Virus record (IMG/VR): IMGVR_UViG_3300010259_000001
Span: 1 to 64,000 of that record
Strand: one strand, 5' to 3'
DNA length: 64,000 nucleotides
Origin: a virus
Shown here: positions 1-64,000 of the stretch, in pieces
Layout: each line of letters starts with the position of its first letter
Numbering within the stretch: position 1 is the stretch's first letter
Notes under the pieces: generated by a model
Database searches by the model: none
The model's input: the letters and a program-made list of their open reading frames with translations, nothing else
What the model was told of the DNA's origin: nothing
Made by a program: the position numbers and the translations under genes

Positions 1-198
1 ATATGCCTCGCGCAAGGCTTGAACAGTAAGGAACACGCCCTTGTTAGCACCCTTGATGTTAGGTGCTTCAAGCCACCCATCTACTTTGAGATTGTGGCCG
101 ATGTGAGTACTTCCGGCTATCTCCGCTTTGCCTCCAAGCGAGACATTGCGACCGACGGAAACGTCACCATCTATCTGTGTTGTTTTGATTGAACTCAT
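1..198 (-). CDS. Hypothetical virion protein, N-terminal fragment (continues past the left edge); repetitive beta-helix-like N-terminus, possibly fibre-like
   Basis: Absent from the ORF track because it runs off the window. ATG at 196-198 (minus), 7 nt after the stop of the upstream gene. Reads MSSIKTTQIDGDVSVGRNVSLGGKAEIAGSTHIGHNLKVDGWLEAPNIKG... and stays open to position 1. Same operon as the capsid genes. Confidence 0.45.
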   Translation of the reverse strand, partial: MSSIKTTQIDGDVSVGRNVSLGGKAEIAGSTHIGHNLKVDGWLEAPNIKGANKGVFLTVQALREAY

Positions 199-205
199 AT
201 CTGTT

Positions 206-841
206 TTACTTTAAGAATGTTTGCGCCAACTCGGAGACAGAGTTTCCTTTCTCCGTCTCTCCGCAGGTCAATAGTGTCAATCCTGCCGCTGTATAAACCA
301 CGGCATTGTAGCAACGCTCGCAAATATCCACACCATTGTCTTCGTCTATCTTCGGATATGGAATGTACATGGCACGGCTCACCTGCGCATTCTTGCTCTT
401 GCACGAATAGAACTCCAGCACTCTGCCCTCGGGACGTATCGCTATGGCACAAACAGGACGCTGTGCCGTTCCACGAATACCCTTGAACCTGCTACGCTGC
501 TTCTCATATTCGGGGTCGTCGGTGCTGATGGCTTGATACACGGCTTGCTCCCAATCGTCCATTTCAAACACGACAAGGCGCATGAAGTCCGGCGGCAACA
601 ACACCCAACCGCTTTCCAACTCGCGCCAATACACCGCGTCACCAAAGTTGTGTCCTCCCTCTAACAAATAGTTGGGAGCATCCATGTGGACACGCTGTAT
701 TGCTTCAAGTATCTTGGACTTGATGATTTCGTCAAGCGCAAGGGTGTCGATGTCACCACTCTCTATGAGTGCATCGCTCTCCATGTTTTGGTCGATGCAG
801 ATGCGAACATCCTGCATTATCTTGTCGATTTGAAATATCAT
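206..841 (-). CDS. Hypothetical head/neck (head-completion-like) protein
   Basis: The track ORF 206-892 starts at a TTG. The first ATG (839-841, MIFQIDKIMQDV...) lies 11 nt after the stop of the upstream gene. It is the second gene after the capsid gene. Function is inferred from position only. Confidence 0.4.
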   Translation of the reverse strand: MIFQIDKIMQDVRICIDQNMESDALIESGDIDTLALDEIIKSKILEAIQRVHMDAPNYLLEGGHNFGDAVYWRELESGWVLLPPDFMRLVVFEMDDWEQAVYQAISTDDPEYEKQRSRFKGIRGTAQRPVCAIAIRPEGRVLEFYSCKSKNAQVSRAMYIPYPKIDEDNGVDICERCYNAVVYTAAGLTLLTCGETEKGNSVSELAQTFLK

Positions 842-852
842 GGCGAATGGGA

Positions 853-1467
853 TTAGGCGGTGAACACAAATTCTACTCCACACTCCTTGCAAGCTGCTTC
901 AAAAGCGGTCTTGGTGCGGAGACTGGTTGCTGTATAGTTCTTCTCGGCGAAATGCTCTTTGAGGTATTCAATAGCCTCGTTCTTGTCGGCTACCTTAATC
1001 TTGCCTCCGTCTGCATCATCGCCATCACCCTGCAACGTCTCGTCCTGTGTCTCGCCAGTAGGCTGCACTTCCTCGGCAGGGGTTTCCTCTGCTGGTGTAG
1101 TGGGTGTTACTGGTTCTTTCACAACAGGGGCAGGAGTTTCGGGAACTGGTGTCTCTGTTACAGGTGATTGTTCATCCTTTGCAGGCTTCTCGGCGGCTTT
1201 TGCTGCCATACGAGCCTTGCGTGCCTTGGTTGCGGCATCATCGGGAACTTCCATCGTTCCGAGTAGTTCGATGCGTCCACTCTTGAACTGCTTGCTGTTC
1301 TCAATCACGCTCTGAAAGAACGGATTGGAGGTTGAATACTTGGCAGGAGTTACACCGTAGGCTGTCAGTGCGCCACCAGTGAAGTGTACCGACACAGAAC
1401 CTTTACCTGCCTTGATTTGCGTTGTCCAGTCCATCAGCCCGGACACGCCATAAGTCTTACGTATCAT
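853..1467 (-). CDS. Hypothetical virion protein with a Pro/Thr/Glu-rich linker (possible capsid decoration or accessory protein)
   Basis: 204-aa ORF with an ATG start, immediately after the capsid gene and its terminator. Central low-complexity tract reads ...SPVTETPVPETPAPVVKEPVTPTTPAEETPAEEVQPTGETQ... Confidence 0.4.
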   Translation of the reverse strand: MIRKTYGVSGLMDWTTQIKAGKGSVSVHFTGGALTAYGVTPAKYSTSNPFFQSVIENSKQFKSGRIELLGTMEVPDDAATKARKARMAAKAAEKPAKDEQSPVTETPVPETPAPVVKEPVTPTTPAEETPAEEVQPTGETQDETLQGDGDDADGGKIKVADKNEAIEYLKEHFAEKNYTATSLRTKTAFEAACKECGVEFVFTA

Positions 1468-1499
1468 ATCTGAAATTCTTTTTATTGTTATACATTGCT

Positions 1500-1540
1500 A
1501 AAATGAAAAGTGGCGAATGGCGTTGAGGCCATCCGCCACT
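1500..1540 (-). terminator. Rho-independent terminator after the capsid gene
   Basis: 13-bp imperfect stem (1509-1521 agtggcgaatggc with 1528-1540 gccatccgccact). On the minus strand it is followed by a T-rich run (ttttcatttt). Confidence 0.6.
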
Positions 1541-1569
1541 AATGGATTTAATATCGTTCTGATGTTGGT

Positions 1570-3105
1570 TTAGTCACCTGCCTCAACGGTGCCGGTGAAC
1601 TCCGTCCACGTCAACGTGCTGCCGTCAACGGTTGCTTTCCACATCGTGCCGTTCTGTGCTGTCTGATTTGCATTCAGAACGCAGTCAGCGGTGAAGTAGT
1701 AAACAGTGCCGTTGGTAACGTCTGTTGTTTTCGGGGTTTCTTCGCTATCCCAGATGCTGTAGGTGGTAGCACCGCTGTTGGCGGTATCACCCTCACCGTC
1801 AATCCAAATATGGCAAGAGCCTTTCAGACAGAGGGCATCCCATACTACCATACCCTTGCGAGTTGCCTCCTCACCATCAACGCGGTCAGAGAACTCATGC
1901 TGCGAAGAATAAGAGTAGTGAACAAGGCGGTCTTCACCAATCAGTGCGCCACTGTTAGACCAACCGAGGGTGTCAAGAGTAGGTTCACGCTTGATGTCGA
2001 TGTCACCGAATACGGTGTGGATGCTGGTAACACTCCAGCCGATGGGGTTCTGCTTCGAAATAATCTGAATTTCGGGGTGCTTGGAGAAGTCGATGCACTG
2101 TATTTCCTCCAGCAGGTTCTTACCTGCAAGCAGGAGAGCAGTCTTAGGAACGTCCTCACCAGTGAAGAACAACTTGGCAAGGGCAATCAACTTCTCGATA
2201 GTCCACTTGCCAGTGTGCTGCAACTCGCGCTTGAACTGCCAGCGGATGCCCTCGGTGAAGTACACGAACTGCTGTCCGAGTTTAGGAACGTTCACGGTCA
2301 ACTTACCTTTCTGACCTGCCCAAAGGGTGCGGTTTCCTGCACGCTTGAAGTTCAGAATGGCTTGCTCGGCAATCATTGCCTGTGTGAAGTGGAGGTGCTT
2401 CTTCTGTGCCTCGAAGTAGTCCGACACGATTTGGTTCATGCCGCGCTTCTGCAGGTACACAATAGAGGGCTGCGGAATGATGAGGTCGGGGTCAACCTCT
2501 TTCTGCGTCTCATACAGGGCATTGCCAAGAAGTTTAATCTTGGTGCCAGTAGGGATTGCAGGAGTGCTGCACTGTGCCGAAGCATTTGCTTTCGGACCAT
2601 TGACAGCGCGGCAAACAGGATTGCCAGTCGCAGTGTCACGACCTGTAACAAAGAGCATAAGGTCTTTGCCTGGTGTTGTGGTGCTGCCGTCTGCTTCGTA
2701 ACCATTCACGCCACACACAAGCAGTGTGTGATAGTCGCGAGGGATTTGCTGGTCGTTGCTCTCCAAGGGGAGAATGAACGAGTTTCCGTTTCCTGCGGTA
2801 ACGGCTGCGTTCACAGTCAGCGTTGCACGCTGCTCGTCAATCATGTAATGCTCGACTTCGGGCGATGCGACCTTTACTTTCTTCGCTTTCAACATGAGCG
2901 ACATCAGGGCGGTGTCCTCACTTTGGAAACGGAACAACTGTTCGTCGATGTCTGTCTCAACGAGGTTTCCGGGTGCGATGCCACCGCTTGCGTCTGCAAG
3001 GCCGCTCACGGTGGAACTCTGACCGGGTACTTGCGTCTGCAAGCCGGCACTTCCGGGTGTGGTGGGGATTGCTCCTCCAGCACTTACGTTTACATTTTCT
3101 GCCAT
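1570..3105 (-). CDS. Major capsid protein (putative)
   Basis: 511-aa ORF with an ATG start. It follows a scaffold-like gene and precedes a strong terminator. Size and position are typical of an HK97-fold capsid protein. No motif can be verified by eye. Confidence 0.6.
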   Translation of the reverse strand: MAENVNVSAGGAIPTTPGSAGLQTQVPGQSSTVSGLADASGGIAPGNLVETDIDEQLFRFQSEDTALMSLMLKAKKVKVASPEVEHYMIDEQRATLTVNAAVTAGNGNSFILPLESNDQQIPRDYHTLLVCGVNGYEADGSTTTPGKDLMLFVTGRDTATGNPVCRAVNGPKANASAQCSTPAIPTGTKIKLLGNALYETQKEVDPDLIIPQPSIVYLQKRGMNQIVSDYFEAQKKHLHFTQAMIAEQAILNFKRAGNRTLWAGQKGKLTVNVPKLGQQFVYFTEGIRWQFKRELQHTGKWTIEKLIALAKLFFTGEDVPKTALLLAGKNLLEEIQCIDFSKHPEIQIISKQNPIGWSVTSIHTVFGDIDIKREPTLDTLGWSNSGALIGEDRLVHYSYSSQHEFSDRVDGEEATRKGMVVWDALCLKGSCHIWIDGEGDTANSGATTYSIWDSEETPKTTDVTNGTVYYFTADCVLNANQTAQNGTMWKATVDGSTLTWTEFTGTVEAGD

Positions 3106-3316
3106 TGCTTAAAAATTTTTAGAGGGTTGAAAAAATTTAATAACTTAGAAACTTACTTAGTATCTCGCTCTACGAACTTGCCGCGTCCGATACCTCCAGT
3201 TGCTGCTGACACGTTGCTGACTGTTGTTGCTTGACCAGCCAACTGCGTCTTCAAACCTGCACTACCTTTCGTCGGTTGTATCGGCGTGGCATCTACCACC
3301 TGTACGTTCTCCTTTA

Positions 3317-4072
3317 TCATCGGGCTTCGTCTGCAAGGTCAAACATACTTTGCTTCGTGTTCTTGCGAGTAGGAGCGTTGTTGCTTCCTGCAAGGTTAGG
3401 AGTACCGTCACCTGTAGTAGGCTTGCGCAACTTCTCGTCAATCTTGGCGTTCCTACCTGCCACCGTTCCCTCGGTGCGTGCGTTCTGTACGTCTGCATCG
3501 TGGTTCACGGCTTTCAGTGCCATGTCTATGTCTTCCTCCGTGAATGTGCCACGGATAGCAGCATCGGCAACGTGATGAAGATAGTCCCAAGCGGCATCTA
3601 TCATATCGTCGCTAATGCCACGCTCTTGCTTCATTCGCTCCAGCATCGGGAGGGTGACTTCTTTCATGTTCTTCTCATACTCCTCCTCCAACGACTTCTC
3701 TTTGGCAAGACGCTCAACATACTTCTTGTTGGCTTCTGCATACGCTTCCTGCTTGCTGGGGTCGTTCATGAGGTCGGTAATGCCGTCGATGCCAAGACGC
3801 TCTATCACGGCAAGCCAAGGGTCGTTACCCTTTGCCATGTCTGCAATGAACTGTGCAGCACGGTTGTCTTTCGACAGGAGGTCGGTCAGACGGCTCTCAC
3901 GCTCTTTGTACTGACCAAGTTCGTTGTCGTACTGGTCGTAATCATCGTTGATTTGACCGAACAATGCCTCATCGTCCGCATAGTCGCGGTCGGGATATTT
4001 CTTTTTTAGTCGCTCGCCGAAGAGGTCTCTTTTACTCTTGGCAGGTGCGGTCGGGGTCTGATTTTCAGCCAT
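3317..4072 (-). CDS. Scaffolding protein (putative)
   Basis: 251 aa, very acidic and charged, predicted helical or coiled-coil (…KEKSLEEEYEKNMKEVTLPMLERMKQERG…). Lies directly upstream of the capsid gene. Confidence 0.55.
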   Translation of the reverse strand: MAENQTPTAPAKSKRDLFGERLKKKYPDRDYADDEALFGQINDDYDQYDNELGQYKERESRLTDLLSKDNRAAQFIADMAKGNDPWLAVIERLGIDGITDLMNDPSKQEAYAEANKKYVERLAKEKSLEEEYEKNMKEVTLPMLERMKQERGISDDMIDAAWDYLHHVADAAIRGTFTEEDIDMALKAVNHDADVQNARTEGTVAGRNAKIDEKLRKPTTGDGTPNLAGSNNAPTRKNTKQSMFDLADEAR

Positions 4073-4111
4073 GATGTTATTTTTTATATGATTTTACCTA
4101 ATTTTCTTCGG

Positions 4112-4119
4112 CAAATTTA
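4112..4119 (-). promoter_or_regulatory. Bacteroidota-type -7 promoter box (TAAATTTG) upstream of scaffold/capsid
   Basis: Minus-strand TAAATTTG matches the TAnnTTTG consensus, about 40 nt upstream of the scaffold ATG. It sits in a 164-bp AT-rich spacer. Confidence 0.4.
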
Positions 4120-4236
4120 CAAACATAGTCTCGCTGTTTTTTGTTATCTTTTGTGTCAGTATCTCGGAATTTATTTGTACCTTTATACCGCTATATCAGT
4201 GCTTTATAAACTAAAACTGTACGATAATGGGTTAAG

Positions 4237-4716
4237 ATGAAGTATCATGGTTGTATCTTAGAGTTCACAGATGAACGAAATGACGAACTGATGAGAGCGT
4301 TCCGTGAAGCAATCAACAAACGGACGTTCATAGACATCACGGAAATATCGGAAGAAGTGGTGAACATGCCTTGCTCTCGCTTTTGGGTTTCTGAGGAGAG
4401 GGCTATGGTGGTGGTCGCTGCGCTTATCAAGGGAAAGCCTGTACTCGATGCTATGCGACCGACCAAACGAGAAATGTTCCAAGAGATATACAACCGCGTG
4501 CTGGCTCTGCAAAAACAATTTCCAAAAGCATCAATGTTTGAACTGGTGCTGAAAGCCGTCAACTCACCGGCACCAAAGTTCTACATGACACCTCGCAGTG
4601 CTATGGAAACAATATACAAGATAAAGAAAGGGTTCTATGAAAAACAGGAACGACGTTATAGCAGTGCTAACCTATTGTCGCTGCAGACACAGGAACTTGG
4701 ACAAGACCTGCATTGA
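4237..4716 (+). CDS. Hypothetical protein on the opposite strand inside the head operon (moron-like)
   Basis: 159-aa ORF with an ATG start. It is the only plus-strand gene between 1 and 30592. Its 3' end overlaps the terminase 3' end by 50 nt, convergently. No family recognised. Confidence 0.5.
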   Translation: MKYHGCILEFTDERNDELMRAFREAINKRTFIDITEISEEVVNMPCSRFWVSEERAMVVVAALIKGKPVLDAMRPTKREMFQEIYNRVLALQKQFPKASMFELVLKAVNSPAPKFYMTPRSAMETIYKIKKGFYEKQERRYSSANLLSLQTQELGQDLH

Positions 4717-6769
4717 TATTGTTTATTTTCTTCACTATACGAGGTAATTCCATTTCATGATAACATACTTGCATACCTATTGCGCGTGTCATTAGGCGGT
4801 CGTCGTGATAACCCTCCATAGCCTCAAACACATTGTTTTCAGTCTCAACGTATGTAAGATATTCGTCAAGGCACGCTTCTTCTCTCTCGATATACAAGCG
4901 TTCCCTTATCACAACTTTCAAATTATAAATCACTACTTTCTTCGTCAATGGGTTGGTGTGGTAGCCGTACTTCTTGGGCAGTCCTTGCCTAATGTCTTCT
5001 GCGCTCTGCTTGCGTGCATATAGTTGTCTGCCGTAAACCTCATGTATGAGCGTCAAGATATACTCTGCCTCGCCCTTGGTGTTGTTGGTTTCAAGTGTGT
5101 TGCTTTCTATCACCAGCAGGGCATTGTTATAATAGGCGGCTACCTGCGTGGCTTTCCATGCCAGTTTATCCATGTCGATGTGTCCGTGCCATTCTGCGGC
5201 GACAACAGGAGGCTCGCCGTCCATCATAAACAGGCGGTCTATTACAAGTATGTCTGCAAAGTCGGCATTCTTGGTGTGTCCCTTGCATACGTCAACTACT
5301 ACTAAATATCTGTCTGTTACTTCTTCGGTGTCGCTTCTCTCTACATCATGCCACATGAACAGCCGTCCGTCTGCCTCTTTCTTGAAGCGAAGTCCCTCAA
5401 TGGCTTTCTCTCCCTCATCGGCACTTCCGTATATCTCACCTATCCAGCGAGGTGCGCGACAAGCAGGTCTGAACTGCTCCACGTCCTCACTGCTGAAAAC
5501 CTTGCGTCCCGAATAGGTAAATGCCTCGATGTCGTCAGATGGGTACTCCGATGCCATGTCGCCATGATTGGTGTACTTGCTACGCTCGGACACATACCAG
5601 TGGATGGCTTCAAGCGTTGCACCTTTCTCCCACAACCGCCAAAGGTATGTACCTGGTTCTTCACGGTCTGACTTGATTTCTTCATTCCGTCTGTTGGCAA
5701 ATAGTTTCTTGGCAAACTCGTACTTATCCGCTTCATCCTCGAATGGCAGTTCATACTGTTCAATCTCAAACCATGCAACAAACATCGCCTCAAATTGCGA
5801 TAGTCCTTTCTTCGCTGCCAAGTATTCTTTGTGGAAGAAGTTGCCAACGCCGTTTGGCGTTGACTCATACACTATCATGGTGTATGGACGTAGAAGAATA
5901 CCAGAGCAAGCACTTCGCACAATGTCCTCCGGCTTCTTTCCGTCTGTCTCTTTCCACAAGGCAACCTCCGAAAGGTGAACAAGGTTATAGTCACCACCAC
6001 GGCAGGAGTTCGGGCGTTCGGCAGTACCGATTTTGATTTTGCAGTTTCGTTGTGGTACTCTGAATATGTTGCCCGACTTGCCGACACCAACCATCTTCGG
6101 CTCGTTTGGTGCATAAGCATCACCAAGTTCATGCAGCATTTCAACCGGGTACGACTTTATCATGCGGTCGAACATGTCCTTGATTTCGTCGGAACCAGTA
6201 CCTTGATGGGCAATGATGAGAGAGTTGAGACCAACTTCATGAACAAGTTGGAGCCATGCCATGTATATCTGAATAGCGGTTGAGCCTCCCCACTGTCTTG
6301 CTTTCAGCAGTATCAGTCGGATGGGCTTTCCTGCCTTGCGCATTTTCTCCAGCCGCTTTATCAACTTACGCTGCGGTCTGTTCAATCTGAAAAGAACGTC
6401 TGTTCCTCCACCCTTGCGCTTGATGTAGGCAAACATTGCTGCCCAAAATGGGTAGTCATGCTTTTGCCTTATCCTTATGAACTCCTCTACAACCTTGTCG
6501 CGTGCCTCATCGGTGACAGGCAACATCAGAGCATCGCGAATGAAAGCATCAACACTACCAGCCTTTGACAAGGACTTGACAAATGGCTCATCCATCATTT
6601 CCACTGGCAGGTACTGCGTGGGGATAGGATAATCAGAAACGGTAAAGGCAACACGCTGTCCGATGCTGCCCTCACCAGTTATAGGATTGAACGGCGCAAA
6701 TACTATTGCGCGTCTGCGCTCGTTCTCCTGTAGTATCTTACTGATAGTAATGTCGATAGTTTCTTTCAC
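4667..6769 (-). CDS. Terminase large subunit
   Basis: 700 aa. Motifs seen: a lambda-GpA-like deviant P-loop (LKARQWGGST), a Walker-B-like segment (YNLVHLSEVALW), a coupling motif (ESTPNG), and C-terminal nuclease-like acidic motifs (VVVDVCKG, LLVIESN, HDDRLMTRAIG). Apparent GTG start 12 nt after the portal stop. Confidence 0.8.
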   Translation of the reverse strand: MKETIDITISKILQENERRRAIVFAPFNPITGEGSIGQRVAFTVSDYPIPTQYLPVEMMDEPFVKSLSKAGSVDAFIRDALMLPVTDEARDKVVEEFIRIRQKHDYPFWAAMFAYIKRKGGGTDVLFRLNRPQRKLIKRLEKMRKAGKPIRLILLKARQWGGSTAIQIYMAWLQLVHEVGLNSLIIAHQGTGSDEIKDMFDRMIKSYPVEMLHELGDAYAPNEPKMVGVGKSGNIFRVPQRNCKIKIGTAERPNSCRGGDYNLVHLSEVALWKETDGKKPEDIVRSACSGILLRPYTMIVYESTPNGVGNFFHKEYLAAKKGLSQFEAMFVAWFEIEQYELPFEDEADKYEFAKKLFANRRNEEIKSDREEPGTYLWRLWEKGATLEAIHWYVSERSKYTNHGDMASEYPSDDIEAFTYSGRKVFSSEDVEQFRPACRAPRWIGEIYGSADEGEKAIEGLRFKKEADGRLFMWHDVERSDTEEVTDRYLVVVDVCKGHTKNADFADILVIDRLFMMDGEPPVVAAEWHGHIDMDKLAWKATQVAAYYNNALLVIESNTLETNNTKGEAEYILTLIHEVYGRQLYARKQSAEDIRQGLPKKYGYHTNPLTKKVVIYNLKVVIRERLYIEREEACLDEYLTYVETENNVFEAMEGYHDDRLMTRAIGMQVCYHEMELPRIVKKINNINAGLVQVPVSAATIG

Positions 6770-6781
6770 AAAACAGAATTA

Positions 6782-8755
6782 TTATGCTACCATACCCATA
6801 GTCCTTTGTAACAACTTCATTGTTTCGGGGTTCGCGCCTTGCTGTATCTGTTGCATAAGTTCGGGCGACAAGCCTTCCGGCACCTGTCCCTGCTCCAACT
6901 GCTCCTTTTGGCTCTTGATGTTCTGAAGCAATGCGTCGGCAAATGGGAAATTACCTGCTTGCAGCATCTGTTCAAGACTGATAGCCTGTTTCTCAAACAA
7001 CTGCATGAGGAAATCATTTGCCATTGCTCGATATGCAGGTGTTGCTTGGCTCGGTACTACGCTGATGTCCATTTCTACATCGCGTATCTTCATCGGGTCG
7101 TAAACCACTTGCATACCTGCACGACCAGCAATGTTGAATGTCCGCTTTTGGTCGTAATACTGCTGAATGTTCTTCACGTCCTTATATGCAGCGTCACGCA
7201 CAAACTCTTGGAAACTGTCAAGCAAGTCAAGCAATGAAGTGGTTGCGTTCTGTGTCTGCTGGTTGTAGAGTGCTGCACTCATGCCAGCGTACCCAGGCTT
7301 ACCTTGCAATGCACCGTTGACACCGCTGATGTCCTCAAAGAACTTCAGCATCAAGTTCAACATTTCATGTATGCCGATGTTTGTAGAGTTGTTAGATACC
7401 TGCGTCGGCACTGCGCCTGTCTTGCTTGGCGTATAGACAACAACACCGTTGAACCTTGCCCATGTGTCTGCAAATTCTTCGGGCGACATGCCTTTAGGTA
7501 TACACTCGTCAGGAATAAGCAACACTCCCTTTGCACTGGCTCTGATAACCCAGTCGTTAAGTGTGATAAGGCGGTTGGTGTAACGCTGCTGGTCTATCAC
7601 GTCAGAGACAAATGAATGTATCTCACCGTCGATGAATGGGTATGCCTTGAACACGTAAGGATGGCTCTTGTGTTCGTAAGGCGTTTCACCCTCTGCCAAG
7701 ATGTCACCAAGCGGACTGAGGAAGTAGTAGTACCAGTAACTATCCATGAACCACTCGGCTTTGATAAACGGTATTTCATTGTATGGAATACCATTGCGCT
7801 GTGCCTGTTCCATGCGCTTCATGTTCTCGGCTTGTACCATCGTGCTGTAATCCTCAATGTCTATCTTGAAGATGTCACCATTGTTGTAGTCATGGCAGCG
7901 GTATCTCGGTTTGCTCTCCTTGCGCCACACCTCAATGACACGGCATCGGCTTTCGTCTCGCGGTGTGAGGAAATCGGTGTTTATCCAGTCACGGCTATAG
8001 CCAAACTCCTCCCATGCGTGTATGCTTGCGCCTTTGTCTCGCGCCTGTCGGTAGATTTCTGCCAAACGCGCATAATCGTCGGGCGACTTGGCAAACTGCT
8101 CGCATACCTGCCCGAAACTGACATCGTGTATCTCACCAACAAAAGAACAGTCCCATGCACGGAAGTCGCGCATATTGTTGTCGATGAAGAAATTGTTTGG
8201 CTGCACATAGTCAGTCCAGCACTCCATCTTGTCATTGCGCCAGCCGTACCACTTACGATGTGCCACCATGCCGCTAATCAGATACTCCTCCATACTTCGG
8301 GCATAGAGTTCCGTCATGCGGTTCAACTGCATGTTGTATTGCAGCACGGTACTCATTGTTTCTGCCTGTTGCTGCTCGTCGCGGTCGCGTGCCGTGCAAG
8401 TAGGTTCGGTGGATTGGCTGCGGTACACACCAATCACGTTACGCACAAGCCTACGGATGAGGTTGGTCTTCAATGGTATATTCCCCTGCGAGAGGATATA
8501 CTGCTCCTCTGTCATCTTCTTGCCGTCCACACATACCACGTCGCCCCACTGGTCGCCGTAGTTGTAACGCTTGTTACGCTCCCTGTCCTTGCGGAAGCGG
8601 TACATTGCATTGTAGTAGTTCTGCGCCTCGATAAGTATCTCCTGCGCACGCGCACGGTCACCATGACACTGCAACCGGCTACGCTTTACGCTGTCGGCTT
8701 CATCGTTCTCATTTGGAACGAGTACCTTGCTAAGCCTATGTAGTACGATTTCCAT
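6782..8755 (-). CDS. Portal protein (putative)
   Basis: 657-aa ORF with an ATG start, adjacent to the large terminase. Size is typical of a portal. Assignment is by position only. Confidence 0.6.
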   Translation of the reverse strand: MEIVLHRLSKVLVPNENDEADSVKRSRLQCHGDRARAQEILIEAQNYYNAMYRFRKDRERNKRYNYGDQWGDVVCVDGKKMTEEQYILSQGNIPLKTNLIRRLVRNVIGVYRSQSTEPTCTARDRDEQQQAETMSTVLQYNMQLNRMTELYARSMEEYLISGMVAHRKWYGWRNDKMECWTDYVQPNNFFIDNNMRDFRAWDCSFVGEIHDVSFGQVCEQFAKSPDDYARLAEIYRQARDKGASIHAWEEFGYSRDWINTDFLTPRDESRCRVIEVWRKESKPRYRCHDYNNGDIFKIDIEDYSTMVQAENMKRMEQAQRNGIPYNEIPFIKAEWFMDSYWYYYFLSPLGDILAEGETPYEHKSHPYVFKAYPFIDGEIHSFVSDVIDQQRYTNRLITLNDWVIRASAKGVLLIPDECIPKGMSPEEFADTWARFNGVVVYTPSKTGAVPTQVSNNSTNIGIHEMLNLMLKFFEDISGVNGALQGKPGYAGMSAALYNQQTQNATTSLLDLLDSFQEFVRDAAYKDVKNIQQYYDQKRTFNIAGRAGMQVVYDPMKIRDVEMDISVVPSQATPAYRAMANDFLMQLFEKQAISLEQMLQAGNFPFADALLQNIKSQKEQLEQGQVPEGLSPELMQQIQQGANPETMKLLQRTMGMVA

Positions 8756-8773
8756 ATCTGTTACTTTTGTTAT

Positions 8774-8807
8774 GTGTCGGCAAAGTTAAACCCTGCCGAC
8801 ACTTTTT
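8774..8807. other. Stable hairpin between the giant gene and the portal gene
   Basis: 9-bp perfect stem (8774-8782 gtgtcggca with 8794-8802 tgccgacac). The T-run lies on the plus-strand side only (8803-8807). Confidence 0.4.
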
Positions 8808-8812
8808 CTCTG

Positions 8813-11800
8813 TTATCTATTGGGTTGCTGCATTGGGATATACTTCTGTGTGAAGCCCTGCATCACTGTACCAAGACTATTCATTGCGTCGGCGCGTGTA
8901 GAAGCATCGGGGGCTTCAAGCACTTTCACCATAGCCGATTTATAGTCAAGGACTGCCTGTCTGCACAATGCAGCTTCATCGGGTGTCTTGGCTCCAAGAT
9001 AGAACTTCACTATCTTATTGAAATTGCCATCCATCTGCTTGAACATCTGATAAGTTGCAAAGGCGTTGGGGTCGCTCTGTGCTTCTGCCATCAGTTGTGC
9101 TGCCTCCACATAATCGGTCTTCGCCATTTTCTTGGCTTCTTTCACCTTGGCATCAACACCCTTATACACTTCCTCGTATTGCAGGTAGGCTTCGTTCACT
9201 TTGTCATCGCCCATCTGCTCGGTGCGTTCTTTGATGGTCTTGTTTGCCTTGTCGGTAAACTTCTTGATGCGCTCCTCGTCACCCCATGACCAAGGAGAGA
9301 AGAAACGACCACGCTTCACCTTGAACTGGGCATAACGCTCTGCAAGTTGTGCAGGGGTGTACTTGCTCACTTCGTCACCGCTCAAACCAACCTCGTCGAA
9401 ATACATCTTGTCGATTTGGCTCTGCGGTACTTGCAAGATGCGAGAAATACAGATGATTGCCTCGTGTGCCAGTGTTGGGTCGTCACCACAAGCGTCCATG
9501 ATAGACAGGGCTACGTCGGTAATGCTCTGTGGGTTCACACCGAGACCTGCTTGAACAATGAGGTTAATCATGTCATTCAGTGCCTCTGTGTGCTGACCAT
9601 TGCCCAATTTTTGGAACGCTGCCATGATGTCGCTTGTCAGCGGCATGTCCTTACTCAGATAGGCAGGGTTACCCTCACCAGTAAGCATCATCTGTCCTGC
9701 TTGGCTCATAAGGTCGCCACCTGTCAGACCCTCGACACTGCCAAATGTGGTATGCGCCCAAACATCATCCCACATCTTCTGCTTCTCGTCTTCATCATCG
9801 CCGAACAGCAGGTATGGCAGATATGCACCCAAGTTCCATGCAAGCTGCATAATGTAGCCGAATGTGGCAACGCGCAGGGTATCTTTCAGCAACTGCCGTC
9901 TGAACTTGCGCTTGGCAACCTGCTCCTCACGTTGCCAATCAGCGTCTGACCAATTACCGTCTGTTTGTGGCTCAATACCCTTGTCACGCAACAGCTGCTT
10001 TGTCATAAACTCGATGCTTCCTGCTCGCCCTCCCGGTGTGAGATTGTGCTTGAAGTTACGGAGTGCATCATGCAACTGTCGCTGATAAGACATAGAGGCA
10101 TTGCGGAACACTGTGAACAACACGGACAACCAAGACCTATCAACCTGCATCGTCGAGGTAAATGCACCCTCGCTTGACTGCTGGGTCTGATTGTAAAGCA
10201 CCTCTGCATCCTGCACGGCTTTCTTCTCTGCGTCGGCTTCGCTGTAACCATCACGCAGGTATTGGGCAAGGCGTGTCTGATACATCGAATGTGCGCCGAT
10301 GCTGACAGTAAGAGCATCGACAAAAGCATTAGGAGACATACCTGCACGGCTTGCAAGTTGCATGAGGCGTGTGCGCCACATCTTCCAGTCCATATCTGAT
10401 TTCAACAGGCGTGGGTCGCCACTCATACGGCTACGCCAACGCTCGCTGAAGATTGGCAGATGCTCCATGCTCCACTTCCATGCTCCAGCAGGGTTGGCAA
10501 TGTTCCTCAACAAGTAGTCGGTTCTTGCTTCGGGTATGTATGCCGGCATGGAAAGGAACTGCTTTAAGGCTGTAAACATTCTGAACGACACCTTTGCTGC
10601 CGTTACACCCTTGGCGAAGTTCACTGCGGCTTCATCCAACTTGGTACGCGGCGGTCTGTAGGTTCCTGCTGCCATTTGGCAAACGTCGTTAAATTTCTTC
10701 CACAACTCTTTACCACTGCCGTAGATGGTAGTCATGTTCTGAACTTGGTTACGGAAACGCTTGTAGGTGCGCAGCGTGTTGATGTCGCGGTTAAACTCTG
10801 CAAAGGCGTTCCAGTGTTCCATCTGTGCCACATGGTCAAGTATCACGCTCAATGCGTCTGCACCTGTAATGTCAAGGGCAAGGGCATTGCGTCTGCGCTT
10901 GATAATGCTGCCAGTAGCGGTGCTGATGCCGTCACTCTTGTCGGGATTGTCAAGGTCTTCGGGCTTATCGGCACGGGCATTGGCAAGTATCTTCAATGGG
11001 AAGTAATGCTCAATAGCGGCCATGGAAGCACCGAACATTCGCTTGTGCGTCTCGTTGTACTCGTTGCGCGTCTGCACAAGGAACTCGTCTTGCAGCCAGT
11101 CGGCAAGTTCTATCAATCGTGGGTCAAGCACTTCTTCGATGTCTGCCACATTCTCCTCGGTGATACCCATCTTGCGCAACTTCATACGTCCGTCAAGCAT
11201 CTTGTTCACAATGTAGATATACATGAGGTTGCCTTGCGTCAGTTCGCGCTCCTGCATTTCACCACCGTTCCAAAACGACACTGTGCCTTTTGGCAGTTTG
11301 CCGACACTACGGATAAGGTCGCCCCACGTCTTCACCTTGCCACCGAACAACTCTGCTGCTTTGGCATCAAGGATGGCGTATTTGTCGCGCACACCGTTTA
11401 TTTCTTGCTGACGTGCATCAATCCAGCCTCTCATGAAGCGGTTATACAGGTAGCCCTCGCCGTTGGCACTCTTGCCTCCGAACATTCTCAACATCTGGTC
11501 AAAGGTGGCGAGAGGAGCAAACAGGAACGATACAAATGAGTTGTTGACGAACTTGTCAGCAAATGTCGGCTTATAATGTTCGTCGCTCGGTCTGCCCTCC
11601 ATGTCGCTGTTGGCATTGTGCTGTATCTCGCGGATGCGCTGTTTCTCGGCTTCCTTGAAGTCCTTGGCGTTGGCAATGCTCTCGCGGAGGCTGTCAGACA
11701 ACCTGCCTACAAGGTCGAAGTAACTCTGCGCTCTCTCAATCTTGTTCTGACGGATAGCCTCTTGCAGACTGGCAATGTACTGGCGGTAACTGTCGGTGGC

Positions 11801-14800
11801 ACGGTCGCGCTCGCTGGCATCGTCATGTGCCTGTTTGATTTCCTCACGCAGTTTGCGCTCCTCTACCTTGCTGTCCTTGATGTTCTCGGCATACTCCAGT
11901 GCAAGTTGCAGTCCTGTGTACTCCAATGCTGCTTCATCGGCTACTGCCACATCGCTGCTGCCCATACGCTGCTGTGCCTCGCTGATGGCTTCCTCGATGT
12001 CGGTCTTCTCCCATCCGCGTGTCTTCTTAAACACTTTCATGGTGTGCGCTCCGGCTGGGTCGAGTTGACCTTGCACCTCAACACCTCTTGCATCTACTTT
12101 GCTGCCTCTGATGGCTTCAAGTTCGTGCAGGGTGTCCTCGGCGTGCTTCAACTGATTGTCCACCATGATGTCCATCACCTTTTGCACATCACCCTCGATG
12201 TCATTGTGTCCTACGCTGTTCTTTACGGCTGCAAGCAAGCGTTTCACTTCCTGCTGAGTCAGTCCGTTCAGATAGCCGTTATTCATCAGCACACGCGCAA
12301 GGTCGGCGACACGTTTCACGGTGGTCATGTCAAAGGTACGCTGGAGGCTCATTGCCTTGCGCAAGTCGGAGAGGTTGCCACCGATGGCACGCATTGCATC
12401 ATTGCGCAACGTCTTGTTGTCACGATGATTGTTAGCCAGTCGGGTTGCTGCTGCCGTGATACGCTCCTGCAAACCTAAACTTTGGTCGTTCCAAATGTCT
12501 TCCGTCTCGTCCGGGTCACGGAACAAATCGGTACTTTCGTCGGCAATTTTGCTCTCATCAAGAATTTTTTTGCCACTATCGTATGACTTTTCAAGATTAT
12601 TTAGTAACTTTACACCGCTCACGAATACATCAGAAACGTTTGAGCGACCATTAGGAGTGTTGGATTGTTCATCCAGCACTTCTATTTTTGTAACCTCGTA
12701 GGTATAGTGCCCATTCGCTTTCTGTGGGTTCTCGTATTCTTTCATCGTGGTCTTTACACGATATATTTCATCACCTATCCTTACTGCGGCAGCGAAACGG
12801 TGCATTAGGATACCTTTATTAAATCCATTGTCCCACTTACGTTCACCATCTTTTTTCTTAATGTCGGGGTGTTCTTCAATCTCAATACTCTCATTGATAA
12901 CCTTATCCAACTTATCCATGACAGCCGCATGAACACCGATATTATCACTGTCACTTGCATGATTTGCAGCCTCTGTCAAAGACTTCGGACTAATTACATA
13001 GTCAAAAGTTGCTCCAAGGTTGTCATAATGCAATGATTTCAATTCACGTTTTTTCCCGTCACCAAACGAAGAGTATCTATCAATAGCGGCATCACGTGCT
13101 TGTGTTAGAACATCTCGACCTTGATATTGGTGACGAGGAACTTCAACGACTTTGAATTTCGCGCCATTAAGACCAGGCATAACCGTTCCTCTGTTTTCAA
13201 CGGCTCGTCTCTGACGCGCCTTGAAAGTCTCGGGAGCATCACCCATGTTGTAACGCGCCTCATCAGTCAACCCAAGTTCCTCACGCTTCACGATGTCACG
13301 CGCAAGGTCAATTGGGTGTTCCTTGCCACGCTCCAAACGCTCCTTGCTGCGCCACAAGATGTAACGCAGTTCGTTGTCGCCAAGTTCAAACCACTTTGGC
13401 AACTTCAACGATCCAAGGAACTTGTCAAGCAATCTGCGGACGGTGGCTTTGATTTTCTGCCATAAGGTACGCTCGCCCTCGCTGAACTCCTCAAACGGTT
13501 TCTCTGCCATGCGTCCAAACAACTCGTCAACAGCGGTGCGTCTGTGCTGCTCGTAACTCTTGGCACGCTTTCCGTTCTTGGTCGTATCGTCGATAAAGGC
13601 ACGACCTGCAGCATCATCAACGCCTTTTTTCAAGTCGTCGCGCAAATGCTGATAGGTCTCGTCAAGGAACTCGTCATAGTTTTCTTCACCGACAAGTTCA
13701 CGCAAACCCTTATGGGCAATAGTCTCATGCCCGACACTGGCTTTCACATCGTCAATGTTTTTGTTGTTGTCAAGAACGATGTTCACCTGTCCTGTGGCTG
13801 TGTCATACCAGCCTTTGGACTTGCGCCTACGCTCTTGCACCGCTGCATTGGGGTGTGTGATTTCGTTCACGTCCTCAATGATATTGATGTCCGTATGCAA
13901 CTTCTCACCCATCTGCTGAACGGCACTGCGCATCATGTCGCGGTCTTCCTGCATGGTACGCTTCACCTTGGCGTTAAGTGCTTCCACCTGTTTGTCAGTG
14001 ATGGCACCAGCCTGTCGCTGTTGAGGCTCACGACCTGCGGCTTCTACCATTGCATCAACCTCACTCGGTTTAAGAATGCGGTTTACTTTCATGGCACCAG
14101 TGATAACCCAAGGGTCTGTGTTCGGGTCGGGATTGGTGCGATACCTGTATGAGCCGTTTTCGGGCAGTCGTGGCAGACCTGCAAGCGAGTGTTGGAACTT
14201 TCCGCTTGCGTTCATGCCGTAACTCATGGCTTCCTCTTGGTAGTCCACATCGTTCGCATACTCCACCTCTGCCCACACAAAGTTTGCAGGGAACAACTCG
14301 CGCTGTCCTGTTTCGGGGTTCATGCGGTTGAACTGGAGTGCATAAGGTATCTCGCCCAAGTGCCAACCGGGACGGTATGCCAACTTGCCGCTACCTCCCT
14401 GTGTTCCCTTGCCACCTGCCTTAACCTGCTGGCGACCTGTCTTTGTAACACCTGCAACTGGGGCGGCATCTGCATCAAGCCATACACCCACTGGGGTAGC
14501 CTCACCGTTCGGGTTTGCTACCATAGGAGGATAAAGTTTGCCATCTTTCAACACAAACACCTTATAGCCGATACCTGTCTTTGTAGGTGGCTCGTCCTCG
14601 CGGATGCGGTACTTTGCGGTGTCCTCTGTTACATCGTCGCTGTCTTCGTCAGAAAGTTGTACGCCCTTTGCAGCTTCAACAGAAGCATCCATTTCGGCAT
14701 ACTTGGCTTCTTTCTCTGCCATTTCCGCTTTCATCAGTTCCTCATACTCGGCAAGTTTCTCTTTGGCTTGCTTCAACTCGTCGGCATACTCAAACGGTTT

Positions 14801-17800
14801 GCCGTCACGCGCCTCCACTTGCTGCAACTCACCTTTGTATCTTTCTGCGGCTCTATCGGCATACTCTGCCTTTTCGCGGAAATCATCACCGCTCAACACG
14901 TTTTCGAGAATGTCCTCCAGCGCAGACTTCAAACGCTGACCATCTACTGGCACGTCTTCAAGTCCGAGTTCGGGGCAGGAATATGTCATTTGAGTTTTAG
15001 AGAAGAACGACAATGAGAGTTGTCCTTTCTCCTGCTTCTGCTCTTTACTGATAACACGATGGATATGGAAGTCAAAGCCTCCGACACTAACAGTAAGGTC
15101 GCTCTTGGCTTCGGATTTATAACCCGATGCTGTACGCACCTGCTCCTGCTGCTCGCGCTGCTTACTGTTGTAATCTTTTAGATAATCAGTCATTGCGTCG
15201 AGTGACGGGAACTTCATTTTGCCAATGGTGATGCCATCGTTCTTTGCAGCCTCAACTCTTGCAAGGGCTTCTTTGTTGCGCTTTGCTCGTTCCTCACTAT
15301 CCTTAATGAGTGCTTTCAGACGTGGCTTCTGATTGTGAACGTATGTTTGGTCGGCTTCCCACTGTTTCTTGCGTGCCTCCAACTTCTTCACTTCTTTCTC
15401 CACTTGGTTTTTCAGCAGAGCGTACTGGCTACCCGACAACTGAGCCGTGATGTCGCCGAACAGGTCTTGTTCCTCCTCCAGCACACGGTTCTCCATTGAG
15501 TTGCTCATCATCTTCTTGCCCTCCATGATGCTGTCGGCTATCGCTCCCTTGGTCTTCAAACGTTGGTAAGCGGTAACGTCGAGGCTATCTTCTACACCGA
15601 AACGCAGTACACGAACAGGTATTCCCCATTCGTTATGCAGGTTGCCTTGGCGCAAAATACGTCCATTGCGCTGAGTGTAGTCCATTGGGCGGTTAGGCGC
15701 GTCAACATGGATGAGGGTGTGCAGACGCTCTTGGATGTTCACACCAGTGCCAAGCGTAAAGGTGCTGCCCATGATAACACGGACTTCACCACGGTTCACC
15801 TTATCGAAGATTTCAAGTTTCTTCTTGATGCTCATGCCGGACTTCATCACAACAACTTGGGCTTCGGGTACACCTGCATCAATGAGTTTCTTGCGAATGT
15901 CCTCATAAAGGTTAAAGCCTGTCGCTTTGTTCTGATAGTTGTCCGCGAAGATGGCAACAGTGCCGTTATATTCCTTGGTGTCTTCAAGACTGCGAAGTGT
16001 CTGACGCACGGCTTCATTGGTCTTGCTGTTCGGCTCGTCTGCTGCATCTTCAAGTACAAGACGTGCATCAACGGCCGCTGCTTTGGCAATACCATACATG
16101 ACAAGAGGAATGTGGCTGTTCTCTTTCTTCTCCTTGCCACTCATCTTCTCGTAATCGTCGAGTTGGTCTTTCACGAACTTCATCACACCACGCAGGGCTT
16201 TCGTCTGTGGCAAATAGATGTCCTGTGCCTTTTCACCGTCCATCTTTGGTATCTTGTCACTCACGCCTCCAGCCTCACGTGTCAGCACGGTGTCGGCGAC
16301 ACCTGCCCATATACGCACAAGTTCGGGGAGGTTTACATAACCTGCAAAGCGGTTGTTCTCCTTATACTTGCCGTTGGTGGAAAATTCCAGCATCTGTTGG
16401 ATATTGCCGAAGTTGCGCACGAAGTCGTCGAAATAATAGATGCCATACTCGCGCATGGTGTCGGCTGGCATGAGATAGCGCATGAACGTCCATATCTCTG
16501 CTGCGGTGTTGCTGATAGGCGTACCAGTGGCAAACACCACATTCTTGCCGTTCTTGTTCTCCAGCACGGCTTGCGTCTTCAGATATACACCTTGCGACTT
16601 CTTGCTATATGATGGGTCAACACCTTTCACACCGCGCTGCATAGCAGTAGCAAAGCCGAGGTGCTTATATTCGTGTGCCTCGTCAATGAGCAGGGCATCT
16701 ATGCCCATATCATCGAAGTTGGCAACATCGTCAGTCTCGCGGTCGAGCATTTCCTGTGCCTTGACCATCGCGTTCTGCCTTGTCTTGGCTTCGCGCTTCT
16801 CGTCCTTTTCGGTATTGCCACCTGACTTGCGTTCCTGCAATGCCAGTTTAAGGTCGTTCAGTTCGTCGTTGAGTTGGTCTAACTCACGCTGGGCTTGACG
16901 CAATACTGGGTCGCGGTCGTCATTGGCTGCTTCACGCATTTTCTCCAGTACCATCATCTTCTCTTCCACCTTGTCCTCGACAAAGCGAATTTGACGCTCC
17001 TCGCTGTCGGGGATGCGCTCAAACACAGACTGAGGCACCACAATCATGTCCCAATCGTTGTAACGTATCTTGGCATAGAAGTTTCGTCTTCCCTCGGCGT
17101 TGCGGTCTGCATCTTCAAGGGTCAGTATCTTGGCATTGGGGTAGAGTGCCTTTGCACTGGCGACAAACTGTCCTACGGTAGCGTTCTGCACAACAATCAT
17201 TGGCTTGCGTGCTGTACCAAGACGGCGCATTTCCATTGCTGTGCTGATGAGGGTGTATGTCTTACCTGTACCGACTTCATGAGCCAGCATCAGCGGTTGT
17301 GTCGTTGCACGGATAACGGCTTTTGCTTGGTGCGGACGCAACTTGAATGGTTTACCATTAACAACGGTGGCTGCACCTCCGAAATGCTCCGGCACAAAAT
17401 CGTCGGGAATTTCCTTTGGTACGCTGTTGTTGAACAGTTCATTATAGACACGCTCCATGCGTTCCGACATTTCGGGGTCGCCCTGCATCTTGCCACGCGC
17501 CCAGTCTTTGAAGTCTTGGCGTATCTCGTCAATCTTGTTGGCACAAGCCATCGTCGCCTCTTTGTCCACAATGGTCTCTGTGGTCTTGCTGCTTCCGTAG
17601 CCTGTGGAAATAGTCTTGGTAACGCTGATACTCTTGCAGGTGATAGCAGCTTTGATAAGTTCATGTCCGAGAATGGTCTTGTCACACTTCTCACTGATAA
17701 CACCCATTGCCTTGTTCTGCTCGGTGTTCGTATAGTATGGCTCACTCATTATCCATGTACCACCTGCATTTGTCAACTTCACGTCAAGCCCGGTGCGCTC

Positions 17801-20800
17801 CTTTACGAAATCTTCATATAGTTTTGGCTCAACCCATGACGAGCCAAGTGTAAACTCAATGAGGTGTGCAGGAATGTTCATCGGGATAACACGCTCCAGT
17901 GCTTTGATGTTTGCATCATAACGTCCGTCCGTGTTGTTCTCTTGGGCTTGGCGCAACTTCTCACGAACATTGCCACTGAGATATTCATACGACACTTCCA
18001 TTTCGGTTGTGGTCGGGTTCTCGAAGCCAAGTCCACTTTCAATAATCTGCTGGCGCACATCGCTGTCGCTCATGTTCAACTGCTCGGCGATATATGGAAC
18101 ATCGACACGTCCGTTAAGATAGATGCTGGCAATGATGCCGTCTTTAATGGTTGTTGGCTTCGGCTCGCTCTCGGTCTCCACGACACGACGGCTGAAAATG
18201 TCAGTCTTGCCGTAGGTGACAATACGCTTTCCGCTCTTGTCGCCTGTCTCACTCACACTTTCCAATGCGGCAATACTTGGGTAATCCATATCGCTGCGCA
18301 GGAAAGAAATGGAAGTGTTCTTGTTCAGATGTCCGTAGGTCTTGACAAAACTGTCGTATGCCTTGTTCAACTTGGCAAGACGCTGTTGCAAACCGCTATC
18401 GTCGCTGTGGGTAGTCTGATACTCCAACACGTCGGCAAGAGCATCCTTGATAGCCTTGTAAGCGTTGAAACACTCTGCCTTGGTGTGTCCCTTAACCTTG
18501 TTGGCATTGACGTTGATAGGCACGGCTTTTCCTCTCTGTGCAAGACACAGATTGCCGTCGCTGTCAAGTAACATGCTGCCCTCCTTGACATCTTCACCCA
18601 AATCTTCATACACTACCTGCTGGCTCTCGCGCTCCTCGGCTTTGTCCCAGTCCATATCCTTGAACTGCTGCGCCCACTCTGACAGACGCTGCTCTTGGTT
18701 GATGCTCGGACTTGGATAGAGTGCCTTGCTGGTTGCACGATAGGTGTCACCTTTCTCAAATGCGAAAGCCATTTCACCTGCCATGTCTTCGGGATGTTCC
18801 ACAAAGTGCTTGTTCACGTCAAGCGCAAGGTCTTTGACTATTACCTCACTGCTGCCACGCTTTGTTTCACCTGTGTTGTACTTCACGGTGCGGATGGGCA
18901 GTGTGCCGCTCACGTCTATGGCGTTTGCACTCTTGCGACCATTCACGCGCTTGCGAATGACAATAATATCAGAGGTTGCGCCAGTACCACCGAATGTTTG
19001 GTTGTGCATACGGAAAGCACCGACAACATCTGCGCCTCCCTCATTTACCAACCATGTACGGAGTTTTGCGGAGTTCGGGCTGTCAAGTGTTCCGCTTGAC
19101 GTGATAAAGATGCCAACGCCTCCCTCTTTGAGTTTGCGCACATTCTTGGCAATACAGAAGTCGTGAATGTCATGGAACTTACGTGACAAATCCTTGTCGC
19201 CAGTCTCGTCCATCACACGCAAGCCTGTAACGAAAGGTACATTGGTGATAGCCAAATCAACACTTCCATTAGGAACAAATGTTTTCTCAAATCCTTTTAC
19301 CTCTACATTGGCATCGGGATAGAGCAGTGAGAGAATGTTTCCTGTGGTCTCGTCAATCTCTACTGCATGAATATTGCTTCGTTCGCTCATGTCAGTAGGC
19401 ATCAGACCGATAATGCTGCCGATACCGGCACTTCCCTCCAGTACGTTTCCACCACGGAAACCCATTGCTCGCGCAACATCCCACATGGCATCAATAACAG
19501 GTGCAGGAGTATAGTACGCACTGTTACGGCTCATGTTGGCTGCTTCGTATGCTTCGGGTGAAAGCAACTCACGCAGACGTGCGTTGATTGGGTTGGATGG
19601 CTGGTAGTCGTCGCGCAAACGTGGGTTGTAGCCACTGTCACCGCTACTTACTTTCTCTTTGAAAGCAGCACCCAAACCACCCCAACCGCTGAACTTGCGA
19701 AGCACAGACATATCTTCGGGAGTGGCTGGCTCGCCGCTCTCGATAAGACGCTGCATCGTCTCGATAGCCTTTATGTTGGCTTCGATACGTGCACTGGTGC
19801 CTTTAGGCGCGTAATCAGTTCCGCGCTCGGCATGATTGTTGTGGGTATTCTTTCGCTCGCTCTCTGCAAGGGGTGCAGGTTCGGGCTTGGCTGGCTTTAC
19901 ATTTTGCTTGCCATCAGATGGTTCAGATACTCGCGAGCCTCCTGCGGTGTCAGACTTAGTATCGTTTCCACTACGTCTAACCACTCCTCCTGCGTCAGGT
20001 CGCTCATCTTCATTTTGTTTGCTCTCTCCCAACGGCTCATTCTGTTCGCGTTGGTGTCCTCTTTCTCGCTCGGTAGTGCTGGTGCGAGGTTGTACGTGTA
20101 CTTCTTGCTCATTGCTCGTTGGTTTTAAGTCTTCACTGAACAAACCACTGAACAAATCGGGGATGGTTTGCTCCTGCAAAGATTCTGATTTTTTCTTAGA
20201 TTTACGCTCCTTTGACGGCTTTTCTTGCTGATTACCTGCATTTTCTGCTGCAATACGTTGTGCCATTGCAACGTAGTCCTCTGCCGGTAACCATTCTTGG
20301 CACACACTTCTGATGCCTTGCAGCATCTGTGGCATGGTAACATCAACAGGGAAAAAGTTGTTGGCGCGTAGATAGTCACGTCCACCATTCGGAAGATTTC
20401 TTTCGGGACGGAACATGATACCTTTCAGCACAAGGTTGTCACGATTGTTTTCATAATCGGGTTCCAGCATGAAGTCGATATACAACTCCACGCCCTTGTC
20501 GCGGTTCAACATGAAGCGCATGGTAACATCACCACCTGCAGGTGCGATGTTTGCCGTCACACTCTTTTGTTTCTTGCCCTTGGTATCATACACAACAGGG
20601 TCGCTGATGCCGAGTTCCTTTGTCAGTGTCTTAAACAACTCTGTGACATTCTTCACGGCTTTCTTCTCAGCATTGCGCATGTAGCCGTATGCCTCGTTGA
20701 AGTCGCTCTCCACTGGCTCTGCCTCATAGTAACCAAGCAATGCCAGTTGGTCGTTCACCTTGTCGATAGCATCGTCAATGTTCTTTGCAAGGTCGTTTAC

Positions 20801-23800
20801 TTCTCGCTCACTTCTTGCAGACGGGAGTTTACTTTTGACTTCGCTTGCAATAGTTGCTGCTTCGCTTGCAAGAGCCTCTGTATTTGCTGCGACTTCTTGC
20901 TCTGTTTCTTTTCTTTGCTCATTGCGTTCTTGTTTTAGTTTGTCGGTTGCCTCCTTTGCCTCACGCTCGGCTGCTTGTTCGCGCACGATTTGTTCAGCGG
21001 TGGCAACAATATCCTTTGCACCCTCTTTGTCGAAGTTCATCACGTCAAAGCTGCGGACTTCATCCCAAGGGGTCATGTCTTTCTCTATGTCTGCCATTTC
21101 GGGCAGGTCGCGTGCGCCGTTGTAAAGTGTCTTGACGTATGGGCGTATGCCCTCACCGAGTGCTTCGATGAGGTTCTTGGCAAACTCTCCGAACTTGCGT
21201 GCGCCGTGCTTCAGCATGAGGTAACTCATTTCTACACCGATGGCAAACGCTTCGGGGTCAAGACCCATGTTCAACTGACCACCAAGTTTCATGCGCAAAC
21301 GCCTACGAAGTTCCTCAAAGCGTTCTGCATCTGCATCGTCAACCCACTTGCTCTTGGCTTTCTTCTCCTCCTGCTTGGGCTGCTCCTGTTCCGATGAAGC
21401 CGTATTTTGTTCCGAAACGTCCTCTTTTTGTTCTGATTGTGGCGTTTCCTGTTCCATTGGCATAGCGTCCTGCACCTCGTCGGCATTGGCTTTTGTGCCG
21501 TCGGTGAATGTATATTCCACCGTTCCGTCCTTATGGTGCGCCACAAAGATGTCCTTGTTGGCATTGTGCTTCACGGAGAAAACGCGGTCGCCACCGTGAT
21601 ACTCCTTGACAGGCTTCGGTAGTTCTACATTCTCCCAATCCGTAACCTCATACAGGACTGATGCCAAGCCAACATCAAGCGTTACTTGTCTTGCATCTGC
21701 ATCATGGATGGTTGCTTCCTTGCCTTTATACATAATCTTGTCACCCAATTTCACGCCATGAGCGGCAAGAGCATCGTCGCGCTCGGTCTCTGCCATCTTC
21801 TTGCGGATGTCGGAAAGGAACTGCTCGTAGGCACGCCGCTTGCCGTTGAGGTTGGCAAGTGCGTCAAAAGCCTGTGGAATGGTCTCACCTGCTGCGGTAG
21901 CCATGCCGTCCTCAATGGTCTTGGCACGCTTGCGCAGGTCGCGGATAACATTTTCAATACTCTTGATATTGGGGATTGCTCCACGCTTACGGTCATTGAG
22001 TACGTTGCGAAGTCCTGTCAGTGTCTTGTCATAGACATCATCCTCGCGGTCATAGTCATACTGTGGAGTGGTCTGTGGCTCTTGCTCTACCTTGATGGTT
22101 TCACTGGCGGCTTTCATATCTGCCTGGTCGGTGACTGTTGCCACGTCTTCTACAGACAAAGGCTGTGCATCCTGCATGGCTTCCTCATTGCTCAAAGCCT
22201 CTGCAAGTGCTTTCGCGCTGTCCTCGTCACGCATCATAAAACCGCTTTTCTCTCTATCCCACCAACCACGGCTTTCCTTTGCGAGTTCCTTGCCGGCACG
22301 AATTTCATCTTTCGACAACTCTCTGCCGAAAGTAACAAGGTGCATCGGTGTGGTCTTACCTTTCTTGTTGGTGTAGGTGGTCGGCTCGATGGAGTAACCT
22401 GCGGTCTGCTGCTCACCAAGTTGGGTGTCGCCAAGAGGCTTCACGCTGCTGTACTCCGCAAACGGCTTCGTCTTGCGGTGGCTGCTGTCAATCCACTTCT
22501 TGAACTCCTCTTTGCTGACAGGAGTAATGGCACCAAGTCCCTGCCAACCATCTTCATAGTTGGAGAGGTATGCCTTTCGTGCGCTCTCGATGTCGGGGAA
22601 ACCATACATCACCTTGTGTTCGTCAAAACTGCCGTCCTTGTTCACTTGGTCAACGACAAACACATCACCCTGCGAGGGGTCTTCGGAGAAGAACACGTCG
22701 ATGTGGTCGCCGTCAACGCCCTCTGTGCCGCGAATGTAGCCGTAGGTGTTCTGCATTTCCTGCTCCCACTGCTTGCCACTGGCATCAGTACCACGACGAA
22801 CAGAACCTTTCGGGTTCTCGATGGTAACGTCGTAGCCATCAATCTTGACATGTCCTTTCTTGTAGTTACCAGCCTCTTTCTGTGCTTCGGTAGGCTCGGT
22901 ATTGGTTTCCTGCTCGGCTGCTGCCAATGCTGTTTGCACGGCATTAGGCTCTGCTTCTACTGGTTCGGTAGCCTCAACAGGTTCTGCCTCTACTGGTGCA
23001 GGTTCGGCACTGGGTTCTGCTGTTGCTTCGCCATCTGTGCTGACTGCTGGAGGAGTGCCATCTTGTTGAACGCTCTCTGCTTTTCTGCGCTCCACGGCTT
23101 CTTCCCGGGCTGCTTCGATTTCTTTTCGTTTGCCATAATTCTCGTTGATAAATGTGATTACGTCTCGCAAGATGTCCTCGCGGCTCTGAATGCCACCTGC
23201 AAACAGGTCAGTCTGTCCAGATGCGCTTTGTCTCGCGTTGTTATTGTATAATTGGAGTGTGGTCTTCAGCAAGGTAACGCGCTTGTCATTCAGCACGTCA
23301 GCAAGCATCAGCATGGTTGCATTATTGAAGTCTGCTACGGTCTGCAACTCGTCGGGGTCAGCGAACAACACACCTTGACGTGCGTATGTGCTGACTATCT
23401 CGCCGTACTTGGCACCGCCTTGTCGTGCATCAAAGCACAACTTCACGGCATCTGCCAACTCTCCCTGCAAAGACCAGTCGCCACCAAGGGCAATGTTATC
23501 GACAATCTCACCAAGTGCGGTGATAACGGTCTGACGCATGGCTGGCTCTGCCGTGAGCATACGCACTACTTCGGGGTCGCTCTCAAAGGCTTTGCCGATG
23601 AGCATATTTTCCAAAAACTCACGACCGACGGCACTCAGTTTCTCCTGTCCGCGAATACCGTCAACCATTTCTGCCAACTGTGCCTGTGGAACAACACCGG
23701 CATTGTGCAGGTCATAGACTGCGCCAAGGCTCGCTTCTGCATCGTTGTAGAAGTCGCCCAGCGTGTCATAGCCGTTGATGGTTCTGACAATACCCTTGAA

Positions 23801-26800
23801 ACTATCGTCGCTCACGGTCTTGCCAAGTTTCACGGCTTGCTCGGTCTTGTTCTGCGACTTCATTTCCTGCTGGTTGAACTTCGCAAATGTCTCTGCCGTG
23901 TATGGCATTGCCTCATCGGGAACGAATGACACACGCGGATGCTGCATCGCTCCCACCTGTTCAGCAGTGAAGCCAAACTTGGGCGCGTACTCTTTCAGAT
24001 AGTTCACGTATGCGCCATCGGTATTGTCACGCGCTGCCAGTTCACCGGCCATGGTACGACCGTTGCCCGATAACACAACACCATCGTTGCTGACAACTGG
24101 AACACTCTGCAAGGCTCGCTGGTCATATTGACGCGCAATGCTCTGTGTATGCTCCTGCGCGTCGTGGTCTCGCTCATAGTCGCGGTCGTTCACGCTGTTG
24201 TCGTTGGCATCCATCGGGAAACCGTCAGTCTTCTGCCATGTTTCGGGATTGTGGCTTGGGGATGATGCACCACTCTCATGCAGGAGGTAATGACCTTTCA
24301 GCGGTGTTCCGTCGGGTAGCATGATTTCGTCGCGGTGTCCGTCAACCTTTGTGGCATTGTTCCACTTCTCGGTAATGGCTGGCATCGGGTTCTCGTTGCC
24401 AACTGCCTTACGCTCTGCCTCGGCTTGCTTGCGTGCCTCATATTCGGCTTGTGCCTCTGCAACGGCTTCATCATGACGCACGGCATCCTCTGCCGCTCTG
24501 CGCTCGTTCTCCTCACGCTGTATATCGTTCTGAATGTTGCGCACTTGCTGCCAGTAGTCCAATACGCGCTGCGCCTCGTCAATCTTCTCTTGACGTTTCG
24601 CCTTTGCCTCGTTGTACTTCTTGATGCTGGTACCAACTCTTGGCATCTGTGCCGACTTCGCCTTGACAAGTGCGCTCTGCGCTGCCTGTGTCTGCGCTGC
24701 AATAAATTCGTTACCCTCACTGCGTGATAGTCCTGCCTCGTTGAAAATGTAGGCATGGGCGCGTTCGGGTGTGGTGGCTTGCCAGTCTTCTTCACCATCC
24801 TCACCAACAGGCATAGGCTCTGCCGTTGGCTGCTCAGTTGGTTGTGCAGGTGCTTCGGCTGGTTGTGTCGGTTGAGGCTCTACCGTCTGCACTGGCTCCT
24901 GTACTTGCTGTGGTGCGACTTCGGCTTGCAGCTCAACAGGTGGGGGAGTAGTCTCTACCGTTGCAGGTGTTTCAGCGGAGGCTTCTTGTACTGGTGCTGC
25001 TTCGGGCTGCTGTGGTGCAACATGGCTCACAACTTTATCAACGAGTTTGTCTTCATGGTCGTGCTTTACCTCGCCGTCCATGAAATACTCGATGATGTTT
25101 CCGTTTGCGTCGGGAACAAAACTGCCGTTCTCATAGCGCACACGTCCCATCACCATTGCAGGTTTCTCGCTGCCGTCCTCGTCGCGGATAGTCAACTCCA
25201 TGTCGGCTGTATAGTCGGCTGGAGCACCTGCCACACGTCCGTCTGCCTGTGGCTGTGCTGGTGTTGAGGCTTTGGGCTGCTGTGCTGCTGGTTCTTCGGT
25301 GATACCATGACGCTGACGATAGTCTGCAGATGCTTTCTCGTCTCTGATGCGCTGTAACTCTGAACGCTGGACGGTTGCTTGTGTGCCGTCGCCAAGTGCT
25401 ACGGTGATGTTCTCACCGTCTGCATCGGTAGCGACAACAACGGCTTCCTCACCAGTAGGCAATACCAACTGCTGACCAGGTACAAAGCGAACAGTGCCTT
25501 GCGCCTCGTCAATCTGTGCTTGAACGTACTCCTGTCTGCTACGCTCGATGTCGGCTTCACGCTGTTCTGCGGTTGTCACCTCACCAAGAGAAGATATGCC
25601 GGTATCAGCGGACGGGTCTATCTGCTTGCGCTCACCAGTGGCAGGGTTATATACTACGACAATGTTGTCACTCGATGCCTTGTCAACCATTGAGCCGTCG
25701 GGCATCATCTGCACATTGCCGTCAACGATATACACTTGTTGGTCGTTACCCTCGCTGTCTTTCTCTTTGAGAATGGCAGGGCGCAAAGAGCCGTCAGTGT
25801 GCTGCATCTGCTTGGTCTGCTCTCGCTGCTGGGCTACCATGTAGGCTGCATCCTCGTTGATGCGCTGCACTACACCGTTCCATGCTTCCTGTGCTTCCGC
25901 ATTGTTTGGGTCGGCAAGTTCTATGGCGATGTCCTGACGCTCCTGCGCGTCGGCTTCGTGTCCTCTGTTGAAAGCTGCGCTAACAGGGTCGCCCTGCTCA
26001 CCATCGTCAATACCGAGTAATGCGGCTATCTGACTGTTACTTGTTGGTGCATCGGGGTCAACAGGTGCTTCGCCACGTTCTGCGGCTTCCTCCTGCTTGC
26101 GCTTCACGTCGGCAAACAGGCGGTTGGCATATTCGTCAACGGCTTTCTGCTCCTGCTCGCTTCGGCGGTTGCGCTCCTTGCGGATAGCCTTGTCAACATC
26201 AATACCAAATTCATCATTGATGGCTGCGCGTACTTCTGATGAACCGTATTTGTCGCCAAGACCGTTGTAGGCATTAAGGATTTTCTCTGCCCACTCTAAT
26301 TCAACTTCGTTCATTGCTTCGGTCTTGCGCTTCATGAGGTCGAACAAAAGGTTGGCAGGTGCGCCTGTTTCCTCTGCAACACTCTCGCAAGCCTCATACA
26401 TGCGCTTGTTGTCGCCTTGCCAGTCATAATAACGCTCACCCACGTCAAAGCCGTTCAACTCTGCTTGCCTGTTGATGCGGTTTGCTTCAACGTCTGCACG
26501 TTTCTTGTCACCAAACGAGCGACTGGTAATCACACCATTTGCACCAAAGGACTGCACGGTGTAACCTGTCACGTTGCCGTCTGCGTCCTTGTCTTCAAGG
26601 ATGCTTGAACCCATGACGGTTGACATTGGCAGACCATGCCCTGTGAGGTAGTAATACATCTTGGCACGCGCCGCCTCGCTGACGCTGTTGTCTGTCATCA
26701 ACTCGACAAAGCGGTTATATGGTAGTTCAGCCTGTCCGTCGCCTCCCTCAATCATTCTGCTTGCATCGGTGGTGGTAGGACGAGCCTTGTCATATTCTTC

Positions 26801-28903
26801 TTTGGCTTCGGCATAACGGCTGTATTCCTCCGTGAGGTCTTTCAAGTCGCCGTACCCTCTGCGTTCCAGTTCTTTCTTCTCGTCCTCAGTAAGTGCAAGG
26901 TCACCGCGTCCGTCAAGAATGGAACGTAAACGTGTCTCAAAACCAACCTTGCCGTTCTTGGAGCGTGCAAGGTCGTAGATAACACGCGGTGCAGACTTCA
27001 ACAGATGTTGTGCCTTGAAACCTGCAATCATTGCCATGTTATCAGTCCAAACGTCCATCAGCGCGTCACCACGACTATTGCGAAGTTCCTCAATCTTGGC
27101 TGCACGTTCCTGTTCGTCTGCAATATAGTTGGGGCTGGTCTCATCAGACAGTGAGTTGATGAGGTCGCCATATTGTCCGTAGGTGTTGATTATCTCCGGC
27201 ACGGCAAATATTGTTCCCTCTGCCACTGTACCTACACCAAGTTCACCGGCACGGATGCCCATCTTGCCAACGGTGCTTTCGGTGGCTCTGACAAGTTTGT
27301 CGCTTACATTGCCGAGGTATGGAGCAATTACACCAGTTACTGCACCCATCATCAAGCCGTGTCCTGCACGCCCTGCCACATTGCCAAACGAGAAACCGTC
27401 CTTGCGTTCACCTGTTTCCTCGTCAATGTAACCTCCCCACTTCATTTGGTCGAGAGCTTCGCTTCCTGCCTCGTATGTGCCGAAGTTCACAGCACCACCA
27501 ATGGCTCCACCAAGCATACGACCTCCGAGCGTGGTGCCAAACTTACGCATGGCTGCTTCGCCAATCATCTTGCCACCGAGCCAAGTTGTGCCTTTAACGG
27601 CTGTACCACCTGTACCTGCAGATGCCCAAGTGAGAGGGTCTAAGGCAAAGCCTGTAACAGTTCCTGCAATACCTGCGACTTTATGTCCTTGCTTCTCAAA
27701 GCGTTGTTCTGCATCTTCGCGTGCTTCCCAGTCGCCTGTTGTTCCTGCTTGCGCTCTTGCCGCTGCTTGCATCAATGTTCCCATTGCGTTACCTGCGGCA
27801 ACCTTGCGGATGAAGTATTCTGCTGCATCTTTAGGGGCGTTCTTGGCTACTGCAAGTTCATACATACGGCGGTCGCTCTGTTCACGCGCCATTTCCGTTG
27901 CTGCTTGTTGCAACTGCTGTTCTGTGGCTTGTGGGTAACGGTTCTTCAGTGCGCCGTACATATCTTCGATGATGGACTGCTGTTTCTCCTTGCCAAGCAT
28001 GTTCCAAGCATCATCAGCCATACGTTGCAGGTCGTGGTATTTCAGATGAGTGGCAAATGCCTTGATGCCGGTGTCAACATTATCAGCACCCAAACCTCCT
28101 GTTACGCTCGTACCCTCCGCAGCACCACGGAGGAAATTGCTCCATGATGGTTTGCTACGCTCGTCCAAGTATCTACCAAACTCCTCATTAGATTTGTCCT
28201 CGGCTTGCTGCCATACCATTGCAGCAGCATTGTCGGGGTCGTACTTGTCGATTGATGCACCCACACGACGCTCAAAGTCGTTCTGTATGCGCTTCTCGCG
28301 GTGTCTGCGTCCCTCCTCGGTTGTGGCTTCCCACTCGTCACGGTATTTCAGATTGAGGCGCGACTGCTCCAGCGGTGTTGCAACCTCATCGCCATGCGTC
28401 GTGTAATACCTGCGCTCCATCTTTCCGCTTTCCGGGTTGAACTTCACTTCGCTGGTCTTGCCCAAAGTGTTGCCCTTGCGGATATTCTCCATGCGAGTAT
28501 TGAAGTCCTGCTGCGACTGCTTAACTTGGCGCATAGTCTCGTCCAACTGCATCTGCATACCCATCTTCTCCTGCCAAGTAGGTTGCCATCCACCTTGCTT
28601 TTGTGGCTGTTCATCCTGTTTGGGCTGTGTCGATGTGTTCACGGTCGGGTTTACTTGCCCTGTAGTCTGCTTGACTACCGGCTGTGCTGGTGCCGGTGCC
28701 GGCTTCTGCACTGGCTGAACCATCATACTTGCGAAATCGTCAGCACTACCAACATTCAAGCCTAAACTACGGCTCTTTTGGTAGTACCAATCGCGGTCTT
28801 CTTTATTGTCAAGGCTCTTTGTGAAGTCGTCGTAACTGCCAGTGTTTACGCCATTCTTCTTCATTTGCTCATAGAGCCACTTTCTATCGTCGTCATTCCA
28901 CAT
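8813..28903 (-). CDS. Giant polyvalent multi-domain protein (6,696 aa), probably a virion-packaged, injected anti-defence protein
   Basis: Single uninterrupted ORF with an ATG start, 7 nt after the upstream stop and directly upstream of the portal. Recognisable modules are listed as separate features. They are separated by long acidic or Pro-rich linkers and coiled-coil regions. Confidence 0.85.
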   Translation of the reverse strand: MWNDDDRKWLYEQMKKNGVNTGSYDDFTKSLDNKEDRDWYYQKSRSLGLNVGSADDFASMMVQPVQKPAPAPAQPVVKQTTGQVNPTVNTSTQPKQDEQPQKQGGWQPTWQEKMGMQMQLDETMRQVKQSQQDFNTRMENIRKGNTLGKTSEVKFNPESGKMERRYYTTHGDEVATPLEQSRLNLKYRDEWEATTEEGRRHREKRIQNDFERRVGASIDKYDPDNAAAMVWQQAEDKSNEEFGRYLDERSKPSWSNFLRGAAEGTSVTGGLGADNVDTGIKAFATHLKYHDLQRMADDAWNMLGKEKQQSIIEDMYGALKNRYPQATEQQLQQAATEMAREQSDRRMYELAVAKNAPKDAAEYFIRKVAAGNAMGTLMQAAARAQAGTTGDWEAREDAEQRFEKQGHKVAGIAGTVTGFALDPLTWASAGTGGTAVKGTTWLGGKMIGEAAMRKFGTTLGGRMLGGAIGGAVNFGTYEAGSEALDQMKWGGYIDEETGERKDGFSFGNVAGRAGHGLMMGAVTGVIAPYLGNVSDKLVRATESTVGKMGIRAGELGVGTVAEGTIFAVPEIINTYGQYGDLINSLSDETSPNYIADEQERAAKIEELRNSRGDALMDVWTDNMAMIAGFKAQHLLKSAPRVIYDLARSKNGKVGFETRLRSILDGRGDLALTEDEKKELERRGYGDLKDLTEEYSRYAEAKEEYDKARPTTTDASRMIEGGDGQAELPYNRFVELMTDNSVSEAARAKMYYYLTGHGLPMSTVMGSSILEDKDADGNVTGYTVQSFGANGVITSRSFGDKKRADVEANRINRQAELNGFDVGERYYDWQGDNKRMYEACESVAEETGAPANLLFDLMKRKTEAMNEVELEWAEKILNAYNGLGDKYGSSEVRAAINDEFGIDVDKAIRKERNRRSEQEQKAVDEYANRLFADVKRKQEEAAERGEAPVDPDAPTSNSQIAALLGIDDGEQGDPVSAAFNRGHEADAQERQDIAIELADPNNAEAQEAWNGVVQRINEDAAYMVAQQREQTKQMQHTDGSLRPAILKEKDSEGNDQQVYIVDGNVQMMPDGSMVDKASSDNIVVVYNPATGERKQIDPSADTGISSLGEVTTAEQREADIERSRQEYVQAQIDEAQGTVRFVPGQQLVLPTGEEAVVVATDADGENITVALGDGTQATVQRSELQRIRDEKASADYRQRHGITEEPAAQQPKASTPAQPQADGRVAGAPADYTADMELTIRDEDGSEKPAMVMGRVRYENGSFVPDANGNIIEYFMDGEVKHDHEDKLVDKVVSHVAPQQPEAAPVQEASAETPATVETTPPPVELQAEVAPQQVQEPVQTVEPQPTQPAEAPAQPTEQPTAEPMPVGEDGEEDWQATTPERAHAYIFNEAGLSRSEGNEFIAAQTQAAQSALVKAKSAQMPRVGTSIKKYNEAKAKRQEKIDEAQRVLDYWQQVRNIQNDIQREENERRAAEDAVRHDEAVAEAQAEYEARKQAEAERKAVGNENPMPAITEKWNNATKVDGHRDEIMLPDGTPLKGHYLLHESGASSPSHNPETWQKTDGFPMDANDNSVNDRDYERDHDAQEHTQSIARQYDQRALQSVPVVSNDGVVLSGNGRTMAGELAARDNTDGAYVNYLKEYAPKFGFTAEQVGAMQHPRVSFVPDEAMPYTAETFAKFNQQEMKSQNKTEQAVKLGKTVSDDSFKGIVRTINGYDTLGDFYNDAEASLGAVYDLHNAGVVPQAQLAEMVDGIRGQEKLSAVGREFLENMLIGKAFESDPEVVRMLTAEPAMRQTVITALGEIVDNIALGGDWSLQGELADAVKLCFDARQGGAKYGEIVSTYARQGVLFADPDELQTVADFNNATMLMLADVLNDKRVTLLKTTLQLYNNNARQSASGQTDLFAGGIQSREDILRDVITFINENYGKRKEIEAAREEAVERRKAESVQQDGTPPAVSTDGEATAEPSAEPAPVEAEPVEATEPVEAEPNAVQTALAAAEQETNTEPTEAQKEAGNYKKGHVKIDGYDVTIENPKGSVRRGTDASGKQWEQEMQNTYGYIRGTEGVDGDHIDVFFSEDPSQGDVFVVDQVNKDGSFDEHKVMYGFPDIESARKAYLSNYEDGWQGLGAITPVSKEEFKKWIDSSHRKTKPFAEYSSVKPLGDTQLGEQQTAGYSIEPTTYTNKKGKTTPMHLVTFGRELSKDEIRAGKELAKESRGWWDREKSGFMMRDEDSAKALAEALSNEEAMQDAQPLSVEDVATVTDQADMKAASETIKVEQEPQTTPQYDYDREDDVYDKTLTGLRNVLNDRKRGAIPNIKSIENVIRDLRKRAKTIEDGMATAAGETIPQAFDALANLNGKRRAYEQFLSDIRKKMAETERDDALAAHGVKLGDKIMYKGKEATIHDADARQVTLDVGLASVLYEVTDWENVELPKPVKEYHGGDRVFSVKHNANKDIFVAHHKDGTVEYTFTDGTKANADEVQDAMPMEQETPQSEQKEDVSEQNTASSEQEQPKQEEKKAKSKWVDDADAERFEELRRRLRMKLGGQLNMGLDPEAFAIGVEMSYLMLKHGARKFGEFAKNLIEALGEGIRPYVKTLYNGARDLPEMADIEKDMTPWDEVRSFDVMNFDKEGAKDIVATAEQIVREQAAEREAKEATDKLKQERNEQRKETEQEVAANTEALASEAATIASEVKSKLPSARSEREVNDLAKNIDDAIDKVNDQLALLGYYEAEPVESDFNEAYGYMRNAEKKAVKNVTELFKTLTKELGISDPVVYDTKGKKQKSVTANIAPAGGDVTMRFMLNRDKGVELYIDFMLEPDYENNRDNLVLKGIMFRPERNLPNGGRDYLRANNFFPVDVTMPQMLQGIRSVCQEWLPAEDYVAMAQRIAAENAGNQQEKPSKERKSKKKSESLQEQTIPDLFSGLFSEDLKPTSNEQEVHVQPRTSTTERERGHQREQNEPLGESKQNEDERPDAGGVVRRSGNDTKSDTAGGSRVSEPSDGKQNVKPAKPEPAPLAESERKNTHNNHAERGTDYAPKGTSARIEANIKAIETMQRLIESGEPATPEDMSVLRKFSGWGGLGAAFKEKVSSGDSGYNPRLRDDYQPSNPINARLRELLSPEAYEAANMSRNSAYYTPAPVIDAMWDVARAMGFRGGNVLEGSAGIGSIIGLMPTDMSERSNIHAVEIDETTGNILSLLYPDANVEVKGFEKTFVPNGSVDLAITNVPFVTGLRVMDETGDKDLSRKFHDIHDFCIAKNVRKLKEGGVGIFITSSGTLDSPNSAKLRTWLVNEGGADVVGAFRMHNQTFGGTGATSDIIVIRKRVNGRKSANAIDVSGTLPIRTVKYNTGETKRGSSEVIVKDLALDVNKHFVEHPEDMAGEMAFAFEKGDTYRATSKALYPSPSINQEQRLSEWAQQFKDMDWDKAEERESQQVVYEDLGEDVKEGSMLLDSDGNLCLAQRGKAVPINVNANKVKGHTKAECFNAYKAIKDALADVLEYQTTHSDDSGLQQRLAKLNKAYDSFVKTYGHLNKNTSISFLRSDMDYPSIAALESVSETGDKSGKRIVTYGKTDIFSRRVVETESEPKPTTIKDGIIASIYLNGRVDVPYIAEQLNMSDSDVRQQIIESGLGFENPTTTEMEVSYEYLSGNVREKLRQAQENNTDGRYDANIKALERVIPMNIPAHLIEFTLGSSWVEPKLYEDFVKERTGLDVKLTNAGGTWIMSEPYYTNTEQNKAMGVISEKCDKTILGHELIKAAITCKSISVTKTISTGYGSSKTTETIVDKEATMACANKIDEIRQDFKDWARGKMQGDPEMSERMERVYNELFNNSVPKEIPDDFVPEHFGGAATVVNGKPFKLRPHQAKAVIRATTQPLMLAHEVGTGKTYTLISTAMEMRRLGTARKPMIVVQNATVGQFVASAKALYPNAKILTLEDADRNAEGRRNFYAKIRYNDWDMIVVPQSVFERIPDSEERQIRFVEDKVEEKMMVLEKMREAANDDRDPVLRQAQRELDQLNDELNDLKLALQERKSGGNTEKDEKREAKTRQNAMVKAQEMLDRETDDVANFDDMGIDALLIDEAHEYKHLGFATAMQRGVKGVDPSYSKKSQGVYLKTQAVLENKNGKNVVFATGTPISNTAAEIWTFMRYLMPADTMREYGIYYFDDFVRNFGNIQQMLEFSTNGKYKENNRFAGYVNLPELVRIWAGVADTVLTREAGGVSDKIPKMDGEKAQDIYLPQTKALRGVMKFVKDQLDDYEKMSGKEKKENSHIPLVMYGIAKAAAVDARLVLEDAADEPNSKTNEAVRQTLRSLEDTKEYNGTVAIFADNYQNKATGFNLYEDIRKKLIDAGVPEAQVVVMKSGMSIKKKLEIFDKVNRGEVRVIMGSTFTLGTGVNIQERLHTLIHVDAPNRPMDYTQRNGRILRQGNLHNEWGIPVRVLRFGVEDSLDVTAYQRLKTKGAIADSIMEGKKMMSNSMENRVLEEEQDLFGDITAQLSGSQYALLKNQVEKEVKKLEARKKQWEADQTYVHNQKPRLKALIKDSEERAKRNKEALARVEAAKNDGITIGKMKFPSLDAMTDYLKDYNSKQREQQEQVRTASGYKSEAKSDLTVSVGGFDFHIHRVISKEQKQEKGQLSLSFFSKTQMTYSCPELGLEDVPVDGQRLKSALEDILENVLSGDDFREKAEYADRAAERYKGELQQVEARDGKPFEYADELKQAKEKLAEYEELMKAEMAEKEAKYAEMDASVEAAKGVQLSDEDSDDVTEDTAKYRIREDEPPTKTGIGYKVFVLKDGKLYPPMVANPNGEATPVGVWLDADAAPVAGVTKTGRQQVKAGGKGTQGGSGKLAYRPGWHLGEIPYALQFNRMNPETGQRELFPANFVWAEVEYANDVDYQEEAMSYGMNASGKFQHSLAGLPRLPENGSYRYRTNPDPNTDPWVITGAMKVNRILKPSEVDAMVEAAGREPQQRQAGAITDKQVEALNAKVKRTMQEDRDMMRSAVQQMGEKLHTDINIIEDVNEITHPNAAVQERRRKSKGWYDTATGQVNIVLDNNKNIDDVKASVGHETIAHKGLRELVGEENYDEFLDETYQHLRDDLKKGVDDAAGRAFIDDTTKNGKRAKSYEQHRRTAVDELFGRMAEKPFEEFSEGERTLWQKIKATVRRLLDKFLGSLKLPKWFELGDNELRYILWRSKERLERGKEHPIDLARDIVKREELGLTDEARYNMGDAPETFKARQRRAVENRGTVMPGLNGAKFKVVEVPRHQYQGRDVLTQARDAAIDRYSSFGDGKKRELKSLHYDNLGATFDYVISPKSLTEAANHASDSDNIGVHAAVMDKLDKVINESIEIEEHPDIKKKDGERKWDNGFNKGILMHRFAAAVRIGDEIYRVKTTMKEYENPQKANGHYTYEVTKIEVLDEQSNTPNGRSNVSDVFVSGVKLLNNLEKSYDSGKKILDESKIADESTDLFRDPDETEDIWNDQSLGLQERITAAATRLANNHRDNKTLRNDAMRAIGGNLSDLRKAMSLQRTFDMTTVKRVADLARVLMNNGYLNGLTQQEVKRLLAAVKNSVGHNDIEGDVQKVMDIMVDNQLKHAEDTLHELEAIRGSKVDARGVEVQGQLDPAGAHTMKVFKKTRGWEKTDIEEAISEAQQRMGSSDVAVADEAALEYTGLQLALEYAENIKDSKVEERKLREEIKQAHDDASERDRATDSYRQYIASLQEAIRQNKIERAQSYFDLVGRLSDSLRESIANAKDFKEAEKQRIREIQHNANSDMEGRPSDEHYKPTFADKFVNNSFVSFLFAPLATFDQMLRMFGGKSANGEGYLYNRFMRGWIDARQQEINGVRDKYAILDAKAAELFGGKVKTWGDLIRSVGKLPKGTVSFWNGGEMQERELTQGNLMYIYIVNKMLDGRMKLRKMGITEENVADIEEVLDPRLIELADWLQDEFLVQTRNEYNETHKRMFGASMAAIEHYFPLKILANARADKPEDLDNPDKSDGISTATGSIIKRRRNALALDITGADALSVILDHVAQMEHWNAFAEFNRDINTLRTYKRFRNQVQNMTTIYGSGKELWKKFNDVCQMAAGTYRPPRTKLDEAAVNFAKGVTAAKVSFRMFTALKQFLSMPAYIPEARTDYLLRNIANPAGAWKWSMEHLPIFSERWRSRMSGDPRLLKSDMDWKMWRTRLMQLASRAGMSPNAFVDALTVSIGAHSMYQTRLAQYLRDGYSEADAEKKAVQDAEVLYNQTQQSSEGAFTSTMQVDRSWLSVLFTVFRNASMSYQRQLHDALRNFKHNLTPGGRAGSIEFMTKQLLRDKGIEPQTDGNWSDADWQREEQVAKRKFRRQLLKDTLRVATFGYIMQLAWNLGAYLPYLLFGDDEDEKQKMWDDVWAHTTFGSVEGLTGGDLMSQAGQMMLTGEGNPAYLSKDMPLTSDIMAAFQKLGNGQHTEALNDMINLIVQAGLGVNPQSITDVALSIMDACGDDPTLAHEAIICISRILQVPQSQIDKMYFDEVGLSGDEVSKYTPAQLAERYAQFKVKRGRFFSPWSWGDEERIKKFTDKANKTIKERTEQMGDDKVNEAYLQYEEVYKGVDAKVKEAKKMAKTDYVEAAQLMAEAQSDPNAFATYQMFKQMDGNFNKIVKFYLGAKTPDEAALCRQAVLDYKSAMVKVLEAPDASTRADAMNSLGTVMQGFTQKYIPMQQPNR
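13600..13900 (-). other. Domain of the giant protein: HExxH zincin-like metallopeptidase motif
   Basis: ...VKASVGHETIAHKGLRELVGEENYDEF...; the HETIAH codons are at 13712-13729. Confidence 0.5.
15560..17400 (-). other. Domain of the giant protein: SNF2/DEAD-like helicase
   Basis: Motif I AHEVGTGKTY (17255-17284), motif II LLIDEAHEYK (about 16676-16693), and C-terminal helicase motifs ...GTGVNIQERLHTLIHVDAPNRPMDYTQRNGRILRQGN (about 15600-15780). Confidence 0.85.
19080..19790 (-). other. Domain of the giant protein: N6-adenine DNA methyltransferase (gamma-class, DarB-like)
   Basis: Motifs seen: FSGWGGLG, AYYTPAPVIDAMW, SAM motif I VLEGSAGIGSIIG (about 19400-19450), and catalytic motif IV DLAITNVPF (19222-19251). 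Confidence 0.8.
22490..22880 (-). other. Domain of the giant protein: family-I inorganic-pyrophosphatase-like fold
   Basis: ...VTIENPKGSVRRG...NTYGYIRGTEGVDGDHIDVFF...VVDQVNKDGSFDEHKVMYGF... aligns by eye with E. coli Ppa (VVIEIPAN..., [20 protein letters not shown]..., [14 protein letters not shown]). The acidic metal ligands appear to be kept. Confidence 0.55.
23950..24250 (-). other. Domain of the giant protein: possible ParB/Srx-like (DdrB-ParB-type) domain
   Basis: Motif ...VPVVSNDGVVLSGNGRTMAGELAARD... (about 24040-24075) resembles the ParB/sulfiredoxin GxxR loop seen in polyvalent proteins. Weak, by eye only. Confidence 0.3.
27165..27690 (-). other. Domain of the giant protein: Gly/Ala-rich hydrophobic (glycine-zipper-like) region
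   Basis: Sequence reads ...VAGIAGTVTGFALDPLTWASAGTGGTAVKG...LGGRMLGGAIGGAVNFG...GHGLMMGAVTGVIAPYLG...GVGTVAEGTIFAVPEI... Confidence 0.5.
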
Positions 28904-28909
28904 AGTCGA

Positions 28910-30070
28910 TTATCTTCTGCTTGGTGGTGTATTATTGTTATTGTTTCTTCTGCTTGGAGGTGTGTTGTCTTCGGAAGTGGTTACGCCACCGATGGCACGC
29001 AAAGCACTCTGCACGTTCGGGTCGTCGATGTTTGAACCAATCCAGTCCATCATTTGGTCGGCTGAAACAGGCGTTGTCTGTCCTGTTGAGACATTGTAAC
29101 CTCCAGTCGGGCGACCTGCGGACGGTGTTTTGCTGAACACATACGAGATATTGTGCTGGTTCAGTCGGGTGTTAGGAATGCGAACCATGCCATTGCCCGA
29201 ATAGAACTCAGTATATTTACCGTCCTGCGATGCAGCAAAACGCTGACGTTCCAAGCCCTCTGATGACTTATTGTGCCGTCTCGTTTCGGCAATACCAGCA
29301 GCTTGAAGTCTCTCAGATGCCCGATTGTGACGTTCATGCTCCTTGGAGGTGACATCAAACTGACGCTGGTTCTCATCGAAACCTTTCTGCCAGTGCTCGT
29401 TGTCGGTGTCAAACTTCTTGTCGCGGAAAGCCACATCGTCGGCACGGTCTTTGCGACCTGCGTCAAACTGCTGCTGCCAGTTGCTCTGCTGCTGTTCTGC
29501 TTGTGTGACACGGAAATTGAAGTCGCGGTCTTTGTCCTTGATGTTGCCGAGGGTGATGGCGTAATTCACCAGCCTGTCATTGTCCTTGTCGCGCTGTGCC
29601 TTGGCTTTCTCAAACAGTTCTTTGGCTTTTGCCGACATTTTAGGCATATCCATAGCCTTGATGCCACGCGCATGAGAAAACGCCGTGTGGAATGTTCCCA
29701 AACCCTCAGCGAGCCTTGCGAGGAAGCCTACACGTTTTTCGCGCTTCTCTCGTTTCTCTCGCTCCTCTTTTGTCTCGGGCTTGATTGCATCCATCTGACC
29801 ACGCAAGAACTCCTCCAGTTCTGCGTAATTGTTACCCTTGAACTGTGCGTATGGGCTTGTTACCGTCGTGGTAGTGGTTGTTGATGAAGATGAAGAACCG
29901 TTGTTGTCATTCAGTGTAGGAGTGGCAAGCGATGGAGGGGCAGGTGTGCCGTTTCCTCCATCGTCCTGTGTAGGGGTCGCTCCGGGCTGTTGCCCATCAT
30001 CATTCTGTGAGAAATCGTAGAATGACGTTGCACCTCGCGGTATTGTCGTTCCAAATGGGTTTGTTGCCAT
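28910..30070 (-). CDS. Hypothetical low-complexity, charged protein
   Basis: 386 aa with an ATG start. Contains an S/T homopolymer tract (GSSSSSTTTTTTV) and a charged central region. The C-terminus has a duplicated TPPSRR, seen as an nt direct repeat at about 28913-28965. Confidence 0.5.
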   Translation of the reverse strand: MATNPFGTTIPRGATSFYDFSQNDDGQQPGATPTQDDGGNGTPAPPSLATPTLNDNNGSSSSSTTTTTTVTSPYAQFKGNNYAELEEFLRGQMDAIKPETKEEREKREKREKRVGFLARLAEGLGTFHTAFSHARGIKAMDMPKMSAKAKELFEKAKAQRDKDNDRLVNYAITLGNIKDKDRDFNFRVTQAEQQQSNWQQQFDAGRKDRADDVAFRDKKFDTDNEHWQKGFDENQRQFDVTSKEHERHNRASERLQAAGIAETRRHNKSSEGLERQRFAASQDGKYTEFYSGNGMVRIPNTRLNQHNISYVFSKTPSAGRPTGGYNVSTGQTTPVSADQMMDWIGSNIDDPNVQSALRAIGGVTTSEDNTPPSRRNNNNNTPPSRR

Positions 30071-30091
30071 GATGTTATAGTGTTTACGTGA

Positions 30092-30592
30092 TTATCCAAG
30101 TCCCATGCCACTGGCAAAGCCGTTAGCGGCTCCACCGATAGCGTTACTTACCATGCCGAAGCCATCAACCTTACCTGCTTCGAGTTCGCGCAACTTCTCG
30201 TCAAGTTGGTGCTGTCTCTCGCGGTACTGACCCTCAATCTGGTCTTTGCGCTGTGCGCCAGCAACTGCAATCTGACTGGTAGCGTCTGACAACGCTTTTG
30301 CATTAGCCTCTTTCGCTGCTGCTGTACTCTCCTCGGTGCCACCCATCACGGCTTGCACTCCTGCCGACTGCTGGTTACGTCGCCTTATCATGTCTGCTGT
30401 CTGCGTGAGAATGGCTTGCGCGTCGGCTCGCTGGGTTGCGTCCTCATTATACCTGCGGTCGTACCAGTCTTGGTTCTCGCGCTTCTGCTCGTTAATCATG
30501 TTACTCATTTTCTTCAGCATCTTGTTCTTGCTGATGCCTCCGAAGATGCCACCAAGCGCACCTGCTGCGCCTCCTATAATTCCGCCTAACAT
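30092..30592 (-). CDS. Hypothetical protein with Gly-zipper termini; first gene of the minus-strand operon
   Basis: 166 aa with an ATG start. N-terminus MLGGIIGGAAGALGGIFGG, C-terminus AIGGAANGFASGMGLG, helical charged middle. Confidence 0.5.
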   Translation of the reverse strand: MLGGIIGGAAGALGGIFGGISKNKMLKKMSNMINEQKRENQDWYDRRYNEDATQRADAQAILTQTADMIRRRNQQSAGVQAVMGGTEESTAAAKEANAKALSDATSQIAVAGAQRKDQIEGQYRERQHQLDEKLRELEAGKVDGFGMVSNAIGGAANGFASGMGLG

Positions 30593-30652
30593 ACTGTATG
30601 TCTTTTTAATTAGTGAAACAAAACTTATAAGTCATGTGCGAAATTACAACCT

Positions 30653-30660
30653 TATCTTTG
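30653..30660 (+). promoter_or_regulatory. Bacteroidota-type -7 box (TATCTTTG)
   Basis: Exact TAnnTTTG match 28 nt upstream of the ATG at 30688, in the 95-bp divergent spacer. Confidence 0.4.
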
Positions 30661-30687
30661 CACCATCATTTTAAGTTTTGATTTACT

Positions 30688-31053
30688 ATGCCACGCAAAG
30701 CAGGAGATGGACGCGGACGGCTCGGCGGTCGTGCCGCAGGAACACCCAACAAAGACAAGCCATTGAAGACGTTTCTCCGACAACACTCGGTGCAATACTT
30801 CACACCCAGCATCGAGGAAAAGGACGATAAAGGAAACAAGACAGGGCAACTGGTCTCGCAGTTTGACATTGACTGCAAGACACTTGACCCGGAAAGCCGT
30901 GTCGATGCCGAAATAAAACTATTGAAGTTCCACACGCCTCAGATGCAGTCAACAAGCGTTGACATGACAATCGTCGATGAAAACAGGACGCTATCTGAAC
31001 GCATTGCACGCCTCGCTGCTGGCGAAGACATTGCTTCGCCGTCTGAGGAGTAA
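30688..31053 (+). CDS. Putative small terminase subunit / DNA-binding protein
   Basis: 121 aa. Basic N-terminus GRGRLGGRAAGTPNKDK. The segment DAEIKLLKFHTPQMQS resembles the ...LLPYxHPKLQS... segment I recall from small terminases. Assigned by eye only. Confidence 0.35.
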   Translation: MPRKAGDGRGRLGGRAAGTPNKDKPLKTFLRQHSVQYFTPSIEEKDDKGNKTGQLVSQFDIDCKTLDPESRVDAEIKLLKFHTPQMQSTSVDMTIVDENRTLSERIARLAAGEDIASPSEE

Positions 31054-31082
31054 TCCTTACTACTGTTTACTGTATTTAGTAT

Positions 31083-31115
31083 AAAACCGCTGGGCAATCG
31101 CTCAGCGGTTTTATT
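31083..31115. terminator. Bidirectional rho-independent terminator
   Basis: aaaaCCGCTGgg-caatcg-ctCAGCGGtttt, with A-run and T-run on the two sides. Lies 30 nt after the stop of 30688-31053. Confidence 0.65.
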
Positions 31116-31129
31116 ATGCTACAAAGACA

Positions 31130-31345
31130 ACTTAGTTATAACTAACTTATAACACACTTATATATAATAATGTATTAGTTACGACATGAGTTATAACTGA
31201 CTGAAATTTGTAATCTCACAATTATTCTGAAACATGGCGAAAGAACTACGGAAACACCTAATTATTGTGCTTTTCGTTGGCTCTGAATATCAACAAGTTA
31301 ATAACTCACTTATAACTCACTTACACTTTTTGTATAACAAGTAAA
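31130..31345. repeat. Cluster of TTATAAC-core repeats (putative attP arm sites or recombination-directionality sites)
   Basis: Perfect 10-bp palindrome AGTTATAACT at 31134-31143 and 31189-31198. CTTATAAC at 31146-31153. AGTTAATAACT at 31296-31306. Tandem ACTCACTTA at 31303-31311 and 31314-31322. GTATAAC at about 31332. Tandem GTAAAGAAAA x2 at 31341-31360. All lie in a non-coding spacer beside the integrase 3' end. Confidence 0.45.
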
Positions 31346-31418
31346 GAAAAGTAAAGAAAAGAAATTTTCTTATTCTCGTCGTCGCCGCGCACGTACACAC
31401 GCGCGTGTGAGAAGATTT

Positions 31419-31450
31419 CAAAAAAAGGCTTCGCTTTTATGGAGAAGCCT
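31419..31450 (-). terminator. Rho-independent terminator of the integrase gene
   Basis: Stem aggcttc (31426-31432) with gaagcct (31444-31450), followed on the minus strand by TTTTTTT. Confidence 0.65.
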
Positions 31451-31459
31451 GTATCGTGG

Positions 31460-32941
31460 TTAGAAACCTTTGCCTTTCTGACGCTCATAGACGGCAACCT
31501 TGCCGTTGTCGCAGTTGACAATCTTGAATTGGACTATTGAGCGAGGAGGAATGTCCGATGGCAGTCCTTTCACCAGTCGCGCAATCACCTCGTCGATGTT
31601 TGAGCAACCAATGTCCTCAAAACTGGTGAGGCACTTGCCTTGAAAGAAAGCTGCTGCCTTGATGAGCATCTTCGGTGACAGACGGAACACGCTGCTTTCC
31701 TCCTCCTGCGCAGCCTGTTTGCTGGCTTGGTCAGAGAAGAAGATAAAATCAACAACACGCTCGTTCAGTTCCCATGCAGGTGTGAAGTCCAGTTTGATGT
31801 ATCCGCGAGTGATGCGGTGTCCTGCACTATGGTTCATGCCGAAAGCAACCTCAGATATGGACGCGCCGCAATCGTTCTGCGCCACCGTTCCCCATGTGTG
31901 ACGGAAAGTATAGACGCAATACCAGTTCTCCTTTGCAATGCCCATGCTCTCACAAATCTTTCGGATGCCTATGTTTACGTTCGCGCTGAAACTGTCGCTG
32001 GTGGTGTGCCTGTCATGGAAGTTGAACAGCCATTCACTGCCTGGTACTGAAGCATACTTCTCAAACAACGGCTTGATAATCTCCGGCACACGCATTTCAA
32101 AGTATGCTCCATCAGAACGGCTGCGCATGGTCTTCGCACGCTTGTAGTGGATGATGCCACCGTGATAGTCCTCCCTGCGCAGGTTGTATAAATCGACCGT
32201 GTTGATGCCTCCAAGACACAATACCATCATGGCTACGTCTCGACCAAGTTCGGGCAACGGCAACTTCATCTTGCTTTCGGGCAGGGGAGAAGAAAAGAAC
32301 CTGCGGCACTCCTCCGCACTGATGGCTCGCTTCTCGGGACGATCTGCATGTGGTATCTTCACCTTTACCCACGGATTGGTCTTCACTCTGATAAGCCCGG
32401 TGTCATAGTCGTTCAGTTCCTCGATGGCTGCGCGAAACACCTGCCTAATGCACACAGGATACATTTCCTTTGCCCTGTTCGTCTGTTCCAAACTCTTTAT
32501 CCACTTCGCCACGTTCGTTGAGGTCAGCATAGAGAACTTCACTTTGGTGGTGCCAAAGTAACGCTCCATGTGCTGGAGTGCCAACTCGTAGTTTTTAGCG
32601 TTCCTCGCCTGTCCGTTGTTGATGAGCCTGTCAATGTGCCGTCGCGCATAGTCAGAGAAGCACAAGTCCTCCTCACCCTTTTGTAGGTAGTCCACAACCA
32701 TTCGTGCAGTCCAGTTGCGAGTGTCCGTCTTGTTCAACTTCGCATTATAGTCAAGAATGAGCGCAGTGCAGAACTGCATCACTACAGGGTCGGTGATTTC
32801 CTTGCTCCTTGACAACTCACGCTTCGTTACCATCTTGTCCGTCTTGATGTACTGTGTCGTGCGGTTGTGCGTCACTCTGATATAGACAGGAAAGAACCCG
32901 TCATTGCGCATCTTCTGTACGCATGCTTTCAGTGTTGCCAT
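31460..32941 (-). CDS. int: Tyrosine site-specific recombinase (phage integrase, Bacteroides-type with N-terminal arm-binding domain)
   Basis: 493 aa. The N-terminus MATLKACVQKMRNDGFFPVYIRVTHNRTTQYIKTD is typical of the Bacteroidota integrase arm-binding domain. Catalytic-box motifs YTFRHTWGT and GHRITRGYIK are present. Confidence 0.85.
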   Translation of the reverse strand: MATLKACVQKMRNDGFFPVYIRVTHNRTTQYIKTDKMVTKRELSRSKEITDPVVMQFCTALILDYNAKLNKTDTRNWTARMVVDYLQKGEEDLCFSDYARRHIDRLINNGQARNAKNYELALQHMERYFGTTKVKFSMLTSTNVAKWIKSLEQTNRAKEMYPVCIRQVFRAAIEELNDYDTGLIRVKTNPWVKVKIPHADRPEKRAISAEECRRFFSSPLPESKMKLPLPELGRDVAMMVLCLGGINTVDLYNLRREDYHGGIIHYKRAKTMRSRSDGAYFEMRVPEIIKPLFEKYASVPGSEWLFNFHDRHTTSDSFSANVNIGIRKICESMGIAKENWYCVYTFRHTWGTVAQNDCGASISEVAFGMNHSAGHRITRGYIKLDFTPAWELNERVVDFIFFSDQASKQAAQEEESSVFRLSPKMLIKAAAFFQGKCLTSFEDIGCSNIDEVIARLVKGLPSDIPPRSIVQFKIVNCDNGKVAVYERQKGKGF

Positions 32942-33114
32942 AATCTGTGTTCCTATCGTTTTTTGTTACACATCTGTATCTTGTTGTTATCTCGGTCATT
33001 CTGAACTCTAAACACGCTCTAAACATGGGGTCTGAAAACTCGCAACTTTCTCTAAACATTTCCGTTCATTCTGCTCATTTTACGTGTAGGAATGAACTAA
33101 CCTCCATTTACGAA

Positions 33115-33156
33115 GTTAGGCGGAAGTCCCTTTGTTTTCGGGGCTTACCGCCTAAC
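33115..33156. other. Long imperfect hairpin in the spacer between the lysogeny operon and int
   Basis: 9-bp outer stem gttaggcgg (33115-33123) with ccgcctaac (33148-33156), extended by aagtccc/ggggctt. No flanking T-run on either strand. Confidence 0.35.
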
Positions 33157-33247
33157 TCGCTTAGTTTCAAGTTCCGTCGATTATTCCTCTACGGCTGCCT
33201 GCGCCGCTCTTTTTGGAGCCTCAAAATAAGCGAGTTTGCGGTTTTCT

Positions 33248-33628
33248 CTAATCAATGCCTAATTCATTCATTTTAGTTGTCAGGTCGTAATACATCTGAA
33301 CGGATGCGTCTGTTGCAAATGCCTCTGCCCATGTCTTGAAGTCGTATTCCAGTCCGCTGACCTCATCAAGGTATGGACTATCCCAAAGGTCTTCCAATGA
33401 GGCGTAGGCTTCTGCCGGGTCTTTGCCGTATGCGTCCACCACTTCTGTTCCATATTGCTCAACGAGTATCCTTGCCCAATCGCTTTGCTCGCAACCGGGA
33501 TTGAGACTCAACACCTCGAACGCTGCGGCTTTTAATTCCTCCAACGTATCATCCTGCTCATTCGCCTCCGTTACGGCTTTCATCAGCATGGACAACTTGC
33601 GAAATGCGATGTCTTCTTTACTGCTCAT
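33248..33628 (-). CDS. Hypothetical strongly acidic protein (lysogeny operon)
   Basis: 126 aa with an ATG start, rich in D/E. Last gene of the repressor operon. Confidence 0.55.
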   Translation of the reverse strand: MSSKEDIAFRKLSMLMKAVTEANEQDDTLEELKAAAFEVLSLNPGCEQSDWARILVEQYGTEVVDAYGKDPAEAYASLEDLWDSPYLDEVSGLEYDFKTWAEAFATDASVQMYYDLTTKMNELGID

Positions 33629-33855
33629 GGTGCAATTGGGCTTCTTAGCGTATATGGGTTTGCGGTCTTATAGTGTCCTGCACTATCGGGAACAAGAAGT
33701 TCTTTAGTCCATGTATCCATGACCACTACACCGCCAATAGTTTTATATCTATGATTAAGCGCATTAAGGTACAGACCGCCAAAGAATGCTGCTAACAGCA
33801 ACGCTATGACGATATATCGAAAAGGCTTAAATGTCTGTACACGTTCTTCGCTCAT
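33625..33855 (-). CDS. Hypothetical single-pass membrane protein (lysogeny operon)
   Basis: 76 aa with TM segment YIVIALLLAAFFGGLYL. Start and stop overlaps (ATGA-type) with both neighbours. Confidence 0.55.
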   Translation of the reverse strand: MSEERVQTFKPFRYIVIALLLAAFFGGLYLNALNHRYKTIGGVVVMDTWTKELLVPDSAGHYKTANPYTLRSPIAP

Positions 33856-34199
33856 CGTTCCATCAATATTTTTATTGTACGTTCCTTTTCCTCCAGCAAT
33901 TTCTCCAACAACGCCACACGTTCTTGAAGTACAGCATTATTGCTACCGGCAATGTTGTTATTGCCAGCAATGGAAACACCACCGTGGTCTGATATTGTTA
34001 CATTCGCTGGTTCAATTGGATAGAATAACGACATATTTTCACCCAATGCTTCTGCAATGCGTTCCAGCAAACTTGATTTAATGTCGGCAGCAGCAAGCAT
34101 TTGGTTAAATGATTGCTGCGACACGCCAAGCAGTTTCGCTATCTGAGATTGCGAAACCTTCTTCTCATAGAGAATTTCTTTTAGCCTATTGCCTGTCAT
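33852..34199 (-). CDS. XRE/CI-like HTH repressor
   Basis: 115 aa. The HTH_3-like segment KKVSQSQIAKLLGVSQQSFNQMLAA is present. Divergent from the early operon. Confidence 0.8.
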   Translation of the reverse strand: MTGNRLKEILYEKKVSQSQIAKLLGVSQQSFNQMLAAADIKSSLLERIAEALGENMSLFYPIEPANVTISDHGGVSIAGNNNIAGSNNAVLQERVALLEKLLEEKERTIKILMER

Positions 34200-34201
34200 G
34201 A

Positions 34202-34288
34202 AACAATACTTTTATTGTTAATAATTCTTAAATCTACAAAGAAAAACAAGTATTTTGTTGTTGATTACAATACTTTTATTTATCTTTG
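34202..34288. promoter_or_regulatory. Divergent switch region: three operator-like sites plus a -7 box
   Basis: 7-4-7 palindrome AACAATActttTATTGTT (34202-34219). AACAAgtattTTGTT (34245-34259). A second copy of the 14-mer ACAATACTTTTATT (34267-34280, identical to 34203-34216). TATCTTTG -7 box at 34281-34288, facing the early operon. Confidence 0.5.
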
Positions 34289-34373
34289 TGTCGTGTTTAA
34301 GCCTCGTTGCTGTGCAACTGGCTTGATTTCAAACTTCAAAGGTAAGCATTTTTAATTAAATAAACGAAAGAAA

Positions 34374-34598
34374 ATGGCAAAATCTGAATTTCGCGTCGTT
34401 CGAGAAACGCAAGTTAACACTCCCGAAAGCCTTTTGACGGTCGAAAAGGGGGAAACGGTAAAAGTATCGTGCAAGGATTTCTCGCCTTACAGCACGGTAA
34501 AGAGTGCAGCCACACGTCTTAACCAGCGTGCTGGCTGTGTTGAGTTTGAGATAACCACACCCGACAACGGTGCAACTATCATCATCAAAAGAAACTAA
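34374..34598 (+). CDS. Hypothetical early protein
   Basis: 74 aa, ATG start, first gene of the plus-strand early operon. Confidence 0.5.
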   Translation: MAKSEFRVVRETQVNTPESLLTVEKGETVKVSCKDFSPYSTVKSAATRLNQRAGCVEFEITTPDNGATIIIKRN

Positions 34599-34600
34599 TC

Positions 34601-34825
34601 ATGAAAGAATTGTTCACTCCATTCAGAAACTGGCGCGTTATCGTGCTTGCAGTGCTTGTGATGGTCGCTGCCGTGTTCATTCTCGGCGACTGCGACGACA
34701 TGGGTTATCTACTGTTTACAAAGGGTGTTGGCTTCGGTCTCGCCTACATCATCTATCGTCTTGGCAAGTATTGGGATGCCAAGGGCAAAATCAATGAGTT
34801 AACAGCACTCGCAGAAGAAGAATAA
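34601..34825 (+). CDS. Hypothetical membrane protein
   Basis: 74 aa with two hydrophobic segments (VIVLAVLVMVAAVFIL, GVGFGLAYIIYRL). Confidence 0.5.
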   Translation: MKELFTPFRNWRVIVLAVLVMVAAVFILGDCDDMGYLLFTKGVGFGLAYIIYRLGKYWDAKGKINELTALAEEE

Positions 34826-34827
34826 CC

Positions 34828-35103
34828 ATGAGTACCTATATCCAGTTTCCCGACAAGGTGGTGTCATACGACACGTTCATGGACGACCTTTCATCGCGCA
34901 TAGTTCGCAAGATGCAGCGTGCGGAGGCAGACCCTAAGACAGTCAGCCAACGAAAGGCTTACTCCATCTTCGGACGTGCCAATGTTGACCGCTGGCGCAA
35001 GGAGGGACGCATACATCCTTGCAAGCGTCCGGGCAAAGTGGAGTATTGCATGGCAGACTTACGACTTCTTCAGCAGACGCAACAAGATTACTTCAAACGC
35101 TAA
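34828..35103 (+). CDS. Excisionase-like / HTH_17-type DNA-binding protein
   Basis: 91 aa. The segment ...SQRKAYSIFGRANVDRWRKEGRIHPCKRPGKVEYCMADLRLL has the MerR/Xis-like HTH pattern. Confidence 0.5.
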   Translation: MSTYIQFPDKVVSYDTFMDDLSSRIVRKMQRAEADPKTVSQRKAYSIFGRANVDRWRKEGRIHPCKRPGKVEYCMADLRLLQQTQQDYFKR

Positions 35104-35108
35104 CGAAT

Positions 35109-35357
35109 ATGGATTACGCAATTTACAAAACTACCAACGGCAAGCACCCTCGCGTTATTCACCGCTTCACACAGGAGGCTTGCAACCACAAGGCAAAAGC
35201 CGCTGCGCGTGAAAAACTGAATGACATGTGGCTCCGCGTCCTCCAGCGTCCGATGCTCCATCACAACCCCAAAGGTACAAAGGACGATTTCCAGTACGAC
35301 TATATGACGAGCGTGAACACCTCTGAGTGCATCCGCTTCTACATAGACAAATTATAA
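35109..35357 (+). CDS. Hypothetical protein
   Basis: First ATG of track ORF 35019-35357 that does not overlap the upstream gene (MDYAIYKTTNGKHP...). Confidence 0.45.
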   Translation: MDYAIYKTTNGKHPRVIHRFTQEACNHKAKAAAREKLNDMWLRVLQRPMLHHNPKGTKDDFQYDYMTSVNTSECIRFYIDKL

Positions 35358-35380
35358 GTTAAACCATTAAACGTATCAAC

Positions 35381-36352
35381 ATGAGCCAAATCACTCTCAC
35401 CGTCGAGCAGCTTAATGAAATGCAGCCCCTCGACATCGTAACGTCGCCTATCGTTCGCGACAAGTTCATCAACATCTATGATACCCTTTGGGGTAATGGA
35501 ACAGGTGAAGCAGCCTACGAGCGCGAAAGCAACTACTTCAACAAGTTGCTGCGCGATACACCCGACCTGCAAAAAGGCACTCACTTCTCTTTGTTTACAG
35601 CGTTTATCGACCTCGCAGTGTGTGGTCTATCGCTTGAAAAAGGTACACGCGCCTTGTGCTACCTTATCGGACGCAACCAAAAGACAACTCCAAAACTCGA
35701 CCAGCAAGGCAGACCTTTGAAAGACCAAAAGGGCTACATCATCTACAACTGGGAGGGTCGCGTTGTTCTCACTATCTCTGCTTACGGCGAACTGGTGCTG
35801 CGCGAACGTGCCGGACAAATACGTCATGCCGACAACCCGGTACTGGTGTATGCCAACGACGAGTTTTCTTTCTCTGATAAGAATGGACGTAAGGAAGTGG
35901 AATATGTTTGCCACCTGCCTCACACTGGTCAGCGTATCGTGGCTTGCTACCTCCGTATCACTCGCGCTGATGGGAGCATCGACTACTCTGTCATGACAGA
36001 AGAAGACTGGGTGCGCCTCGCTCAGTACAGCGCACGTCAGAACAAGAATGGCGGTGCCAATGCTCTCTATGGAGTTGACCAGCAAGGTGTGGTCAACATT
36101 GACAGTGGTTTCCTCATGGCGAAGTGTATCAAACACGCTTTCAAGACTTATCCAAAAGTCCGTATTGGACGTGGTACTGAATTGCAGAGCCAGCAGGTTG
36201 AGGAGAAAGAAATTGAAATCAACGACGATTTGTATGGTGTTGACACCGAGACTGGCGAGGTCATGCAGCCAGAGCCACAGCCGTTCGGACCTCCTGCCAA
36301 CGACGTTTCTGCAGGTGTAACTGTAGATGCCGGTGACGATGATGGCTTCTAA
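35381..36352 (+). CDS. recT: RecT-like single-strand annealing protein
   Basis: 323 aa. ...SLFTAFIDLAVCGLSLEKGTRALCYLIGRN... and ...ISAYGELVLRERAGQIRHADNPVLVYANDEFSF resemble RecT-family blocks. A PD-(D/E)XK nuclease gene lies nearby. Confidence 0.6.
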   Translation: MSQITLTVEQLNEMQPLDIVTSPIVRDKFINIYDTLWGNGTGEAAYERESNYFNKLLRDTPDLQKGTHFSLFTAFIDLAVCGLSLEKGTRALCYLIGRNQKTTPKLDQQGRPLKDQKGYIIYNWEGRVVLTISAYGELVLRERAGQIRHADNPVLVYANDEFSFSDKNGRKEVEYVCHLPHTGQRIVACYLRITRADGSIDYSVMTEEDWVRLAQYSARQNKNGGANALYGVDQQGVVNIDSGFLMAKCIKHAFKTYPKVRIGRGTELQSQQVEEKEIEINDDLYGVDTETGEVMQPEPQPFGPPANDVSAGVTVDAGDDDGF

Positions 36353-36515
36353 CGAGAGAAAAGAAAGCGTGTGCAAAGGATGCCCGCAAGCCTATCGCGC
36401 TATCAACGGTCTCTTTTGCTCACGCCTACACAGATACGTAGAGTATTGCATGGTTCAACCTTGCACAAACATTTTTCAATCCACAAAACAGGTATCATCA
36501 TGGCAACAGAAATAA
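36327..36515 (+). CDS. Possible small Cys-rich protein
   Basis: 62-aa ORF with ATGs at 36327, 36339 and 36342. Contains CKGC...C...C...C. Overlaps the recT end and the next gene's start. Confidence 0.3.
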   Translation: MPVTMMASNERKESVCKGCPQAYRAINGLFCSRLHRYVEYCMVQPCTNIFQSTKQVSSWQQK

Positions 36516-37702
36516 CAATTTTTGAACCGCAGAATGTAGGCACGATTGCAAAAGTCGCGCCACAGGCTTTCAAGGAGAACAGCGTTTCGCACGACCGCTG
36601 CCTCCAGTTCGGACAGGAACTGCTCAACCGCGTAAATACAGAGGGTATGTCCGACGAACTCGACCAAGAGATTGCAACATTCATTGAACGTGCGAAGAAG
36701 ACATTGAAGAAGATGAACGGCAAACGCTCTGCCGTTACGCAACTCTTTGATAACATCCGTTCGGTCTATACAAAACTGGAAAACGAGGTTGACCCTGCAA
36801 AGAAAGGAACGGTTGCAGCACAGTTGCAGGAACACCGCAACAAATACGCTGACAAGAAACGTGAGGAATACGAGGCAGAGCAGCGCAGAAAGCAGTTGGA
36901 ACAGGCTAAGGTGATGGCAAAGAACAAGTATGCTACCGATGTCGAAGACGACCTCCTGCGCCAGTTCAATGCGCTTGTTGCTTCTACGTGTAACCGTCTT
37001 ATCGAACTTGACAAGTCTCTGACACTTGAAAACTATGCCATCGTAAACGATGGAGTGAAAAACACCAGCGACCAACTTTCACAGGACTGGTTCAATGCGC
37101 TTCGTCCCGAAGTGCTGATGCCCTCAGTTCTCTCGCCCGAAGACGCGCGTGCCATCGCTGCCGAAGTGAAGCAGAAGATACAGCAGCGTTTCAAGGAACA
37201 ATTCACTTTTGAGATTTCCACCAACCGCGACGACATTCTTGACCGTCTGCCATCCAAGCGCAAGGAATTGGAGCGCATTGCCAAAGCCAACAAGGAGGAG
37301 GCAGAGCGTATCAAGAAACAGATGGAGGAGCGCGAGCGCAAGGAAGCCGAACAGCGAGAGAAAGAACGTGTCGAACGTGAGGCAAAGGAGAAAGCTGCTG
37401 CCGAACTTGCTGCACAGAAACAGGAAATGGACGGTCTCTTTGGTGCCGCTGAAATACAGGTCAACCAGTATCAGCCGAAAACATCAGTCAAAAAACGCCT
37501 CAACGTACTAAACTCTGAGGGCTTCATGCAGGTAGTTGGTATGTGGTGGGCGCAACACGGCTGCACACTCTCTGTTGCTGAACTTGAAAAGATTTTCTCA
37601 AAGCAACTGACATACTGCAACAAACTGGCTAACGACAAAGAGCACCCAATCTTTATCCAGTCTGAACATATTGAATACGTGGACGATGTAAAAGCAAAGT
37701 AA
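36500..37702 (+). CDS. Hypothetical coiled-coil protein of the recombination module
   Basis: ATG at 36500 (MATEITIFEPQNVG...), 400 aa. Contains a long E/K/R-rich helix (...KKQMEERERKEAEQREKERVEREAKEKAAAE...). Confidence 0.55.
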   Translation: MATEITIFEPQNVGTIAKVAPQAFKENSVSHDRCLQFGQELLNRVNTEGMSDELDQEIATFIERAKKTLKKMNGKRSAVTQLFDNIRSVYTKLENEVDPAKKGTVAAQLQEHRNKYADKKREEYEAEQRRKQLEQAKVMAKNKYATDVEDDLLRQFNALVASTCNRLIELDKSLTLENYAIVNDGVKNTSDQLSQDWFNALRPEVLMPSVLSPEDARAIAAEVKQKIQQRFKEQFTFEISTNRDDILDRLPSKRKELERIAKANKEEAERIKKQMEERERKEAEQREKERVEREAKEKAAAELAAQKQEMDGLFGAAEIQVNQYQPKTSVKKRLNVLNSEGFMQVVGMWWAQHGCTLSVAELEKIFSKQLTYCNKLANDKEHPIFIQSEHIEYVDDVKAK

Positions 37703-37704
37703 CT

Positions 37705-38100
37705 ATGTACGAAAGCGGATATTACCCAGCAGGTGCGGAGCATGACCCAAACGCTCCGTGGAACCAGTCAGACCCCGAACCAGTATCGCAGGACATCGAG
37801 TATTCTTGCACCATGCGTCGCACTGCAACCGTCGAGACTACAAACTATGTGCCTGGTACATGGGAAAAAGACGAGGACGGCGTTGGCTATCGTGACGGTG
37901 ATGATTTCTCCGATACCGATTGGCTGTCCGACTTCAAAGATACCTATCGTACACCGAAAGAACTCATTGACCTGCTCAAAGAAACAGCCAAAGAACTTGC
38001 CGATGGCAAGATGCCTAACAATCCAAAATCGTTTTGGAAAAACGTAATGGCTGACTGCGAAAAATGGAGTATCGACGATGAAGAAACAGAAGTGCTTTGA
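37705..38100 (+). CDS. Hypothetical acidic protein
   Basis: 131 aa, ATG start, tightly packed with its neighbours. Confidence 0.5.
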   Translation: MYESGYYPAGAEHDPNAPWNQSDPEPVSQDIEYSCTMRRTATVETTNYVPGTWEKDEDGVGYRDGDDFSDTDWLSDFKDTYRTPKELIDLLKETAKELADGKMPNNPKSFWKNVMADCEKWSIDDEETEVL

Positions 38101-38102
38101 TT

Positions 38103-38765
38103 ATGATGAATATCCAAGATATAAACTACTACGAGCGAAGTGAGGTCAGCAACTCTGACCTCACCGAACTCAAAAACCTGCTCCATCCGCGCCTACAGTT
38201 TGGCGATAAGGAAGCAGCGTTCCGCTTCGGCTCTCTTGTCGATGCCATCATCACAGAACCCGACCGCGTGAACTACTACCAGTTCACCGTTGACGATGTT
38301 CAGTACACGGAAGACGAGTTCCGTCACGCACAAGAAATGTACCGTTCGCTTCGTCGGGAGGCTCGCAATGATGCTTTTCTTGCAAAGGTGCTGGAGATTG
38401 CGGACACGCAACGCTGTATGGTAAATAAGCAACAGCAGTTTGAGTATGGTGGGTTTGTTTTCACTCTCGACACTCGCTGCAAGTGGGATTGGTTCCTTGA
38501 CCTTTTCGGCTTCGGTGGCGACCTCAAAACGACTTTCGCTTCTACGCAGAAAGAATTTGACGAGGCTGTTGACTTCTTCGACTGGGACAGGAGCCGTGCA
38601 TGGTACATGGATATTGCGCACTCCGACCGTGATTTCATCTACGGCATCAGCAAAAAGAACTGCTGCGTGTTCAAGAAGTTCATCAACCGTGATGATGCAA
38701 TTTACAAGCGCGGACGTGAGAAATATGAAGAACTGGCATTCCAGTATTGGTGCCTAAACTTATAG
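38103..38765 (+). CDS. PD-(D/E)XK-family nuclease (putative recombination exonuclease)
   Basis: First ATG after the TTG used by the track. Motifs seen: ...FGSLVDAII... and ...FGFGGDLKTT... (D...D-x-K pattern). Confidence 0.5.
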   Translation: MMNIQDINYYERSEVSNSDLTELKNLLHPRLQFGDKEAAFRFGSLVDAIITEPDRVNYYQFTVDDVQYTEDEFRHAQEMYRSLRREARNDAFLAKVLEIADTQRCMVNKQQQFEYGGFVFTLDTRCKWDWFLDLFGFGGDLKTTFASTQKEFDEAVDFFDWDRSRAWYMDIAHSDRDFIYGISKKNCCVFKKFINRDDAIYKRGREKYEELAFQYWCLNL

Positions 38766-38769
38766 TCAG

Positions 38770-40197
38770 ATGGAACTGAAACACAATCTTAAAATAGAAC
38801 CATATCCATACCAGCGTGAGGGTATCATCTTCGGGCTTGACAAACGGAGACTGCTCATCGGTGATGAACCGGGACTTGGTAAGACACTCCAGTCTATTGG
38901 CATTGTCGATACGGCTAACGCCTACCCTGCGCTCGTTATCTGTCCGTCCTCTCTTAAAATCAACTGGCAGCGTGAGTTTGAGAAGTTCACCAACAAGAAA
39001 GCACTTGTACTTGACAACGCTACACGCACGGCATGGCCGTACTTCCTGCAAATGGGTATGTTCCATGTTGCCATTGTCAATTATGAGAGCCTACGCAAGT
39101 ATTTCGTTTGGGACATCAATTCTTCAGACCGTCGCTCTTTCCGCCTCAAAGATGTCGTCTTCAATGATGCCATCAAGGTTTTTCACTCGGTTATCATCGA
39201 CGAAAGCCACCGTGTCAAAGACCCAAGCGCACAGCAGACAATCTTCACACGTGGCATAGTTGAGGGCAAGGACTTCCGTATTCTCCTTTCGGGTACGCCT
39301 GTTGTCAATCGTGCAGAAGATTTGGTTTCCCAACTCTCCATCATGGGCAGGTTGCAGGAGTTTGGCGGTCGTGGCAAGTTCCTCGCTGACTATGGGGAGA
39401 ATGATAACCTTGAAGAACTGTCTCAGCAACTCTACCGCCGCTGCATGATACGCCGTGAAAAGGCAAAGGTGTTGACGCAACTGCCCGACAAGACGCGTAC
39501 AGACCTCTATGTGGAAATATCCAATCGTGATGAATACGAACTTGCAGCGGAAGACCTTGCCGAGTACCTGCGTCAATATAAGGAGTGCTCCGATTGGGAG
39601 ATACGTCGCAAGATGCGCATGGAGGCTCTTGTCAAGTTCATGACACTGCGCTCGCTCTCTGCCAAGGGTAAAGTAAAGCAAGCCATTGACTTTGTTCGCG
39701 TCTTCCTTGCATCCGGCAAACCGCTCATCCTGTTCTGCTCACTCCATGAGATTGTAGATGAACTGTGCAAAGCGTTTCCTGATGCTGTACGCGTCACAGG
39801 GCGCGATAACGCCACATCAAAGCAACAAGCCGTTGACAGTTTTCAAAACGGATATAGCCAGTTGATTGTCTGCTCAATCAAGGCCGCTGGTGTTGGACTG
39901 ACGCTGACGGCATCATCAAACGTGGCTTTCGTAGAATTTCCTTGGACTTATGCCGACTGCTGCCAGTGCGAAGACAGAGCGCACCGTATTGGGCAAAAGG
40001 ACAACGTGACGTGTTACTATCTCATCGGTCGCCATACCATCGACCGTGCGCTCTACGACATCATCCACAAGAAAAAGTCCATTGCTAACCAAATCATGGC
40101 TGCTGACGATGAGATACCTACCGACGAAATGTATTTCAACGAACTGGCTGCTATGATACTCAACCCAGACAATGACGATGGAGATATGCAAGACTGA
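38770..40197 (+). CDS. SNF2-family DNA helicase
   Basis: 475 aa. Motifs seen: PYQREGI, GDEPGLGKTLQ (motif I), IIDESHRVK (DExH), and ...QCEDRAHRIGQKDNV (motif VI). Confidence 0.9.
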   Translation: MELKHNLKIEPYPYQREGIIFGLDKRRLLIGDEPGLGKTLQSIGIVDTANAYPALVICPSSLKINWQREFEKFTNKKALVLDNATRTAWPYFLQMGMFHVAIVNYESLRKYFVWDINSSDRRSFRLKDVVFNDAIKVFHSVIIDESHRVKDPSAQQTIFTRGIVEGKDFRILLSGTPVVNRAEDLVSQLSIMGRLQEFGGRGKFLADYGENDNLEELSQQLYRRCMIRREKAKVLTQLPDKTRTDLYVEISNRDEYELAAEDLAEYLRQYKECSDWEIRRKMRMEALVKFMTLRSLSAKGKVKQAIDFVRVFLASGKPLILFCSLHEIVDELCKAFPDAVRVTGRDNATSKQQAVDSFQNGYSQLIVCSIKAAGVGLTLTASSNVAFVEFPWTYADCCQCEDRAHRIGQKDNVTCYYLIGRHTIDRALYDIIHKKKSIANQIMAADDEIPTDEMYFNELAAMILNPDNDDGDMQD

Positions 40198-40351
40198 CAT
40201 CAAAGCAATCATCGGTTTTCTCGATGATGCGGCAACGCTCGTTGATGAGGAATGCCAACGGCGAAGCCATCAGAAACGCGGCTACCTGCTGATGCTCAAC
40301 AAGGCAAGGCTCATGCGACTAATGAAACAGAAACTTGAACGTAAATTATAA
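40172..40351 (+). CDS. Possible small protein (59 aa)
   Basis: ATG ORF below the track cutoff (MTMEICKTDIKAIIGFLDDAATLVDEECQRR...KQKLERKL). It fills the otherwise empty 174-bp gap before the HU gene. Confidence 0.3.
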   Translation: MTMEICKTDIKAIIGFLDDAATLVDEECQRRSHQKRGYLLMLNKARLMRLMKQKLERKL

Positions 40352-40371
40352 ACTCTAAAAATTAAAAAGTT

Positions 40372-40671
40372 ATGACAAAAAGGGAAATCGCCAAGGAACT
40401 GGCTAATCGTTCCAACCTCACCCCATCACAGGCTACTCACGCTGTCGAGGGTATCATCGAGATTATTGCGGACGCACTCGCCAAGGATGAACCAATCCTG
40501 CTGCGTGGCTTCGGCACTATCAAGACAGTGCAGCGTGCAGCCAAGCCAGCACGAAACATCAGCAAAGGCACAACGATGATGCTGCCACCTACCAAGCAAG
40601 TGAAATTCATTGCCTACAACGAACTTAAAGAACGTATCAACCATCATGGACGTTACGCAATTCTTCCGTAA
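40372..40671 (+). CDS. hup: HU/IHF-family DNA-binding protein
   Basis: 99 aa. MTKREIAKELA...LTPSQATHAVEGIIEIIADALAKDEPILLRGFGTIKTVQRAAKPARN... is a classic HU pattern. Confidence 0.9.
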   Translation: MTKREIAKELANRSNLTPSQATHAVEGIIEIIADALAKDEPILLRGFGTIKTVQRAAKPARNISKGTTMMLPPTKQVKFIAYNELKERINHHGRYAILP

Positions 40672-40996
40672 GGGAAACAACAAGTACCATGCGCAGAAAT
40701 CGGGTGGCTATGCCTCGCGCAAGGAACACAGACGCGCCAACGAATTGCGGCTGATGCAACGTGCTGGGCTTATCTCCAACCTGCGTGAACAGGTTTCCTA
40801 CGAAATCATACCGGCACATCATGGTGCCGATGGCAAAGTGCTTGAACGTGCCTGTAACTACATCGCTGATTTTGTCTATACCGACAAGGACGGAAAGACT
40901 GTGGTTGAGGACACAAAGGGAATGCGAACTGATGTGTACCGCATCAAACGCAAACTGATGTTACATGTTCATGGCATAAGAATTACAGAACGATAA
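40646..40996 (+). CDS. DUF1064-like protein (putative Holliday-junction resolvase-like)
   Basis: ATG at 40646. ...KYHAQKSGGYASRKEHRRANELRLMQRAGLISNLREQVSYEI...YIADFVYTDKDGKTVVEDTKG...YRIKRKLM is the DUF1064 pattern. Confidence 0.6.
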   Translation: MDVTQFFRKGNNKYHAQKSGGYASRKEHRRANELRLMQRAGLISNLREQVSYEIIPAHHGADGKVLERACNYIADFVYTDKDGKTVVEDTKGMRTDVYRIKRKLMLHVHGIRITER

Positions 40997-41008
40997 ATAC
41001 TTGACGAT

Positions 41009-41785
41009 ATGGCTACGCGGCAAATAAAATCTACAAATTATTTCTCCCACGATAGTAATGCACGCAACGACGAGAAACTGGTGCGACTGCGCATGAAGCA
41101 AGGGGCAGCAGGGTATGGCGTGTATTTCATGATACTGGAACGGTTGAGGGAGGAAGCCGACTACATGAGTGCCAAAGATTATAACATGATAGCCTTTGAC
41201 CTTCGTGTGGATGCAGCCATTGTCAAGTCTGTTGTTGAGGACTTCGGGCTATTTACCTTTACCGATGATGGTAAGTGTTTCTATTCGGAAAGTTTCACTC
41301 GACGTATGGACATCAAGGACACACTGCGCCGTCAGCGTTCTGAGGGTGGTAAGATTGGTATGAAAAACCGCTGGAAAAAAGAACAGGGGAAACAGGACAA
41401 AGAAGTTAAGCCACAACCGAAAGCGGCTTCTGCGCCAACTCCAAAACCTGCGCCAACGACACAACCAGCCGACAACCAAGCCTGTCTCAAACGCTTCTTT
41501 GGCAAAGAGAACGCCAGTAACCTTGAAGTGTTGCTAATGAACTTCGGACTGAAACCCGACGACATTACAATGATACGCAAGGTAGCAAAGGAGGTTGTCG
41601 CTGAATGGGAGATTTCCAAGAAAGAACATACCGACTACACCGACTGGTCTCAACATCTTATCGCCACAATGCGCATTAAGGTTAAAGACAAGCAACAGGC
41701 AAAGGGCAAGACCTCCATAGAAACAGAACCGCCATCAACTGCAGACTATCAGTATGACGGTGGTTTTGGAAGCAAAGATGTATAA
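41009..41785 (+). CDS. Replication initiation protein (DUF4373 / DnaD-like)
   Basis: 258 aa. The N-terminus NYFSHDSNARNDEKLVRLRMKQGAAGYGVYFMILERL matches the DUF4373 pattern. Confidence 0.65.
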   Translation: MATRQIKSTNYFSHDSNARNDEKLVRLRMKQGAAGYGVYFMILERLREEADYMSAKDYNMIAFDLRVDAAIVKSVVEDFGLFTFTDDGKCFYSESFTRRMDIKDTLRRQRSEGGKIGMKNRWKKEQGKQDKEVKPQPKAASAPTPKPAPTTQPADNQACLKRFFGKENASNLEVLLMNFGLKPDDITMIRKVAKEVVAEWEISKKEHTDYTDWSQHLIATMRIKVKDKQQAKGKTSIETEPPSTADYQYDGGFGSKDV

Positions 41786-42596
41786 CCCTCTAACGACTAT
41801 GACAATGGAAGATAAACAAATGACAGAGGAGCAAAAGCGTGAAGCGGAAAAGAAAGCTGCTCTCGCACGGATGCACATCAGTACACTCAATCAATGCGTG
41901 GAACGTGCATGGAAAAAGATGCAGCAGGAAAAAGAGAAGTCACAAGACCTTTCCATCAAGGAAGTATTTGACGCTCATGCCAAAACGCTCATGTGGGTGG
42001 CAAACAACGTAGTGTTGGCTCACCAGCGACGCAAGTTTGTTGTTGACGAAAACAACCGGGACGTGCTACGCTTCTTGCTCTACTACTTCAACGGCTGTTC
42101 GCTTGCTGAAGACGTGTTCCCCGGACGTGGCTATAAACTGCACAAGCACATTATGTTGCAAGGGGCTGTCGGAACTGGTAAGACATTGCTCATGCAAGTG
42201 TTCTCCGAATACCTCCACATCACAGAAAACCCGCGTTTCTTCCATAACCTTTCCGTAACACAGATGGTAAACTACTACACGCTGCATAACAACCTTGACC
42301 GTTACACTTTCAATGAGGAGGAAAACAAGGGGTTCAAGTGCGAGCCTGTAAACATCTGCCTCAACGACATCGGCGTACAATCCACCAAGTTCTACGGCAC
42401 GGACACCGAAACACTCACTAACGAGTTTCTTCATGCTCGCAACGAGATTTGGACGCAATACAACAAAATGGCACATCTTACAACCAACCTCACTAACGAG
42501 CAACTGAAACAGAAGTACAGGGATGGCTTCGGGCGACTGCTCGACCGCTTCAAGACCTACAACATCATCCCACTCACAGGGGATAGCCGAAGATAA
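41778..42596 (+). CDS. DnaC/IstB-like AAA+ helicase loader
   Basis: Walker A LQGAVGTGKTLL and Walker B-like VNICLNDIG. The start is uncertain: ATGs at 41754, 41778 and about 41799. Confidence 0.65.
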   Translation: MYNPLTTMTMEDKQMTEEQKREAEKKAALARMHISTLNQCVERAWKKMQQEKEKSQDLSIKEVFDAHAKTLMWVANNVVLAHQRRKFVVDENNRDVLRFLLYYFNGCSLAEDVFPGRGYKLHKHIMLQGAVGTGKTLLMQVFSEYLHITENPRFFHNLSVTQMVNYYTLHNNLDRYTFNEEENKGFKCEPVNICLNDIGVQSTKFYGTDTETLTNEFLHARNEIWTQYNKMAHLTTNLTNEQLKQKYRDGFGRLLDRFKTYNIIPLTGDSRR

Positions 42597-42630
42597 TTCA
42601 CTTATTATTCACCAATAAAATCAAAACAGT

Positions 42631-42891
42631 ATGACAAAAGATTTCATTCCCGAACTCCAACCGCTGTTCTGCTCTCGCGCTTCACTGCTGCAAGCACAGG
42701 ACAAGTTGACGAACAATCCCGACACGGATTGTCAAATGCGCCTACGTTTCGCTGATGGCTCGGAAGTCGCGCTCAAAATCAAGCGTGCCGACATTGAGAA
42801 CATTATCACGGAACACATCGGCACTATTGAAACCAGCATACACAAAACGATGGACGAGATTGTAACAGAAGAAACAACCCAAAACCAGTAA
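42631..42891 (+). CDS. Hypothetical protein
   Basis: 86 aa, ATG start. Confidence 0.5.
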   Translation: MTKDFIPELQPLFCSRASLLQAQDKLTNNPDTDCQMRLRFADGSEVALKIKRADIENIITEHIGTIETSIHKTMDEIVTEETTQNQ

Positions 42892-42894
42892 GTC

Positions 42895-43332
42895 ATGAAC
42901 AGTTATTTTGAAGTCGGAGTCCGCTACGACAAGACAATGGAAGACGGTGTTATCCGCAAGGTAACAGAGAACTACCTTTTGGATGCTCTCTCTTTCACAG
43001 AAGCGGAAAAGCGTGCCACTGAGGAAATGGAAGCCTACATCAGCGGAGAGTTCAGAGTGGTAACAGAGAAAATTACCAACATCGCAGAGGTGGTTACTAC
43101 TGACGATGCGTCTGCAGATAAGTTCTACAAAGTTAAGCACAGCCTCATCACCATTGACGAGAAAACCGCCAAAGAGAAGAAGCAAGCGCAGTACATCATT
43201 ATCCAAGCATCCAGTGTTGATGATGCTCGCGACCGCTATAAGCAGCATATCAAAGGCTGGCTCGTTGACGTGGTACTGGAGGCTGTCAGCGAAACGAAGT
43301 ACATGGATTATTTCCCTTATAACAACAATTAA
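42895..43332 (+). CDS. DUF4494-like protein (Bacteroidota-specific family)
   Basis: MNSYFEVGVRYDKTMEDGVIRKVTENYLLDALSFTEAEKRATEEMEAYISGEF... matches my memory of the DUF4494 N-terminal pattern. Confidence 0.55.
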   Translation: MNSYFEVGVRYDKTMEDGVIRKVTENYLLDALSFTEAEKRATEEMEAYISGEFRVVTEKITNIAEVVTTDDASADKFYKVKHSLITIDEKTAKEKKQAQYIIIQASSVDDARDRYKQHIKGWLVDVVLEAVSETKYMDYFPYNNN

Positions 43333-43345
43333 AAATCAAAAGACA

Positions 43346-43924
43346 ATGAAAAAGTACATTGGAACAAAGGCCATCATGGCTAAGCCGATGGCAAAGAGTG
43401 AAGCAGAGAAAGTGTTGAACCGCAGCCTTGCTGACGCAAAGGGTGGCGAAGACGGCTACCTCGTCGAGTACCCGGACGGCTACAAGTCATGGTCGCCCAA
43501 AGAGACGTTTGAGGAGGCTTACAAGGTTGCTGACACATACCTCGACCGTATGCGTATTGAGTATGCAGATGTCAAGGATCGCGTTTTGAAACTGCACACG
43601 TTCCTGATGTCTGAGGAGTTCAGAGCATTGCCCAAAGAGAAACAGGCAAAGTTGCAAGCCCAGTGTGGCGCAATGTCCGCCTATGTCGAAATTCTCGGTC
43701 AGCGTATCGACGAGGCTAAGATGGAACAGAAACAACAGGAGGCTGCACAAGCTGCTGCCGCTGCACAGGAGATGCGTGAAAGCCTTGTCGGTCTCACTAT
43801 CGTAGAGGCTGGTAAGTGTGACTTCTGCCCAAGCGAGACAACCAACTGCAAGAAACTTATCCTTGCCGACGGCTCGCACATCTGCGTGAAAGACATGACT
43901 AAACAACCCTCTAAAGCACAGTAA
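43346..43924 (+). CDS. Hypothetical protein with an N4-gp49/Sf6-gp66-like N-terminal domain
   Basis: ATG at 43346. Contains ...DGYLVEYPDGYKSWSPKETFEEAYK.... The C-terminal part has an Ala/Gln-rich helix and a Cys cluster. Confidence 0.45.
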   Translation: MKKYIGTKAIMAKPMAKSEAEKVLNRSLADAKGGEDGYLVEYPDGYKSWSPKETFEEAYKVADTYLDRMRIEYADVKDRVLKLHTFLMSEEFRALPKEKQAKLQAQCGAMSAYVEILGQRIDEAKMEQKQQEAAQAAAAAQEMRESLVGLTIVEAGKCDFCPSETTNCKKLILADGSHICVKDMTKQPSKAQ

Positions 43925-43926
43925 CC

Positions 43927-44547
43927 ATGAGTAAACAAATAACTATCCCTGTTCCCGACGGCAAACGTGCCGAGTGGATTAACGGTGTCCTCACTCTTGT
44001 TGACGAGCAGAAAGTAGATAACCGTCCTGTAACAGAACGTATCAAGACGTTTGATGATGCCTGCAATGCGCTGGGCGATGAGCATCCGCTTGTCACACAA
44101 TACCGTCTTACTGCTGCCGCATACAAAGGCGACCCCATGACGGAAGATTTCATTGCCTACCTCAAACTCCGTATCATCGTTGCTGCTCTCAATGAGGGAT
44201 GGGAACCGAAGTTCACAGAAGATGAGTACAGATACTTCCCTTGGTTCTACTTCTATACCAAAGAGGAGTGCGACAAGTTAGACGACAAGGAAAAAGGGCG
44301 TTGTGTTCTTCGCTCCGGCGACAGCGCGAACTCGGACTACGGCTTCGTGGGCTGCGGCGCGATTAACGGTGCTTCGTTCTCGAGTGCCAGCGGCGGCTCG
44401 CGGCTTGCCTTCAGAACTCGTGAACTCGCAGCCTACGCAGGTAGGCAATTCATCGAGGAATGGGCTGACTTTATGTTTAAGCCTCGCACTGGCGAGGAGT
44501 TAAACGGAAAGTCAGAAGCAGCGAAAACCACCATCGACTTCAAATGA
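43927..44547 (+). CDS. DGR target protein 2 (small, no signal peptide; carries VR2)
   Basis: 206 aa. ...GRCVLRSGDSANSDYGFVGCGAINGASFSSASGGSRLAFR... is in frame with the TR AAY codons. About 45 aa follow the VR. Confidence 0.85.
   Translation: MSKQITIPVPDGKRAEWINGVLTLVDEQKVDNRPVTERIKTFDDACNALGDEHPLVTQYRLTAAAYKGDPMTEDFIAYLKLRIIVAALNEGWEPKFTEDEYRYFPWFYFYTKEECDKLDDKEKGRCVLRSGDSANSDYGFVGCGAINGASFSSASGGSRLAFRTRELAAYAGRQFIEEWADFMFKPRTGEELNGKSEAAKTTIDFK
44296..44409 (+). repeat. DGR variable repeat VR2
   Basis: 114-nt alignment to TR (minus strand of 57414-57527). I count 19 mismatches, all at TR adenines. The 3' flank GCCTTCAGA (44407-44415) is shared with VR1 but not with TR. Confidence 0.9.
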
Positions 44548-44741
44548 ATAACGGACGCTTACAATTCTTCAACCTTGTAAAGGCTATGCGTGAGGCGCAA
44601 AGGGAATACTTCTCTACGCGCTCTCACGAAGCCTTACAAAAGGCTCGCTCACTTGAACGTAGTGTAGATGCCTACATCAAGCGTGGCGACGATTATCTTA
44701 AAAAACAAAATCAAGAACCAACTTTATTCGATAATGACTGA
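44544..44741 (+). CDS. Hypothetical small protein
   Basis: 65 aa. ATGA overlap with the upstream stop. Confidence 0.45.
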   Translation: MNNGRLQFFNLVKAMREAQREYFSTRSHEALQKARSLERSVDAYIKRGDDYLKKQNQEPTLFDND

Positions 44742-46416
44742 TAATATTAAACTACTATATATAGACCTGTTCTGTGGGGCTGGCGGCACCAGTACAGGTG
44801 TTGAAAAGGCAACCTTTCACGGTAGTAAGTGCGCCAAGGTCATTGCCTGTGTCAATCACGATGCCAACGCTATAGCATCCCACGCTGCCAACCATCCCGA
44901 TGCACTCCACTTCACGGAGGACATTCGTACACTTGAACTATCTCCACTCGTTGCGCACACAGAACGCTTGCGCCTACTTCATCCCGATGCTTACCTGGTA
45001 CTATGGGCCAGCCTTGAATGTACCAACTTCAGCAAAGCAAAGGGAGGGATGCCACGCGATGCAGACAGCCGTACACTTGCAGAACATTTGTTCCGATACA
45101 TCGAGGCTCTGCGTCCCGACTACATTCAGATTGAAAACGTGGAGGAATTTATGTCATGGGGCGACATGGACGAGAACGGACACCCTATCAGCAAGGACAA
45201 AGGAAAGTCGTATGTTCGTTGGGTGAACAACGTCTGCAAATATGGCTATTACTTCGACTGGCGCATACTCAATGCTGCGGACTATGGTGCATACACCAGT
45301 CGTAAGCGTTTTTTCGGGCAGTTTGCCCTGCATGGTCTGCCTATCGCTTTCCCCAAAGCCACACATGCCAAATGCCCTGCAAAGTATGAGCATAGCCTGT
45401 TCCCTGCCGACAACATGCAGCCTTGGAAGCCTGTGCGCGAAGTCCTCGACCTCAACGACGAGGGAGAAAGCATCTTCGGGCGCAAGAAACCGCTTGTCGA
45501 GAAAACACTGGAGCGTATCTATGCTGGGCTGATAAAGTTTGTTGCTGGCGGCAAGGAGGCTTTCATCGTGAAGTGGAACAGCGTCAACGGAAAGACAGGC
45601 AAGTATGTACCGCCAAGCATCGACGAACCTTGCCCTACTGTTGCGACACAGAACCGCCTCGGCGTGGCAAAGGTACAGTTCCTAAGCAAACAATTCGGTG
45701 GCGACCCAGCAGGAAAGAACATCAGCGTAGAAGAACCTGCTGGCACAATCACTTGCCGTGACCACCACGCATTTGTATCGGCTCACAATGGTAATGGCTA
45801 CAACACTTCTGTAGATGCTCCTGCGCCTACGCTTACGTGTAAAGACCGCCTCGGACTGGTAACAAGCAACTTTCTTGAAATGCAATACGGCAACGGCACA
45901 CCTGCAAGCACTGACGAACCGGCACCAGCCGTAACCACCAATCCAAAGCATAATCTTGTCAGCGTGAAGCCGTGGATAATGAACACCAACTATGGCAATG
46001 TAGGAAGTTCCATCGACGAGCCATCACAGACGATAACGGCAAACAGGAAGTGGCACTATCTTATGAACCCACAATTTGCCAACAAAGGAGGCAGCATCGA
46101 CAAGCCTTGCTTCACGCTCATTGCCCGGATGGATAAGATGCCGCCGTATCTTGTCAGCACAAAGGAGGGGCTTACCATTGAGGTTTACGAGACTGACAGT
46201 CCTGCAACCATACAAATCAAGGAGTTTATGGCTCTCTATTGTATTGCAGACATTCGTATGCGTATGCTTCGTATTCCCGAACTAAAACGTATCATGGGCT
46301 TTCCCGAAGATTACACGCTCATTGGCACACAGGCAGAGCAAAAGAAGTTCATCGGCAATGCCGTTGAGGTGAACATGGCACGTGTCCTTTGCGAAGCTCT
46401 TTGCAAAAAACTATAA
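44734..46416 (+). CDS. dcm: DNA (cytosine-5)-methyltransferase
   Basis: Motif I LYIDLFCGAGGTSTG, catalytic-Cys motif ASLECTNFSKAKGG, motif VI IENVEEF, plus RKRFF and GNAVEV (motif X). ATG at 44734. Confidence 0.9.
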   Translation: MTDNIKLLYIDLFCGAGGTSTGVEKATFHGSKCAKVIACVNHDANAIASHAANHPDALHFTEDIRTLELSPLVAHTERLRLLHPDAYLVLWASLECTNFSKAKGGMPRDADSRTLAEHLFRYIEALRPDYIQIENVEEFMSWGDMDENGHPISKDKGKSYVRWVNNVCKYGYYFDWRILNAADYGAYTSRKRFFGQFALHGLPIAFPKATHAKCPAKYEHSLFPADNMQPWKPVREVLDLNDEGESIFGRKKPLVEKTLERIYAGLIKFVAGGKEAFIVKWNSVNGKTGKYVPPSIDEPCPTVATQNRLGVAKVQFLSKQFGGDPAGKNISVEEPAGTITCRDHHAFVSAHNGNGYNTSVDAPAPTLTCKDRLGLVTSNFLEMQYGNGTPASTDEPAPAVTTNPKHNLVSVKPWIMNTNYGNVGSSIDEPSQTITANRKWHYLMNPQFANKGGSIDKPCFTLIARMDKMPPYLVSTKEGLTIEVYETDSPATIQIKEFMALYCIADIRMRMLRIPELKRIMGFPEDYTLIGTQAEQKKFIGNAVEVNMARVLCEALCKKL

Positions 46417-46420
46417 GAAT

Positions 46421-47386
46421 ATGGAAATAGAAATCAACACCACCTATAACATGGATTGCCTAAAAGGGCTTCGGAATATGGCGGACAATTCTGTGGACTG
46501 CTGCATCACATCACCGCCTTATTTCGGACTCCGTGACTACTGTGTTGATGGGCAGATAGGTTTGGAGAAGTCGCCAAATGAGTATGTTTCAAAAATGGTT
46601 AAGGTTTTTCGTGAAGTGTATCGTGTACTGAAACCGACAGGCACATTGTGGCTGAATATCGGCGACTGCTATGCTGGAGGCAACAAAGGCGCGGCCGCTT
46701 ATCCCGATAACGCCAAGAAATATAAGCAGGGAACTAACAGGGGAACTGTTGGTAACAGGACTGCTTACAGGTATCAGACAACCTGTAAGGATAAAGATTT
46801 AATCGGTATTCCTTGGATGCTCGCTTTCGCTCTGCGTGATAAGGTTGGTTTCTATCTACGTCAAGATATAATATGGCACAAGCCAAACCCGATGCCGGAA
46901 AGTGTTCTTGACCGTTGCACAAAGGCACACGAATACATCTTCCTGTTCTCAAAGTCCAGTCGCTATTACTTCAACCATGAGGAAATGCAGGAGCAAGCGG
47001 TATGTGCTGCCGTTGAACGACAAGAGAACCCACCTCGCTATGGTGGCAATAAATACACGGCTACGCCCGACAAGTTCAACCGCACAAAAAGCGGTAATGC
47101 CTACGCCTATACAGGCAAGCGAAACAAACGTGACGTGTGGACTGTCAGCACTAAGCCCGAAAAGAGTGCGCACTTTGCAGCCTATCCGAAAGAACTGATT
47201 GAGCCTTGCGTCCTCGCTGGCTGTCCAAATGGCGGTGTCGTTCTTGACCCTTTTATGGGAACAGGCACTACGGCCATGGTAGCAAGAATGTACGGACGCA
47301 ACTTTATCGGCTTTGAACTAAATGCCGATTACATGAGTATCATCAACAAGAAAATTCAAGTAACACCAAATATGTTTTATCTATGA
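46421..47386 (+). CDS. DNA N4-cytosine or N6-adenine methyltransferase (beta class)
   Basis: Catalytic motif DCCITSPPYFGLRDY near the N-terminus and SAM motif VLDPFMGTGTT near the C-terminus. SPPY favours an N4-cytosine enzyme but is not decisive. Confidence 0.85.
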   Translation: MEIEINTTYNMDCLKGLRNMADNSVDCCITSPPYFGLRDYCVDGQIGLEKSPNEYVSKMVKVFREVYRVLKPTGTLWLNIGDCYAGGNKGAAAYPDNAKKYKQGTNRGTVGNRTAYRYQTTCKDKDLIGIPWMLAFALRDKVGFYLRQDIIWHKPNPMPESVLDRCTKAHEYIFLFSKSSRYYFNHEEMQEQAVCAAVERQENPPRYGGNKYTATPDKFNRTKSGNAYAYTGKRNKRDVWTVSTKPEKSAHFAAYPKELIEPCVLAGCPNGGVVLDPFMGTGTTAMVARMYGRNFIGFELNADYMSIINKKIQVTPNMFYL

Positions 47387-47835
47387 AAACCTATTATCTT
47401 ACATTATCAAAAGTATTCCCATCTACCCATGCCAAGGCAGGTATGAATACATGCTTTGAGGAGAAACTTCGCGTATATAAGTTGCACACCATCAGAGCAA
47501 ATTATGAGTATTGGAAGAAACGCTTTGAGCAAATTGCCGCTGGCGAGGCTTGCCTTTCCATCCGTCAGTGGGTTGGCAAACCTTATGGAAAAGGTTCTAC
47601 ACAACGAGAGATAGTCCGTCTTACTCGTGAAGATGGTATCGGCATACAGAAACTGAGAATTTATGAGCATGAGCCTTTCCCAGTTGTGTATGCTGATAGG
47701 TACACTACGCCTGTTGACTGGCAGGAACTCGCAAACAACGATGGGCTTTCTCTCAATGACTGGCGAGAGTGGTTCAAAGGTTACGACCTCACAAAGCCAA
47801 TGGCAATCATTCACTTTACACCATTCAGATATTAG
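47383..47835 (+). CDS. Hypothetical protein
   Basis: 150 aa. ATGA overlap with the methyltransferase stop. Confidence 0.5.
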   Translation: MKTYYLTLSKVFPSTHAKAGMNTCFEEKLRVYKLHTIRANYEYWKKRFEQIAAGEACLSIRQWVGKPYGKGSTQREIVRLTREDGIGIQKLRIYEHEPFPVVYADRYTTPVDWQELANNDGLSLNDWREWFKGYDLTKPMAIIHFTPFRY

Positions 47836-48024
47836 CATAATGGAAAAGTTTACCATTAAAGTTGACTTTTGTCAGACTGAAAGAGAAACTATAAAAGCAC
47901 GACCAGCGGCTGACATTCTTGCTGAATGGTAGGCAGATTATTATAGGAAACTTGGGGCTACTATCGTTTCTTATGGCTCTACACCGATAGAAGAAAAGAA
48001 TATAAGAATTAAACTCAAATCAAT

Positions 48025-48354
48025 ATGAAACTCTACATCGCAACACCTATCAATGCTCGGCAAGAGCCGACAATGCGCGAGAAATTTCTCTCGGCAAAAC
48101 ATCGTGTCGAAATGCTGAAAGAAATCCTTGCGGATGATGTTCAGTTCAAAGACTACGAACTGATAAGCACTTTCGACTTTAACAATATGTATGACGCGGA
48201 CGAAGAAAAGGCAATGTCACGGTGCATCTACCATGTCCTTACTTCAGATGCCATCTACCTTGACCACGGCTGGACTGCATCAAAAGGCTGCAACCTTGAA
48301 TACCGTACAGCCAAAATCTACAGCAAACAGATTTTTGAACATGATAAACTCTAA
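48025..48354 (+). CDS. DUF4406 / nucleoside 2-deoxyribosyltransferase-like protein
   Basis: MKLYIATPI... and ...SDAIYLDHGWTASKGCNLEYRTAKIY match the DUF4406 pattern (CDAIYML.GW..S.GA..E...A). Confidence 0.55.
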   Translation: MKLYIATPINARQEPTMREKFLSAKHRVEMLKEILADDVQFKDYELISTFDFNNMYDADEEKAMSRCIYHVLTSDAIYLDHGWTASKGCNLEYRTAKIYSKQIFEHDKL

Positions 48355-48359
48355 ACATT

Positions 48360-48689
48360 ATGGCACAAGAAAACATTCCCAACGTAACCTTTGACGAACT
48401 GGTCGTTGAAGTAGAGAAGTCCTTAAAGGACATGCACAAAGAACTGCGCCGTCAGCGCAACAAGTATGGCGCAGAGTACAATTACAAGAACAACTATGAG
48501 CAGCTTAACAGACGCTTCGGAGAAGACCCTCGCAAACTGATTGACGAGTACAATCTTATCCTCGATAAGAAGTCTAACCAGCCTGTTGCAGTCCGCGAAC
48601 CCATCAAAGCGATAGTTGCCACAGCCATTAACCGCCTCATCGCTGCCAAGATGAAAGAAGCAGAGGAAGCAGACAAATCCAAAACATAA
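48360..48689 (+). CDS. Hypothetical helical basic protein
   Basis: 109 aa, ATG start. Confidence 0.5.
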   Translation: MAQENIPNVTFDELVVEVEKSLKDMHKELRRQRNKYGAEYNYKNNYEQLNRRFGEDPRKLIDEYNLILDKKSNQPVAVREPIKAIVATAINRLIAAKMKEAEEADKSKT

Positions 48690-48713
48690 CAGGCGTTCAC
48701 GCCTAAACAACGC

Positions 48714-48721
48714 TACCTTTG
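48714..48721 (+). promoter_or_regulatory. Bacteroidota-type -7 box (TACCTTTG)
   Basis: Exact TAnnTTTG match 28 nt upstream of the ATG at 48749. The octamer is identical to the one upstream of the DGR TR. Confidence 0.4.
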
Positions 48722-48748
48722 CAAGCGTACCCATAAGCAAGTGATGTC

Positions 48749-51511
48749 ATGATTAAAGAACTACAATACAAAGGATATGCCACTGAACCGTCAGACTATG
48801 AATGTCCCGACGGTCAGTTGGCTACGTCCTTGAACCTCATCAATGAGGATAGTCAACTCAAACCAGTATTCCAGCCGTCTGAACTTGCAGAACTTCCAAG
48901 CGGCTATAAAGTAGTGTATATTCACGACACCAACACGTTCACCCATTACATTCTGCTCAACACAAGCACAAACAAATTGTATTGGATTGACGAAAGCATC
49001 ATCACGGATGGTGCCGTAAAGCCTGTGTCAAGTGCGACGATTGAAACGGAACTGGCTCAGACAAGCCCAAGCCGTGAACTCTATTCGTTTGGTTCAACTG
49101 AAATCTACAATGTCAATGGCATCGGTAACACGCTGATTGTTCTTACCGCCAATGGTATGCACTACCTGCTTTGGAAAGGCGACACAGAGGGATATCTGTA
49201 TCTTGGTACACATCTACCCGAATTGCCTATCTCGTTTGGGTTGCAAGGCGAGGTGGTGCGCACTGACGTATTCAGTATTTCTTTTAATGGCATCGGCGAG
49301 GGCAGTCTTTGGAATGAATTTTCCGATGAAAACAAATCACGCATAACAAGTCAAGTGCTGGCAAAGGTAAACAAGTTCATTGCTGACCAATCAACCAACG
49401 CTGGTAAATTCATCTTTCCTTTCCTTGTACGGTATGCTTACAGGTTGTATGATGGTTCTCTTACTATGCACTCTGCGCCTATTCTCATGGTATGTTCTTC
49501 CGACCTCGCTCCACAGGTATTTTGGGAGCATGTAACAGGACATGGCGAATATACCGATGCGCAGTTGCGTGTTGTTGGTGTAAGGCATACTCTTGACTAT
49601 GCTGTTGTACTGGCTTCCCGTATTGATATGCTAAGACAGTGGAAAGATATTGTGCACTCAGTTGACATCTTTATCTCAAAGCCTATCTACACATACGACC
49701 AAAACGGACAATGCACAAGGTTCGCACAGTCAAGCGAAATTAACTCTTTCTGTATCTGTAAGCACATCAATCAAGCTGCTGATACAAACACATACCCTTT
49801 GCGATACCAGTACAATACATTTAACAAGTTGTATGCGTTCACTTACAACCCGACAACTTTCACATACCCCTCTGGACGCTTGATGATACCGCAGCGTAGC
49901 ACTGACCAGGTGAAATCCGATATACGTTCATGTTCCCAGTTCTATCTACTCAAAAGCATCAAGTTAGACGAACTGACAACTACGCGCACGGCTGTTTCCG
50001 TTGAAGAAGATTATTTGCAATCTCTTGTGAATAGAGAGGTTATGACAGACGACTTTGACAGTCATGATGTATTGATACCGCAATACTCTTTTGCATATAA
50101 CTCACGACTGAACATTGCCAATCTAAAAAAGAAACTTTACGATACTTTCAATGCCGGAGCAATGTTCTGTTATACCGATGGCTATGTTCAGAACTTTTCT
50201 AACGATTCACCAACTATTATTGACCGCAAAGCCTCATGGGGTGTCTATTTCTTCATAAAGCAGGACGGACGCGACATCATTGTGCAGGGAGAGGCTTTTG
50301 TTATGAGTGTGCAAGCGCGTCTATTATTTTTCTATTATCCAAACGTCAACGCATATAAGGCAGTATTCTACCGATATGATAACTTCTATGATGCCTACGA
50401 GGTGCCACTGGAGGCACACGGTTTCCTAAATGGAGCATTTTATTTTGGTGGATGGGATAACGCCACAAAAACTACATCATTGCCGTCTGAGTCAAGTGAG
50501 GCAATACGCACAATAGATGTTCCCAACAAAATCTACACCTCCGAAGTCAATAACCCATTCCACTTCCCTGTTTTGGGCATCAACACCGTAGGTACTGGCA
50601 CCATCCTCGGCATATCTGCTGCGGCAAAAGCAATGTCGCAAGGTCAGTTCGGACAGTTCCCACTATACGCTTTCACCACTGAGGGCGTTTGGGCGTTGGA
50701 GGTGTCTTCCACTGGCTCATACTCTGCACGTCAGCCTATCACGCGAGACGTGTGTATCAATACTGACAGCATTACGCAGATAGATAGTTCAGTTCTCTTT
50801 GCCACAGACAGGGGCATTATGCTTATCAGTGGTTCACAGACACAGTGCATCACGGATAACATCTTCAGCGAAGCACCGTTCAATGTGCTTGACCTGCCCG
50901 GCATCGGCCAACTACACACAAAACTCGGACACTCTGCAGATGCTTGTCTGCCCATGAAGCCGTTCCTCGGTTTCCTTGCAGGGTGTCAGATGGTTTACGA
51001 CTATGTGCATCAGCGTATCTTTGTGTATAACCCTACAAAGGAGAATGTCACACCCAAATACACATACGCCTACGTCTTCTCTCTCAAATCGAAAATGTGG
51101 GGCATGGTGTTCACAAACCTTGCATCAACCATCAACGCATATCCCGAAGCACTGGCAATGACACACGATAACAAACTGGTGTCATTCTCCGAAACCGACG
51201 AGCAGGTGTGCAAGGGTCTTTACATTACCCGACCGCTCAAACTGGAGGCTGCCGATGTTCATAAGACAATCTCCGCACTCATCCAGCGCGGACACTTCCA
51301 GCGTGGCGATGTCGGCACGGTGCTGTACGGCTCACGCGACCTTTTCTCTTGGCACCTCGTTTGGTCTTCAAAAGACCATTACCTGCGTGGGTTCAGAGGT
51401 ACACCATACAAGTATTTCCGAATAGCAGGATTGGCGACACTCACCGATGGCAAGTCCATCTTCGGCGCATCAGTCAACTTCGAGCCTCGCCATACAAACC
51501 AGTTACGATAA
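48749..51511 (+). CDS. Large hypothetical protein (920 aa), possibly structural
   Basis: ATG start, own promoter box, and a bidirectional terminator downstream. Beta-rich composition. No family recognised. Confidence 0.55.
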   Translation: MIKELQYKGYATEPSDYECPDGQLATSLNLINEDSQLKPVFQPSELAELPSGYKVVYIHDTNTFTHYILLNTSTNKLYWIDESIITDGAVKPVSSATIETELAQTSPSRELYSFGSTEIYNVNGIGNTLIVLTANGMHYLLWKGDTEGYLYLGTHLPELPISFGLQGEVVRTDVFSISFNGIGEGSLWNEFSDENKSRITSQVLAKVNKFIADQSTNAGKFIFPFLVRYAYRLYDGSLTMHSAPILMVCSSDLAPQVFWEHVTGHGEYTDAQLRVVGVRHTLDYAVVLASRIDMLRQWKDIVHSVDIFISKPIYTYDQNGQCTRFAQSSEINSFCICKHINQAADTNTYPLRYQYNTFNKLYAFTYNPTTFTYPSGRLMIPQRSTDQVKSDIRSCSQFYLLKSIKLDELTTTRTAVSVEEDYLQSLVNREVMTDDFDSHDVLIPQYSFAYNSRLNIANLKKKLYDTFNAGAMFCYTDGYVQNFSNDSPTIIDRKASWGVYFFIKQDGRDIIVQGEAFVMSVQARLLFFYYPNVNAYKAVFYRYDNFYDAYEVPLEAHGFLNGAFYFGGWDNATKTTSLPSESSEAIRTIDVPNKIYTSEVNNPFHFPVLGINTVGTGTILGISAAAKAMSQGQFGQFPLYAFTTEGVWALEVSSTGSYSARQPITRDVCINTDSITQIDSSVLFATDRGIMLISGSQTQCITDNIFSEAPFNVLDLPGIGQLHTKLGHSADACLPMKPFLGFLAGCQMVYDYVHQRIFVYNPTKENVTPKYTYAYVFSLKSKMWGMVFTNLASTINAYPEALAMTHDNKLVSFSETDEQVCKGLYITRPLKLEAADVHKTISALIQRGHFQRGDVGTVLYGSRDLFSWHLVWSSKDHYLRGFRGTPYKYFRIAGLATLTDGKSIFGASVNFEPRHTNQLR

Positions 51512-51570
51512 CTTTGTGTTTTTCATAGTATTGATTTAGGTTTTAGATTTAGTTTTTTAAGGTAAAAACA

Positions 51571-51606
51571 AGAAACGCACCCGTCTGTGAAGATAGGTGC
51601 GTTTTC
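51571..51606. terminator. Bidirectional rho-independent terminator between convergent operons
   Basis: Stem aaacgcacc (51573-51581) with ggtgcgttt (51596-51604). T-rich tracts on both sides. Confidence 0.6.
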
Positions 51607-51646
51607 CTTGTCGGGATAGTTCCTGCCCGGTTTGGCAGGTGTATTG

Positions 51647-52201
51647 TTACCAGGGGTGTGTTGCTCTTGTGAATGCTTTTCTGCGCAGGTTCTTGACTTC
51701 TTCTATTTCCTTTTTGATAGCCTCAGCCTTGGCAGTCCAGTTGGCTGCTGCTTGCGGATTGGTGATGCTCAACCAGTCTGCCAGCACACAATACACCATA
51801 AACTCATGTATCAATTTCGATAAGTGGTGCATCGTGGTACGCGACATGGTGTTAGGCACATTCAATTCCACGACATACTCTTCGGGAGCGTGTAGGCAGT
51901 TGTCTATTTCCTCCTCGATGGGTTCAGCCTTGGTGTAAGGGAATAGCATTTCTATCACTGCGGTATGGACTACGGCAAGTATGCGGCTCACCCTGTCCAC
52001 GTTGCCCTCCTCGCCAATCTCGGCAAGCACATGTTGGGCGTGTTGCTTTTCTTCACCCATCACGTCTGCCTCAACAAAGGCATAGTTCTTGATGTCGTAA
52101 AGCAACTGGTTACGCAGAAATTTCAGACGTACTACGCGCTTGTCACTGTTGTTGCTCGCGTTTGTAGTGCCGTCGGTGTTACAGATACCACAATAGTCCA
52201 T
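51647..52201 (-). CDS. Hypothetical protein, paralogue A of a three-gene tandem family
   Basis: 184 aa. The C-terminal half aligns by eye with 52230-52748 and 52787-53242 (...LN(V/F)...IHEF(M/V)V...W...A...K(K/R)AF...). Confidence 0.5.
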   Translation of the reverse strand: MDYCGICNTDGTTNASNNSDKRVVRLKFLRNQLLYDIKNYAFVEADVMGEEKQHAQHVLAEIGEEGNVDRVSRILAVVHTAVIEMLFPYTKAEPIEEEIDNCLHAPEEYVVELNVPNTMSRTTMHHLSKLIHEFMVYCVLADWLSITNPQAAANWTAKAEAIKKEIEEVKNLRRKAFTRATHPW

Positions 52202-52229
52202 AGTAATTTTTTCATTTTTTGATTAACTG

Positions 52230-52748
52230 TTAGGGCGTGTACGTCGGACGCTCGGGACGACTGCGCTTGTAGAGGGCTTTCTTTGCTCTGCCAAGTGCTG
52301 CCTCGGCATCTACTTTGCAAGCCTCCGCAATCTCCGGGCAGGTCTGACGATACCACTCATAGATACTGCGACCCACAACAAACTCATGGATGCCTCCACC
52401 GAGAGCGTCGGCGGCTGCACTGTTGTAGTTGCTTGGCAGCAGGAAGTTGATGGTGATAGCGTTGCCGTTCTCCACATCGCTGTCGATGAGGTTATCGGTC
52501 GCCGTCGTTGTCTCGTTCAGATACTCACCCAACTCCACCTTGGTCTCTGCAATAGCGTTGCTAATGGCGCGGATAAGTTCATACGAGTTCTCCAAGTCTT
52601 CGCTCGCCTGCATGTGAGCTGCTGCCTCATAGTTGAGTTTGCCCGCTGCTTGCAGACTGCGTGCTGTCACGTGCGTCTTATTCATAATCGCAAACTTCAG
52701 TTCCTTGGTCTGAATGGTGACAGCAAGATTTTTTTTGTTCTCTGCCAT
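52230..52748 (-). CDS. Hypothetical protein, paralogue B
   Basis: 172 aa. Ends ...AKKALYKRSRPERPTYTP. Confidence 0.5.
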   Translation of the reverse strand: MAENKKNLAVTIQTKELKFAIMNKTHVTARSLQAAGKLNYEAAAHMQASEDLENSYELIRAISNAIAETKVELGEYLNETTTATDNLIDSDVENGNAITINFLLPSNYNSAAADALGGGIHEFVVGRSIYEWYRQTCPEIAEACKVDAEAALGRAKKALYKRSRPERPTYTP

Positions 52749-52786
52749 GATGATGAAAAATTTAATGGGGTTATTTACTCTCTTTA

Positions 52787-53242
52787 TTAGTCGTAGGTCG
52801 GGCGCGTAGGCTTCTTCTTGAAGAATGCTTTTTCCTTAACATCGTCAAGGATGCTCTTGCCGACGGTGGCGAAATCTCCAGCCTCTTTCTTGTTGGTGAA
52901 CACATACCACTTGGCGGTGATGCTCTGAACGAAGTAGGAGAACAAGCCCAACTCCATACCAGGCTGCAAGGCTGTGTCGAAAGCCACTGACACATTCAGT
53001 ACAAGTTGATAGGTGTCGCCGTCTTCTGCCATGCCCTCCGACACAAGCATACGGATAAATGCCTGTGCCACTTCTGCACGGCTCTCATCCCAAAAGCGTT
53101 GCAACTCCGACTGGTCTTCATCAACGGTAGTGATACGCTCGTAGGCATTTGCGTCGTCGTCCATCTTTGCGCCAGTGTAACTGGTGGTCTGTGCAACCTC
53201 CTTGAACACTGCCGACTTGCTGATTGATAAAATGATGTTCAT
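52787..53242 (-). CDS. Hypothetical protein, paralogue C
   Basis: 151 aa. Ends ...KEKAFFKKKPTRPTYD. Confidence 0.5.
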   Translation of the reverse strand: MNIILSISKSAVFKEVAQTTSYTGAKMDDDANAYERITTVDEDQSELQRFWDESRAEVAQAFIRMLVSEGMAEDGDTYQLVLNVSVAFDTALQPGMELGLFSYFVQSITAKWYVFTNKKEAGDFATVGKSILDDVKEKAFFKKKPTRPTYD

Positions 53243-53244
53243 AG

Positions 53245-53823
53245 TTAAAAACTGATTATACTGTATGTGATGCCGATGCCGATGTACGGCTCTGCCTGTT
53301 TACTATTAAATCCGTACCCGTATCCTCCCGTGATACCGATGTGCCATTTATTAGGAGGCTTGTAACTGCGCTCATGAATGACGGTGGTTTTCGGAAACAC
53401 AAAGATGCTGTCAAGGTTCGGCTCATAGCCACTGACGTAGGCGCGGTAATCCTCATTCTCATAGCGTTTCTGTGTGATGGGGATTGCCACCGCTGCGCTG
53501 TCGCTGTCAACTGACGCATACAGCGGCGGTATATTTTCCCCATTATTTTGCGCATAATTTTCAGCCAAAAATGTGTCGGTCTTGTTGGTCGTGCTGCTAT
53601 CACGACGCTTGACTGGCAGGGTTCTTGTCACATACTTAATCACCATGCTGTCTTTCGGCACAGGCTGGTAATATGGTATGGTGTCAATGTAGGTGCTGGT
53701 GTCGCGCTCACTCACATAGTCCGTCGCCTTGCTACGACCGAACACACCATAACCGATGATGCCTCCAAGCACCAGTCCGACAAGCATGAATACCAGTGCG
53801 GCTTTTACTGCTTCTTTGTTCAT
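53245..53823 (-). CDS. Lysis-cassette membrane protein (N-terminal TM anchor plus C-terminal OMP-like beta-signal)
   Basis: 192 aa. TM segment ALVFMLVGLVLGGIIGYGVF. C-terminus ...GITGGYGYGF...PYIGIGITYSIISF, with alternating hydrophobics and a terminal Phe. ATGA overlap with the amidase stop. Confidence 0.5.
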   Translation of the reverse strand: MNKEAVKAALVFMLVGLVLGGIIGYGVFGRSKATDYVSERDTSTYIDTIPYYQPVPKDSMVIKYVTRTLPVKRRDSSTTNKTDTFLAENYAQNNGENIPPLYASVDSDSAAVAIPITQKRYENEDYRAYVSGYEPNLDSIFVFPKTTVIHERSYKPPNKWHIGITGGYGYGFNSKQAEPYIGIGITYSIISF

Positions 53824-54488
53824 AATTTCTTCAGATAGTTTATGATACCTTTTTTATGTCCCTCTACAATCTTAGCACGTCCCTCCTCGCTGGCAATGAA
53901 GCGGAGGTTTTCTTTGTTTGTATAAAAGAAATTCTCAGTTAATACTGCCGGGCATGAAGTATTCACTAAGATATAGAACTGACTTTCGTAGTCCACATCG
54001 CCGTCGTGATACATTTGAGACCCAAACTTCTTGTCGGGCATCACTTCTTTGCAAGCATTCCAAATGCTGGTTGCAATAGCATCAGACTTGGTTTGGCCTA
54101 CACTCGTCCATACTGTCCAGTAGTTTGCATCAAACCATTCGTTACCATGTCCGAGTGCATTAGCATGAACACTAATGAGGATAACATTATCCTTACCAAG
54201 TTTCTTACACCAAGCGTTTACTCTACGGCAACGCTCGCCAAGAGTAATGTTTGCGTCTTCTGGAACAAGCAACTCTGCGTCGTACCCACTTGCTTTAAGT
54301 TCTGCCACAAGCGCACGTGCGACAAGACGGTTAAACTCTCCCTCTCTGAACCTGTCTTTGACTATTGTTTTGTCGTCGATACCAAGACCTGTTACGGATG
54401 GACTGAATTTTCCTTTAGTGATGTCACGCGCACCATGGCCGTTGTCAATCAGAATTTTCATTGTCGTTGTTCTTATTGTTAGTTTCAT
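53820..54488 (-). CDS. N-acetylmuramoyl-L-alanine amidase (Amidase_3-type endolysin)
   Basis: Motifs ILIDNGHGARD..., ...EGEFNRLVA... and ...VILISVHANALGHG. An alternative start (MKILIDNGHG) lies at 54461. Confidence 0.85.
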   Translation of the reverse strand: MKLTIRTTTMKILIDNGHGARDITKGKFSPSVTGLGIDDKTIVKDRFREGEFNRLVARALVAELKASGYDAELLVPEDANITLGERCRRVNAWCKKLGKDNVILISVHANALGHGNEWFDANYWTVWTSVGQTKSDAIATSIWNACKEVMPDKKFGSQMYHDGDVDYESQFYILVNTSCPAVLTENFFYTNKENLRFIASEEGRAKIVEGHKKGIINYLKKL

Positions 54489-54960
54489 CTAAAATTTTGT
54501 CAACCTCGGCTGCATCAACATGTAGTTTTGCTGCAATTTCACCTGCAAGGGCTTTCTTTAGTAGTCGAAGAAATAAGAAATTTGGGAATAATATCAGCAT
54601 TGATGCGCAACTGCTCCAAAATTCTACCAGTATAATCACTGTGCCTACTATTGCGGCTGACAAAATCGTATCAGCAATCTTGTCAAGACCGACGAAAACA
54701 AACATGGCACAACCATATACGGCAAGTTTCGCAACGGTCAGTCGGGCGAGTTCTGACAATGTGAATTTTCCTTGCTTAATACTAACGGCAATACCCCAAA
54801 TTGCATCCATAATGGTTACTGCCATTACAAGAAACACCACAAACTTATGACCTGCAAAATAATCTATTAAGAACAGGCACAGTCCAGTGAGCCATCCCCA
54901 AACAGTCTGCAAGATACAGAGCAGCTTCTGAAAGAAATGTGTAATGATTTTTGCAAACAT
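54445..54960 (-). CDS. Holin (multi-TM, phage_holin_4-like)
   Basis: 171 aa with about 4 hydrophobic helices and a charged C-terminal tail. Immediately upstream of the amidase and overlapping it. Confidence 0.7.
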   Translation of the reverse strand: MFAKIITHFFQKLLCILQTVWGWLTGLCLFLIDYFAGHKFVVFLVMAVTIMDAIWGIAVSIKQGKFTLSELARLTVAKLAVYGCAMFVFVGLDKIADTILSAAIVGTVIILVEFWSSCASMLILFPNFLFLRLLKKALAGEIAAKLHVDAAEVDKILDETNNKNNDNENSD

Positions 54961-54983
54961 CTTATTTTTCGATTTTTTATTTG

Positions 54984-54991
54984 CAAAATTA
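54984..54991 (-). promoter_or_regulatory. Bacteroidota-type -7 box (TAATTTTG) for the lysis cassette
   Basis: Exact TAnnTTTG match on the minus strand, 24 nt upstream of the holin ATG. Confidence 0.4.
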
Positions 54992-55039
54992 CGCTCATAA
55001 CAACAGTTCGACCTGTTATCTTTTGAGTTGGTCGCCTAT

Positions 55040-55081
55040 ACACAAAGAAAGAGCCACAGGCTTATGGCTACCTGCGGCTCT
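55040..55081 (-). terminator. Rho-independent terminator after the 98-aa gene
   Basis: 11-bp stem agagccacagg (55050-55060) with cctgcggctct (55071-55081), one mismatch. T-rich tract downstream on the minus strand. Confidence 0.55.
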
Positions 55082-55100
55082 CAAAACCATTTATGTAGTA

Positions 55101-55397
55101 TCAACTATGATGTGGGGTGTCGTAGTTAAAGTAGTATCTTCCGAATAGGCGCGTGCTGATATAGTAAAGCAAGGCTATCAGCGTGAACCATGTGAGCGCA
55201 TAGGGGTTACGGCTCTGACGAGTTGATATTTTCTGCATATTGAGAAACAGGTTCGTGTCTGCTTCCTTGCGCTGTTCCTCACCACCTCCCTTGTCATACT
55301 CGTTGTCATGCAGCACGCACGCTGCATAATACTTCTTGGCGTATGGGGGCTTGATATATTTCAGCAGACCTTTGGCACAACCGCAACCGTTACTCAT
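55101..55397 (-). CDS. Small membrane-anchored protein with a phospholipase-A2-like HDxxY...D motif
   Basis: 98 aa. GCGCAKG (Ca-loop-like), ACVLHDNEYDKGGGEEQRKEAD (HD-x2-Y then D), and a C-terminal TM segment LTWFTLIALLYYISTRLFG. Confidence 0.4.
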   Translation of the reverse strand: MSNGCGCAKGLLKYIKPPYAKKYYAACVLHDNEYDKGGGEEQRKEADTNLFLNMQKISTRQSRNPYALTWFTLIALLYYISTRLFGRYYFNYDTPHHS

Positions 55398-55887
55398 AGT
55401 TCGACATATCTAAACTGTCCTTTTCTGCCCAGCCCTCATTGAGACACTGGTTAATGTAGGCGACTGCAGACGTGTAGAAGTCCGTGAAGTCCTCCATGTT
55501 TTCAAAGGTGTGGTACACGGCTTTGCCCTCTGCGTCTTCACCAAGTTTGAACTTAATAGGCAACATGGCACCACCCATCTGCATATTGAGGTCGAACGCT
55601 GCCTTGAAGTTGTTTTGGTTCTCAGCACTCAAATACACACGGATGCCTTTCCATGCAAAGCCGTTCAGTATCTTTTCGTCTGTATTGGCGTTGATGGTGT
55701 CAATGATAAGGTATTTAACCTCGCTGACGGTGGGCTTATAGTCCAGCGTCTGACGGTAGTTATATCCTGTGCCTCCGTCCATGCCGAAGCCATAGAATAC
55801 TTCCCAGCGTTTACGACCTATCTGCTGTATGCCGTCTCTGCGTTCTGATGCTCCATAAATCTTTTCCATGCCGCAAAGATACGACAT
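55390..55887 (-). CDS. Hypothetical protein downstream of the RT
   Basis: 165 aa. An alternative ATG lies at 55869. Not helical-bundle-like, so not an obvious Avd. Confidence 0.5.
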   Translation of the reverse strand: MSYLCGMEKIYGASERRDGIQQIGRKRWEVFYGFGMDGGTGYNYRQTLDYKPTVSEVKYLIIDTINANTDEKILNGFAWKGIRVYLSAENQNNFKAAFDLNMQMGGAMLPIKFKLGEDAEGKAVYHTFENMEDFTDFYTSAVAYINQCLNEGWAEKDSLDMSNYE

Positions 55888-55919
55888 AAGACGGCAAATA
55901 AGATGTTATCTTTTGTGTA

Positions 55920-57263
55920 TCATGAGAACTTATACTTTACCTTGCCTCCGTCAAACACTTCACTGACAATCGTGGTTTCAAATGGGAAACCGTCTTCGAT
56001 GTCGCTGATTTGGTCGAGGATATTCTTCATTTCCTCAGATGCTGTAAAGAACTTGCCCCAGTCGCCTGTCTGCTTGTCACGGAAACTTACCACATAGCGG
56101 TCTTCACCCTGCGATGTGTTGATGCCAGTCTCGTAGTCATGCACTTCAATAGTTTTGTTCACGATTGCGCCCAAGCGCATTGTCTTACCGGGAAAGCGTT
56201 TCTTTCCGTCGGCAGGGGTGTAACTAACACCCATTTCGCTAAACTTTTTCATTTTCTGATTTGTCAATTTATAAAACAAGTGTTTACAATCAGCATGGCA
56301 AGCCATGCCTTTGAATGAGCCAATAATCTCTTGCCGACGTTTCCGCGACTTCACCTTTGCCAGTTTCCTTGCTGCTTTCTGCTTGATACGCTTGCGCAAT
56401 AATGAATGGGTGCCATAATGCACATAGCCAAGAAAGTCCAGTCCAACGTCCAGCGGTCGCACCGCCTCCGATGGCTTAACCTCCAAACCGAGACGTGCCA
56501 CTGCTGCTATATGAATGTTGCGCAACTCCCACAATTCTTTTTTCGTGCTGGCAAGCATTACGGTATCATCGCAATACCTGTAATACAAATAATGTGTCTC
56601 ACCGCCCTTTTCATAGTGTTTAACGTATTTCAGCATTTCATGGTCAACCTCATTCAGATAGAGGTTGGCGAAACACTGCGAGGAACGAAGACCCTTTGAC
56701 AAGCCTTGTGGCATGAGCGTAATGAAACTGTCAAGGATGGGTAGCAGTATCGGGTCTGAAACATACTTCCTTATTATCTGCATCATCCGCAGTTGGTCGA
56801 TGCTGTCATAATAATGGTGTATGTCGTTCTGATAGTAGTATTGTGATTGTTCGGGAGCATTGGTAAGGTCTTCCTCTACGACGTGGTGCAGCCAGTGCAT
56901 ACCACGTCCCTTGATGCTTGCTGCCGTGTTCTTGATGAGCGTAGGGTATGTGTACTTCTCTATCACTACCATGATGGCATGGATGCCAACACGCTTCACT
57001 ACCGTTGGGGCTTGCACATCGCGCTCTTTGTAGCCCTCAGTTACATGCAGGTCGCGAACATCGCTACGCACAATACGAAAAGAACCTGCACTGATTTCTC
57101 TGCGTAGGCTCTCTATTATCGTCAGACGTTTAGGTCTGTACATTTCCCGTTGTCTTGGATGTTCAAGGTGACTGATAACGTAGTCGAAACTTTCACCCAT
57201 GTTCTCCTCGCTGACAATTTCGGGAATTAGATTGTCGAGAGGAAATCTAATGTCATAGTCCAT
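55920..57263 (-). CDS. DGR reverse transcriptase
   Basis: 447 aa. YxDD box YYRYCDDTVMLAS. DGR-type motif ...PQGLSKGLRSSQCFANLYLNEVD (the SQ signature). Lies 150 nt downstream of TR. Confidence 0.92.
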   Translation of the reverse strand: MDYDIRFPLDNLIPEIVSEENMGESFDYVISHLEHPRQREMYRPKRLTIIESLRREISAGSFRIVRSDVRDLHVTEGYKERDVQAPTVVKRVGIHAIMVVIEKYTYPTLIKNTAASIKGRGMHWLHHVVEEDLTNAPEQSQYYYQNDIHHYYDSIDQLRMMQIIRKYVSDPILLPILDSFITLMPQGLSKGLRSSQCFANLYLNEVDHEMLKYVKHYEKGGETHYLYYRYCDDTVMLASTKKELWELRNIHIAAVARLGLEVKPSEAVRPLDVGLDFLGYVHYGTHSLLRKRIKQKAARKLAKVKSRKRRQEIIGSFKGMACHADCKHLFYKLTNQKMKKFSEMGVSYTPADGKKRFPGKTMRLGAIVNKTIEVHDYETGINTSQGEDRYVVSFRDKQTGDWGKFFTASEEMKNILDQISDIEDGFPFETTIVSEVFDGGKVKYKFS

Positions 57264-57413
57264 GCCTTCAGGACACTTAGTTATGTTTCGGCTTTCTACA
57301 TTATGTAGGGTTGCCGAGGCTCAAACCCTTCGCCCTTGCGGTCAGTGTACACGACACTGGTGTATAGGAACGATATTAAACAGTCTGCCTCCGAAAGACA
57401 GATGTATCTTGCT

Positions 57414-57528
57414 GGTAAGCCGCGAGCCGTTGTTGGTATTCGAGTTCGAAGCATCGTTATTCGCGTTGCAGTTCACGAAGCCGTTGTTCGAGTTCGTGTT
57501 GTTGCCGGAGCGAAGAACACAACGCCCA
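57414..57528 (-). repeat. DGR template repeat (TR)
   Basis: Minus-strand reading GRCVLRSGNNTNSNNGFVNCNANNDASNSNTNNGSRL, with 13 AAY codons and 30 adenines by my count. Not part of a gene. Confidence 0.9.
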
Positions 57529-57560
57529 CGAGGGTTATCCACCTGCTTAAAAAGCAAGTG

Positions 57561-57568
57561 CAAAGGTA
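57561..57568 (-). promoter_or_regulatory. Bacteroidota-type -7 box (TACCTTTG) for the TR-RT transcript
   Basis: Exact TAnnTTTG match on the minus strand, about 33 nt upstream of the TR 5' boundary and downstream of the target-gene terminator. Confidence 0.4.
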
Positions 57569-57618
57569 CGAATATTTGTCATACTTACGCACTTTGCACC
57601 CCCACTATTAGCATTTTT

Positions 57619-57647
57619 TCAAAAAAAATCGAGCCGCTTACGCGGCT
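57619..57647 (-). terminator. Rho-independent terminator of the DGR target gene
   Basis: Stem agccgc (57632-57637) with gcggct (57642-57647), followed on the minus strand by an 8-T run (57621-57628). Confidence 0.65.
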
Positions 57648-57654
57648 TTAGCGG

Positions 57655-57686
57655 AGAGTGAGCAGCCTTTTCAAGGCTCTCACTCT
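57655..57686 (-). promoter_or_regulatory. 14-bp hairpin downstream of VR1 (candidate DGR homing hairpin/cruciform)
   Basis: agagtgag-c-agcctt / ttc / aaggct-ctcactct. Located about 40 nt 3' of the VR1 IMH-like flank and 17 nt after the stop codon. Confidence 0.45.
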
Positions 57687-57702
57687 GACGCTTTGCCGCT
57701 TG

Positions 57703-60700
57703 CTACTCAACGAACTCGATTTCGCCTCTGAAGGCAAGCCGCGAGCCGCAGTTGGTATTCGAGTTCGAAGCATCGTTATACGCGACGCAGTACACGAAGC
57801 CGACGTACGAGTTCGTGACGCCGCCGGAGCGAAGAACACAACGCCCAGTTGAAGCGGAGTAGTATTGACCATCACAATAATAGGTGTTGTAATTGGAATT
57901 AGACACCGTCTTACTCGGCACAACATCACAGAACCGTCCATGTCGGACACGACAAACTTCTTGGTCGGAATTGTTTACGCCTTGCACGGCTCGTTCCGTA
58001 CCATCTGCCATTCTGATGCGCCAGATATGGTCAACAACGCTGCCGCTTGGCACTTGGCTCTTGTTCTTCTTGTAGGCATCGAAACTTGCAACATTCACAG
58101 CCACATTGTCCATCCACTCCCATGCACAACCCCACCAGTCTTCAAGTCCTAATGTGCGAGGTCTGCCGGTAGTTGTCTCATAGAAAGGCGAACGGTTTGC
58201 GCCATCCGTCGTACCTGTATTGACCACACCAACGCCGACACCATTCACGGCTTGCGAGTTTCTGCGTCCGTGAATAGCCATCCACAGGTTAGCGATGTCC
58301 TTGTGCATTTCGTAGTCCACAAGTTGATAACCCTTGCCACGGCACTGCACGATGTTTTGGAAGTCCTTGCAAGTGAAGTTCAGACTGGTGCCAGCCTGTG
58401 GCAGGTTATTCGTCACGTTGCCGTTCTCGTCGTACTTCCAAATGTTGCTGGTGCTTGAAGTGCCTGTGCCTCGCTTTGGTATCGCACCGCTGATGGAACG
58501 AAGACGGTTGAGGTTATCAACACTTCCTTTGTACACGCCAATTAGTTCAAACTGGTGTTCCACCCAGTCGGGTTCAATGGCTTCAACGGCTGCACTATCT
58601 ACAGCGATGCACTCTAAATCGTCGTAGCCCTGTGGTGTGCAGAACACGAACTTGGCTGCACCTGCCGGCACATCGACAAAGACATATTCACCTTGTACGA
58701 AATCGCTGTTGGCGTGAGTGATGTAGGTGTAAACGGTGCTAATCACCTTGTCATTCTTGTCAAGGAACACTGCACCGATAAGGTTGCTGTTGATACCAGG
58801 CCACCTTACCTGCTTCATGTTCTCTACATCCATGCTGTAAACATTGTTGGCACTGCTGTCTGTCAAATTGTCAGCATCGAACACATCGCCAACATTGAAG
58901 TTGCCGACATATACACTTGAAAGACTTTTCACTAACAGGTTGCTCAACGTGTCTCGGTTTACGTTACGAGCGGTAGAACTTGGAGTATTTGTTTCTGTTG
59001 AGAAAGCAATATACTTCTTATTGTTCACATGGTCGTTGATACCCTTGTACCAGTAGTGAGGCAAGCCAAGGAACAAGTCGTAACCAGTACCATTAGTGTC
59101 TGTAATGTCAAGGTCAAGACCGTTGGCAAGGTGGTACAGGTCACTGTCACTTACCTGCTCCAACTGCATCTTATTGGTACTTTCATTGAAAGTTCCTTTA
59201 TATACATGCAACTGGCTTTGCAGTTTGGTGATGTGTCCGCTTGGGATATAACCGTCGTCAACGCCGTCAGTGGTATTGTTGTCGAGGTTTCGGATATTGC
59301 CGTCAAACTCCATTGCATCGTCAAACTCTATCAACGTATATTGCGCATTGTATAGCGTGAGGTTCGGGAAGTATGCTACAAGATTGGCAAAGATGGCATC
59401 CTCAACGAGGTTGCTCATAATCCAACTGCCGTTCATGCCGTCGCAAACATTTGTCTGCTCACTTCCTATTCCGCGAGTGCCAAGGCTCTGCATGGTTTCA
59501 AGGGTTCTGCTGTTGCCTGTCATATCGTAACTGTCTATCTGCACTTCTGCAAGACGTGCGCCAGCATTGATAACATCGGCAAGCAACTGTTGCGCGTCTA
59601 TGCTCGGGCAACCGCTTAACTGTATGCGAGTGACGTTCGCCAATCCATCAAATGATACACCGCCATTGGGATAGCCAAGACTGGGCAGGTTCACGAATGA
59701 CAGTTCCGTCATGCTTGATGGCAAAGTCAGCGTCTGCAAGGGTGACGATTGCGCAGAACTGAAAGAGCGAAGCGAGCTGCCGCTTGCCTGTACTTTCTTC
59801 AAGCGTGGGCAACCACTGGCATTCAGCGTCAGCACCTTGGTATTTCTGATGTCTATCTCTTCTAAGAATGGCATCTGTCCGAGGCTCAACGCTGACAGTA
59901 TGTCGTCGGTGTACGATGGCGTATAACTCTCTCCACCGATGATGAGTTTCCGCAATAGCGTACAGTCGGCTATAACCCAGTTGCTGTTTTTCGGTGTACA
60001 GCCGCTTAAATCAAGTTCGCTCAGTTTATCAGCACCGAAGATATAGATAAGTTTACCACCGACACCTGCAGCAGCCTCAGTAAAGGTGTGGCTCTCACCT
60101 GCGCGCAGATAGCATGAATACTTTGCGCTGCTGGTGCTGTCAACGCCCATGCCAAAGTAACCGTCCTGTGCTGCCGTAATCTTCACGGTGATGGCTCCCA
60201 TCACACGCGCTTGGAAGAAATGCTTGAACAGGTCGCCTGTCTGATAGTAGCCGTCGCGGTAGGCGAAACGCTTGCGCTGGAATGCTGGCAGACTTTCAAG
60301 ACGCAAACCGTGCAGTGCCGGATAGTGGTTGTCTGCTGCCGTCGCGGTCTCGATATACTTGCGCTGGCCGTCGAAGCTGCTCACTACCTTTGCCCACTTC
60401 AAGATGCGGTTTGTCATCCAGTAACGGTAGCTGCCTGCTGCACTGAATATCTCCAGTCCTGCGCCTGTCTTGGCAGAACGCATGGCGGCGGCGGTATTAT
60501 GCAAGGTCAGTTGTGTGCCGTTATCATCAATCCAAACGCCCTCGCCTCTTTCAAACAGGGCAAACGACTGGCGGAACATCACACCGTCCCAACCTTGGTA
60601 CAGGTGGCTGTTCGCTCCGTCCATATCCCAAGGGATAGTCAGATAACAGTCGTTGTCGGCCTCGTCAACACTATCACCATCATACCAGTGGTTGAAGTAG

Positions 60701-63700
60701 TAGCGCATGTTGCCGTCAGTCTCTTTATAGACTGCTATCATCATGTTCTTGGCTCGCTGGTCAACGGTAGCCTTATAATCCGATGCCACAATATAGTGGT
60801 TCGTGCTGTAAGGGTTGAAGTAGTGGTGCATCTCATGCTGCCACTTCAACAGACGGTTGGTCTTGGTTCCTGCTACGGTATTGCCGTCAAGGGTGATGGT
60901 GAGCGATGCACCGTCACCGTTGAAAATCTTTTCGCTGCCGTCGGGGTTCAGTGCGGCATTCTCTTCGTGGTCGTCCGTGAGGTTCTGATTACACTGCTGA
61001 CAGAATAACAGTTCACGGAACAACTGATAAGGTACCTTTCTACCCTGTGCGTACAGGTCGTTCAAATCATCATCGTCGGGGTAACGGCTCTCGTAGTATG
61101 TTGACCAGATAGGCACGTCGCCATCATCGGTGTGCAGCGTTTCAAGCATATCATCGACGCTGTTCACACCCTGCTGCCAACAGAACTCTTGATACTGGCG
61201 ATACTCGTAACACTCAACAGGGTTAAGCACTCTGCCTACAATCACCCACTTGCCAGTGCTGCTCTCGTAGGTCATGCTGCCTGTGGTGTCGCGCCATACG
61301 CCACCAGTGTACTTGTAGTACTTGCCGTCGGTGCTGCGATAGACAGTTGCCCAGTCGTAATCGCTGACATCATCTGCAGCAATCTCTGCGCCTGTTTTGT
61401 CAACCTCAACGAACTCGGCTACGGCATCGGTCTCTGTCATGGCTCCTGTGCCGTCGTTCTCTATGAAGCGCGTCTCGGGGCCACAGAACTCACTAATCAT
61501 ATAGAGCATTCCGGGGATAAGCGATGCTGAACCAGCAAGCACCGTTGCCTTGTAAGCGTCAATGTTGGTGCCTCGCGGTGTAACAATCTCCTTGAAATCG
61601 CCATAGTTCACACAGCCCTTGTTGTAGCCAGGCACATCTTCGAAGCCGAAGAAATGGGGGTTGCCCTTGTCGGCATTGAAGTTAGCCTTGCTGTGGAAGT
61701 AGGCGTTTTCGGGAAGCGTAGCGGCCTCGGAACCTTTCTCCTGTCCGATGCGGTAGTCCGTGCGGAACAATGCACAGGTAACACCATCAATGGAGGTGTG
61801 CAGCTCCTCGCTGCTATCAGTGTTGAATATCTGTGCAGGGGTCATGTAGTTTCTACCCAAGGCAATCTGAACATCATTCATCTGCTCCATCAGTGCACAG
61901 TTATTCGCACCGGCACTGTCCGAATAGTCCACCTTGATAGTGATGGTGCTGATAGGGGTGCTGCCGTCCTTGATGCGTATCTTCTTCTTTGCAGCGAGTT
62001 TCACTGCCTCGTCGTACTTGGCAAGAATGGTTTCGTCGCCATTATACATCTTGCTGACCTCTTCGCGCGTATGCAGCATGACAATGCGCTTGGCTTTCTT
62101 TGCCTTGCCTTTCTTGTTCTTGATTGCGTAGGCAAGTGTAGATGTACCTTGGTTCGTAACGGGGATAGCCTCAATCATACAGTCTGCCCAAGGACGGTCG
62201 GGGAAGTACAGATACCAGTCCATAAGCACCTGTGTCTTCTTGTCCTTGATATTCTCGATATAGTCGGGATAGTATATCTCGCTATCCGTCACGGCTGCAC
62301 CGTCCTTGCTCAGATTGGCATCAGAAGTGCGTGTCTCAACACAAACCATCACACCACGGTCAATCAACTTCTGCATATCGGGGCGAGGTTTCGTCACACC
62401 CTCTGCCGTAATGTCTGCCATCACTTGGTTCTGCTCATACTCGGTAAGCATAGCCTGCGTGTCGGTAAGGTTCACGATGTAGTTGTTGAATGCCTGTATA
62501 AAGTCATAGTAGGTGTTCCAGCGCACAATCTCATATAGATAAAGGTCGGCATCACTGCCGTCAAAGTGGATGGTGTCGCCAAATACAGGGAATGCGCTGC
62601 TGGTGTCTATTGGCACACAAGCAGCCATATCACCGTTTTGGAAGACTTTGCAAAGCATCACTCCACTGTAAGGAGCGCGTGCTTGCGGCTCTATCACGAT
62701 GTCAAATCGGTACACCACATCGTCAAGATATGAGGTCGCGGCTGTTGTATGTACGTTGGCGAGTGCCTCATCGCTATCACCGTTTGTAGTGACGATGAAC
62801 TTCTCACCAGTAAGCACGAAGCCGAGACGCTCACCAAGACACTTGATGATATGAGCGTTTCGCTTAGCGATGTTCTTCACCTTGAACGTCATTGAAAGAG
62901 CAAGTCCATTGGTAGGGATAGAGGTGCTGGCAAAAGGCTGGTCGGTACACTCTGCAGTGACGTTCTCTGCCACACGTAGCGACATGCGACCACCGCTCTG
63001 CTCGGTACCGAACGTATCAAGCACAAAGCCGTTGGTGGAGTAGTTCGAGCCGGTAACAACAATCTCTTTCTCCGTGCCGTCGGTGGCTTGGGTCTTGATG
63101 GTCTTGTCGGTGTCGGTGTTGCTCCTACCTGCGAGGCTTATCTTATACAAGGCTCCCTCGGTCTCGGCAATATCCAGCAGCGAACCGTTGACAAGCACCT
63201 CGCGCGTCTCTGCCAAAGAGGCAACGCCGCAGGTGGCATCGAAAGTAAGAGTGTCGCCCTGACTGTAACCAACGACGCGCTTCTCTATCGTGTAGTACCT
63301 GTTGCGGTACATAGAACTCTCACTAAGGGTCTCTGTCGTGTCTGTGGTCTCGTTGGTCATGGTAACCTCTACGACGCATGGGTTCTTGCTACGTTGGTAG
63401 CAGGCAAGGTCTATCTTCAGAGTCTCAAAGAGTTTCACTTCGCCGTCGCTGTCGTCGCTCCATCGTGCCACAACAATAGGCTTGTCGTAGTCGGCAACTT
63501 CCTCACGCTGCTCTATCACCATCACTGCGGTATGCAGCACGTTACCTCGCGTGCCGCTGGCTACGTCGGTACCCTGTATGCGGATGGGGTATGCACCATG
63601 TCCTAACCCTGTCGGGTCGATGCTCACATTGTGGGGATAGGTGTCGTTGACAACAACGTCCTGTAGCGTTTCCCAGTCGCCGTTCTTGTATATCTCCACA

Positions 63701-64000
63701 ACGGTTCTGATACCTCTGTCACTGGCATTGTTCGGGAAGCGATACATCGGGATAGATGTTTTCTGTCCTCCCACCTGTAACGAGGTCTCACGTGTATAGT
63801 TGAGGGTCTGCACACTCTCGCACGTTACATCAACGGCAATAATGCTGATGTTCTTTGTGGCGGTGTTGCCTCCATCGTCAGTGATAACAGCTTGCAGGGG
63901 CAATTCTCCTGCGTTCTGACACAGGCTACTCAAATCGAACTCAAAGGAGTAGTCGGTAAGTGTGGCACTCGATGCCTTTCTCGGATTGAAGAAAGCAACG
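57703..64000 (-). CDS. DGR target protein 1: giant receptor-binding / tail-fibre-like protein (5' end outside the window)
   Basis: The track start at 63933 is a TTG and the frame stays open to 64000, so the protein exceeds 2,098 aa. LRR-like block at about 59520-60050 (...LSELDLSGC...LRKLIIGG...LEEIDIRNTKVLTLNASGCPRLKKVQASG...). The C-terminal lectin-fold-like region (...LEDWWGCAWEWMDN...) ends in VR1. Confidence 0.85.
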   Translation of the reverse strand, partial: VAFFNPRKASSATLTDYSFEFDLSSLCQNAGELPLQAVITDDGGNTATKNISIIAVDVTCESVQTLNYTRETSLQVGGQKTSIPMYRFPNNASDRGIRTVVEIYKNGDWETLQDVVVNDTYPHNVSIDPTGLGHGAYPIRIQGTDVASGTRGNVLHTAVMVIEQREEVADYDKPIVVARWSDDSDGEVKLFETLKIDLACYQRSKNPCVVEVTMTNETTDTTETLSESSMYRNRYYTIEKRVVGYSQGDTLTFDATCGVASLAETREVLVNGSLLDIAETEGALYKISLAGRSNTDTDKTIKTQATDGTEKEIVVTGSNYSTNGFVLDTFGTEQSGGRMSLRVAENVTAECTDQPFASTSIPTNGLALSMTFKVKNIAKRNAHIIKCLGERLGFVLTGEKFIVTTNGDSDEALANVHTTAATSYLDDVVYRFDIVIEPQARAPYSGVMLCKVFQNGDMAACVPIDTSSAFPVFGDTIHFDGSDADLYLYEIVRWNTYYDFIQAFNNYIVNLTDTQAMLTEYEQNQVMADITAEGVTKPRPDMQKLIDRGVMVCVETRTSDANLSKDGAAVTDSEIYYPDYIENIKDKKTQVLMDWYLYFPDRPWADCMIEAIPVTNQGTSTLAYAIKNKKGKAKKAKRIVMLHTREEVSKMYNGDETILAKYDEAVKLAAKKKIRIKDGSTPISTITIKVDYSDSAGANNCALMEQMNDVQIALGRNYMTPAQIFNTDSSEELHTSIDGVTCALFRTDYRIGQEKGSEAATLPENAYFHSKANFNADKGNPHFFGFEDVPGYNKGCVNYGDFKEIVTPRGTNIDAYKATVLAGSASLIPGMLYMISEFCGPETRFIENDGTGAMTETDAVAEFVEVDKTGAEIAADDVSDYDWATVYRSTDGKYYKYTGGVWRDTTGSMTYESSTGKWVIVGRVLNPVECYEYRQYQEFCWQQGVNSVDDMLETLHTDDGDVPIWSTYYESRYPDDDDLNDLYAQGRKVPYQLFRELLFCQQCNQNLTDDHEENAALNPDGSEKIFNGDGASLTITLDGNTVAGTKTNRLLKWQHEMHHYFNPYSTNHYIVASDYKATVDQRAKNMMIAVYKETDGNMRYYFNHWYDGDSVDEADNDCYLTIPWDMDGANSHLYQGWDGVMFRQSFALFERGEGVWIDDNGTQLTLHNTAAAMRSAKTGAGLEIFSAAGSYRYWMTNRILKWAKVVSSFDGQRKYIETATAADNHYPALHGLRLESLPAFQRKRFAYRDGYYQTGDLFKHFFQARVMGAITVKITAAQDGYFGMGVDSTSSAKYSCYLRAGESHTFTEAAAGVGGKLIYIFGADKLSELDLSGCTPKNSNWVIADCTLLRKLIIGGESYTPSYTDDILSALSLGQMPFLEEIDIRNTKVLTLNASGCPRLKKVQASGSSLRSFSSAQSSPLQTLTLPSSMTELSFVNLPSLGYPNGGVSFDGLANVTRIQLSGCPSIDAQQLLADVINAGARLAEVQIDSYDMTGNSRTLETMQSLGTRGIGSEQTNVCDGMNGSWIMSNLVEDAIFANLVAYFPNLTLYNAQYTLIEFDDAMEFDGNIRNLDNNTTDGVDDGYIPSGHITKLQSQLHVYKGTFNESTNKMQLEQVSDSDLYHLANGLDLDITDTNGTGYDLFLGLPHYWYKGINDHVNNKKYIAFSTETNTPSSTARNVNRDTLSNLLVKSLSSVYVGNFNVGDVFDADNLTDSSANNVYSMDVENMKQVRWPGINSNLIGAVFLDKNDKVISTVYTYITHANSDFVQGEYVFVDVPAGAAKFVFCTPQGYDDLECIAVDSAAVEAIEPDWVEHQFELIGVYKGSVDNLNRLRSISGAIPKRGTGTSSTSNIWKYDENGNVTNNLPQAGTSLNFTCKDFQNIVQCRGKGYQLVDYEMHKDIANLWMAIHGRRNSQAVNGVGVGVVNTGTTDGANRSPFYETTTGRPRTLGLEDWWGCAWEWMDNVAVNVASFDAYKKNKSQVPSGSVVDHIWRIRMADGTERAVQGVNNSDQEVCRVRHGRFCDVVPSKTVSNSNYNTYYCDGQYYSASTGRCVLRSGGVTNSYVGFVYCVAYNDASNSNTNCGSRLAFRGEIEFVE
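57733..57847 (-). repeat. DGR variable repeat VR1
   Basis: Offset of +319 nt from TR. I count 14 mismatches, all at TR adenines (T on the plus strand). Encodes the last 45 or so residues of the target protein. Confidence 0.9.

Follow-up and report, generated by a model that had tools for sequence, protein, structure and literature searches.

Almost a third of the window, i.e. of the whole 64,000-nucleotide stretch of DNA that was analysed, is taken up by one open reading frame (20,091 nt, 31.4% of the window by the ORF listing), which lies on the same strand as its neighbours:

4667..6769 (-), large terminase subunit (TerL; phrog_2, E = 2.9e-16, and other terminase families)
6782..8755 (-), P22-like portal protein (phrog_156, E = 2e-94; PF16510 P22_portal on record), adjoining the giant gene downstream
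8813..28903 (-), giant ORF with an ATG start, encoding 6,696 aa (749 kDa, pI 5.2)
28910..30070 (-), 386-aa gene upstream of the giant gene, the middle member of a three-gene cassette
30092..30592 (-), 166-aa Gly-zipper protein, the first member of the cassette (PF24072 T7_gp14)

The giant gene accounts for ~30% of a ~66 kb gut Bacteroidales phage genome, in which integrase, capsid and replication genes are found together with it and with the portal and TerL genes, besides two stand-alone methylases and a helicase.

The initial annotation described a single uninterrupted frame of 6,696 residues, and this holds. The translation contains no internal stop, a stop-free run of 6,696 codons having a chance probability of ~1e-143 at the base composition of the window, and the five other frames of the same stretch contain 65-436 stops each. 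An identical 6,696-aa gene call is present in an independent assembly (Logan contig SRR5190360_1310), and three IMG/VR contigs from different metagenomes are collinear over the full length at 93-96% identity. Against L011, L012 and L015, three copies of 93-96% identity from other metagenomes, pN/pS lies between 0.00 and 0.46 across all 400-codon windows, indicating purifying selection throughout, with the minimum (0.00-0.10) over the methylase-helicase block. Among the IMG/VR relatives, 27 loci have open frames of 5,600 to >7,315 aa, and frames of >5,500 aa are found in at least 20 relatives; a megablast search of the ORF against 50,697 phage records gave no match. An artefact, whether by chimeric assembly or by the accidental fusion of adjacent genes, might be suspected from the many public contigs that end within the giant gene, from database gene calls, which are often fragments, and from one related lineage with a split form of the gene. 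However, the identical independent call, the three collinear contigs, the long frames of the relatives and the whole-length purifying selection make its probability negligible, so that this reading is already effectively refuted and the giant ORF is a real gene under selection.

As to its position, the gene was thought to lie between a small virion-operon gene and the portal gene. The adjacency to the portal gene stands, and is kept in relatives, but the upstream neighbour is the 386-aa gene, itself preceded by the 166-aa gene. The product of the latter matches PF24072 with E = 5.6e-4, below the gathering score; seven of its nine homologues match the same family (best E = 1.6e-9, with near full-length coverage), and through these matches the gene is assigned to the T7 gp14 internal-virion-protein family. 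A gp14-like profile retrieved nothing from the PDB, and its hhalign comparison with T7 gp14, insensitive as the template is a single sequence, was non-significant. The 386-aa gene is also kept upstream of the giant gene in relatives, and a Pfam domain is found in none of the 376 homologous clusters of its product. The small-medium-giant order is conserved in BKO1-TP3, BS-TP4, BF1-TP2 and IMG/VR loci, the homologous cassette of BF1-TP2 lying apart from the portal gene.

Domains of the giant protein

From the N- to the C-terminus of the protein, the following features are distinguished:

28718..28903 (-), N-terminal leader, aa 1-62, with two tandem copies of W-x-Y-(6-8 residues)-G-x-N-x-G-S-x-D-D-F
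26054..28903 (-), N-terminal module (N-module), aa ~1-950, conserved, matching no family
27179..27706 (-), Gly-rich/glycine-zipper region, aa ~400-575
24743..25039 (-), P/E/A/Q/T-rich linker 1, aa 1289-1387
23942..24130 (-), DdrB-like ParB domain, aa 1592-1654 (PF18763 ddrB-ParB, E = 7e-9, above the gathering score)
22853..23083 (-), P/E/A-rich linker 2, aa 1941-2017
22490..22888 (-), InPase, type I inorganic pyrophosphatase-like, aa 2006-2138 (PF18823, E = 2e-59 to 7e-60)
18938..19798 (-), N6-adenine DNA methyltransferase, aa ~3036-3322 (phrog_11801, E = 9.6e-55, and phrog_10089)
15644..17347 (-), SNF2/SF2 helicase, aa ~3853-4420 (ResIII, SNF2-rel_dom and Helicase_C matches)
14009..14578 (-), domain phrog_30118, aa 4776-4965 (E = 1e-33; low-confidence model)
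13214..13936 (-), HExxxH metallopeptidase-like domain, aa ~4990-5230 (H5059, E5060, H5064 and distal Glu 5127)
12722..12988 (-), LPD3 (large polyvalent protein-associated domain 3), aa 5306-5394 (PF18798, E = 3.6e-8, above the gathering score)
8816..12556 (-), C-terminal all-alpha module (C-module), aa ~5450-6696 (~1,240 aa), conserved, matching no family

The ParB-like segment, the pyrophosphatase-like domain, the adenine methylase and the SNF2 helicase of the initial annotation are all recovered by these family matches. The ParB domain contains a GNGRT motif at aa 1613. The InPase domain recurs at the C-terminus (residues 636-763) of a portal protein of solved structure (PDB 9b41_L, E = 1.7e-31), the only match in a PDB sequence search with both halves of the giant protein and an observation in favour of packaging. 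The methylase, to which the PHROG DNA-methyltransferase families correspond and no Pfam methylase model does, carries motif I (LEGSAGIG, aa 3155) and motif IV (NVPF, aa 3221), both kept in 20 of 20 giant relatives. In the helicase, GTGKT is found at aa 3878, DEAH at 4074 and QRNGRILRQG at 4411; DEAH (motif II) and motif VI are kept in all 20 relatives and the exact Walker A string GTGKT in 17 of them. A related phage has its giant equivalent split just ahead of the phrog_30118 block. When the protein was scanned against Pfam as ten overlapping 950-aa segments (E<=1), no methylase, MuF or peptidase model, and nothing past the listed domains, was matched; NCBIfam gave just a far sub-threshold match to the DISARM DrmD helicase and a chance match to IS4.

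The HExxH site that had been noted has to be corrected. The sole literal HExxH (aa 4077) falls within the DEAH box of the helicase, whereas the conserved site is an HExxxH (HETIAH, aa 5059-5064), present in 20 of 20 giant relatives, and the H, E, H, a G-L-R and the downstream Glu of this domain are invariant in 16 diverse homologues. An AlphaFold2 model of aa 4775-5460 (pLDDT 66), although of low confidence, predicts an order helix/three strands/HE-helix that fits the zincin core. In BFVD the model finds pieces of other viral polyvalent proteins (E values as low as 6e-15), and its Foldseek comparison with the PDB yielded just weak NTF2-like matches (E>0.06), which are not relied on. The profile of the domain (alignment A2) found chance-level matches only in the PDB and Pfam; by Pfam hmmscan (E up to 1), one of the 16 A2 members matches DUF6782, a putative metallopeptidase family (E = 0.01), and neither the giant protein nor the other 15 members match a metallopeptidase model. 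On the basis of motif and predicted topology, the domain may be a putative zincin-like metallopeptidase; an HEXXXH variant of metallopeptidases and an autoprocessing role have been described for polyvalent proteins (Iyer, Burroughs, Anand, de Souza & Aravind 2017, J Bacteriol, PMC5512222).

Such a peptidase, or a head protease, could cut the chain at its linkers, in which case the giant protein would be a polyprotein precursor and separate proteins would be packaged or active. The invariance of the HExxxH domain in all relatives, the long P/E/A/Q linkers, the autoprocessing proposed by Iyer et al. (PMC5512222) and the processing of P1 DdrB ahead of packaging are all consistent with it, as is a related phage with two genes (4,881 + 1,658 aa) split past the helicase block, from which it appears that a boundary after this block is functionally tolerated. 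On the other hand, N4 vRNAP and plasmid ArdC/TraC1 carry such peptidase domains and yet are transferred unprocessed according to the literature, cleavage sites are not predictable, and it is from motif and predicted topology only that the peptidase is assigned. The precursor reading, a variant of the explanation preferred below and not an exclusive alternative to it, is thus a possibility of the lesser sort.

The domains are set between conserved ends. The leader is kept at residue 1 of many giant proteins that diverge immediately after it (e.g. P0276, P0277 and P0290), and might be an assembly or targeting signal. The N-module is matched at E<=1e-3 by 241 clusters (50% identity), every time at the protein N-terminus, and 59 of the top 150 matches are at least 4,000 aa long; its alignment (A5, 22 members) matches nothing in Pfam. 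Within it, the proposed hydrophobic Gly-zipper region is borne out as to the zipper, with GxxxGxxxG at aa 461, 503 and 516 and with G516/G520/G524 nearly invariant among 22 homologues, but not as to hydrophobicity, since no 19-residue window there reaches the Kyte-Doolittle transmembrane threshold of 1.3. A search for transmembrane segments in the giant protein returned one marginal 19-residue window only, inside the helicase. The Pro/Glu/Ala/Gln-rich linkers that had been pointed out are evident from the composition of aa 1289-1387 (at least 70% P/E/A/Q/T in 40-aa windows) and aa 1941-2017.

About 1,300 C-terminal residues had been described as helical with hydrophobic segments. They correspond to the conserved ~1,240-aa C-module, which is all helical in an AlphaFold2 model built from 20 sequences (pLDDT 60, pTM 0.40), but strongly hydrophobic segments are not found. 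The C-module is shared by >60 metagenome proteins, 54-98% identical and always encoded directly upstream of a P22-like portal gene, and has many invariant residues, including the stretch YFPLKILANAR. It has no PDB, Pfam or PHROG match, and Foldseek of its model against the PDB gave no match at E<=1e-3. Stand-alone C-modules were also considered, and the ~1,200-aa database proteins of this kind begin at contig ends, i.e. they are truncated gene calls. Overall, none of the tested Pfam families, polyvalent-derived ones included, has a match in the 62-aa leader or in the ~2,200 residues that make up the N- and C-modules. Between these ends the cargo swaps: ten N-module proteins carry differing mixes of InPase, ParB, ART-PolyVal, RadC, PBECR1/3/5, MuF_C and LPD1/3/5/13/38 domains, and proteins sharing the C-module likewise carry varied cargo.

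This architecture bears on the idea that the protein is mainly structural, an internal-core, ejectosome or tail scaffold whose enzyme-like domains have decayed and are non-catalytic. Indeed, some half of the chain, made up of the N- and C-modules, the linkers and other unassigned stretches, is without enzymatic assignment, and the conserved ends are more widespread than any cargo domain. Decay is nevertheless hard to reconcile with the retention, in every one of the 20 relatives, of the HExxxH and of motifs I and IV (methylase) and II and VI (helicase), the exact GTGKT being kept in 17, with pN/pS being lowest over the methylase-helicase block and with an InPase family match as strong as E = 2e-59, so that a mainly structural protein is very improbable.

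Relation to polyvalent, DarB-like and internal virion proteins

The families PF18763 ddrB-ParB, PF18823 InPase and PF18798 LPD3 are all defined on polyvalent proteins, and InPase and DdrB-ParB are listed among the phage-type-only polyvalent domains (Iyer et al. 2017, PMC5512222). The giant protein combines more than the two conflict-related domains by which such proteins are recognized (ddrB-ParB, InPase and LPD3, plus methylase, helicase and HExxxH), and the portal and TerL genes of a phage-type packaging system are directly downstream. As in the polyvalent proteins of Iyer et al., many effector domains are joined in one polypeptide of a portal-terminase phage, and the repertoire is similar, with ddrB-ParB, InPase, LPD3, a methylase plus SF2 helicase and an HEXXXH-type domain; it differs in being far larger than is typical and in having no MuF, ArdC-N or lysozyme domain. 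The polyvalent-protein concept invoked in the initial annotation therefore finds support in ddrB-ParB, InPase, LPD3 and the DarB-like core, and the description of a phage-type polyvalent protein around a DarB-like N6-adenine methylase and SNF2 helicase core appears, by domain content, essentially right. The comparison with MuF/gp7-type proteins raised at the same time gives a negative result: MuF (Phage_Mu_F) and MuF_C are absent from the giant protein at E<=1 in Pfam. MuF_C does occur in some relatives, immediately before the HExxxH block that they share with it. Assignment to the PLxRFG-type giants was also rejected; a search for the PL.RFG motif found none, NCBIfam gave no PLxRFG match, and the common part is the methylase-helicase core only.

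The comparison with P1 DarB, also anticipated, is well founded. The family phrog_10089, 'DarB-like antirestriction', matches the central ~3,200 aa (aa 1958-5157; 821 + 1,408 bits), and tblastn finds P1 darB (E = 5e-15, 27% identity) in two pieces spanning methylase and helicase. The giant protein, like the 2,255-aa, capsid-packaged DarB, has methylase then helicase in one chain. It differs in being three times as long, in having a DdrB-type ParB (another P1 dar component) fused into the same chain, and in the small part of the 1,801-aa core query (just 23%) that aligns to P1 darB. The phages differ as well, that of the giant having a Bacteroidales host, a P22-type portal and an SU10-type capsid. 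In P1, DarB depends on the partner proteins DarA, Hdf and DdrA, a requirement that counts against the role proposed below.

Closer in size are the giants of Bcep22-like and related podoviruses (Bcep22 gp75; JC1 gp69, 4,515 aa; Erwinia phage Pavtok gp27, 5,007 aa), whose core is homologous (E ~1e-150 to 1e-173, 83-87% of the 1,801-aa query for Bcep22, JC1 and Pavtok). Taken together with the 'PLxRFG' proteins of Klebsiella phages SopranoGao/LASTA, these podovirus giants are 27-30% identical to the giant protein over 83-93% of the methylase-helicase core. In both the Bcep22-like phages and the present one, a single gene within the virion module makes up 20-30% of a ~60 kb genome. JC1 gp69 has been detected by mass spectrometry in CsCl-purified virions (PMC9144972). 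The N- and C-terminal thirds of the giant protein are, however, unrelated to those of the Bcep22-like giants, and it lacks the PLxRFG motif and a lysozyme domain. Pavtok gp27 was named the longest known phage protein by a 2021 paper; the giant protein exceeds it, as do at least 34 distinct 50%-identity clusters of its family, some >7,300 aa long. Searches of the literature on PLxRFG and on giant proteins in gut phage surveys yielded nothing specific.

Among cultured phages, homologues are found in Bacteroides phages BKO1-TP3 (gp55, 5,553 aa, 'DarB-like antirestriction', PQ571269) and BS-TP4 (gp3, 5,391 aa, PQ571277). These belong to the same phage group, with portals 67-69% identical and the same order of integrase, small gene, medium gene, giant and portal; the paper describing them does not discuss the giant genes. 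BKO1-TP3 gp55 is 61% identical to the giant protein over aa 2839-4765, whereas BS-TP4 gp3 wholly lacks the methylase-helicase block. The giant protein is 1,100-1,300 aa longer than either, and its C-terminal ~1,500 aa, C-module included, have no counterpart in them, hhalign of the C-module with the BKO1-TP3 C-terminus (an insensitive comparison with a single-sequence template) being non-significant.

The cassette as a whole resembles T7 gp14-gp15-gp16 in that three consecutive genes of rising size lie in the virion module, the portal of the phage is of the podovirus type, and a small protein of the gp14 family (its own match below the gathering score) is encoded beside larger ones. The large third gene of T7, gp16, has transglycosylase activity. 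Similarly, the third gene here would encode mostly helical conserved ends together with predicted enzyme domains, but it has no transglycosylase domain and its product is five times larger. The 386-aa protein and the N- and C-modules have no match in Pfam, no similarity to gp15 or gp16 was detected, and hhalign of the C-module with T7 gp16 gave a probability of 0.1% against an insensitive single-sequence template. The N- and C-modules show no detectable likeness to T7 gp15, gp16 or solved structures, which again weighs against the role proposed.

Proposed role in genome entry

Two sets of data bear on function: by sequence comparison, the homology to P1 DarB and virion-associated giants, the domain identities and the intact catalytic motifs; and, as directly observed, the conserved synteny with the portal and gp14-family genes and the swapping of cargo between conserved ends. 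Homologues and gene context suggest packaging and injection, and from these we infer what the N- and C-modules do, and that the protein is ejected, counters restriction and is processed proteolytically. The preferred reading, which we hold to be probable, is that of a phage-type polyvalent protein, a 749-kDa chain most likely stored in the capsid near the portal and ejected into the Bacteroidales host with or before the DNA. The giant gene would fill the third, 'large' slot of a cassette paralleling T7 gp14-gp15-gp16; the leader (62 aa), the Gly-rich N-module (~950 aa) and the helical C-module (~1,240 aa) would serve procapsid incorporation, docking to the portal or core and envelope passage; and the P/E/A/Q linkers would make a beads-on-a-string chain able to pass the tail channel at least partly unfolded, with the HExxxH zincin-like peptidase domain possibly cutting it into working pieces. 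The central cargo, a DarB-type N6-adenine methylase coupled to an SNF2 translocase and flanked by DdrB-type ParB and InPase-like domains, would have as its target the entering genome, in cis, or host defence signalling, so that restriction-type immunity is blunted ahead of any phage gene expression. There is no convincing transmembrane helix, and the confidence of the two structure models is low (pLDDT 60 and 66, pTM 0.40), observations that do not favour this role. Given the two stand-alone methylases of the phage, the methylase of the giant protein is also not obviously needed for self-protection.

Alternatively, the protein might be made after infection or in the lysogen and act as a cytoplasmic DNA-modification or anti-defence factor, adjacency to the portal gene reflecting operon organization only. 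The BF1-TP2 cassette, which is not beside the portal gene, would agree with this, as would the other cytoplasmic methylases and helicase of the phage, and packaging in this phage is itself deduced. However, the giant gene lies on the same strand directly between the gp14-family gene and the portal/terminase genes, a homologous giant is virion-associated by mass spectrometry (JC1 gp69, PMC9144972), InPase and DdrB-ParB occur in polyvalent proteins of the phage type, which are presumably packaged, and incoming DNA would already have been exposed by the time a late-made methylase appeared. An unpackaged protein is thus unlikely.

The preferred reading, a packaged and ejected polyvalent protein, may be carried further, speculatively, to a single-chain 'ejectosome plus payload', in which leader, N-module and C-module would form, with the gp14-like and 386-aa proteins, an unrecognised apparatus for portal docking and envelope crossing, loaded with interchangeable anti-defence cargo. 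If so, it would represent a modular protein-injection chassis of Bacteroidales podovirus-like phages, threading a 750-kDa chain through the tail, and the giant family would hold the largest phage-injected proteins known.

The giant protein is a record-sized member that extends a known kind, with conceptually nothing new, and it illustrates the reach of the polyvalent strategy, with a 749-kDa chain encoded by 30% of a temperate gut phage genome. Its family, with many members >5,007 aa, is abundant and largely undescribed among human-gut Bacteroidales phages, in which such proteins are likely to help determine host range in the face of the restriction and other defence systems of the gut microbiome. 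Conserved ends with variable cargo, beside a gp14-family gene, offer a concrete model for the capsid loading and injection of very large proteins, and might become a chassis for the delivery of engineered proteins. The cultured relatives BKO1-TP3 and BS-TP4, which grow on Bacteroides, make virion proteomics and genetics feasible.

The giant gene and its reading frame

A single open reading frame of 6,696 codons occupies positions 8813..28903, as the initial annotation had read it; it lies on the minus strand and has an ATG start, and its translation (749 kDa, pI 5.2) contains no internal stops. With the base composition of the window, a stop-free run of this length is expected by chance with a probability of ~1e-143, and each of the other five frames across the same stretch carries 65-436 stops. 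The portal and the 6,696-aa gene call both recur, identical, on a Logan contig of 65,946 bp; the phage genome, circular or permuted, measures ~65.9 kb, of which the window covers about 97%. Furthermore, the methylase segment finds 27 loci in IMG/VR, in most of which an uninterrupted frame of 5,600 to >7,315 aa surrounds the methylase match. Three related IMG/VR loci from different metagenomes (L011, L012 and L015) align collinearly with the entire giant at 93-96% identity; a fourth (L014) is collinear at 60% identity. These findings settle the earlier worry about an assembly chimera. That the frame is an artefact is thus hardly conceivable.

In a codon-level comparison with L011, L012 and L015, pN/pS lies between 0.00 and 0.46 for each 400-codon window of the gene and, therefore, the regions without a domain assignment are also translated and constrained. 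Among these otherwise 93-96% identical phages, pS rises to 0.25-0.5 at aa 2401-2800 and 5201-5600 (nt ~20504-21703 and ~12104-13303), against about 0.05-0.15 elsewhere, which suggests, from the sequence comparison, that internal modules have been replaced there by recombination.

Domain layout and the HExxxH domain

The order of domains was derived from Pfam and PHROG scans, motif searches and homologue alignments.

Domain layout of the giant protein (residues; gene on the minus strand)
aa 1-62: leader, two tandem copies of a W-x-Y...G-x-N-x-G-S-x-D-D-F motif
aa ~63-950: conserved N-module with a Gly-rich region
aa 1289-1387: P/E/A/Q/T linker
aa 1592-1654: DdrB-like ParB (PF18763, E 7e-9)
aa 1941-2017: second linker
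aa 2006-2138: InPase (PF18823, E 2e-59)
aa ~3036-3322: N6-adenine methylase (motif I LEGSAGIG, motif IV NVPF)
aa ~3853-4420: SNF2 helicase (GTGKT, DEAH, QRNGRILRQG)
aa 4776-4965: phrog_30118 domain
aa ~4990-5230: HExxxH domain (invariant H5059-E-x-x-x-H5064-x-G-L-R and an invariant distal Glu)
aa 5306-5394: LPD3 (PF18798)
aa ~5450-6696: conserved all-helical C-module

In the N-module, GxxxGxxxG motifs occur at aa 461, 503 and 516, and G516, G520 and G524 are nearly invariant in the alignment. The stretch at aa ~2140-3030 carries no domain assignment and has few relatives. The PHROG family annotated as 'DarB-like antirestriction' (phrog_10089) matches aa 1958-5157 (821 + 1,408 bits), and the Pfam scans found no MuF or MuF_C domain in the giant. 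The hydrophobic segments initially proposed did not hold up: outside the helicase no 19-residue window reaches a Kyte-Doolittle value of 1.3, so that none qualifies as a convincing transmembrane segment. An InPase domain homologous to aa 2018-2149 (E 1.7e-31) forms the C-terminus of PDB 9b41 chain L ('gp19 Portal', 765 aa), which is direct structural evidence for this domain type as part of a portal protein, i.e. of a virion component.

The NVPF motif, the DEAH box, helicase motif VI and HExxxH-x-GLR are kept in all 20 giant relatives examined, of which 17 have the Walker A string GTGKT unchanged. A mainly structural protein carrying decayed enzymes is, therefore, very improbable, since the catalytic motifs are conserved and pN/pS is lowest over the enzyme core.

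The initial annotation had listed an HExxH site. The relevant site has the form HExxxH and lies at aa 5059, whereas the sole literal HExxH (aa 4077) belongs to the helicase DEAH box, 'DEAHEYKH'. The HExxxH domain has no match in Pfam, PDB sequences or Foldseek-PDB. Among the zincin-like metallopeptidases of polyvalent proteins, i.e. proteins joining many effectors, Iyer et al. (PMC5512222) describe a set with an HEXXXH motif; there, a three-stranded sheet is followed by two C-terminal helices, the first of which bears the motif, and a Glu lies on a later helix. In the AlphaFold2 model of aa 4775-5460, confidence is highest for this domain (pLDDT about 75-88), and the predicted order is a long helix, three strands, an HE-bearing helix with the second His just past its end, and further helices including the conserved Glu; compared with BFVD, the model matches fragments of other viral polyvalent proteins (E down to 6e-15). 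Because published topology, modelled order and BFVD matches agree, we read the domain as a putative, not proven, HEXXXH-type polyvalent metallopeptidase. It may cut the giant chain; processing of the giant as a polyprotein, which is compatible with the preferred reading of a capsid-stored and ejected polyvalent protein, is possible, if doubtful.

Conserved ends and variable middle among relatives

More than 60 metagenome proteins share the C-module (~1,240 aa) at 54-98% identity. Their N-terminal parts carry other polyvalent domains (RadC, PBECR1, ART-PolyVal, PBECR5, Kinase-PolyVal and MuF_C), and a P22-type portal gene lies directly downstream in all four contexts inspected. For the first 1,000 residues of the giant there are 241 matching clusters (50%-identity representatives, E<=1e-3), and the match lies in every case at the protein N-terminus; among the best 150 of these, 59 have at least 4,000 aa, 34 more than 5,007 aa, 17 at least 6,000 aa and five at least 6,696 aa. 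Ten N-module proteins hold differing mixes of InPase, ddrB-ParB, ART-PolyVal, MuF_C, RadC, PBECR1/3/5 and LPD1/3/5/13/38, and the 62-aa leader is kept at residue 1 even where all following sequence differs. Neither module has a match in Pfam, PHROG or PDB; the C-module model is all helical and poor (pLDDT 60), and with it nothing was found in PDB. In one related lineage (L007, L008 and L009, three samples) two genes, of 4,881 and 1,658 aa and overlapping by ATGA (L007 10001-10004), take the place of the single giant gene; the break falls just after the helicase block, immediately past the equivalent of aa ~4767, and so the boundary at ~4,770 is a natural joint.

The closest cultured phages are the Bacteroides temperate phages BKO1-TP3 (grown on B. 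koreensis HM3), BS-TP4 (on B. salyersiae BG8) and BF1-TP2 (portals of the three 48-69% identical to that of the window), with giants of 5,553, 5,391 and 3,633 aa, respectively; the paper describing them leaves these genes undiscussed. The gene order integrase, small, medium, giant, portal is the same in BKO1-TP3 and BS-TP4. BKO1-TP3 gp55 aligns with the giant at the giant's aa 3-178, 883-1715, 1987-2671, 2839-4765 (61% identical) and 4947-5194, with no match to aa 5200-6696, and BS-TP4 gp3, unlike the giant, is without the methylase-helicase block. More distantly, this core shows 27-30% identity across 83-93% of its length with the 'DarB-like' giants of Bcep22, BcepIL02, JC1, the Ralstonia phages, Erwinia PEp14 and Pavtok, and Klebsiella SopranoGao and LASTA, and is matched by P1 darB (E 5e-15). 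JC1 gp69 (4,515 aa, 22% of the JC1 genome) is detected by mass spectrometry in purified virions (PMC9144972). According to a 2021 paper, no known phage protein is longer than Pavtok gp27 (5,007 aa); its authors argue that proteins of this sort have to be at least partly unfolded when they leave the virion.

Polyvalent proteins and DarB-like giant virion proteins are already published, and a related protein has been deposited as 'DarB-like antirestriction'. No description appears to exist of proteins in this size class (6,696 aa for the giant, >7,300 aa for relatives), of the leader and the N- and C-modules as conserved parts, or of the link to a gp14-family cassette.

The cassette ahead of the portal and other genes

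Two positions upstream of the giant, a 166-aa gene (30092-30592) encodes a protein with Gly-zipper ends that matches the T7 gp14 family of internal virion proteins (PF24072) along almost its entire length (E 5.6e-4); the same family is hit by seven of nine homologues (best E 1.6e-9). The 386-aa gene in between has 376 homologous clusters, none annotated. This small-medium-giant order beside a podovirus-type portal parallels T7 gp14-gp15-gp16; no similarity of the 386-aa protein or the giant to T7 gp15 or gp16 was detected, and the parallel is an analogy of organisation, not demonstrated family membership.

On balance, the giant is probably a polyvalent protein that is stored in the capsid and ejected. 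What the analysis establishes is that the gene is real, what its domains are, and its homologies, synteny and modular build; packaging, ejection, activity and processing are inferred. The leader, N-module and C-module would mediate its incorporation and its docking to portal or core, and take it across the envelope, and the DarB-type methylase-translocase, ParB-like and pyrophosphatase-like domains would act on or around the entering DNA, blunting host defence. A cytoplasmic, non-packaged factor is an improbable alternative.

Besides the giant, the phage encodes an SNF2-like helicase and two DNA methyltransferases that stand alone, at 38770-40194, 44668-46413 and 46382-47383 (+), and, therefore, methylase and helicase functions are duplicated outside the giant. 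RecT/exonuclease genes are present as well, as is a replication initiator with a DnaC-like loader. A small gene at 4237-4716 (+), on the strand opposite to its neighbours, lies between the terminase gene and the next virion genes; in relatives (L005/L001) the genes at the matching position, probably its counterparts, are annotated or matched as rhomboid-family. A complete diversity-generating retroelement spans 55920-57847 (-), together with the gene that bears its variable repeat.

Retroelement and second very large gene
55920-57263 (-): reverse transcriptase ORF, 51% identical to the BS-TP4 RT
57414-57528 (-): template repeat (TR)
57733-57847 (-): variable repeat (VR), at the 3' end of the 2,803-aa gene
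57703-64000 + 1-198 (-): the second very large gene (2,803 aa in the Logan gene call), wrapping round the ends of the window

At each of the 14 positions where TR and VR differ, the template has an adenine. The 2,803-aa product matches phrog_14959 and has C-terminal tail-protein similarity; together, the 6,696-aa and 2,803-aa genes make up about 43% of the genome.

Follow-up and report, generated by a model that had tools for sequence, protein, structure and literature searches.

Why would a phage direct its DGR at a small protein encoded beside DNA methyltransferases, when phage DGRs are known almost exclusively for switching tropism through tail fibres? We addressed this question in a window of 64,000 nucleotides, by which we mean the whole stretch of DNA that was analysed (IMG/VR virus record IMGVR_UViG_3300010259_000001, positions 1 to 64,000). 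The window is from a temperate gut Bacteroidales phage, a prophage, and an integrase is present. The question has two parts, namely whether the gene is a second target of the DGR, and what its product might do. The features that bear on the first part are as follows.

43927-44547, plus strand: gene of the 206-aa hypervariable protein, the proposed second DGR target (phrog_11581, E = 2.8e-51)
44296-44409, plus strand: VR2, a 114-nt variable repeat, codons 124-161 of the 206-aa ORF
44395-44415, plus strand: IMH-like 21-nt 3' element GGCTCGCGGCTTGCCTTCAGA at VR2
57414-57527, minus strand: TR, the template repeat, with 13 in-frame AAY codons
57733-57846, minus strand: VR1, at the C-terminal end of a 2076-aa protein

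A BLASTN search of the window with positions 44250-44460 as the query found two further copies of VR2, both on the minus strand, at 57846-57727 and 57527-57414. In an ungapped three-way alignment, the copy at 57414-57527 was the adenine-rich one (30 A in 114 nt), hence the TR. All 19 mismatches between TR and VR2 fell at TR adenines, as did all 14 between TR and VR1, giving hypergeometric p-values of 2.7e-14 for VR2 and 4.7e-10 for VR1. VR2 is read in frame from codon 124 to give the peptide GRCVLRSGDSANSDYGFVGCGAINGASFSSASGGSRLAFR. The homology starts abruptly at GGGCGTTGTG in TR, VR1 and VR2 alike. At the 3' end, the 21-nt element of VR2 recurs with the same letters at VR1 (57727-57747), whereas its TR counterpart, GGCTCGCGGCTTACCAGCAAG (57408-57428), differs at 5 of the last 9 positions. 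This is the pattern expected for a putative IMH/IMH* pair, and one-way transfer from TR to VR would be expected to rest on such an element, which both VRs have and TR lacks. The original prediction had described a 114-nt alignment of VR2 and TR at these coordinates with 19 mismatches that were all at TR adenines, a TR lying 13 kb away on the other strand, an in-frame reading of VR2 with this translation, and a 3' flank common to VR1 and VR2 but unlike TR. Each of these was borne out by the BLASTN search and the alignment.

The codons of TR are also suited to diversification. The 13 in-frame AAY codons together with ACG, GAT and ACC allow about 1.2e17 peptide variants, and adenine mutagenesis of the TR codons can produce zero stop codons. 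The hairpin that had been predicted downstream of VR2 is present exactly as described.

44431-44446, plus strand: hairpin GCCTAC-GCAG-GTAGGC with a 6-bp stem and a 4-nt loop, 16 nt past the IMH-like element

The hairpin lies inside the coding sequence, in the codons for AYAGRQ. Its folding energy is ordinary (z = -1.1), the 6-bp form is confined to the window's own clade, with stems of 4-5 bp over the same codons in other clades, and VR1 has no counterpart. In BPP-1, a stem-loop (cruciform) lies downstream of the VR. For the hairpin of the window, a role as a conserved recognition element is not established.

The two minus-strand repeats belong to a DGR cassette with its own target.

55920-57263, minus strand: DGR reverse transcriptase (RT) of 447 aa (PF00078; phrog_1423, E = 1e-90), with motifs GLRSSQ and YCDD
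57703-63933, minus strand: first DGR target of 2076 aa, which stops 7 residues past VR1

The TR is 150 nt upstream of the RT. The RT shares 45% identity with that of Hankyphage and 54% with that of Bacteroides phage BS-TP4, and it carries a C-terminal extension of about 110 aa (phrog_19665). No Avd-like gene was found by Pfam among the ORFs flanking RT and TR; Avd is not universal among DGRs, so a missing Avd gene does not exclude DGR membership. We considered a scaffold common to both targets and rejected it, because the similarity found by BLASTP and hhalign stops at the VR. In profile-profile comparison of the 206-aa family with the C-terminal domains of tail-type targets, homology was restricted to the 42 columns of the VR (hhalign probability 98%). 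The homology limited to the VR points to one VR cassette embedded in two scaffolds between which no relationship is detectable. Taken together, we conclude with high confidence that VR2 is a genuine remote second target of the phage's single DGR.

If VR2 is a working target, its variation among relatives should carry the same adenine signature. The 206-aa protein had 6,378 homologues in a database search, and we measured entropy in the 120 closest, which are 86-100% identical. Mean entropy came to 2.36 bits for the 17 A-containing TR codons, against 0.10 bits for the 21 VR codons without A and 0.13 bits for the 168 residues outside the VR. There were 117 distinct VR peptides across the 120 proteins, a count that is partly trivial because the database keeps non-identical representatives only. 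The residues at AAY sites were most often Tyr (26%), Ser (21%) and Asn (17%). Other clades of the protein family show similarly localised hypervariability.

The same was seen in 13 IMG/VR relatives, which have near-identical flanks and 14-20 changes at TR-adenine positions. Recurrent non-A differences in the relatives, at positions 89 and 104, were traced to variants in the relatives' own TRs through cognate pairs and through one contig (L013) that had been a candidate for an unmutated VR2; we rejected it as such because it is an assembly chimera, its VR2 flank running into TR, and it thereby exposes a relative's TR. Scans of IMG/VR for TRs by exact pattern found few loci because TRs differ between strains, and pairing through RT loci gave just two cognate pairs of TR and VR2. 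Contig 068249 had 18 differences at A and 0 elsewhere, and contig 3300026176_000019 had 16 at A and 1 non-A, so that 34 of 35 VR2 differences in both pairs together were at TR adenines. In contig 3300026176_000019, an A-to-T variant at position 42 of TR had been copied into both its VRs. Comparison of VR2 alleles in relatives had been put forward originally as a way to refute the assignment, and both the cognate pairs and the entropy values show variation that is adenine-restricted. From these sequence comparisons, we conclude that VR2 is under active diversification in natural populations.

What kind of protein carries this repeat? The 206-aa protein has a pI of 5.05 and gave zero matches in Pfam, NCBIfam and PADLOC. 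Likewise, 27 other family members had no significant Pfam domain, and the longer, N-terminally extended members had no extra domain recognisable by Pfam. The protein had been expected to lack a signal peptide and a TM segment and to continue about 45 aa past the VR. We found no TM segment (the maximum Kyte-Doolittle 19-residue mean is 1.06), no signal-like features at the N-terminus and no Cys within the first 45 residues, and the tail beyond the VR is 45 residues long. When 1.84 billion representatives, clustered at 50% identity, were searched with a profile, the phrog_11581 family amounted to at least 3,396 such clusters (E <= 1e-3), nearly all of them stand-alone proteins of 145-260 aa that cover the full profile. 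Family members have an N-terminal helical part (xTERIKTFxDA, AYLKLRII), a motif before the VR (AALNEGWEPKFTEDExRYxPWFYLYT) and a family-wide conserved helix after it (ELAxYAGKQFIxxWADF), which takes up about 25 of the 45 residues that follow the VR. A homologue of 55% identity comes from another lineage (L018), in which a cognate TR lies at a distance of 9.4 kb and all 12 mismatches are at A. A tblastn search of the GenBank phage collection found homologues only in Bacteroides and Phocaeicola phages: BT-TP2 at 52% identity, and PV4-TP1, BI-TP1 and four LoVEphage records at 37-41%. LoVEphage and Quimbyvirus are the same phage, since for each an identity of about 95% to the B. dorei CP011531.1 prophage is reported, and the two are cited together (PMC12629997).

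AF2 modelling with a 104-sequence alignment reached a pLDDT of 70 overall (56 in a first run with 35 sequences). The confident regions, residues 1-125 and 160-185, were mostly helical, and residues 127-158, in the VR, fell below 50. A Foldseek search of the PDB with this model, in which the VR has a pLDDT below 50, gave no match at E <= 0.001, and a search of BFVD matched uncharacterised gut-phage homologues only. Profile and single-sequence searches of PDB sequences with the family and with the VR1 C-terminus gave chance-level matches only. Benler et al. reported a C-type lectin domain in the Quimbyvirus homologue by HHpred (PMC8008677), an assignment that was not reproduced here by Pfam, by PDB sequence search or by AF2 with Foldseek.

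The second part of the question concerns the setting of the gene, for which the following features are needed.

4667-6769, minus strand: TerL
6782-8755, minus strand: portal
minus strand: an ORF of 6696 aa
31460-32941, minus strand: integrase
43346-43924, plus strand: PF21825 (Sequestin, formerly crAss001_48) protein of 192 aa (Pfam E = 5e-17), the upstream neighbour of the target
44544-44741, plus strand: ORF of 65 aa (phrog_15937), whose start overlaps the target stop codon (ATGA)
44734-46416, plus strand: C5 cytosine DNA methyltransferase (PF00145), variable cargo
46421-47386, plus strand: N6/N4 DNA methyltransferase (PF01555, E = 5e-55), variable cargo

Gene-neighbourhood arguments in phage accessory islands are weak. 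The target lies in a tightly packed plus-strand block that opens with RecT, an exonuclease, an SNF2 helicase, HU, a replication initiator and a DnaC-like loader, continues with DUF4494, the PF21825 protein, the target, the 65-aa ORF and the C5 and N6/N4 methyltransferases, and ends with several small ORFs and then a 920-aa gene. Gene starts and stops overlap in the target region. Co-transcription of the target with early genes is putative, read from strand and gene spacing alone, and a scan for promoters and terminators was uninformative since sigma-70 consensus motifs do not suit Bacteroidota. The BS-TP4 equivalent of the 920-aa gene is labelled 'putative structural protein', so the block is not purely non-structural. 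We dropped the 920-aa gene as a clue to the role of the target; it is a core gene of the phage lineage.

The target had also been placed immediately upstream of two methyltransferases. The order is correct, but the genes are not immediate neighbours, because the 65-aa ORF intervenes. In several clades, as well as in LoVEphage, this ORF is conserved as the next gene after the target, and it is the sole neighbour that recurs in close linkage with the target. The slot after it holds no methyltransferase, C5 only, N6 only or both in close relatives. As a result, we rejected an obligate functional link between the target and the methyltransferases, and the variable content makes a specific functional link unlikely. 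In other lineages, the neighbours of the target are an N6 methyltransferase with a TAGT-family gene, a SAM synthetase, an ArdC-N protein, or YqaJ, helicase and primase genes. What recurs is an accessory island, set in the replication block, that carries DNA-modification and anti-defence genes and offers the target no fixed enzyme partner.

The phage itself is not Quimby-like, as judged from its portal, which is nearest to those of BS-TP4 and BKO1-TP3 (67-69% identity), and from the four genes only (HU, the target, the 65-aa ORF and RT) that it has in common with LoVEphage. Its TerL, portal and capsid had no LoVEphage match at E <= 1e-5. BS-TP4 is syntenic with the window phage and has other cargo between DnaC and the 920-aa gene, the target being absent. 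The cultured members of the window lineage, BS-TP4, BKO1-TP3 and BF1-TP2, have no target gene; BS-TP4 and BKO1-TP3 have RT.

These observations show a phage with one DGR (RT 55920-57263, TR 57414-57527) whose adenine-mutagenised cDNA replaces both 114-nt cassettes, VR1 and VR2. Our leading model for the 206-aa protein is that it would work within the infected or lysogenic cell, as a binding protein that the phage can diversify in its conflict with the host. The Tyr/Ser-rich variable surface would track a polymorphic macromolecule of the host or of a competitor, probably a defence component, and the product of the co-translated 65-aa ORF could possibly be its partner. The gene sits in a variable accessory island that runs from the replication genes to the 920-aa gene, beside a Sequestin-family sponge and anti-restriction methyltransferases. 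Ten of 13 tested Sequestin members inhibited type I Thoeris, and purified SequestinA binds 3'cADPR directly, acting as an anti-Thoeris sponge (bioRxiv 10.1101/2025.07.12.664507). Our reading of the protein as an intracellular binder draws on the lack of an export signal, the recurrent non-structural anti-defence neighbourhood and the antibody-like composition of the variable surface; the proposed aim at host defence comes from the neighbouring genes. The same evidence fits other intracellular roles as well as anti-defence. We therefore grade the parts of the model separately. The explanation as a whole, a DGR target with an intracellular counter-defence role, seems to us evenly poised between right and wrong. 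An intracellular counter-defence binder is a tentative assignment for the 206-aa protein, with a probability that we put somewhat short of even. Doubtful, in our view, is the more specific proposal of a cytoplasmic adaptive binder for counter-defence that has a mostly helical scaffold rather than a classical C-type lectin fold and is re-targeted against polymorphic host immune proteins.

The alternative that survives best, which we nevertheless consider unlikely, is that the protein is a virion-associated or released accessory for host recognition, such as a lectin-like tail adaptor or a capsular polysaccharide binder, in which case both targets would serve adsorption. VR2 is homologous to a tail-type VR over the 42 columns described above, a putative structural protein closes the gene block, and the experimentally understood phage DGR targets are all receptor-binding proteins (PMC8008677, PMC8144416). 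However, zero homology to structural proteins is detectable outside the VR, and the target has no signal peptide. Moreover, the gene is surrounded in five phage lineages by genes for replication, recombination and DNA modification, not by tail genes, and the closest cultured phages, BS-TP4 and BKO1-TP3, keep the RT and a tail-type target without this gene.

We also weighed the hypothesis that the protein protects the lysogen, its diversified surface recognising proteins of superinfecting phages and the 65-aa ORF or another partner acting as the effector. Such a sensor would resemble the DGR-diversified antigen sensors proposed in bacteria. The integrase that marks the phage as temperate and the conserved small ORF downstream would suit it, and bacterial DGR targets have been linked to defence and sensing (cited in PMC12629997). 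Yet effector or signalling domains were found in zero family members, including the longer ones, PADLOC gave zero matches, and the neighbours are anti-defence rather than defence genes. In the window, the gene lies within the lytic replication block and not at the moron positions by the repressor or integrase. We regard protection of the lysogen as an improbable role.

A by-stander origin, in which a copy of the VR and IMH landed in an unrelated gene that is mutagenised without a selected function, could account for the fact that the homology of the two target families is limited to the VR cassette. It is hard to reconcile with a scaffold that is strongly conserved across at least 3,396 clusters, nearly all of them full-length and stand-alone, and kept in unrelated phage lineages that each have a cognate TR. 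The in-frame VR with its stop-proof codon design and the near-invariant non-A positions and flanks also count against it, and we regard this origin as very improbable. As for ordinary paralogy or chance without any action of the DGR at VR2, we found nothing in its favour. It is refuted by the 19 of 19 mismatches that fall at TR adenines (p = 2.7e-14), by the 34 of 35 differences in cognate pairs that are at A, and by the population hypervariation, which occurs only in A-containing codons.

Both the phenomenon and the protein family are already published (2021, 2025). In Quimbyvirus, a second DGR target was described among defence-related genes (ORF 80/84; Benler et al. 2021, PMC8008677), and in four cultured gut prophage species a second VR was found near counter-defence genes such as a DNA methyltransferase (2025, PMC12629997). 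The original prediction had named the candidate family Quimbyviridae in this connection, and rightly so, since that work is published and the second target of LoVEphage/Quimbyvirus is a homologue of the 206-aa protein. Because a second VR beside methyltransferases or counter-defence genes is known (PMC8008677, PMC12629997), the finding is less novel than first thought. What our analysis adds is a new phage lineage that carries the phrog_11581 family, the size of this family and its uniform small-protein architecture, a conserved 65-aa partner ORF, and the distinction of two target types whose homology ends at the VR. It also adds a tighter counter-defence context, with a Sequestin neighbour upstream and interchangeable methyltransferase cargo downstream.

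That a non-tail second target recurs in several gut phage lineages, unrelated to one another and very abundant, suggests a use of targeted hypermutation at another stage of infection as well. According to the largest DGR survey, remote targets are invisible to it (PMC8144416), so that the phrog_11581 family is under-counted. If the protein is a counter-defence binder, DGR biology would extend from adsorption to intracellular counter-immunity, and the family would represent a widespread, previously unsurveyed class of remote targets of at least 3,396 clusters at 50% identity. The function is directly testable because inducible, engineerable phages with homologues exist (LoVEphage isolates, BT-TP2, PV4-TP1).

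How does this system compare with those already known? Like the DGRs of BPP-1 (Mtd) and Hankyphage, it has adenine-specific transfer from TR to VR, AAY codons and a GC-rich IMH-like 3' element, and its RT has the canonical DGR motifs GxxxSQ and YxDD. In contrast to BPP-1 and Hankyphage, its second target lies away from the cassette and cannot be recognised as a tail protein, the VR does not close the protein but has 45 residues after it, and there is no recognised Avd. Similarly, VR2 is not at the extreme C-terminus as in the C-type lectin targets Mtd, TvpA and TaqVP. When compared with phage anti-defence islands (Sequestin/PF21825, Tad, Acb, orphan methyltransferases), the target is likewise placed between a PF21825 protein and two orphan methyltransferases, and the gene content of its region varies between close relatives, as it does in such islands; the target differs in having no similarity to known anti-defence or defence families in Pfam, PADLOC and NCBIfam. 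To our knowledge, no known anti-defence protein is DGR-diversified.

The closest parallels are among the gut phages. The arrangement described in PMC12629997, a second VR near counter-defence genes, is the same as here, and the phages BT-TP2, PV4-TP1 and BI-TP1 of that collection encode homologues of the 206-aa protein, whereas the members of the window's own lineage in that work (BS-TP4, BKO1-TP3, BF1-TP2) lack the target gene. LoVEphage differs in its backbone and in its TR and VR sequences, and the Quimbyvirus RT is reported as three overlapping frames, whereas the RT of the window is one intact ORF (PMC8008677). [quoted passage not shown] The LoVEphage homologue in OY731433.1 has 194 aa (CDS 54812-55396), and nt 391-507 of this CDS correspond to an A-rich TR (70864-70757) and to a VR1 (71152-71037), with the RT at 69656-70471 alongside. 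As in the window phage, the LoVEphage VR is remote from RT and TR and on the opposite strand, and DNA-modification and counter-defence genes are near. The two targets are homologous (37% identity over residues 18-187, tblastn E = 3.5e-16, same PHROG), and they are alike in size (194 and 206 aa), in the position of the VR, in the C-terminal helix motif and in the homologous small ORF that directly follows.

The gene for the 206-aa hypervariable protein, the second and remote DGR target, is directly flanked by two genes, the downstream one of which has a counterpart in the Quimbyvirus LoVEphage.

43346-43924, plus strand: gene for a 192-aa protein, directly 5' of the target, residues 65-123 of which match PF21825 (Sequestin, anti-Thoeris 3'cADPR sponge)
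44544-44741, plus strand: 65-aa ORF, phrog_15937, whose start codon overlaps the stop codon of the target
OY731433.1 55448-55627: LoVEphage counterpart of the 65-aa ORF

Several clades, and LoVEphage too, keep the 65-aa ORF directly 3' of the target, at 38-73% identity, and we regard its product as a possible partner for the hypervariable protein. Upstream, the N-terminal region of the PF21825 protein matches other PHROGs, and its Cys-rich C-terminal tail, CDFCPSETTNCKK...HIC, gives a faint match of the ClpX zinc-finger type; the protein could be a sponge in fused or extended form.

We compared the window with its close relatives L002-L010 and found that the methyltransferase slot 3' of the 65-aa ORF (window 44734-47386) is a swap site. 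The slot holds no methyltransferase in L002 and L003, a C5 enzyme alone in L004-L006, L009 and L010, an N6/N4 enzyme alone in L007, and both enzymes together in the window. The LoVEphage record annotates a putative 5S ribosomal RNA (barrnap) in the accessory region, at OY731433.1 57700-57805 (L001 8817-8922), some 2.3 kb downstream from that phage's own second DGR target.

At the position of the window's hairpin, about 20 nt past the VR (codons Y-C-G-K-Q), homologous loci of other clades carry a 5-bp stem. The stem reads ACTGC/GCAGT in L024, L027, L028, L035 and L042 and ATTGC/GCAAT in L056, a compensatory pair made by synonymous substitutions. This one case hints that the stem-loop may be under selection.

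The related contig L013 (8813-8974; IMGVR_UViG_3300026549_000532) is an assembly chimera: the VR2 5' flank is joined straight to the TR, followed by the TR downstream flank and the contig end. It illustrates that metagenome assemblies can be broken or wrongly joined at DGR repeats. In the close relative L073 (IMGVR_UViG_3300045988_068249, 2428-2520), VR1 is missing 18 nt, GGCTTCGTGNNCTGCNNC, that its own TR contains, reflecting either a real in-frame deletion or assembly collapse.

Two large genes lie elsewhere in the window.

8813-28903, minus strand: single 6,696-aa ORF, immediately downstream of portal and TerL
48749-51511, plus strand: gene for a 920-aa protein, phrog_32516, a core gene of the window phage lineage

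The size of the 6,696-aa ORF is far above that of usual phage structural proteins. The 920-aa gene is the last of a plus-strand block otherwise made up of replication and accessory genes; its counterpart in the cultured prophage BS-TP4 (61% identical) is labelled a putative structural protein from structure alignment.

55920-57263, minus strand: DGR reverse transcriptase (RT)
55390-55887, minus strand: gene for a DUF4376 protein, after the RT

At 447 aa the RT is long, and its C-terminal ~110 aa match a PHROG of their own, phrog_19665; no Avd gene was found around the RT. The DUF4376 protein, which may be a lineage-specific DGR accessory, follows the RT in the window as it does in BS-TP4 and in some Hankyvirus-like phages (BKO1-TP1, BX-TP1 and BX-TP2).

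Follow-up and report, generated by a model that had tools for sequence, protein, structure and literature searches.

A probably active DGR with one template repeat and two target genes in a temperate gut Bacteroidales phage

The window (the whole 64,000-nt stretch analysed here) carries close to one end a giant open frame, a pair of repeats and a reverse transcriptase (RT) gene on the minus strand, and ~13 kb away from them, on the opposite strand, a third copy of the repeat:

57703..64000, minus strand: target gene 1, which runs past the window edge; open frame with 2,098 of 2,803 codons
57733..57847, minus strand: VR1 (variable repeat 1), with 14 adenine-only differences from TR
57414..57528, minus strand: TR (template repeat), 115 nt with 30 adenines
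55920..57263, minus strand: predicted DGR reverse transcriptase gene, 447 aa (Pfam RVT_1, phrog_1423, motifs and PDB match)
55390..55887, minus strand: gene of a 165-aa DUF4376 protein, directly downstream of the RT gene (Pfam DUF4376, 30.7 bits)
44296..44409, plus strand: VR2 (variable repeat 2), 114 nt, with 19 adenine-only differences from TR

A single 115-nt direct-repeat family was returned by the repeat finder, consisting of TR and VR1 at a spacing of 319 nt and with 88% identity. Compared base by base, all 14 mismatches fall where the plus-strand TR has a T, that is, an A on the minus (coding) strand, so that the 115-nt repeats, the 319-nt offset and the 14 adenine-only mismatches described in an earlier note on this DNA were all borne out. 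Given 30 A in the 115-nt TR, the chance of 14 out of 14 mismatches on A is ~6.8e-9; with VR2 included, 33 of 33 mismatches are at positions that are A in TR (26% of positions). Read in frame, TR is GRCVLRSGNNTNSNNGFVNCNANNDASNSNTNNGSRLT, within which the string quoted earlier for its AAY codons was found. Thirteen of the TR codons are AAY and four others contain A, and an A-to-N change reaches no stop codon in any of them. TR is located in non-coding DNA beside the RT gene and is followed on its 3′ side by AGCAAGA (IMH*-like), where the VRs carry TTCAGA. This IMH-like hexamer (57727-57732 for VR1) is common to VR1 and VR2 and absent from TR. VR1 codes for residues ~2051-2088 of the 2,098-codon fragment, with the stop 10 codons past the repeat.

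The 447-aa ORF matched Pfam RVT_1 above threshold (32.7 bits versus a cut-off of 29.6), phrog_1423 ('Reverse transcriptase'; 1e-90) and, over aa 338-446, phrog_19665; the YCDD box and the DGR-specific SQ motif that had been read in it are indeed present, as RYCDDT and GLRSSQCFAN. Its best PDB match is bRT of Bordetella phage BPP-1 (8ub7; E 1.3e-16, aa 11-333), compared with 6.5e-5 for a group II intron RT. It is made up of an RT core and a C-terminal domain of ~110 aa that is missing from BPP-1 bRT. Judged by these features, the ORF is a DGR-type reverse transcriptase.

The repeats might instead represent an ordinary duplicated lectin C-terminal module, diverged by point mutation or gene conversion, next to an unrelated RT (of a retron, a group II intron or a defence system). 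Consistent with this, the NCBIfam models that matched the RT, all sub-threshold, are those of group II intron, Drt and retron RTs, in a collection that is without a DGR-specific RT model, and the similarity between the products of the two VR-bearing genes is confined to 40-46 aa. Yet every mismatch falls on the adenines of one copy (~7e-9 for VR1 alone), that copy sits in non-coding DNA beside the RT, TR is invariant and the VRs are variable in every contig, and the RT resembles BPP-1 bRT far more than it does the RTs of group II introns or retrons. Given the adenine-only asymmetry, a mere duplication is thus effectively refuted and is regarded as extremely unlikely, and the repeats are taken below as template and targets of a DGR.

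The frame of target gene 1 is open from the stop at 57703 to the window edge, and its product has 2,803 aa in complete contigs. It matched phrog_14959 at 2042.8 bits and, over aa 1819-2090, phrog_5302 ('tail protein'), while the profile of its central region matched the LRR protein Internalin-J (E 2e-7) and, more weakly, many other LRR proteins. For the C-terminal domain, an AlphaFold (AF2) model was obtained with a pLDDT of 82.4; its Foldseek matches are headed by TaqVP (E 2.9e-8), followed by Mtd and TvpA, with C-type lectins coming after these DGR variable proteins. The earlier description of VR1 as the C-terminus of an LRR plus lectin-fold protein of >2,098 aa therefore agrees with both the Internalin-J match and the TaqVP/Mtd match of the model. 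As modelled, target 1 is a giant protein of the tail-fibre or receptor-binding type that combines an LRR region with a C-type-lectin-fold C-terminus containing VR1, and variation of VR1 most likely retunes receptor binding by the virion.

Non-coding elements were located on both sides of TR:

57257..57375, minus strand: Rfam RT-3 (RF03068) structured spacer RNA (cmscan 55.4 bits versus a gathering threshold of 40.5, E 1.4e-11)
57384..57402, minus strand: stem-loop directly 3′ of TR, in the gap between TR and RT-3 (terminator-like scan, 8 pairs; same stem in the RNA fold)
57561..57568, minus strand: TACCTTTG, ~33 nt upstream of TR, match to TAnnTTTG (-7 promoter motif of the Bacteroidetes type)
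57622..57687, minus strand: two hairpins downstream of the target gene 1 stop (DNA fold z = -5.0)

RT-3, the sole Rfam match of cmscan in the whole window, is placed between TR and the RT start codon, and is also found in the TR-RT spacer of Hankyphage (Bacteroides phage p00, BK010646; 146.6 bits) and of phage BS-TP4 (PQ571277; 74.5 bits). An RT-10 motif was described in the BPP-1 spacer, and other RT motifs were proposed for other DGRs (Weinberg et al. 2017, PMC5737381); within the DGR RNA, RT-3 is presumed to be where the RT binds and priming occurs. By its sequence, TACCTTTG is a putative start of the TR-RT transcript: TAnnTTTG recurs at the aligned position in most of 10 divergent relatives, although its lack of enrichment across the window (37 found versus 32 expected) counts against a promoter. 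The two hairpins are probably terminators of target gene 1. The first (~57654-57687) shows a compensatory change from GTGAG/CTCAC to GGGAG/CTCCC in the alignment of relatives, and the second, GCCGCGTAAGCGGC plus a T8 run (57632-57647 and tail), was detected by the terminator scan. As for the stem-loop next to TR, relatives appear to carry one of different sequence at the aligned position (alignment read by eye).

The DUF4376 gene also follows the RT gene in Hankyphage-type phages and BS-TP4, and in one relative (L067) it is missing together with the DGR module. Part of the literature on DUF4376 deals with phage receptor-binding proteins and tail-fibre chaperones, and the protein probably acts on tail fibres, as a chaperone or assembly factor, and not as a DGR accessory. 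Avd is required in the BPP-1 DGR. Neither Avd nor another known accessory protein was detected by Pfam and NCBIfam in ~30 of the ~43 ORFs of the window, which counts against a functional element; the Hankyphage and BS-TP4 records likewise have no annotated Avd gene.

Comparison with related contigs, assembled from different samples, bears on whether the element is active. Two of them are 99.4% (L004) and 99.6% (L005) identical to the window over 13 kb and encode an identical RT, and 20 of the 79 and 17 of the 54 differences, respectively, lie inside VR1, where they sit at TR-adenine positions only. Thus, among 99.4-99.6% identical genomes, 15-17% of VR1 positions differ, all of them adenine sites, at ~40x the background rate, so that turnover must have gone on after these strains diverged. 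At least 11 contigs encode an intact RT with one and the same amino-acid sequence. In 8 of the 8 contigs with an intact 447-aa RT, the VRs differ from their own TR at 13-19 A sites versus 0-2 others; most of the latter (0-2 per VR) follow TR polymorphisms. For example, the non-adenine TR variants T90C and G105T of one contig (L064) are present in both of its VRs, and these shared variants, as sequences, are read as template-to-target flow. Of 37 related Bacteroidales genome loci, 26 likewise have a VR, a TR and an RT in this arrangement, with mismatches biased to A. Non-adenine variation or a disrupted RT in other genomes, named in the earlier note as what would speak against a DGR, is not what was encountered: VR1 varies at template adenines, and most of these genomes have the RT in full, at 447 aa.

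A fossil DGR, once functional in an ancestor and inert today (e.g. for want of Avd), with VR differences that are inherited lineage markers, would fit the failure to detect Avd and the existence of decaying versions in relatives: in one (L065) the RT is truncated to 375 aa and the TR has undergone four A-to-N changes, and in L067 a VR2-type gene is left but the RT module is missing. However, the conservation of an intact RT, the excess of VR1 variation at adenine sites, the A-biased VR/TR mismatches in Hankyphage, BS-TP4 and 24 further related loci, and the equal lack of annotated Avd in those two phages all stand against it, and inertness is considered very unlikely. The DGR is real and well-formed and, as far as these contigs indicate, probably active.

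VR2 lies among genes of a different kind:

43343..43924, plus strand: Sequestin-family (crAss001_48) gene, directly upstream of target gene 2 (Pfam PF21825, 8.8e-17)
43927..44547, plus strand: target gene 2, 206-aa protein with VR2 at residues 124-161 (phrog_11581, 2.8e-51)
~44734-47386: C5 and N6/N4 DNA methylase genes, directly downstream of target gene 2 (Pfam DNA_methylase, 3.3e-29)

The earlier account of the DGR core stands in the parts that it described but was incomplete, as this second VR, the RT-3 RNA and the missing Avd had been left out. VR2 has the same 3′ end as VR1 (GGCTCGCGGCTTGCC-TTCAGA), and shows hypervariation at the positions of TR adenines, both in 10 relatives and in the contigs with their own TR. 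Homologues of target 2 form 6,378 clusters at 90% identity and 1,538 at 50%. The family has many nearly invariant columns and is conserved outside the VR, with 14 of the 15 high-entropy columns falling within residues 132-156. Target 2 is 37-41% identical to LoVEphage proteins, one of which contains the LoVEphage distal VR. Target 2 is a non-structural protein and, by this homology, the counterpart of the distal DGR target of LoVEphage/Quimbyvirus. The Sequestin and methylase neighbours recur in gene calls on relatives. A preprint (bioRxiv 10.1101/2025.07.12.664507) deals with viral proteins that sequester or cleave immune signalling nucleotides, from which we infer that the Sequestin-family protein is an immune-signal sponge. 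Located among counter-defence genes, the non-structural protein that VR2 diversifies presumably binds a variable host factor.

Alternatively, VR2 could be a passive by-product, a captured VR with its recognition sequence that suffers collateral mutagenesis, the tail-fibre gene being the only selected target. Target 2 has no recognisable fold or function: its AF2 model has a pLDDT of 61.6, and beyond the 40-46 aa of the VR segment, to which its similarity to target 1 is restricted, profile comparisons revealed no similarity to lectins; both count against a selected role. Moreover, BS-TP4, the nearest annotated relative by portal and RT, is without a homologue of the gene. On the other side, the family is large and, outside the VR, conserved, every variant examined keeps the target 2 frame open, LoVEphage has a distal target of this kind although its lineage is otherwise different, and L067 keeps the gene without the RT module. 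A by-product is thought unlikely, and VR2 is treated as a second target.

The order target-VR-TR-RT-DUF4376 is common to the window, Hankyphage and BS-TP4. Hankyphage has a giant target with a C-terminal VR of ~116 nt, TR, RT-3, an RT of ~440 aa (45.8% identical) and DUF4376, and its target is 25-27% identical to target 1 over the C-terminal half or more; the published account of its DGR gives 14 mismatches at adenines and a target with a C-type lectin domain (Benler et al. 2018, PMC6199706). However, Hankyphage, a transposable phage of the Mu type, has 43 kb and a single annotated VR, whereas the phage of the window (~66 kb) has an integrase, another structural module and a second, distal VR. 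The closest annotated genomes are BS-TP4 and BKO1-TP3 (PQ571269; portal 67-69%, RT 53-54% and target, full-length, 35% identical). BS-TP4, whose RT is 54% identical and which was compared by its annotation, shares the downstream order of DUF4376, small ORFs and amidase, as well as a TR/VR pair with 9 A-only mismatches and the RT-3 RNA. It differs in a RelE/XRE toxin-antitoxin pair between the target gene and TR, and a homologue of the VR2 protein is in neither record.

A two-target DGR was reported for Quimbyvirus/LoVEphage (Benler et al. 2021, PMC8008677), and a 'double variable repeat' for Bacteroidota prophages (Nature 2025, PMC12629997). Quimbyvirus/LoVEphage likewise combines a single TR with two VRs: one is C-terminal in a structural-module protein, and the distal one, encoded on the opposite strand, is part of a small non-structural protein beside DNA methyltransferases. 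In LoVEphage OY731433 the layout was verified, with the distal VR inside a 194-aa CDS. In Quimbyvirus the RT is spread across three overlapping frames, in contrast to the single intact ORF of the window, to which it is 36% identical, and since the portal matched no LoVEphage record, the structural genes of LoVEphage are unrelated at this sensitivity. With BPP-1 (Mtd/Avd/TR/bRT), the window shares adenine-specific TR-to-VR transfer, a homologous RT, a C-type-lectin-fold receptor-binding protein whose C-terminus carries the VR, an IMH-analogous VR-specific 3′ sequence and a TR-RT spacer with a structured RNA (RT-10 in BPP-1, RT-3 here). It differs in that no Avd was found, the RT is C-terminally extended, there are two targets rather than one, target 1 is about seven times as long as Mtd, and the spacer RNAs are of different families.

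The adenine-only mismatches, the BPP-1-like RT, the TaqVP/Mtd-like fold and the population variation support the DGR interpretation of the earlier note. We are highly confident that a DGR with one template and two targets is present in a temperate gut Bacteroidales phage of ~66 kb and would operate as follows. A transcript from the Bacteroidetes-type promoter ~30 nt upstream of TR would run through TR, the stem-loop and RT-3 into the RT gene. The RT, by homology to BPP-1 bRT, would bind that RNA and produce a TR cDNA with unfaithfully copied adenines, which would then replace VR1 at the 3′ end of target gene 1 and VR2 on the other strand. Targeting would be via the 3′ sequence GGCTCGCGGCTTGCC-TTCAGA that TR lacks; the sequence and the outcome are directly visible, and the mechanism joining them is proposed. 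In each target, up to 17 codons could be re-randomised with no stops created, giving ~5e17 possible proteins. The design as such is already published for Hankyphage, for LoVEphage/Quimbyvirus-type phages and for other Bacteroidota prophages, and in the last two groups this includes a distal second target close to methylases. The host family of the phage is probably Prevotellaceae.

The repeats of the DGR were located as follows.

57414-57528, minus strand: template repeat (TR)
57733-57847, minus strand: first variable repeat (VR1), at the 3′ end of target 1, the giant tail-fibre-like gene that runs from 57703 to the window edge
44296-44409, plus strand: second variable repeat (VR2), residues 124-161 of a 206-aa ORF (43927-44547; target 2), on the strand opposite to TR and 13 kb away from it

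A single family of 115-nt direct repeats was returned by the repeat finder, comprising TR and VR1 (start-to-start distance of 319 nt; 88% identity), and base-by-base comparison placed all 14 of their mismatches at a template A (a T on the plus strand and an A on the minus, coding strand), so that both procedures agree with the earlier note, which had described this repeat pair with its offset and its mismatches at coding-strand adenines alone. TR contains 30 A among its 115 nt, and the chance of 14 out of 14 mismatches falling on A is ~6.8e-9; the homology between TR and VR1 ends sharply on both sides. VR2 was found as a third copy by a template scan of the window in which any base was allowed at A positions, and it differs from TR at 19 positions, every one a TR adenine. 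Explanations other than a DGR carry negligible weight beside this pattern. The in-frame translation of TR is GRCVLRSGNNTNSNNGFVNCNANNDASNSNTNNGSRLT, as had been stated, with 13 AAY codons plus four others containing A; A-to-N change can thus generate ~5e17 possible protein variants, and a stop codon is never reachable. Furthermore, VR1 and VR2 both end at the 3′ side in GGCTCGCGGCTTGCC followed by TTCAGA, whereas TR ends in GGCTTACC followed by AGCAAGA. This difference is kept in relatives, and the distinct ends appear similar to the IMH and IMH* at the 3′ ends of VR and TR in Bordetella phage BPP-1.

The RT and a part of it that is absent from the RT of the BPP-1 DGR (bRT) are encoded beside TR.

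55920-57263, minus strand: DGR RT gene (447 aa; RYCDDT and GLRSSQCFAN motifs)
55920-56252, minus strand: C-terminal extra domain of the RT (residues 338-447; ~110 aa; phrog_19665)

The RT was above the Pfam RVT_1 threshold and matched phrog_1423 ‘Reverse transcriptase' at 1e-90; NCBIfam holds no DGR RT model, and all RT matches there were far under their cut-offs. Among solved structures, the 328-aa bRT (8ub7-8ube) was the best match (E 1.3e-16, over residues 11-333), as compared with 6.5e-5 for a group II intron RT and ~5e-4 for retron RTs. The YCDD box and SQ motif reported earlier for this ORF were both recovered (RYCDDT and GLRSSQ); these motifs, together with the greater closeness to bRT than to group II or retron RTs, suggest membership of the DGR clade. 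The tblastn match list of the RT contains Hankyphage and records named Bordetella.

A gene for Avd (the accessory protein of BPP-1, a four-helix bundle; PF05635) or for an HRDC accessory protein was not found with Pfam and NCBIfam among the RT neighbours and ~30 window ORFs. A sizeable minority of DGRs carry no recognisable Avd, and its absence therefore does not exclude DGR membership. Since no Avd was found, the C-terminal RT domain, which had no Pfam match, might, speculatively, take an Avd-like role and is a candidate substitute. That this DGR lineage works without a recognisable Avd and with an extended RT, as appears to be the case, is a modest new point. The nearby DUF4376 protein was also considered as a DGR accessory and set aside: in passages of the literature that mention this domain, the subject is phage receptor-binding proteins and tail-fibre chaperones, and on those passages a tail-fibre chaperone is more likely.

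One structured RNA lies between TR and the RT gene.

57375-57257, minus strand: RT-3 RNA (RF03068; Rfam covariance model, 55.4 bits versus a gathering score of 40.5)

RT-3 is the sole Rfam match in the 64-kb window and its position coincides exactly with the spacer that separates TR from the RT start codon; it is found at the same place in Hankyphage (146.6 bits) and in phage BS-TP4 (PQ571277; 74.5 bits). The minimum-free-energy fold of the spacer by itself is not significant (z = -1.1); it is the covariance-model match, and not the fold, that serves as evidence for RT-3. Weinberg et al. 2017 (PMC5737381), who described motifs RT-1 to RT-19, located RT-10 between TR and the RT gene of BPP-1 and raised the speculation that further RT motifs work in further DGRs. 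For the Hankyphage-type DGR lineage, this role of TR-RT spacer RNA can be assigned to RT-3, and the assignment is likewise a modest new point.

In an alignment of the VR1-to-RT interval across ten divergent relatives, the cis elements follow one another in this order: (i) the VR 3′ end, GCCTTCAG, and a hairpin with compensatory changes; (ii) a second hairpin with a T-run, which was detected by the terminator scan as well; (iii) a conserved TAnnTTTG of the Bacteroidetes -7 type (57561-57568 in the window), and then TR; (iv) a stem-loop that is apparently kept in structure rather than in sequence, and then RT-3. We infer a promoter role for the TAnnTTTG motif and a terminator role for the hairpins, those downstream of VR1 being either candidate homing aids or mere terminators. 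Nothing was found by a sigma-70 promoter scan, as is expected in Bacteroidetes.

To follow the repeats across populations, contigs from public assemblies were compared, at least 11 of which, from different samples, encode an exactly identical RT. Three contigs closely related to the window compare with it as follows.

L003: 100% identity over 13 kb; 0 differences, 0 of them inside VR1
L004: 99.4% identity; 79 differences, 20 of them inside VR1
L005: 99.6% identity; 54 differences, 17 of them inside VR1

VR1 divergence is thus ~15-17% as compared with a background of ~0.3-0.45%, and the VR1 differences in L004 and L005 are at TR-adenine positions except one at the repeat boundary. Ten further contigs span the interval from the VR2 gene to the RT cassette, most of them with TR plus one or both VRs. 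Where the 447-aa RT is intact (eight contigs), 13-19 A sites and 0-2 others separate each VR from the TR of its own contig; the RT is truncated in L065 and absent in L067. VR2 is hypervariable at the same TR-adenine sites in ten more relatives. The earlier note had named variation at non-adenine positions, or an RT disrupted in most population members, as evidence that would count against its reading; in this between-sample comparison of assemblies, the variation in VR1 kept to TR-adenine sites bar the one boundary site, and the RT was intact in eight of the ten contigs. That the element is a fossil, inactivated only recently, is accordingly given very little probability.

Moreover, in L064 two non-adenine variants of TR, T90C and G105T, are both present in both VRs, as would be expected if information flows from TR to VR. 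This transfer offers indirect support for adenine-mutagenic cDNA synthesis and retrohoming as the process that may underlie the repeats. TR itself is not perfectly invariant: 11 distinct substitution events were counted in 18 TR copies (L004-L010, L021, L022 and L059-L065), of which seven are at adenines (versus 26% expected; binomial P ~0.01). This mild excess, a further modest new point, could stem from mutagenised cDNA that occasionally homes to TR by error, or from gene conversion from VR to TR.

Across contigs, then, TR is near-invariant and the VRs are hypervariable at template-A sites. A template beside a DGR-type RT is held constant, and two VRs that differ from it at template adenines alone are both turning over among near-identical genomes; non-adenine template markers have been copied into both VRs, a VR-specific 3′ flank is common to both targets, and the TR-RT RNA is supported by covariance. 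The locus is very probably a functional, recently active two-target DGR. By homology to BPP-1, TR, RT-3 and the RT would be transcribed as one RNA, priming would take place within the spacer RNA, cDNA would be synthesized with adenine mutagenesis, and the VR would be replaced by this cDNA, steered by the IMH-like 3′ end.

Two of the ten contigs depart in structure. The locus in L065 (ERZ920193 scaffold_25, 17688-19836) has an RT truncated to 375 aa, a TR with four A-to-N changes, all four common to its own VR2, and a VR1 whose 5′ part has lost its alignment to the template; this appears to be a copy of the element in decay or after rearrangement. In L067 (ERZ28612969 scaffold_1282, loci 6039-6623 and 17354-19645), target 1, TR, RT, DUF4376 and a 98-aa ORF are all missing and a 763-aa DUF4886 protein stands in place of the missing block, while a 194-aa VR2-type gene with a VR-like segment is kept. 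Unless an RT is encoded elsewhere on the contig, L067 is a natural ‘DGR-minus' comparison genome.

No natural system of targeted protein hypermutation other than DGRs is known from bacteria or bacterial viruses. The main carriers of DGRs include gut Bacteroidales phages, and tens of thousands of elements are in catalogues already. Within this setting, the locus is a clean and complete example, with an intact RT, one template, two targets, a spacer RNA and evidence of population turnover, and is suited as a reference case or an engineering chassis.

The gene order giant target, VR, TR, RT-3 RNA, ~440-aa RT and DUF4376 is that of the Hankyphage type, and the RT and target are homologous. The cassettes of both BS-TP4 (RT 54% identical, target 35%) and Hankyphage (RT 45.8%, target ~26%) are homologous and syntenic to that of the window; for the Hankyphage DGR, a 2018 paper (PMC6199706) gives 14 adenine mismatches and a target with a C-type lectin. 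Of 37 related genome loci (Prevotella, Muribaculaceae, Bacteroides, Parabacteroides and others), 26 show the VR-TR-RT order with A-biased mismatches. BS-TP4 carries a RelE toxin and XRE regulator pair (L001 11081-11741) between the DGR target gene and TR; in the window, no ORF is found between VR1 and TR, and only 174 nt of hairpins separate the target 1 gene from TR.

The two-target design is known as well. In Quimbyvirus, Benler et al. 2021 (PMC8008677) described one VR in the structural module and a second, distal one that is encoded on the other strand, within a non-structural protein whose gene has methyltransferase neighbours. A report in Nature in 2025 (PMC12629997) gives four species of Bacteroidota prophages in which a second VR lies distally, close to genes for DNA methyltransferases. 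In LoVEphage (OY731433), TR (L069 20748-20865) is matched by one VR close by and by a distal one on the opposite strand; the latter differs from the template at 19 positions, all 19 at template A, and is inside a 194-aa CDS that is a tblastn homologue of the VR2 protein of the window (37-41% identity). The window is of this Quimbyvirus/LoVEphage type, its distal opposite-strand VR2 being served by the same TR and located in a small non-structural protein beside DNA methyltransferases. The Hankyphage cassette type, the tail-fibre target and the distal methylase-side second target (Quimbyvirus/LoVEphage and other Bacteroidota prophages) have thus been published already, and in these respects existing knowledge is unchanged.

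The frame of target 1, which ends at 57703 on the minus strand, has no further stop over the 2,098 codons that reach to the window edge. It is listed among the ORFs as 57703-63933 (2,076 aa) with a TTG start, although the frame continues; as the gene encodes 2,803 aa on complete contigs, this start is an artefact of the window cut. The protein matched phrog_14959 over its whole length (2,043 bits) and phrog_5302 ‘tail protein' over aa 1819-2090. The whole protein found nothing in Pfam at E <= 0.01 and, when split in four pieces, only sub-threshold LRR hints, thus a homologue profile was needed to reveal the LRR region: the profile of 14 homologues of aa 1241-1520 matched the LRR protein Internalin-J (E 2e-7) in five repeated stretches, and its weaker matches were mostly LRR proteins too. 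For both VR-bearing domains, single-sequence phmmer against the PDB gave chance-level matches alone. When modelled, the last 349 aa of target 1 (AlphaFold model, AF2; pLDDT 82.4) found with Foldseek the DGR variable protein TaqVP first (E 2.9e-8), followed by the BPP-1 target protein Mtd (E 9e-4 to 5e-3), Treponema TvpA and classical C-type lectins. VR1 is at the 3′ end of an ORF and, on this model, in a predicted C-type lectin fold, and the LRR plus lectin-fold protein of more than 2,098 aa that had been proposed is supported. Target 1 is at the end of the structural module, with the DGR, the DUF4376 protein, a holin-like ORF and an amidase downstream; a receptor-binding or tail-fibre role is the natural inference.

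The gene of the VR2 protein is flanked on the same strand by the following genes.

43343-43924, plus strand: Sequestin-family gene (PF21825, crAss001_48), directly upstream (left neighbour)
44734-47386, plus strand: C5 and N6/N4 DNA methylase genes, directly downstream (right neighbours)

A 272-aa ORF upstream of VR2 apparently has its true start internally, and a 65-aa ORF downstream of VR2 was used as the query of an exact-sequence look-up. Viral proteins that sequester or cleave immune signalling nucleotides are dealt with in a passage of a preprint (bioRxiv 10.1101/2025.07.12.664507). The Sequestin may be an immune-signal sponge of this kind and, read as such, it would make the surroundings of the VR2 gene a counter-defence neighbourhood; together, Sequestin, VR2 gene and methylases have the look of a compact island of counter-defence genes, with the second DGR target in its midst. 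Such a neighbourhood of VR2 protein homologues has been noted in the literature already.

The family is widespread, with 6,378 clusters of homologues at 90% identity and 1,538 at 50%, mostly of 180-210 aa. Its conserved core outside the VR consists of ERIKTF.DA...LG..HP, AYLKLRII.AALNEGW.P.F and RYYPWF. In an alignment of 48 homologues, 15 columns have an entropy of 1.5 bits or more, 14 of them in residues 132-156, and mean entropy is 1.08 bits in the VR versus 0.13 outside. The VR2 protein found nothing in Pfam at E <= 0.01. Its AF2 model was poor (pLDDT 61.6), from a shallow alignment (48 sequences, 86-93% identical), and Foldseek with this low-confidence model gave nothing meaningful; a profile of a diverse homologue alignment (A5) found no lectin in the PDB, and in hhalign only the VR segment of 40-46 aa aligned with the lectin domain of target 1. 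As C-type lectin domains were reported in both Quimbyvirus targets (Benler et al. 2021, PMC8008677), a compact lectin fold remains, by analogy, the default expectation for the VR2 protein.

A bolder reading, which we regard as possible but rather unlikely, is that the VR2 protein is a small intracellular counter-defence binder, diversified by the DGR, re-randomised to match host immune proteins or signals as these vary, and built on a scaffold in which, the 40-aa VR segment apart, no C-type lectin is recognisable. A counter-defence idea for the distal target has been suggested in print (Benler 2021, PMC8008677; Nature 2025, PMC12629997). Were it true, the VR2 protein would be a phage-side adaptive anti-immunity module.

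Genes for a terminase, portal, integrase, RecT-like protein, helicase and methylases are present in the window. Two temperate Bacteroides phages, BS-TP4 and BKO1-TP3, have portals with 67-69% identity to that of the window. When 55000-64000 was compared with GenBank phages by megablast, nothing matched, and relatives surfaced in protein-level searches only. Complete contigs are ~66 kb; some copies, presumably prophages, sit in contigs of 100-240 kb. MAGs of Bacteroidales and Prevotella contain close relatives of the RT, and the label Prevotellaceae is attached to one VR2 homologue. A crAss-like phage, considered from the crAss001_48 Pfam match and a 6,696-aa ORF, was rejected on the basis of the integrase, RecT, the BS-TP4-like portal (67%) and the polyvalent nature of the giant ORF. 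This ORF (8813-28903, minus strand), directly downstream of the portal, carries InPase, ddrB-like ParB, LPD3 (large polyvalent protein-associated domain 3) and SNF2/Helicase_C domains (Pfam) and is, judged by these domains, a ‘polyvalent protein' such as phages and conjugative elements are known to encode. A gene for a T7 gp14-like internal virion protein is at 30092-30592.
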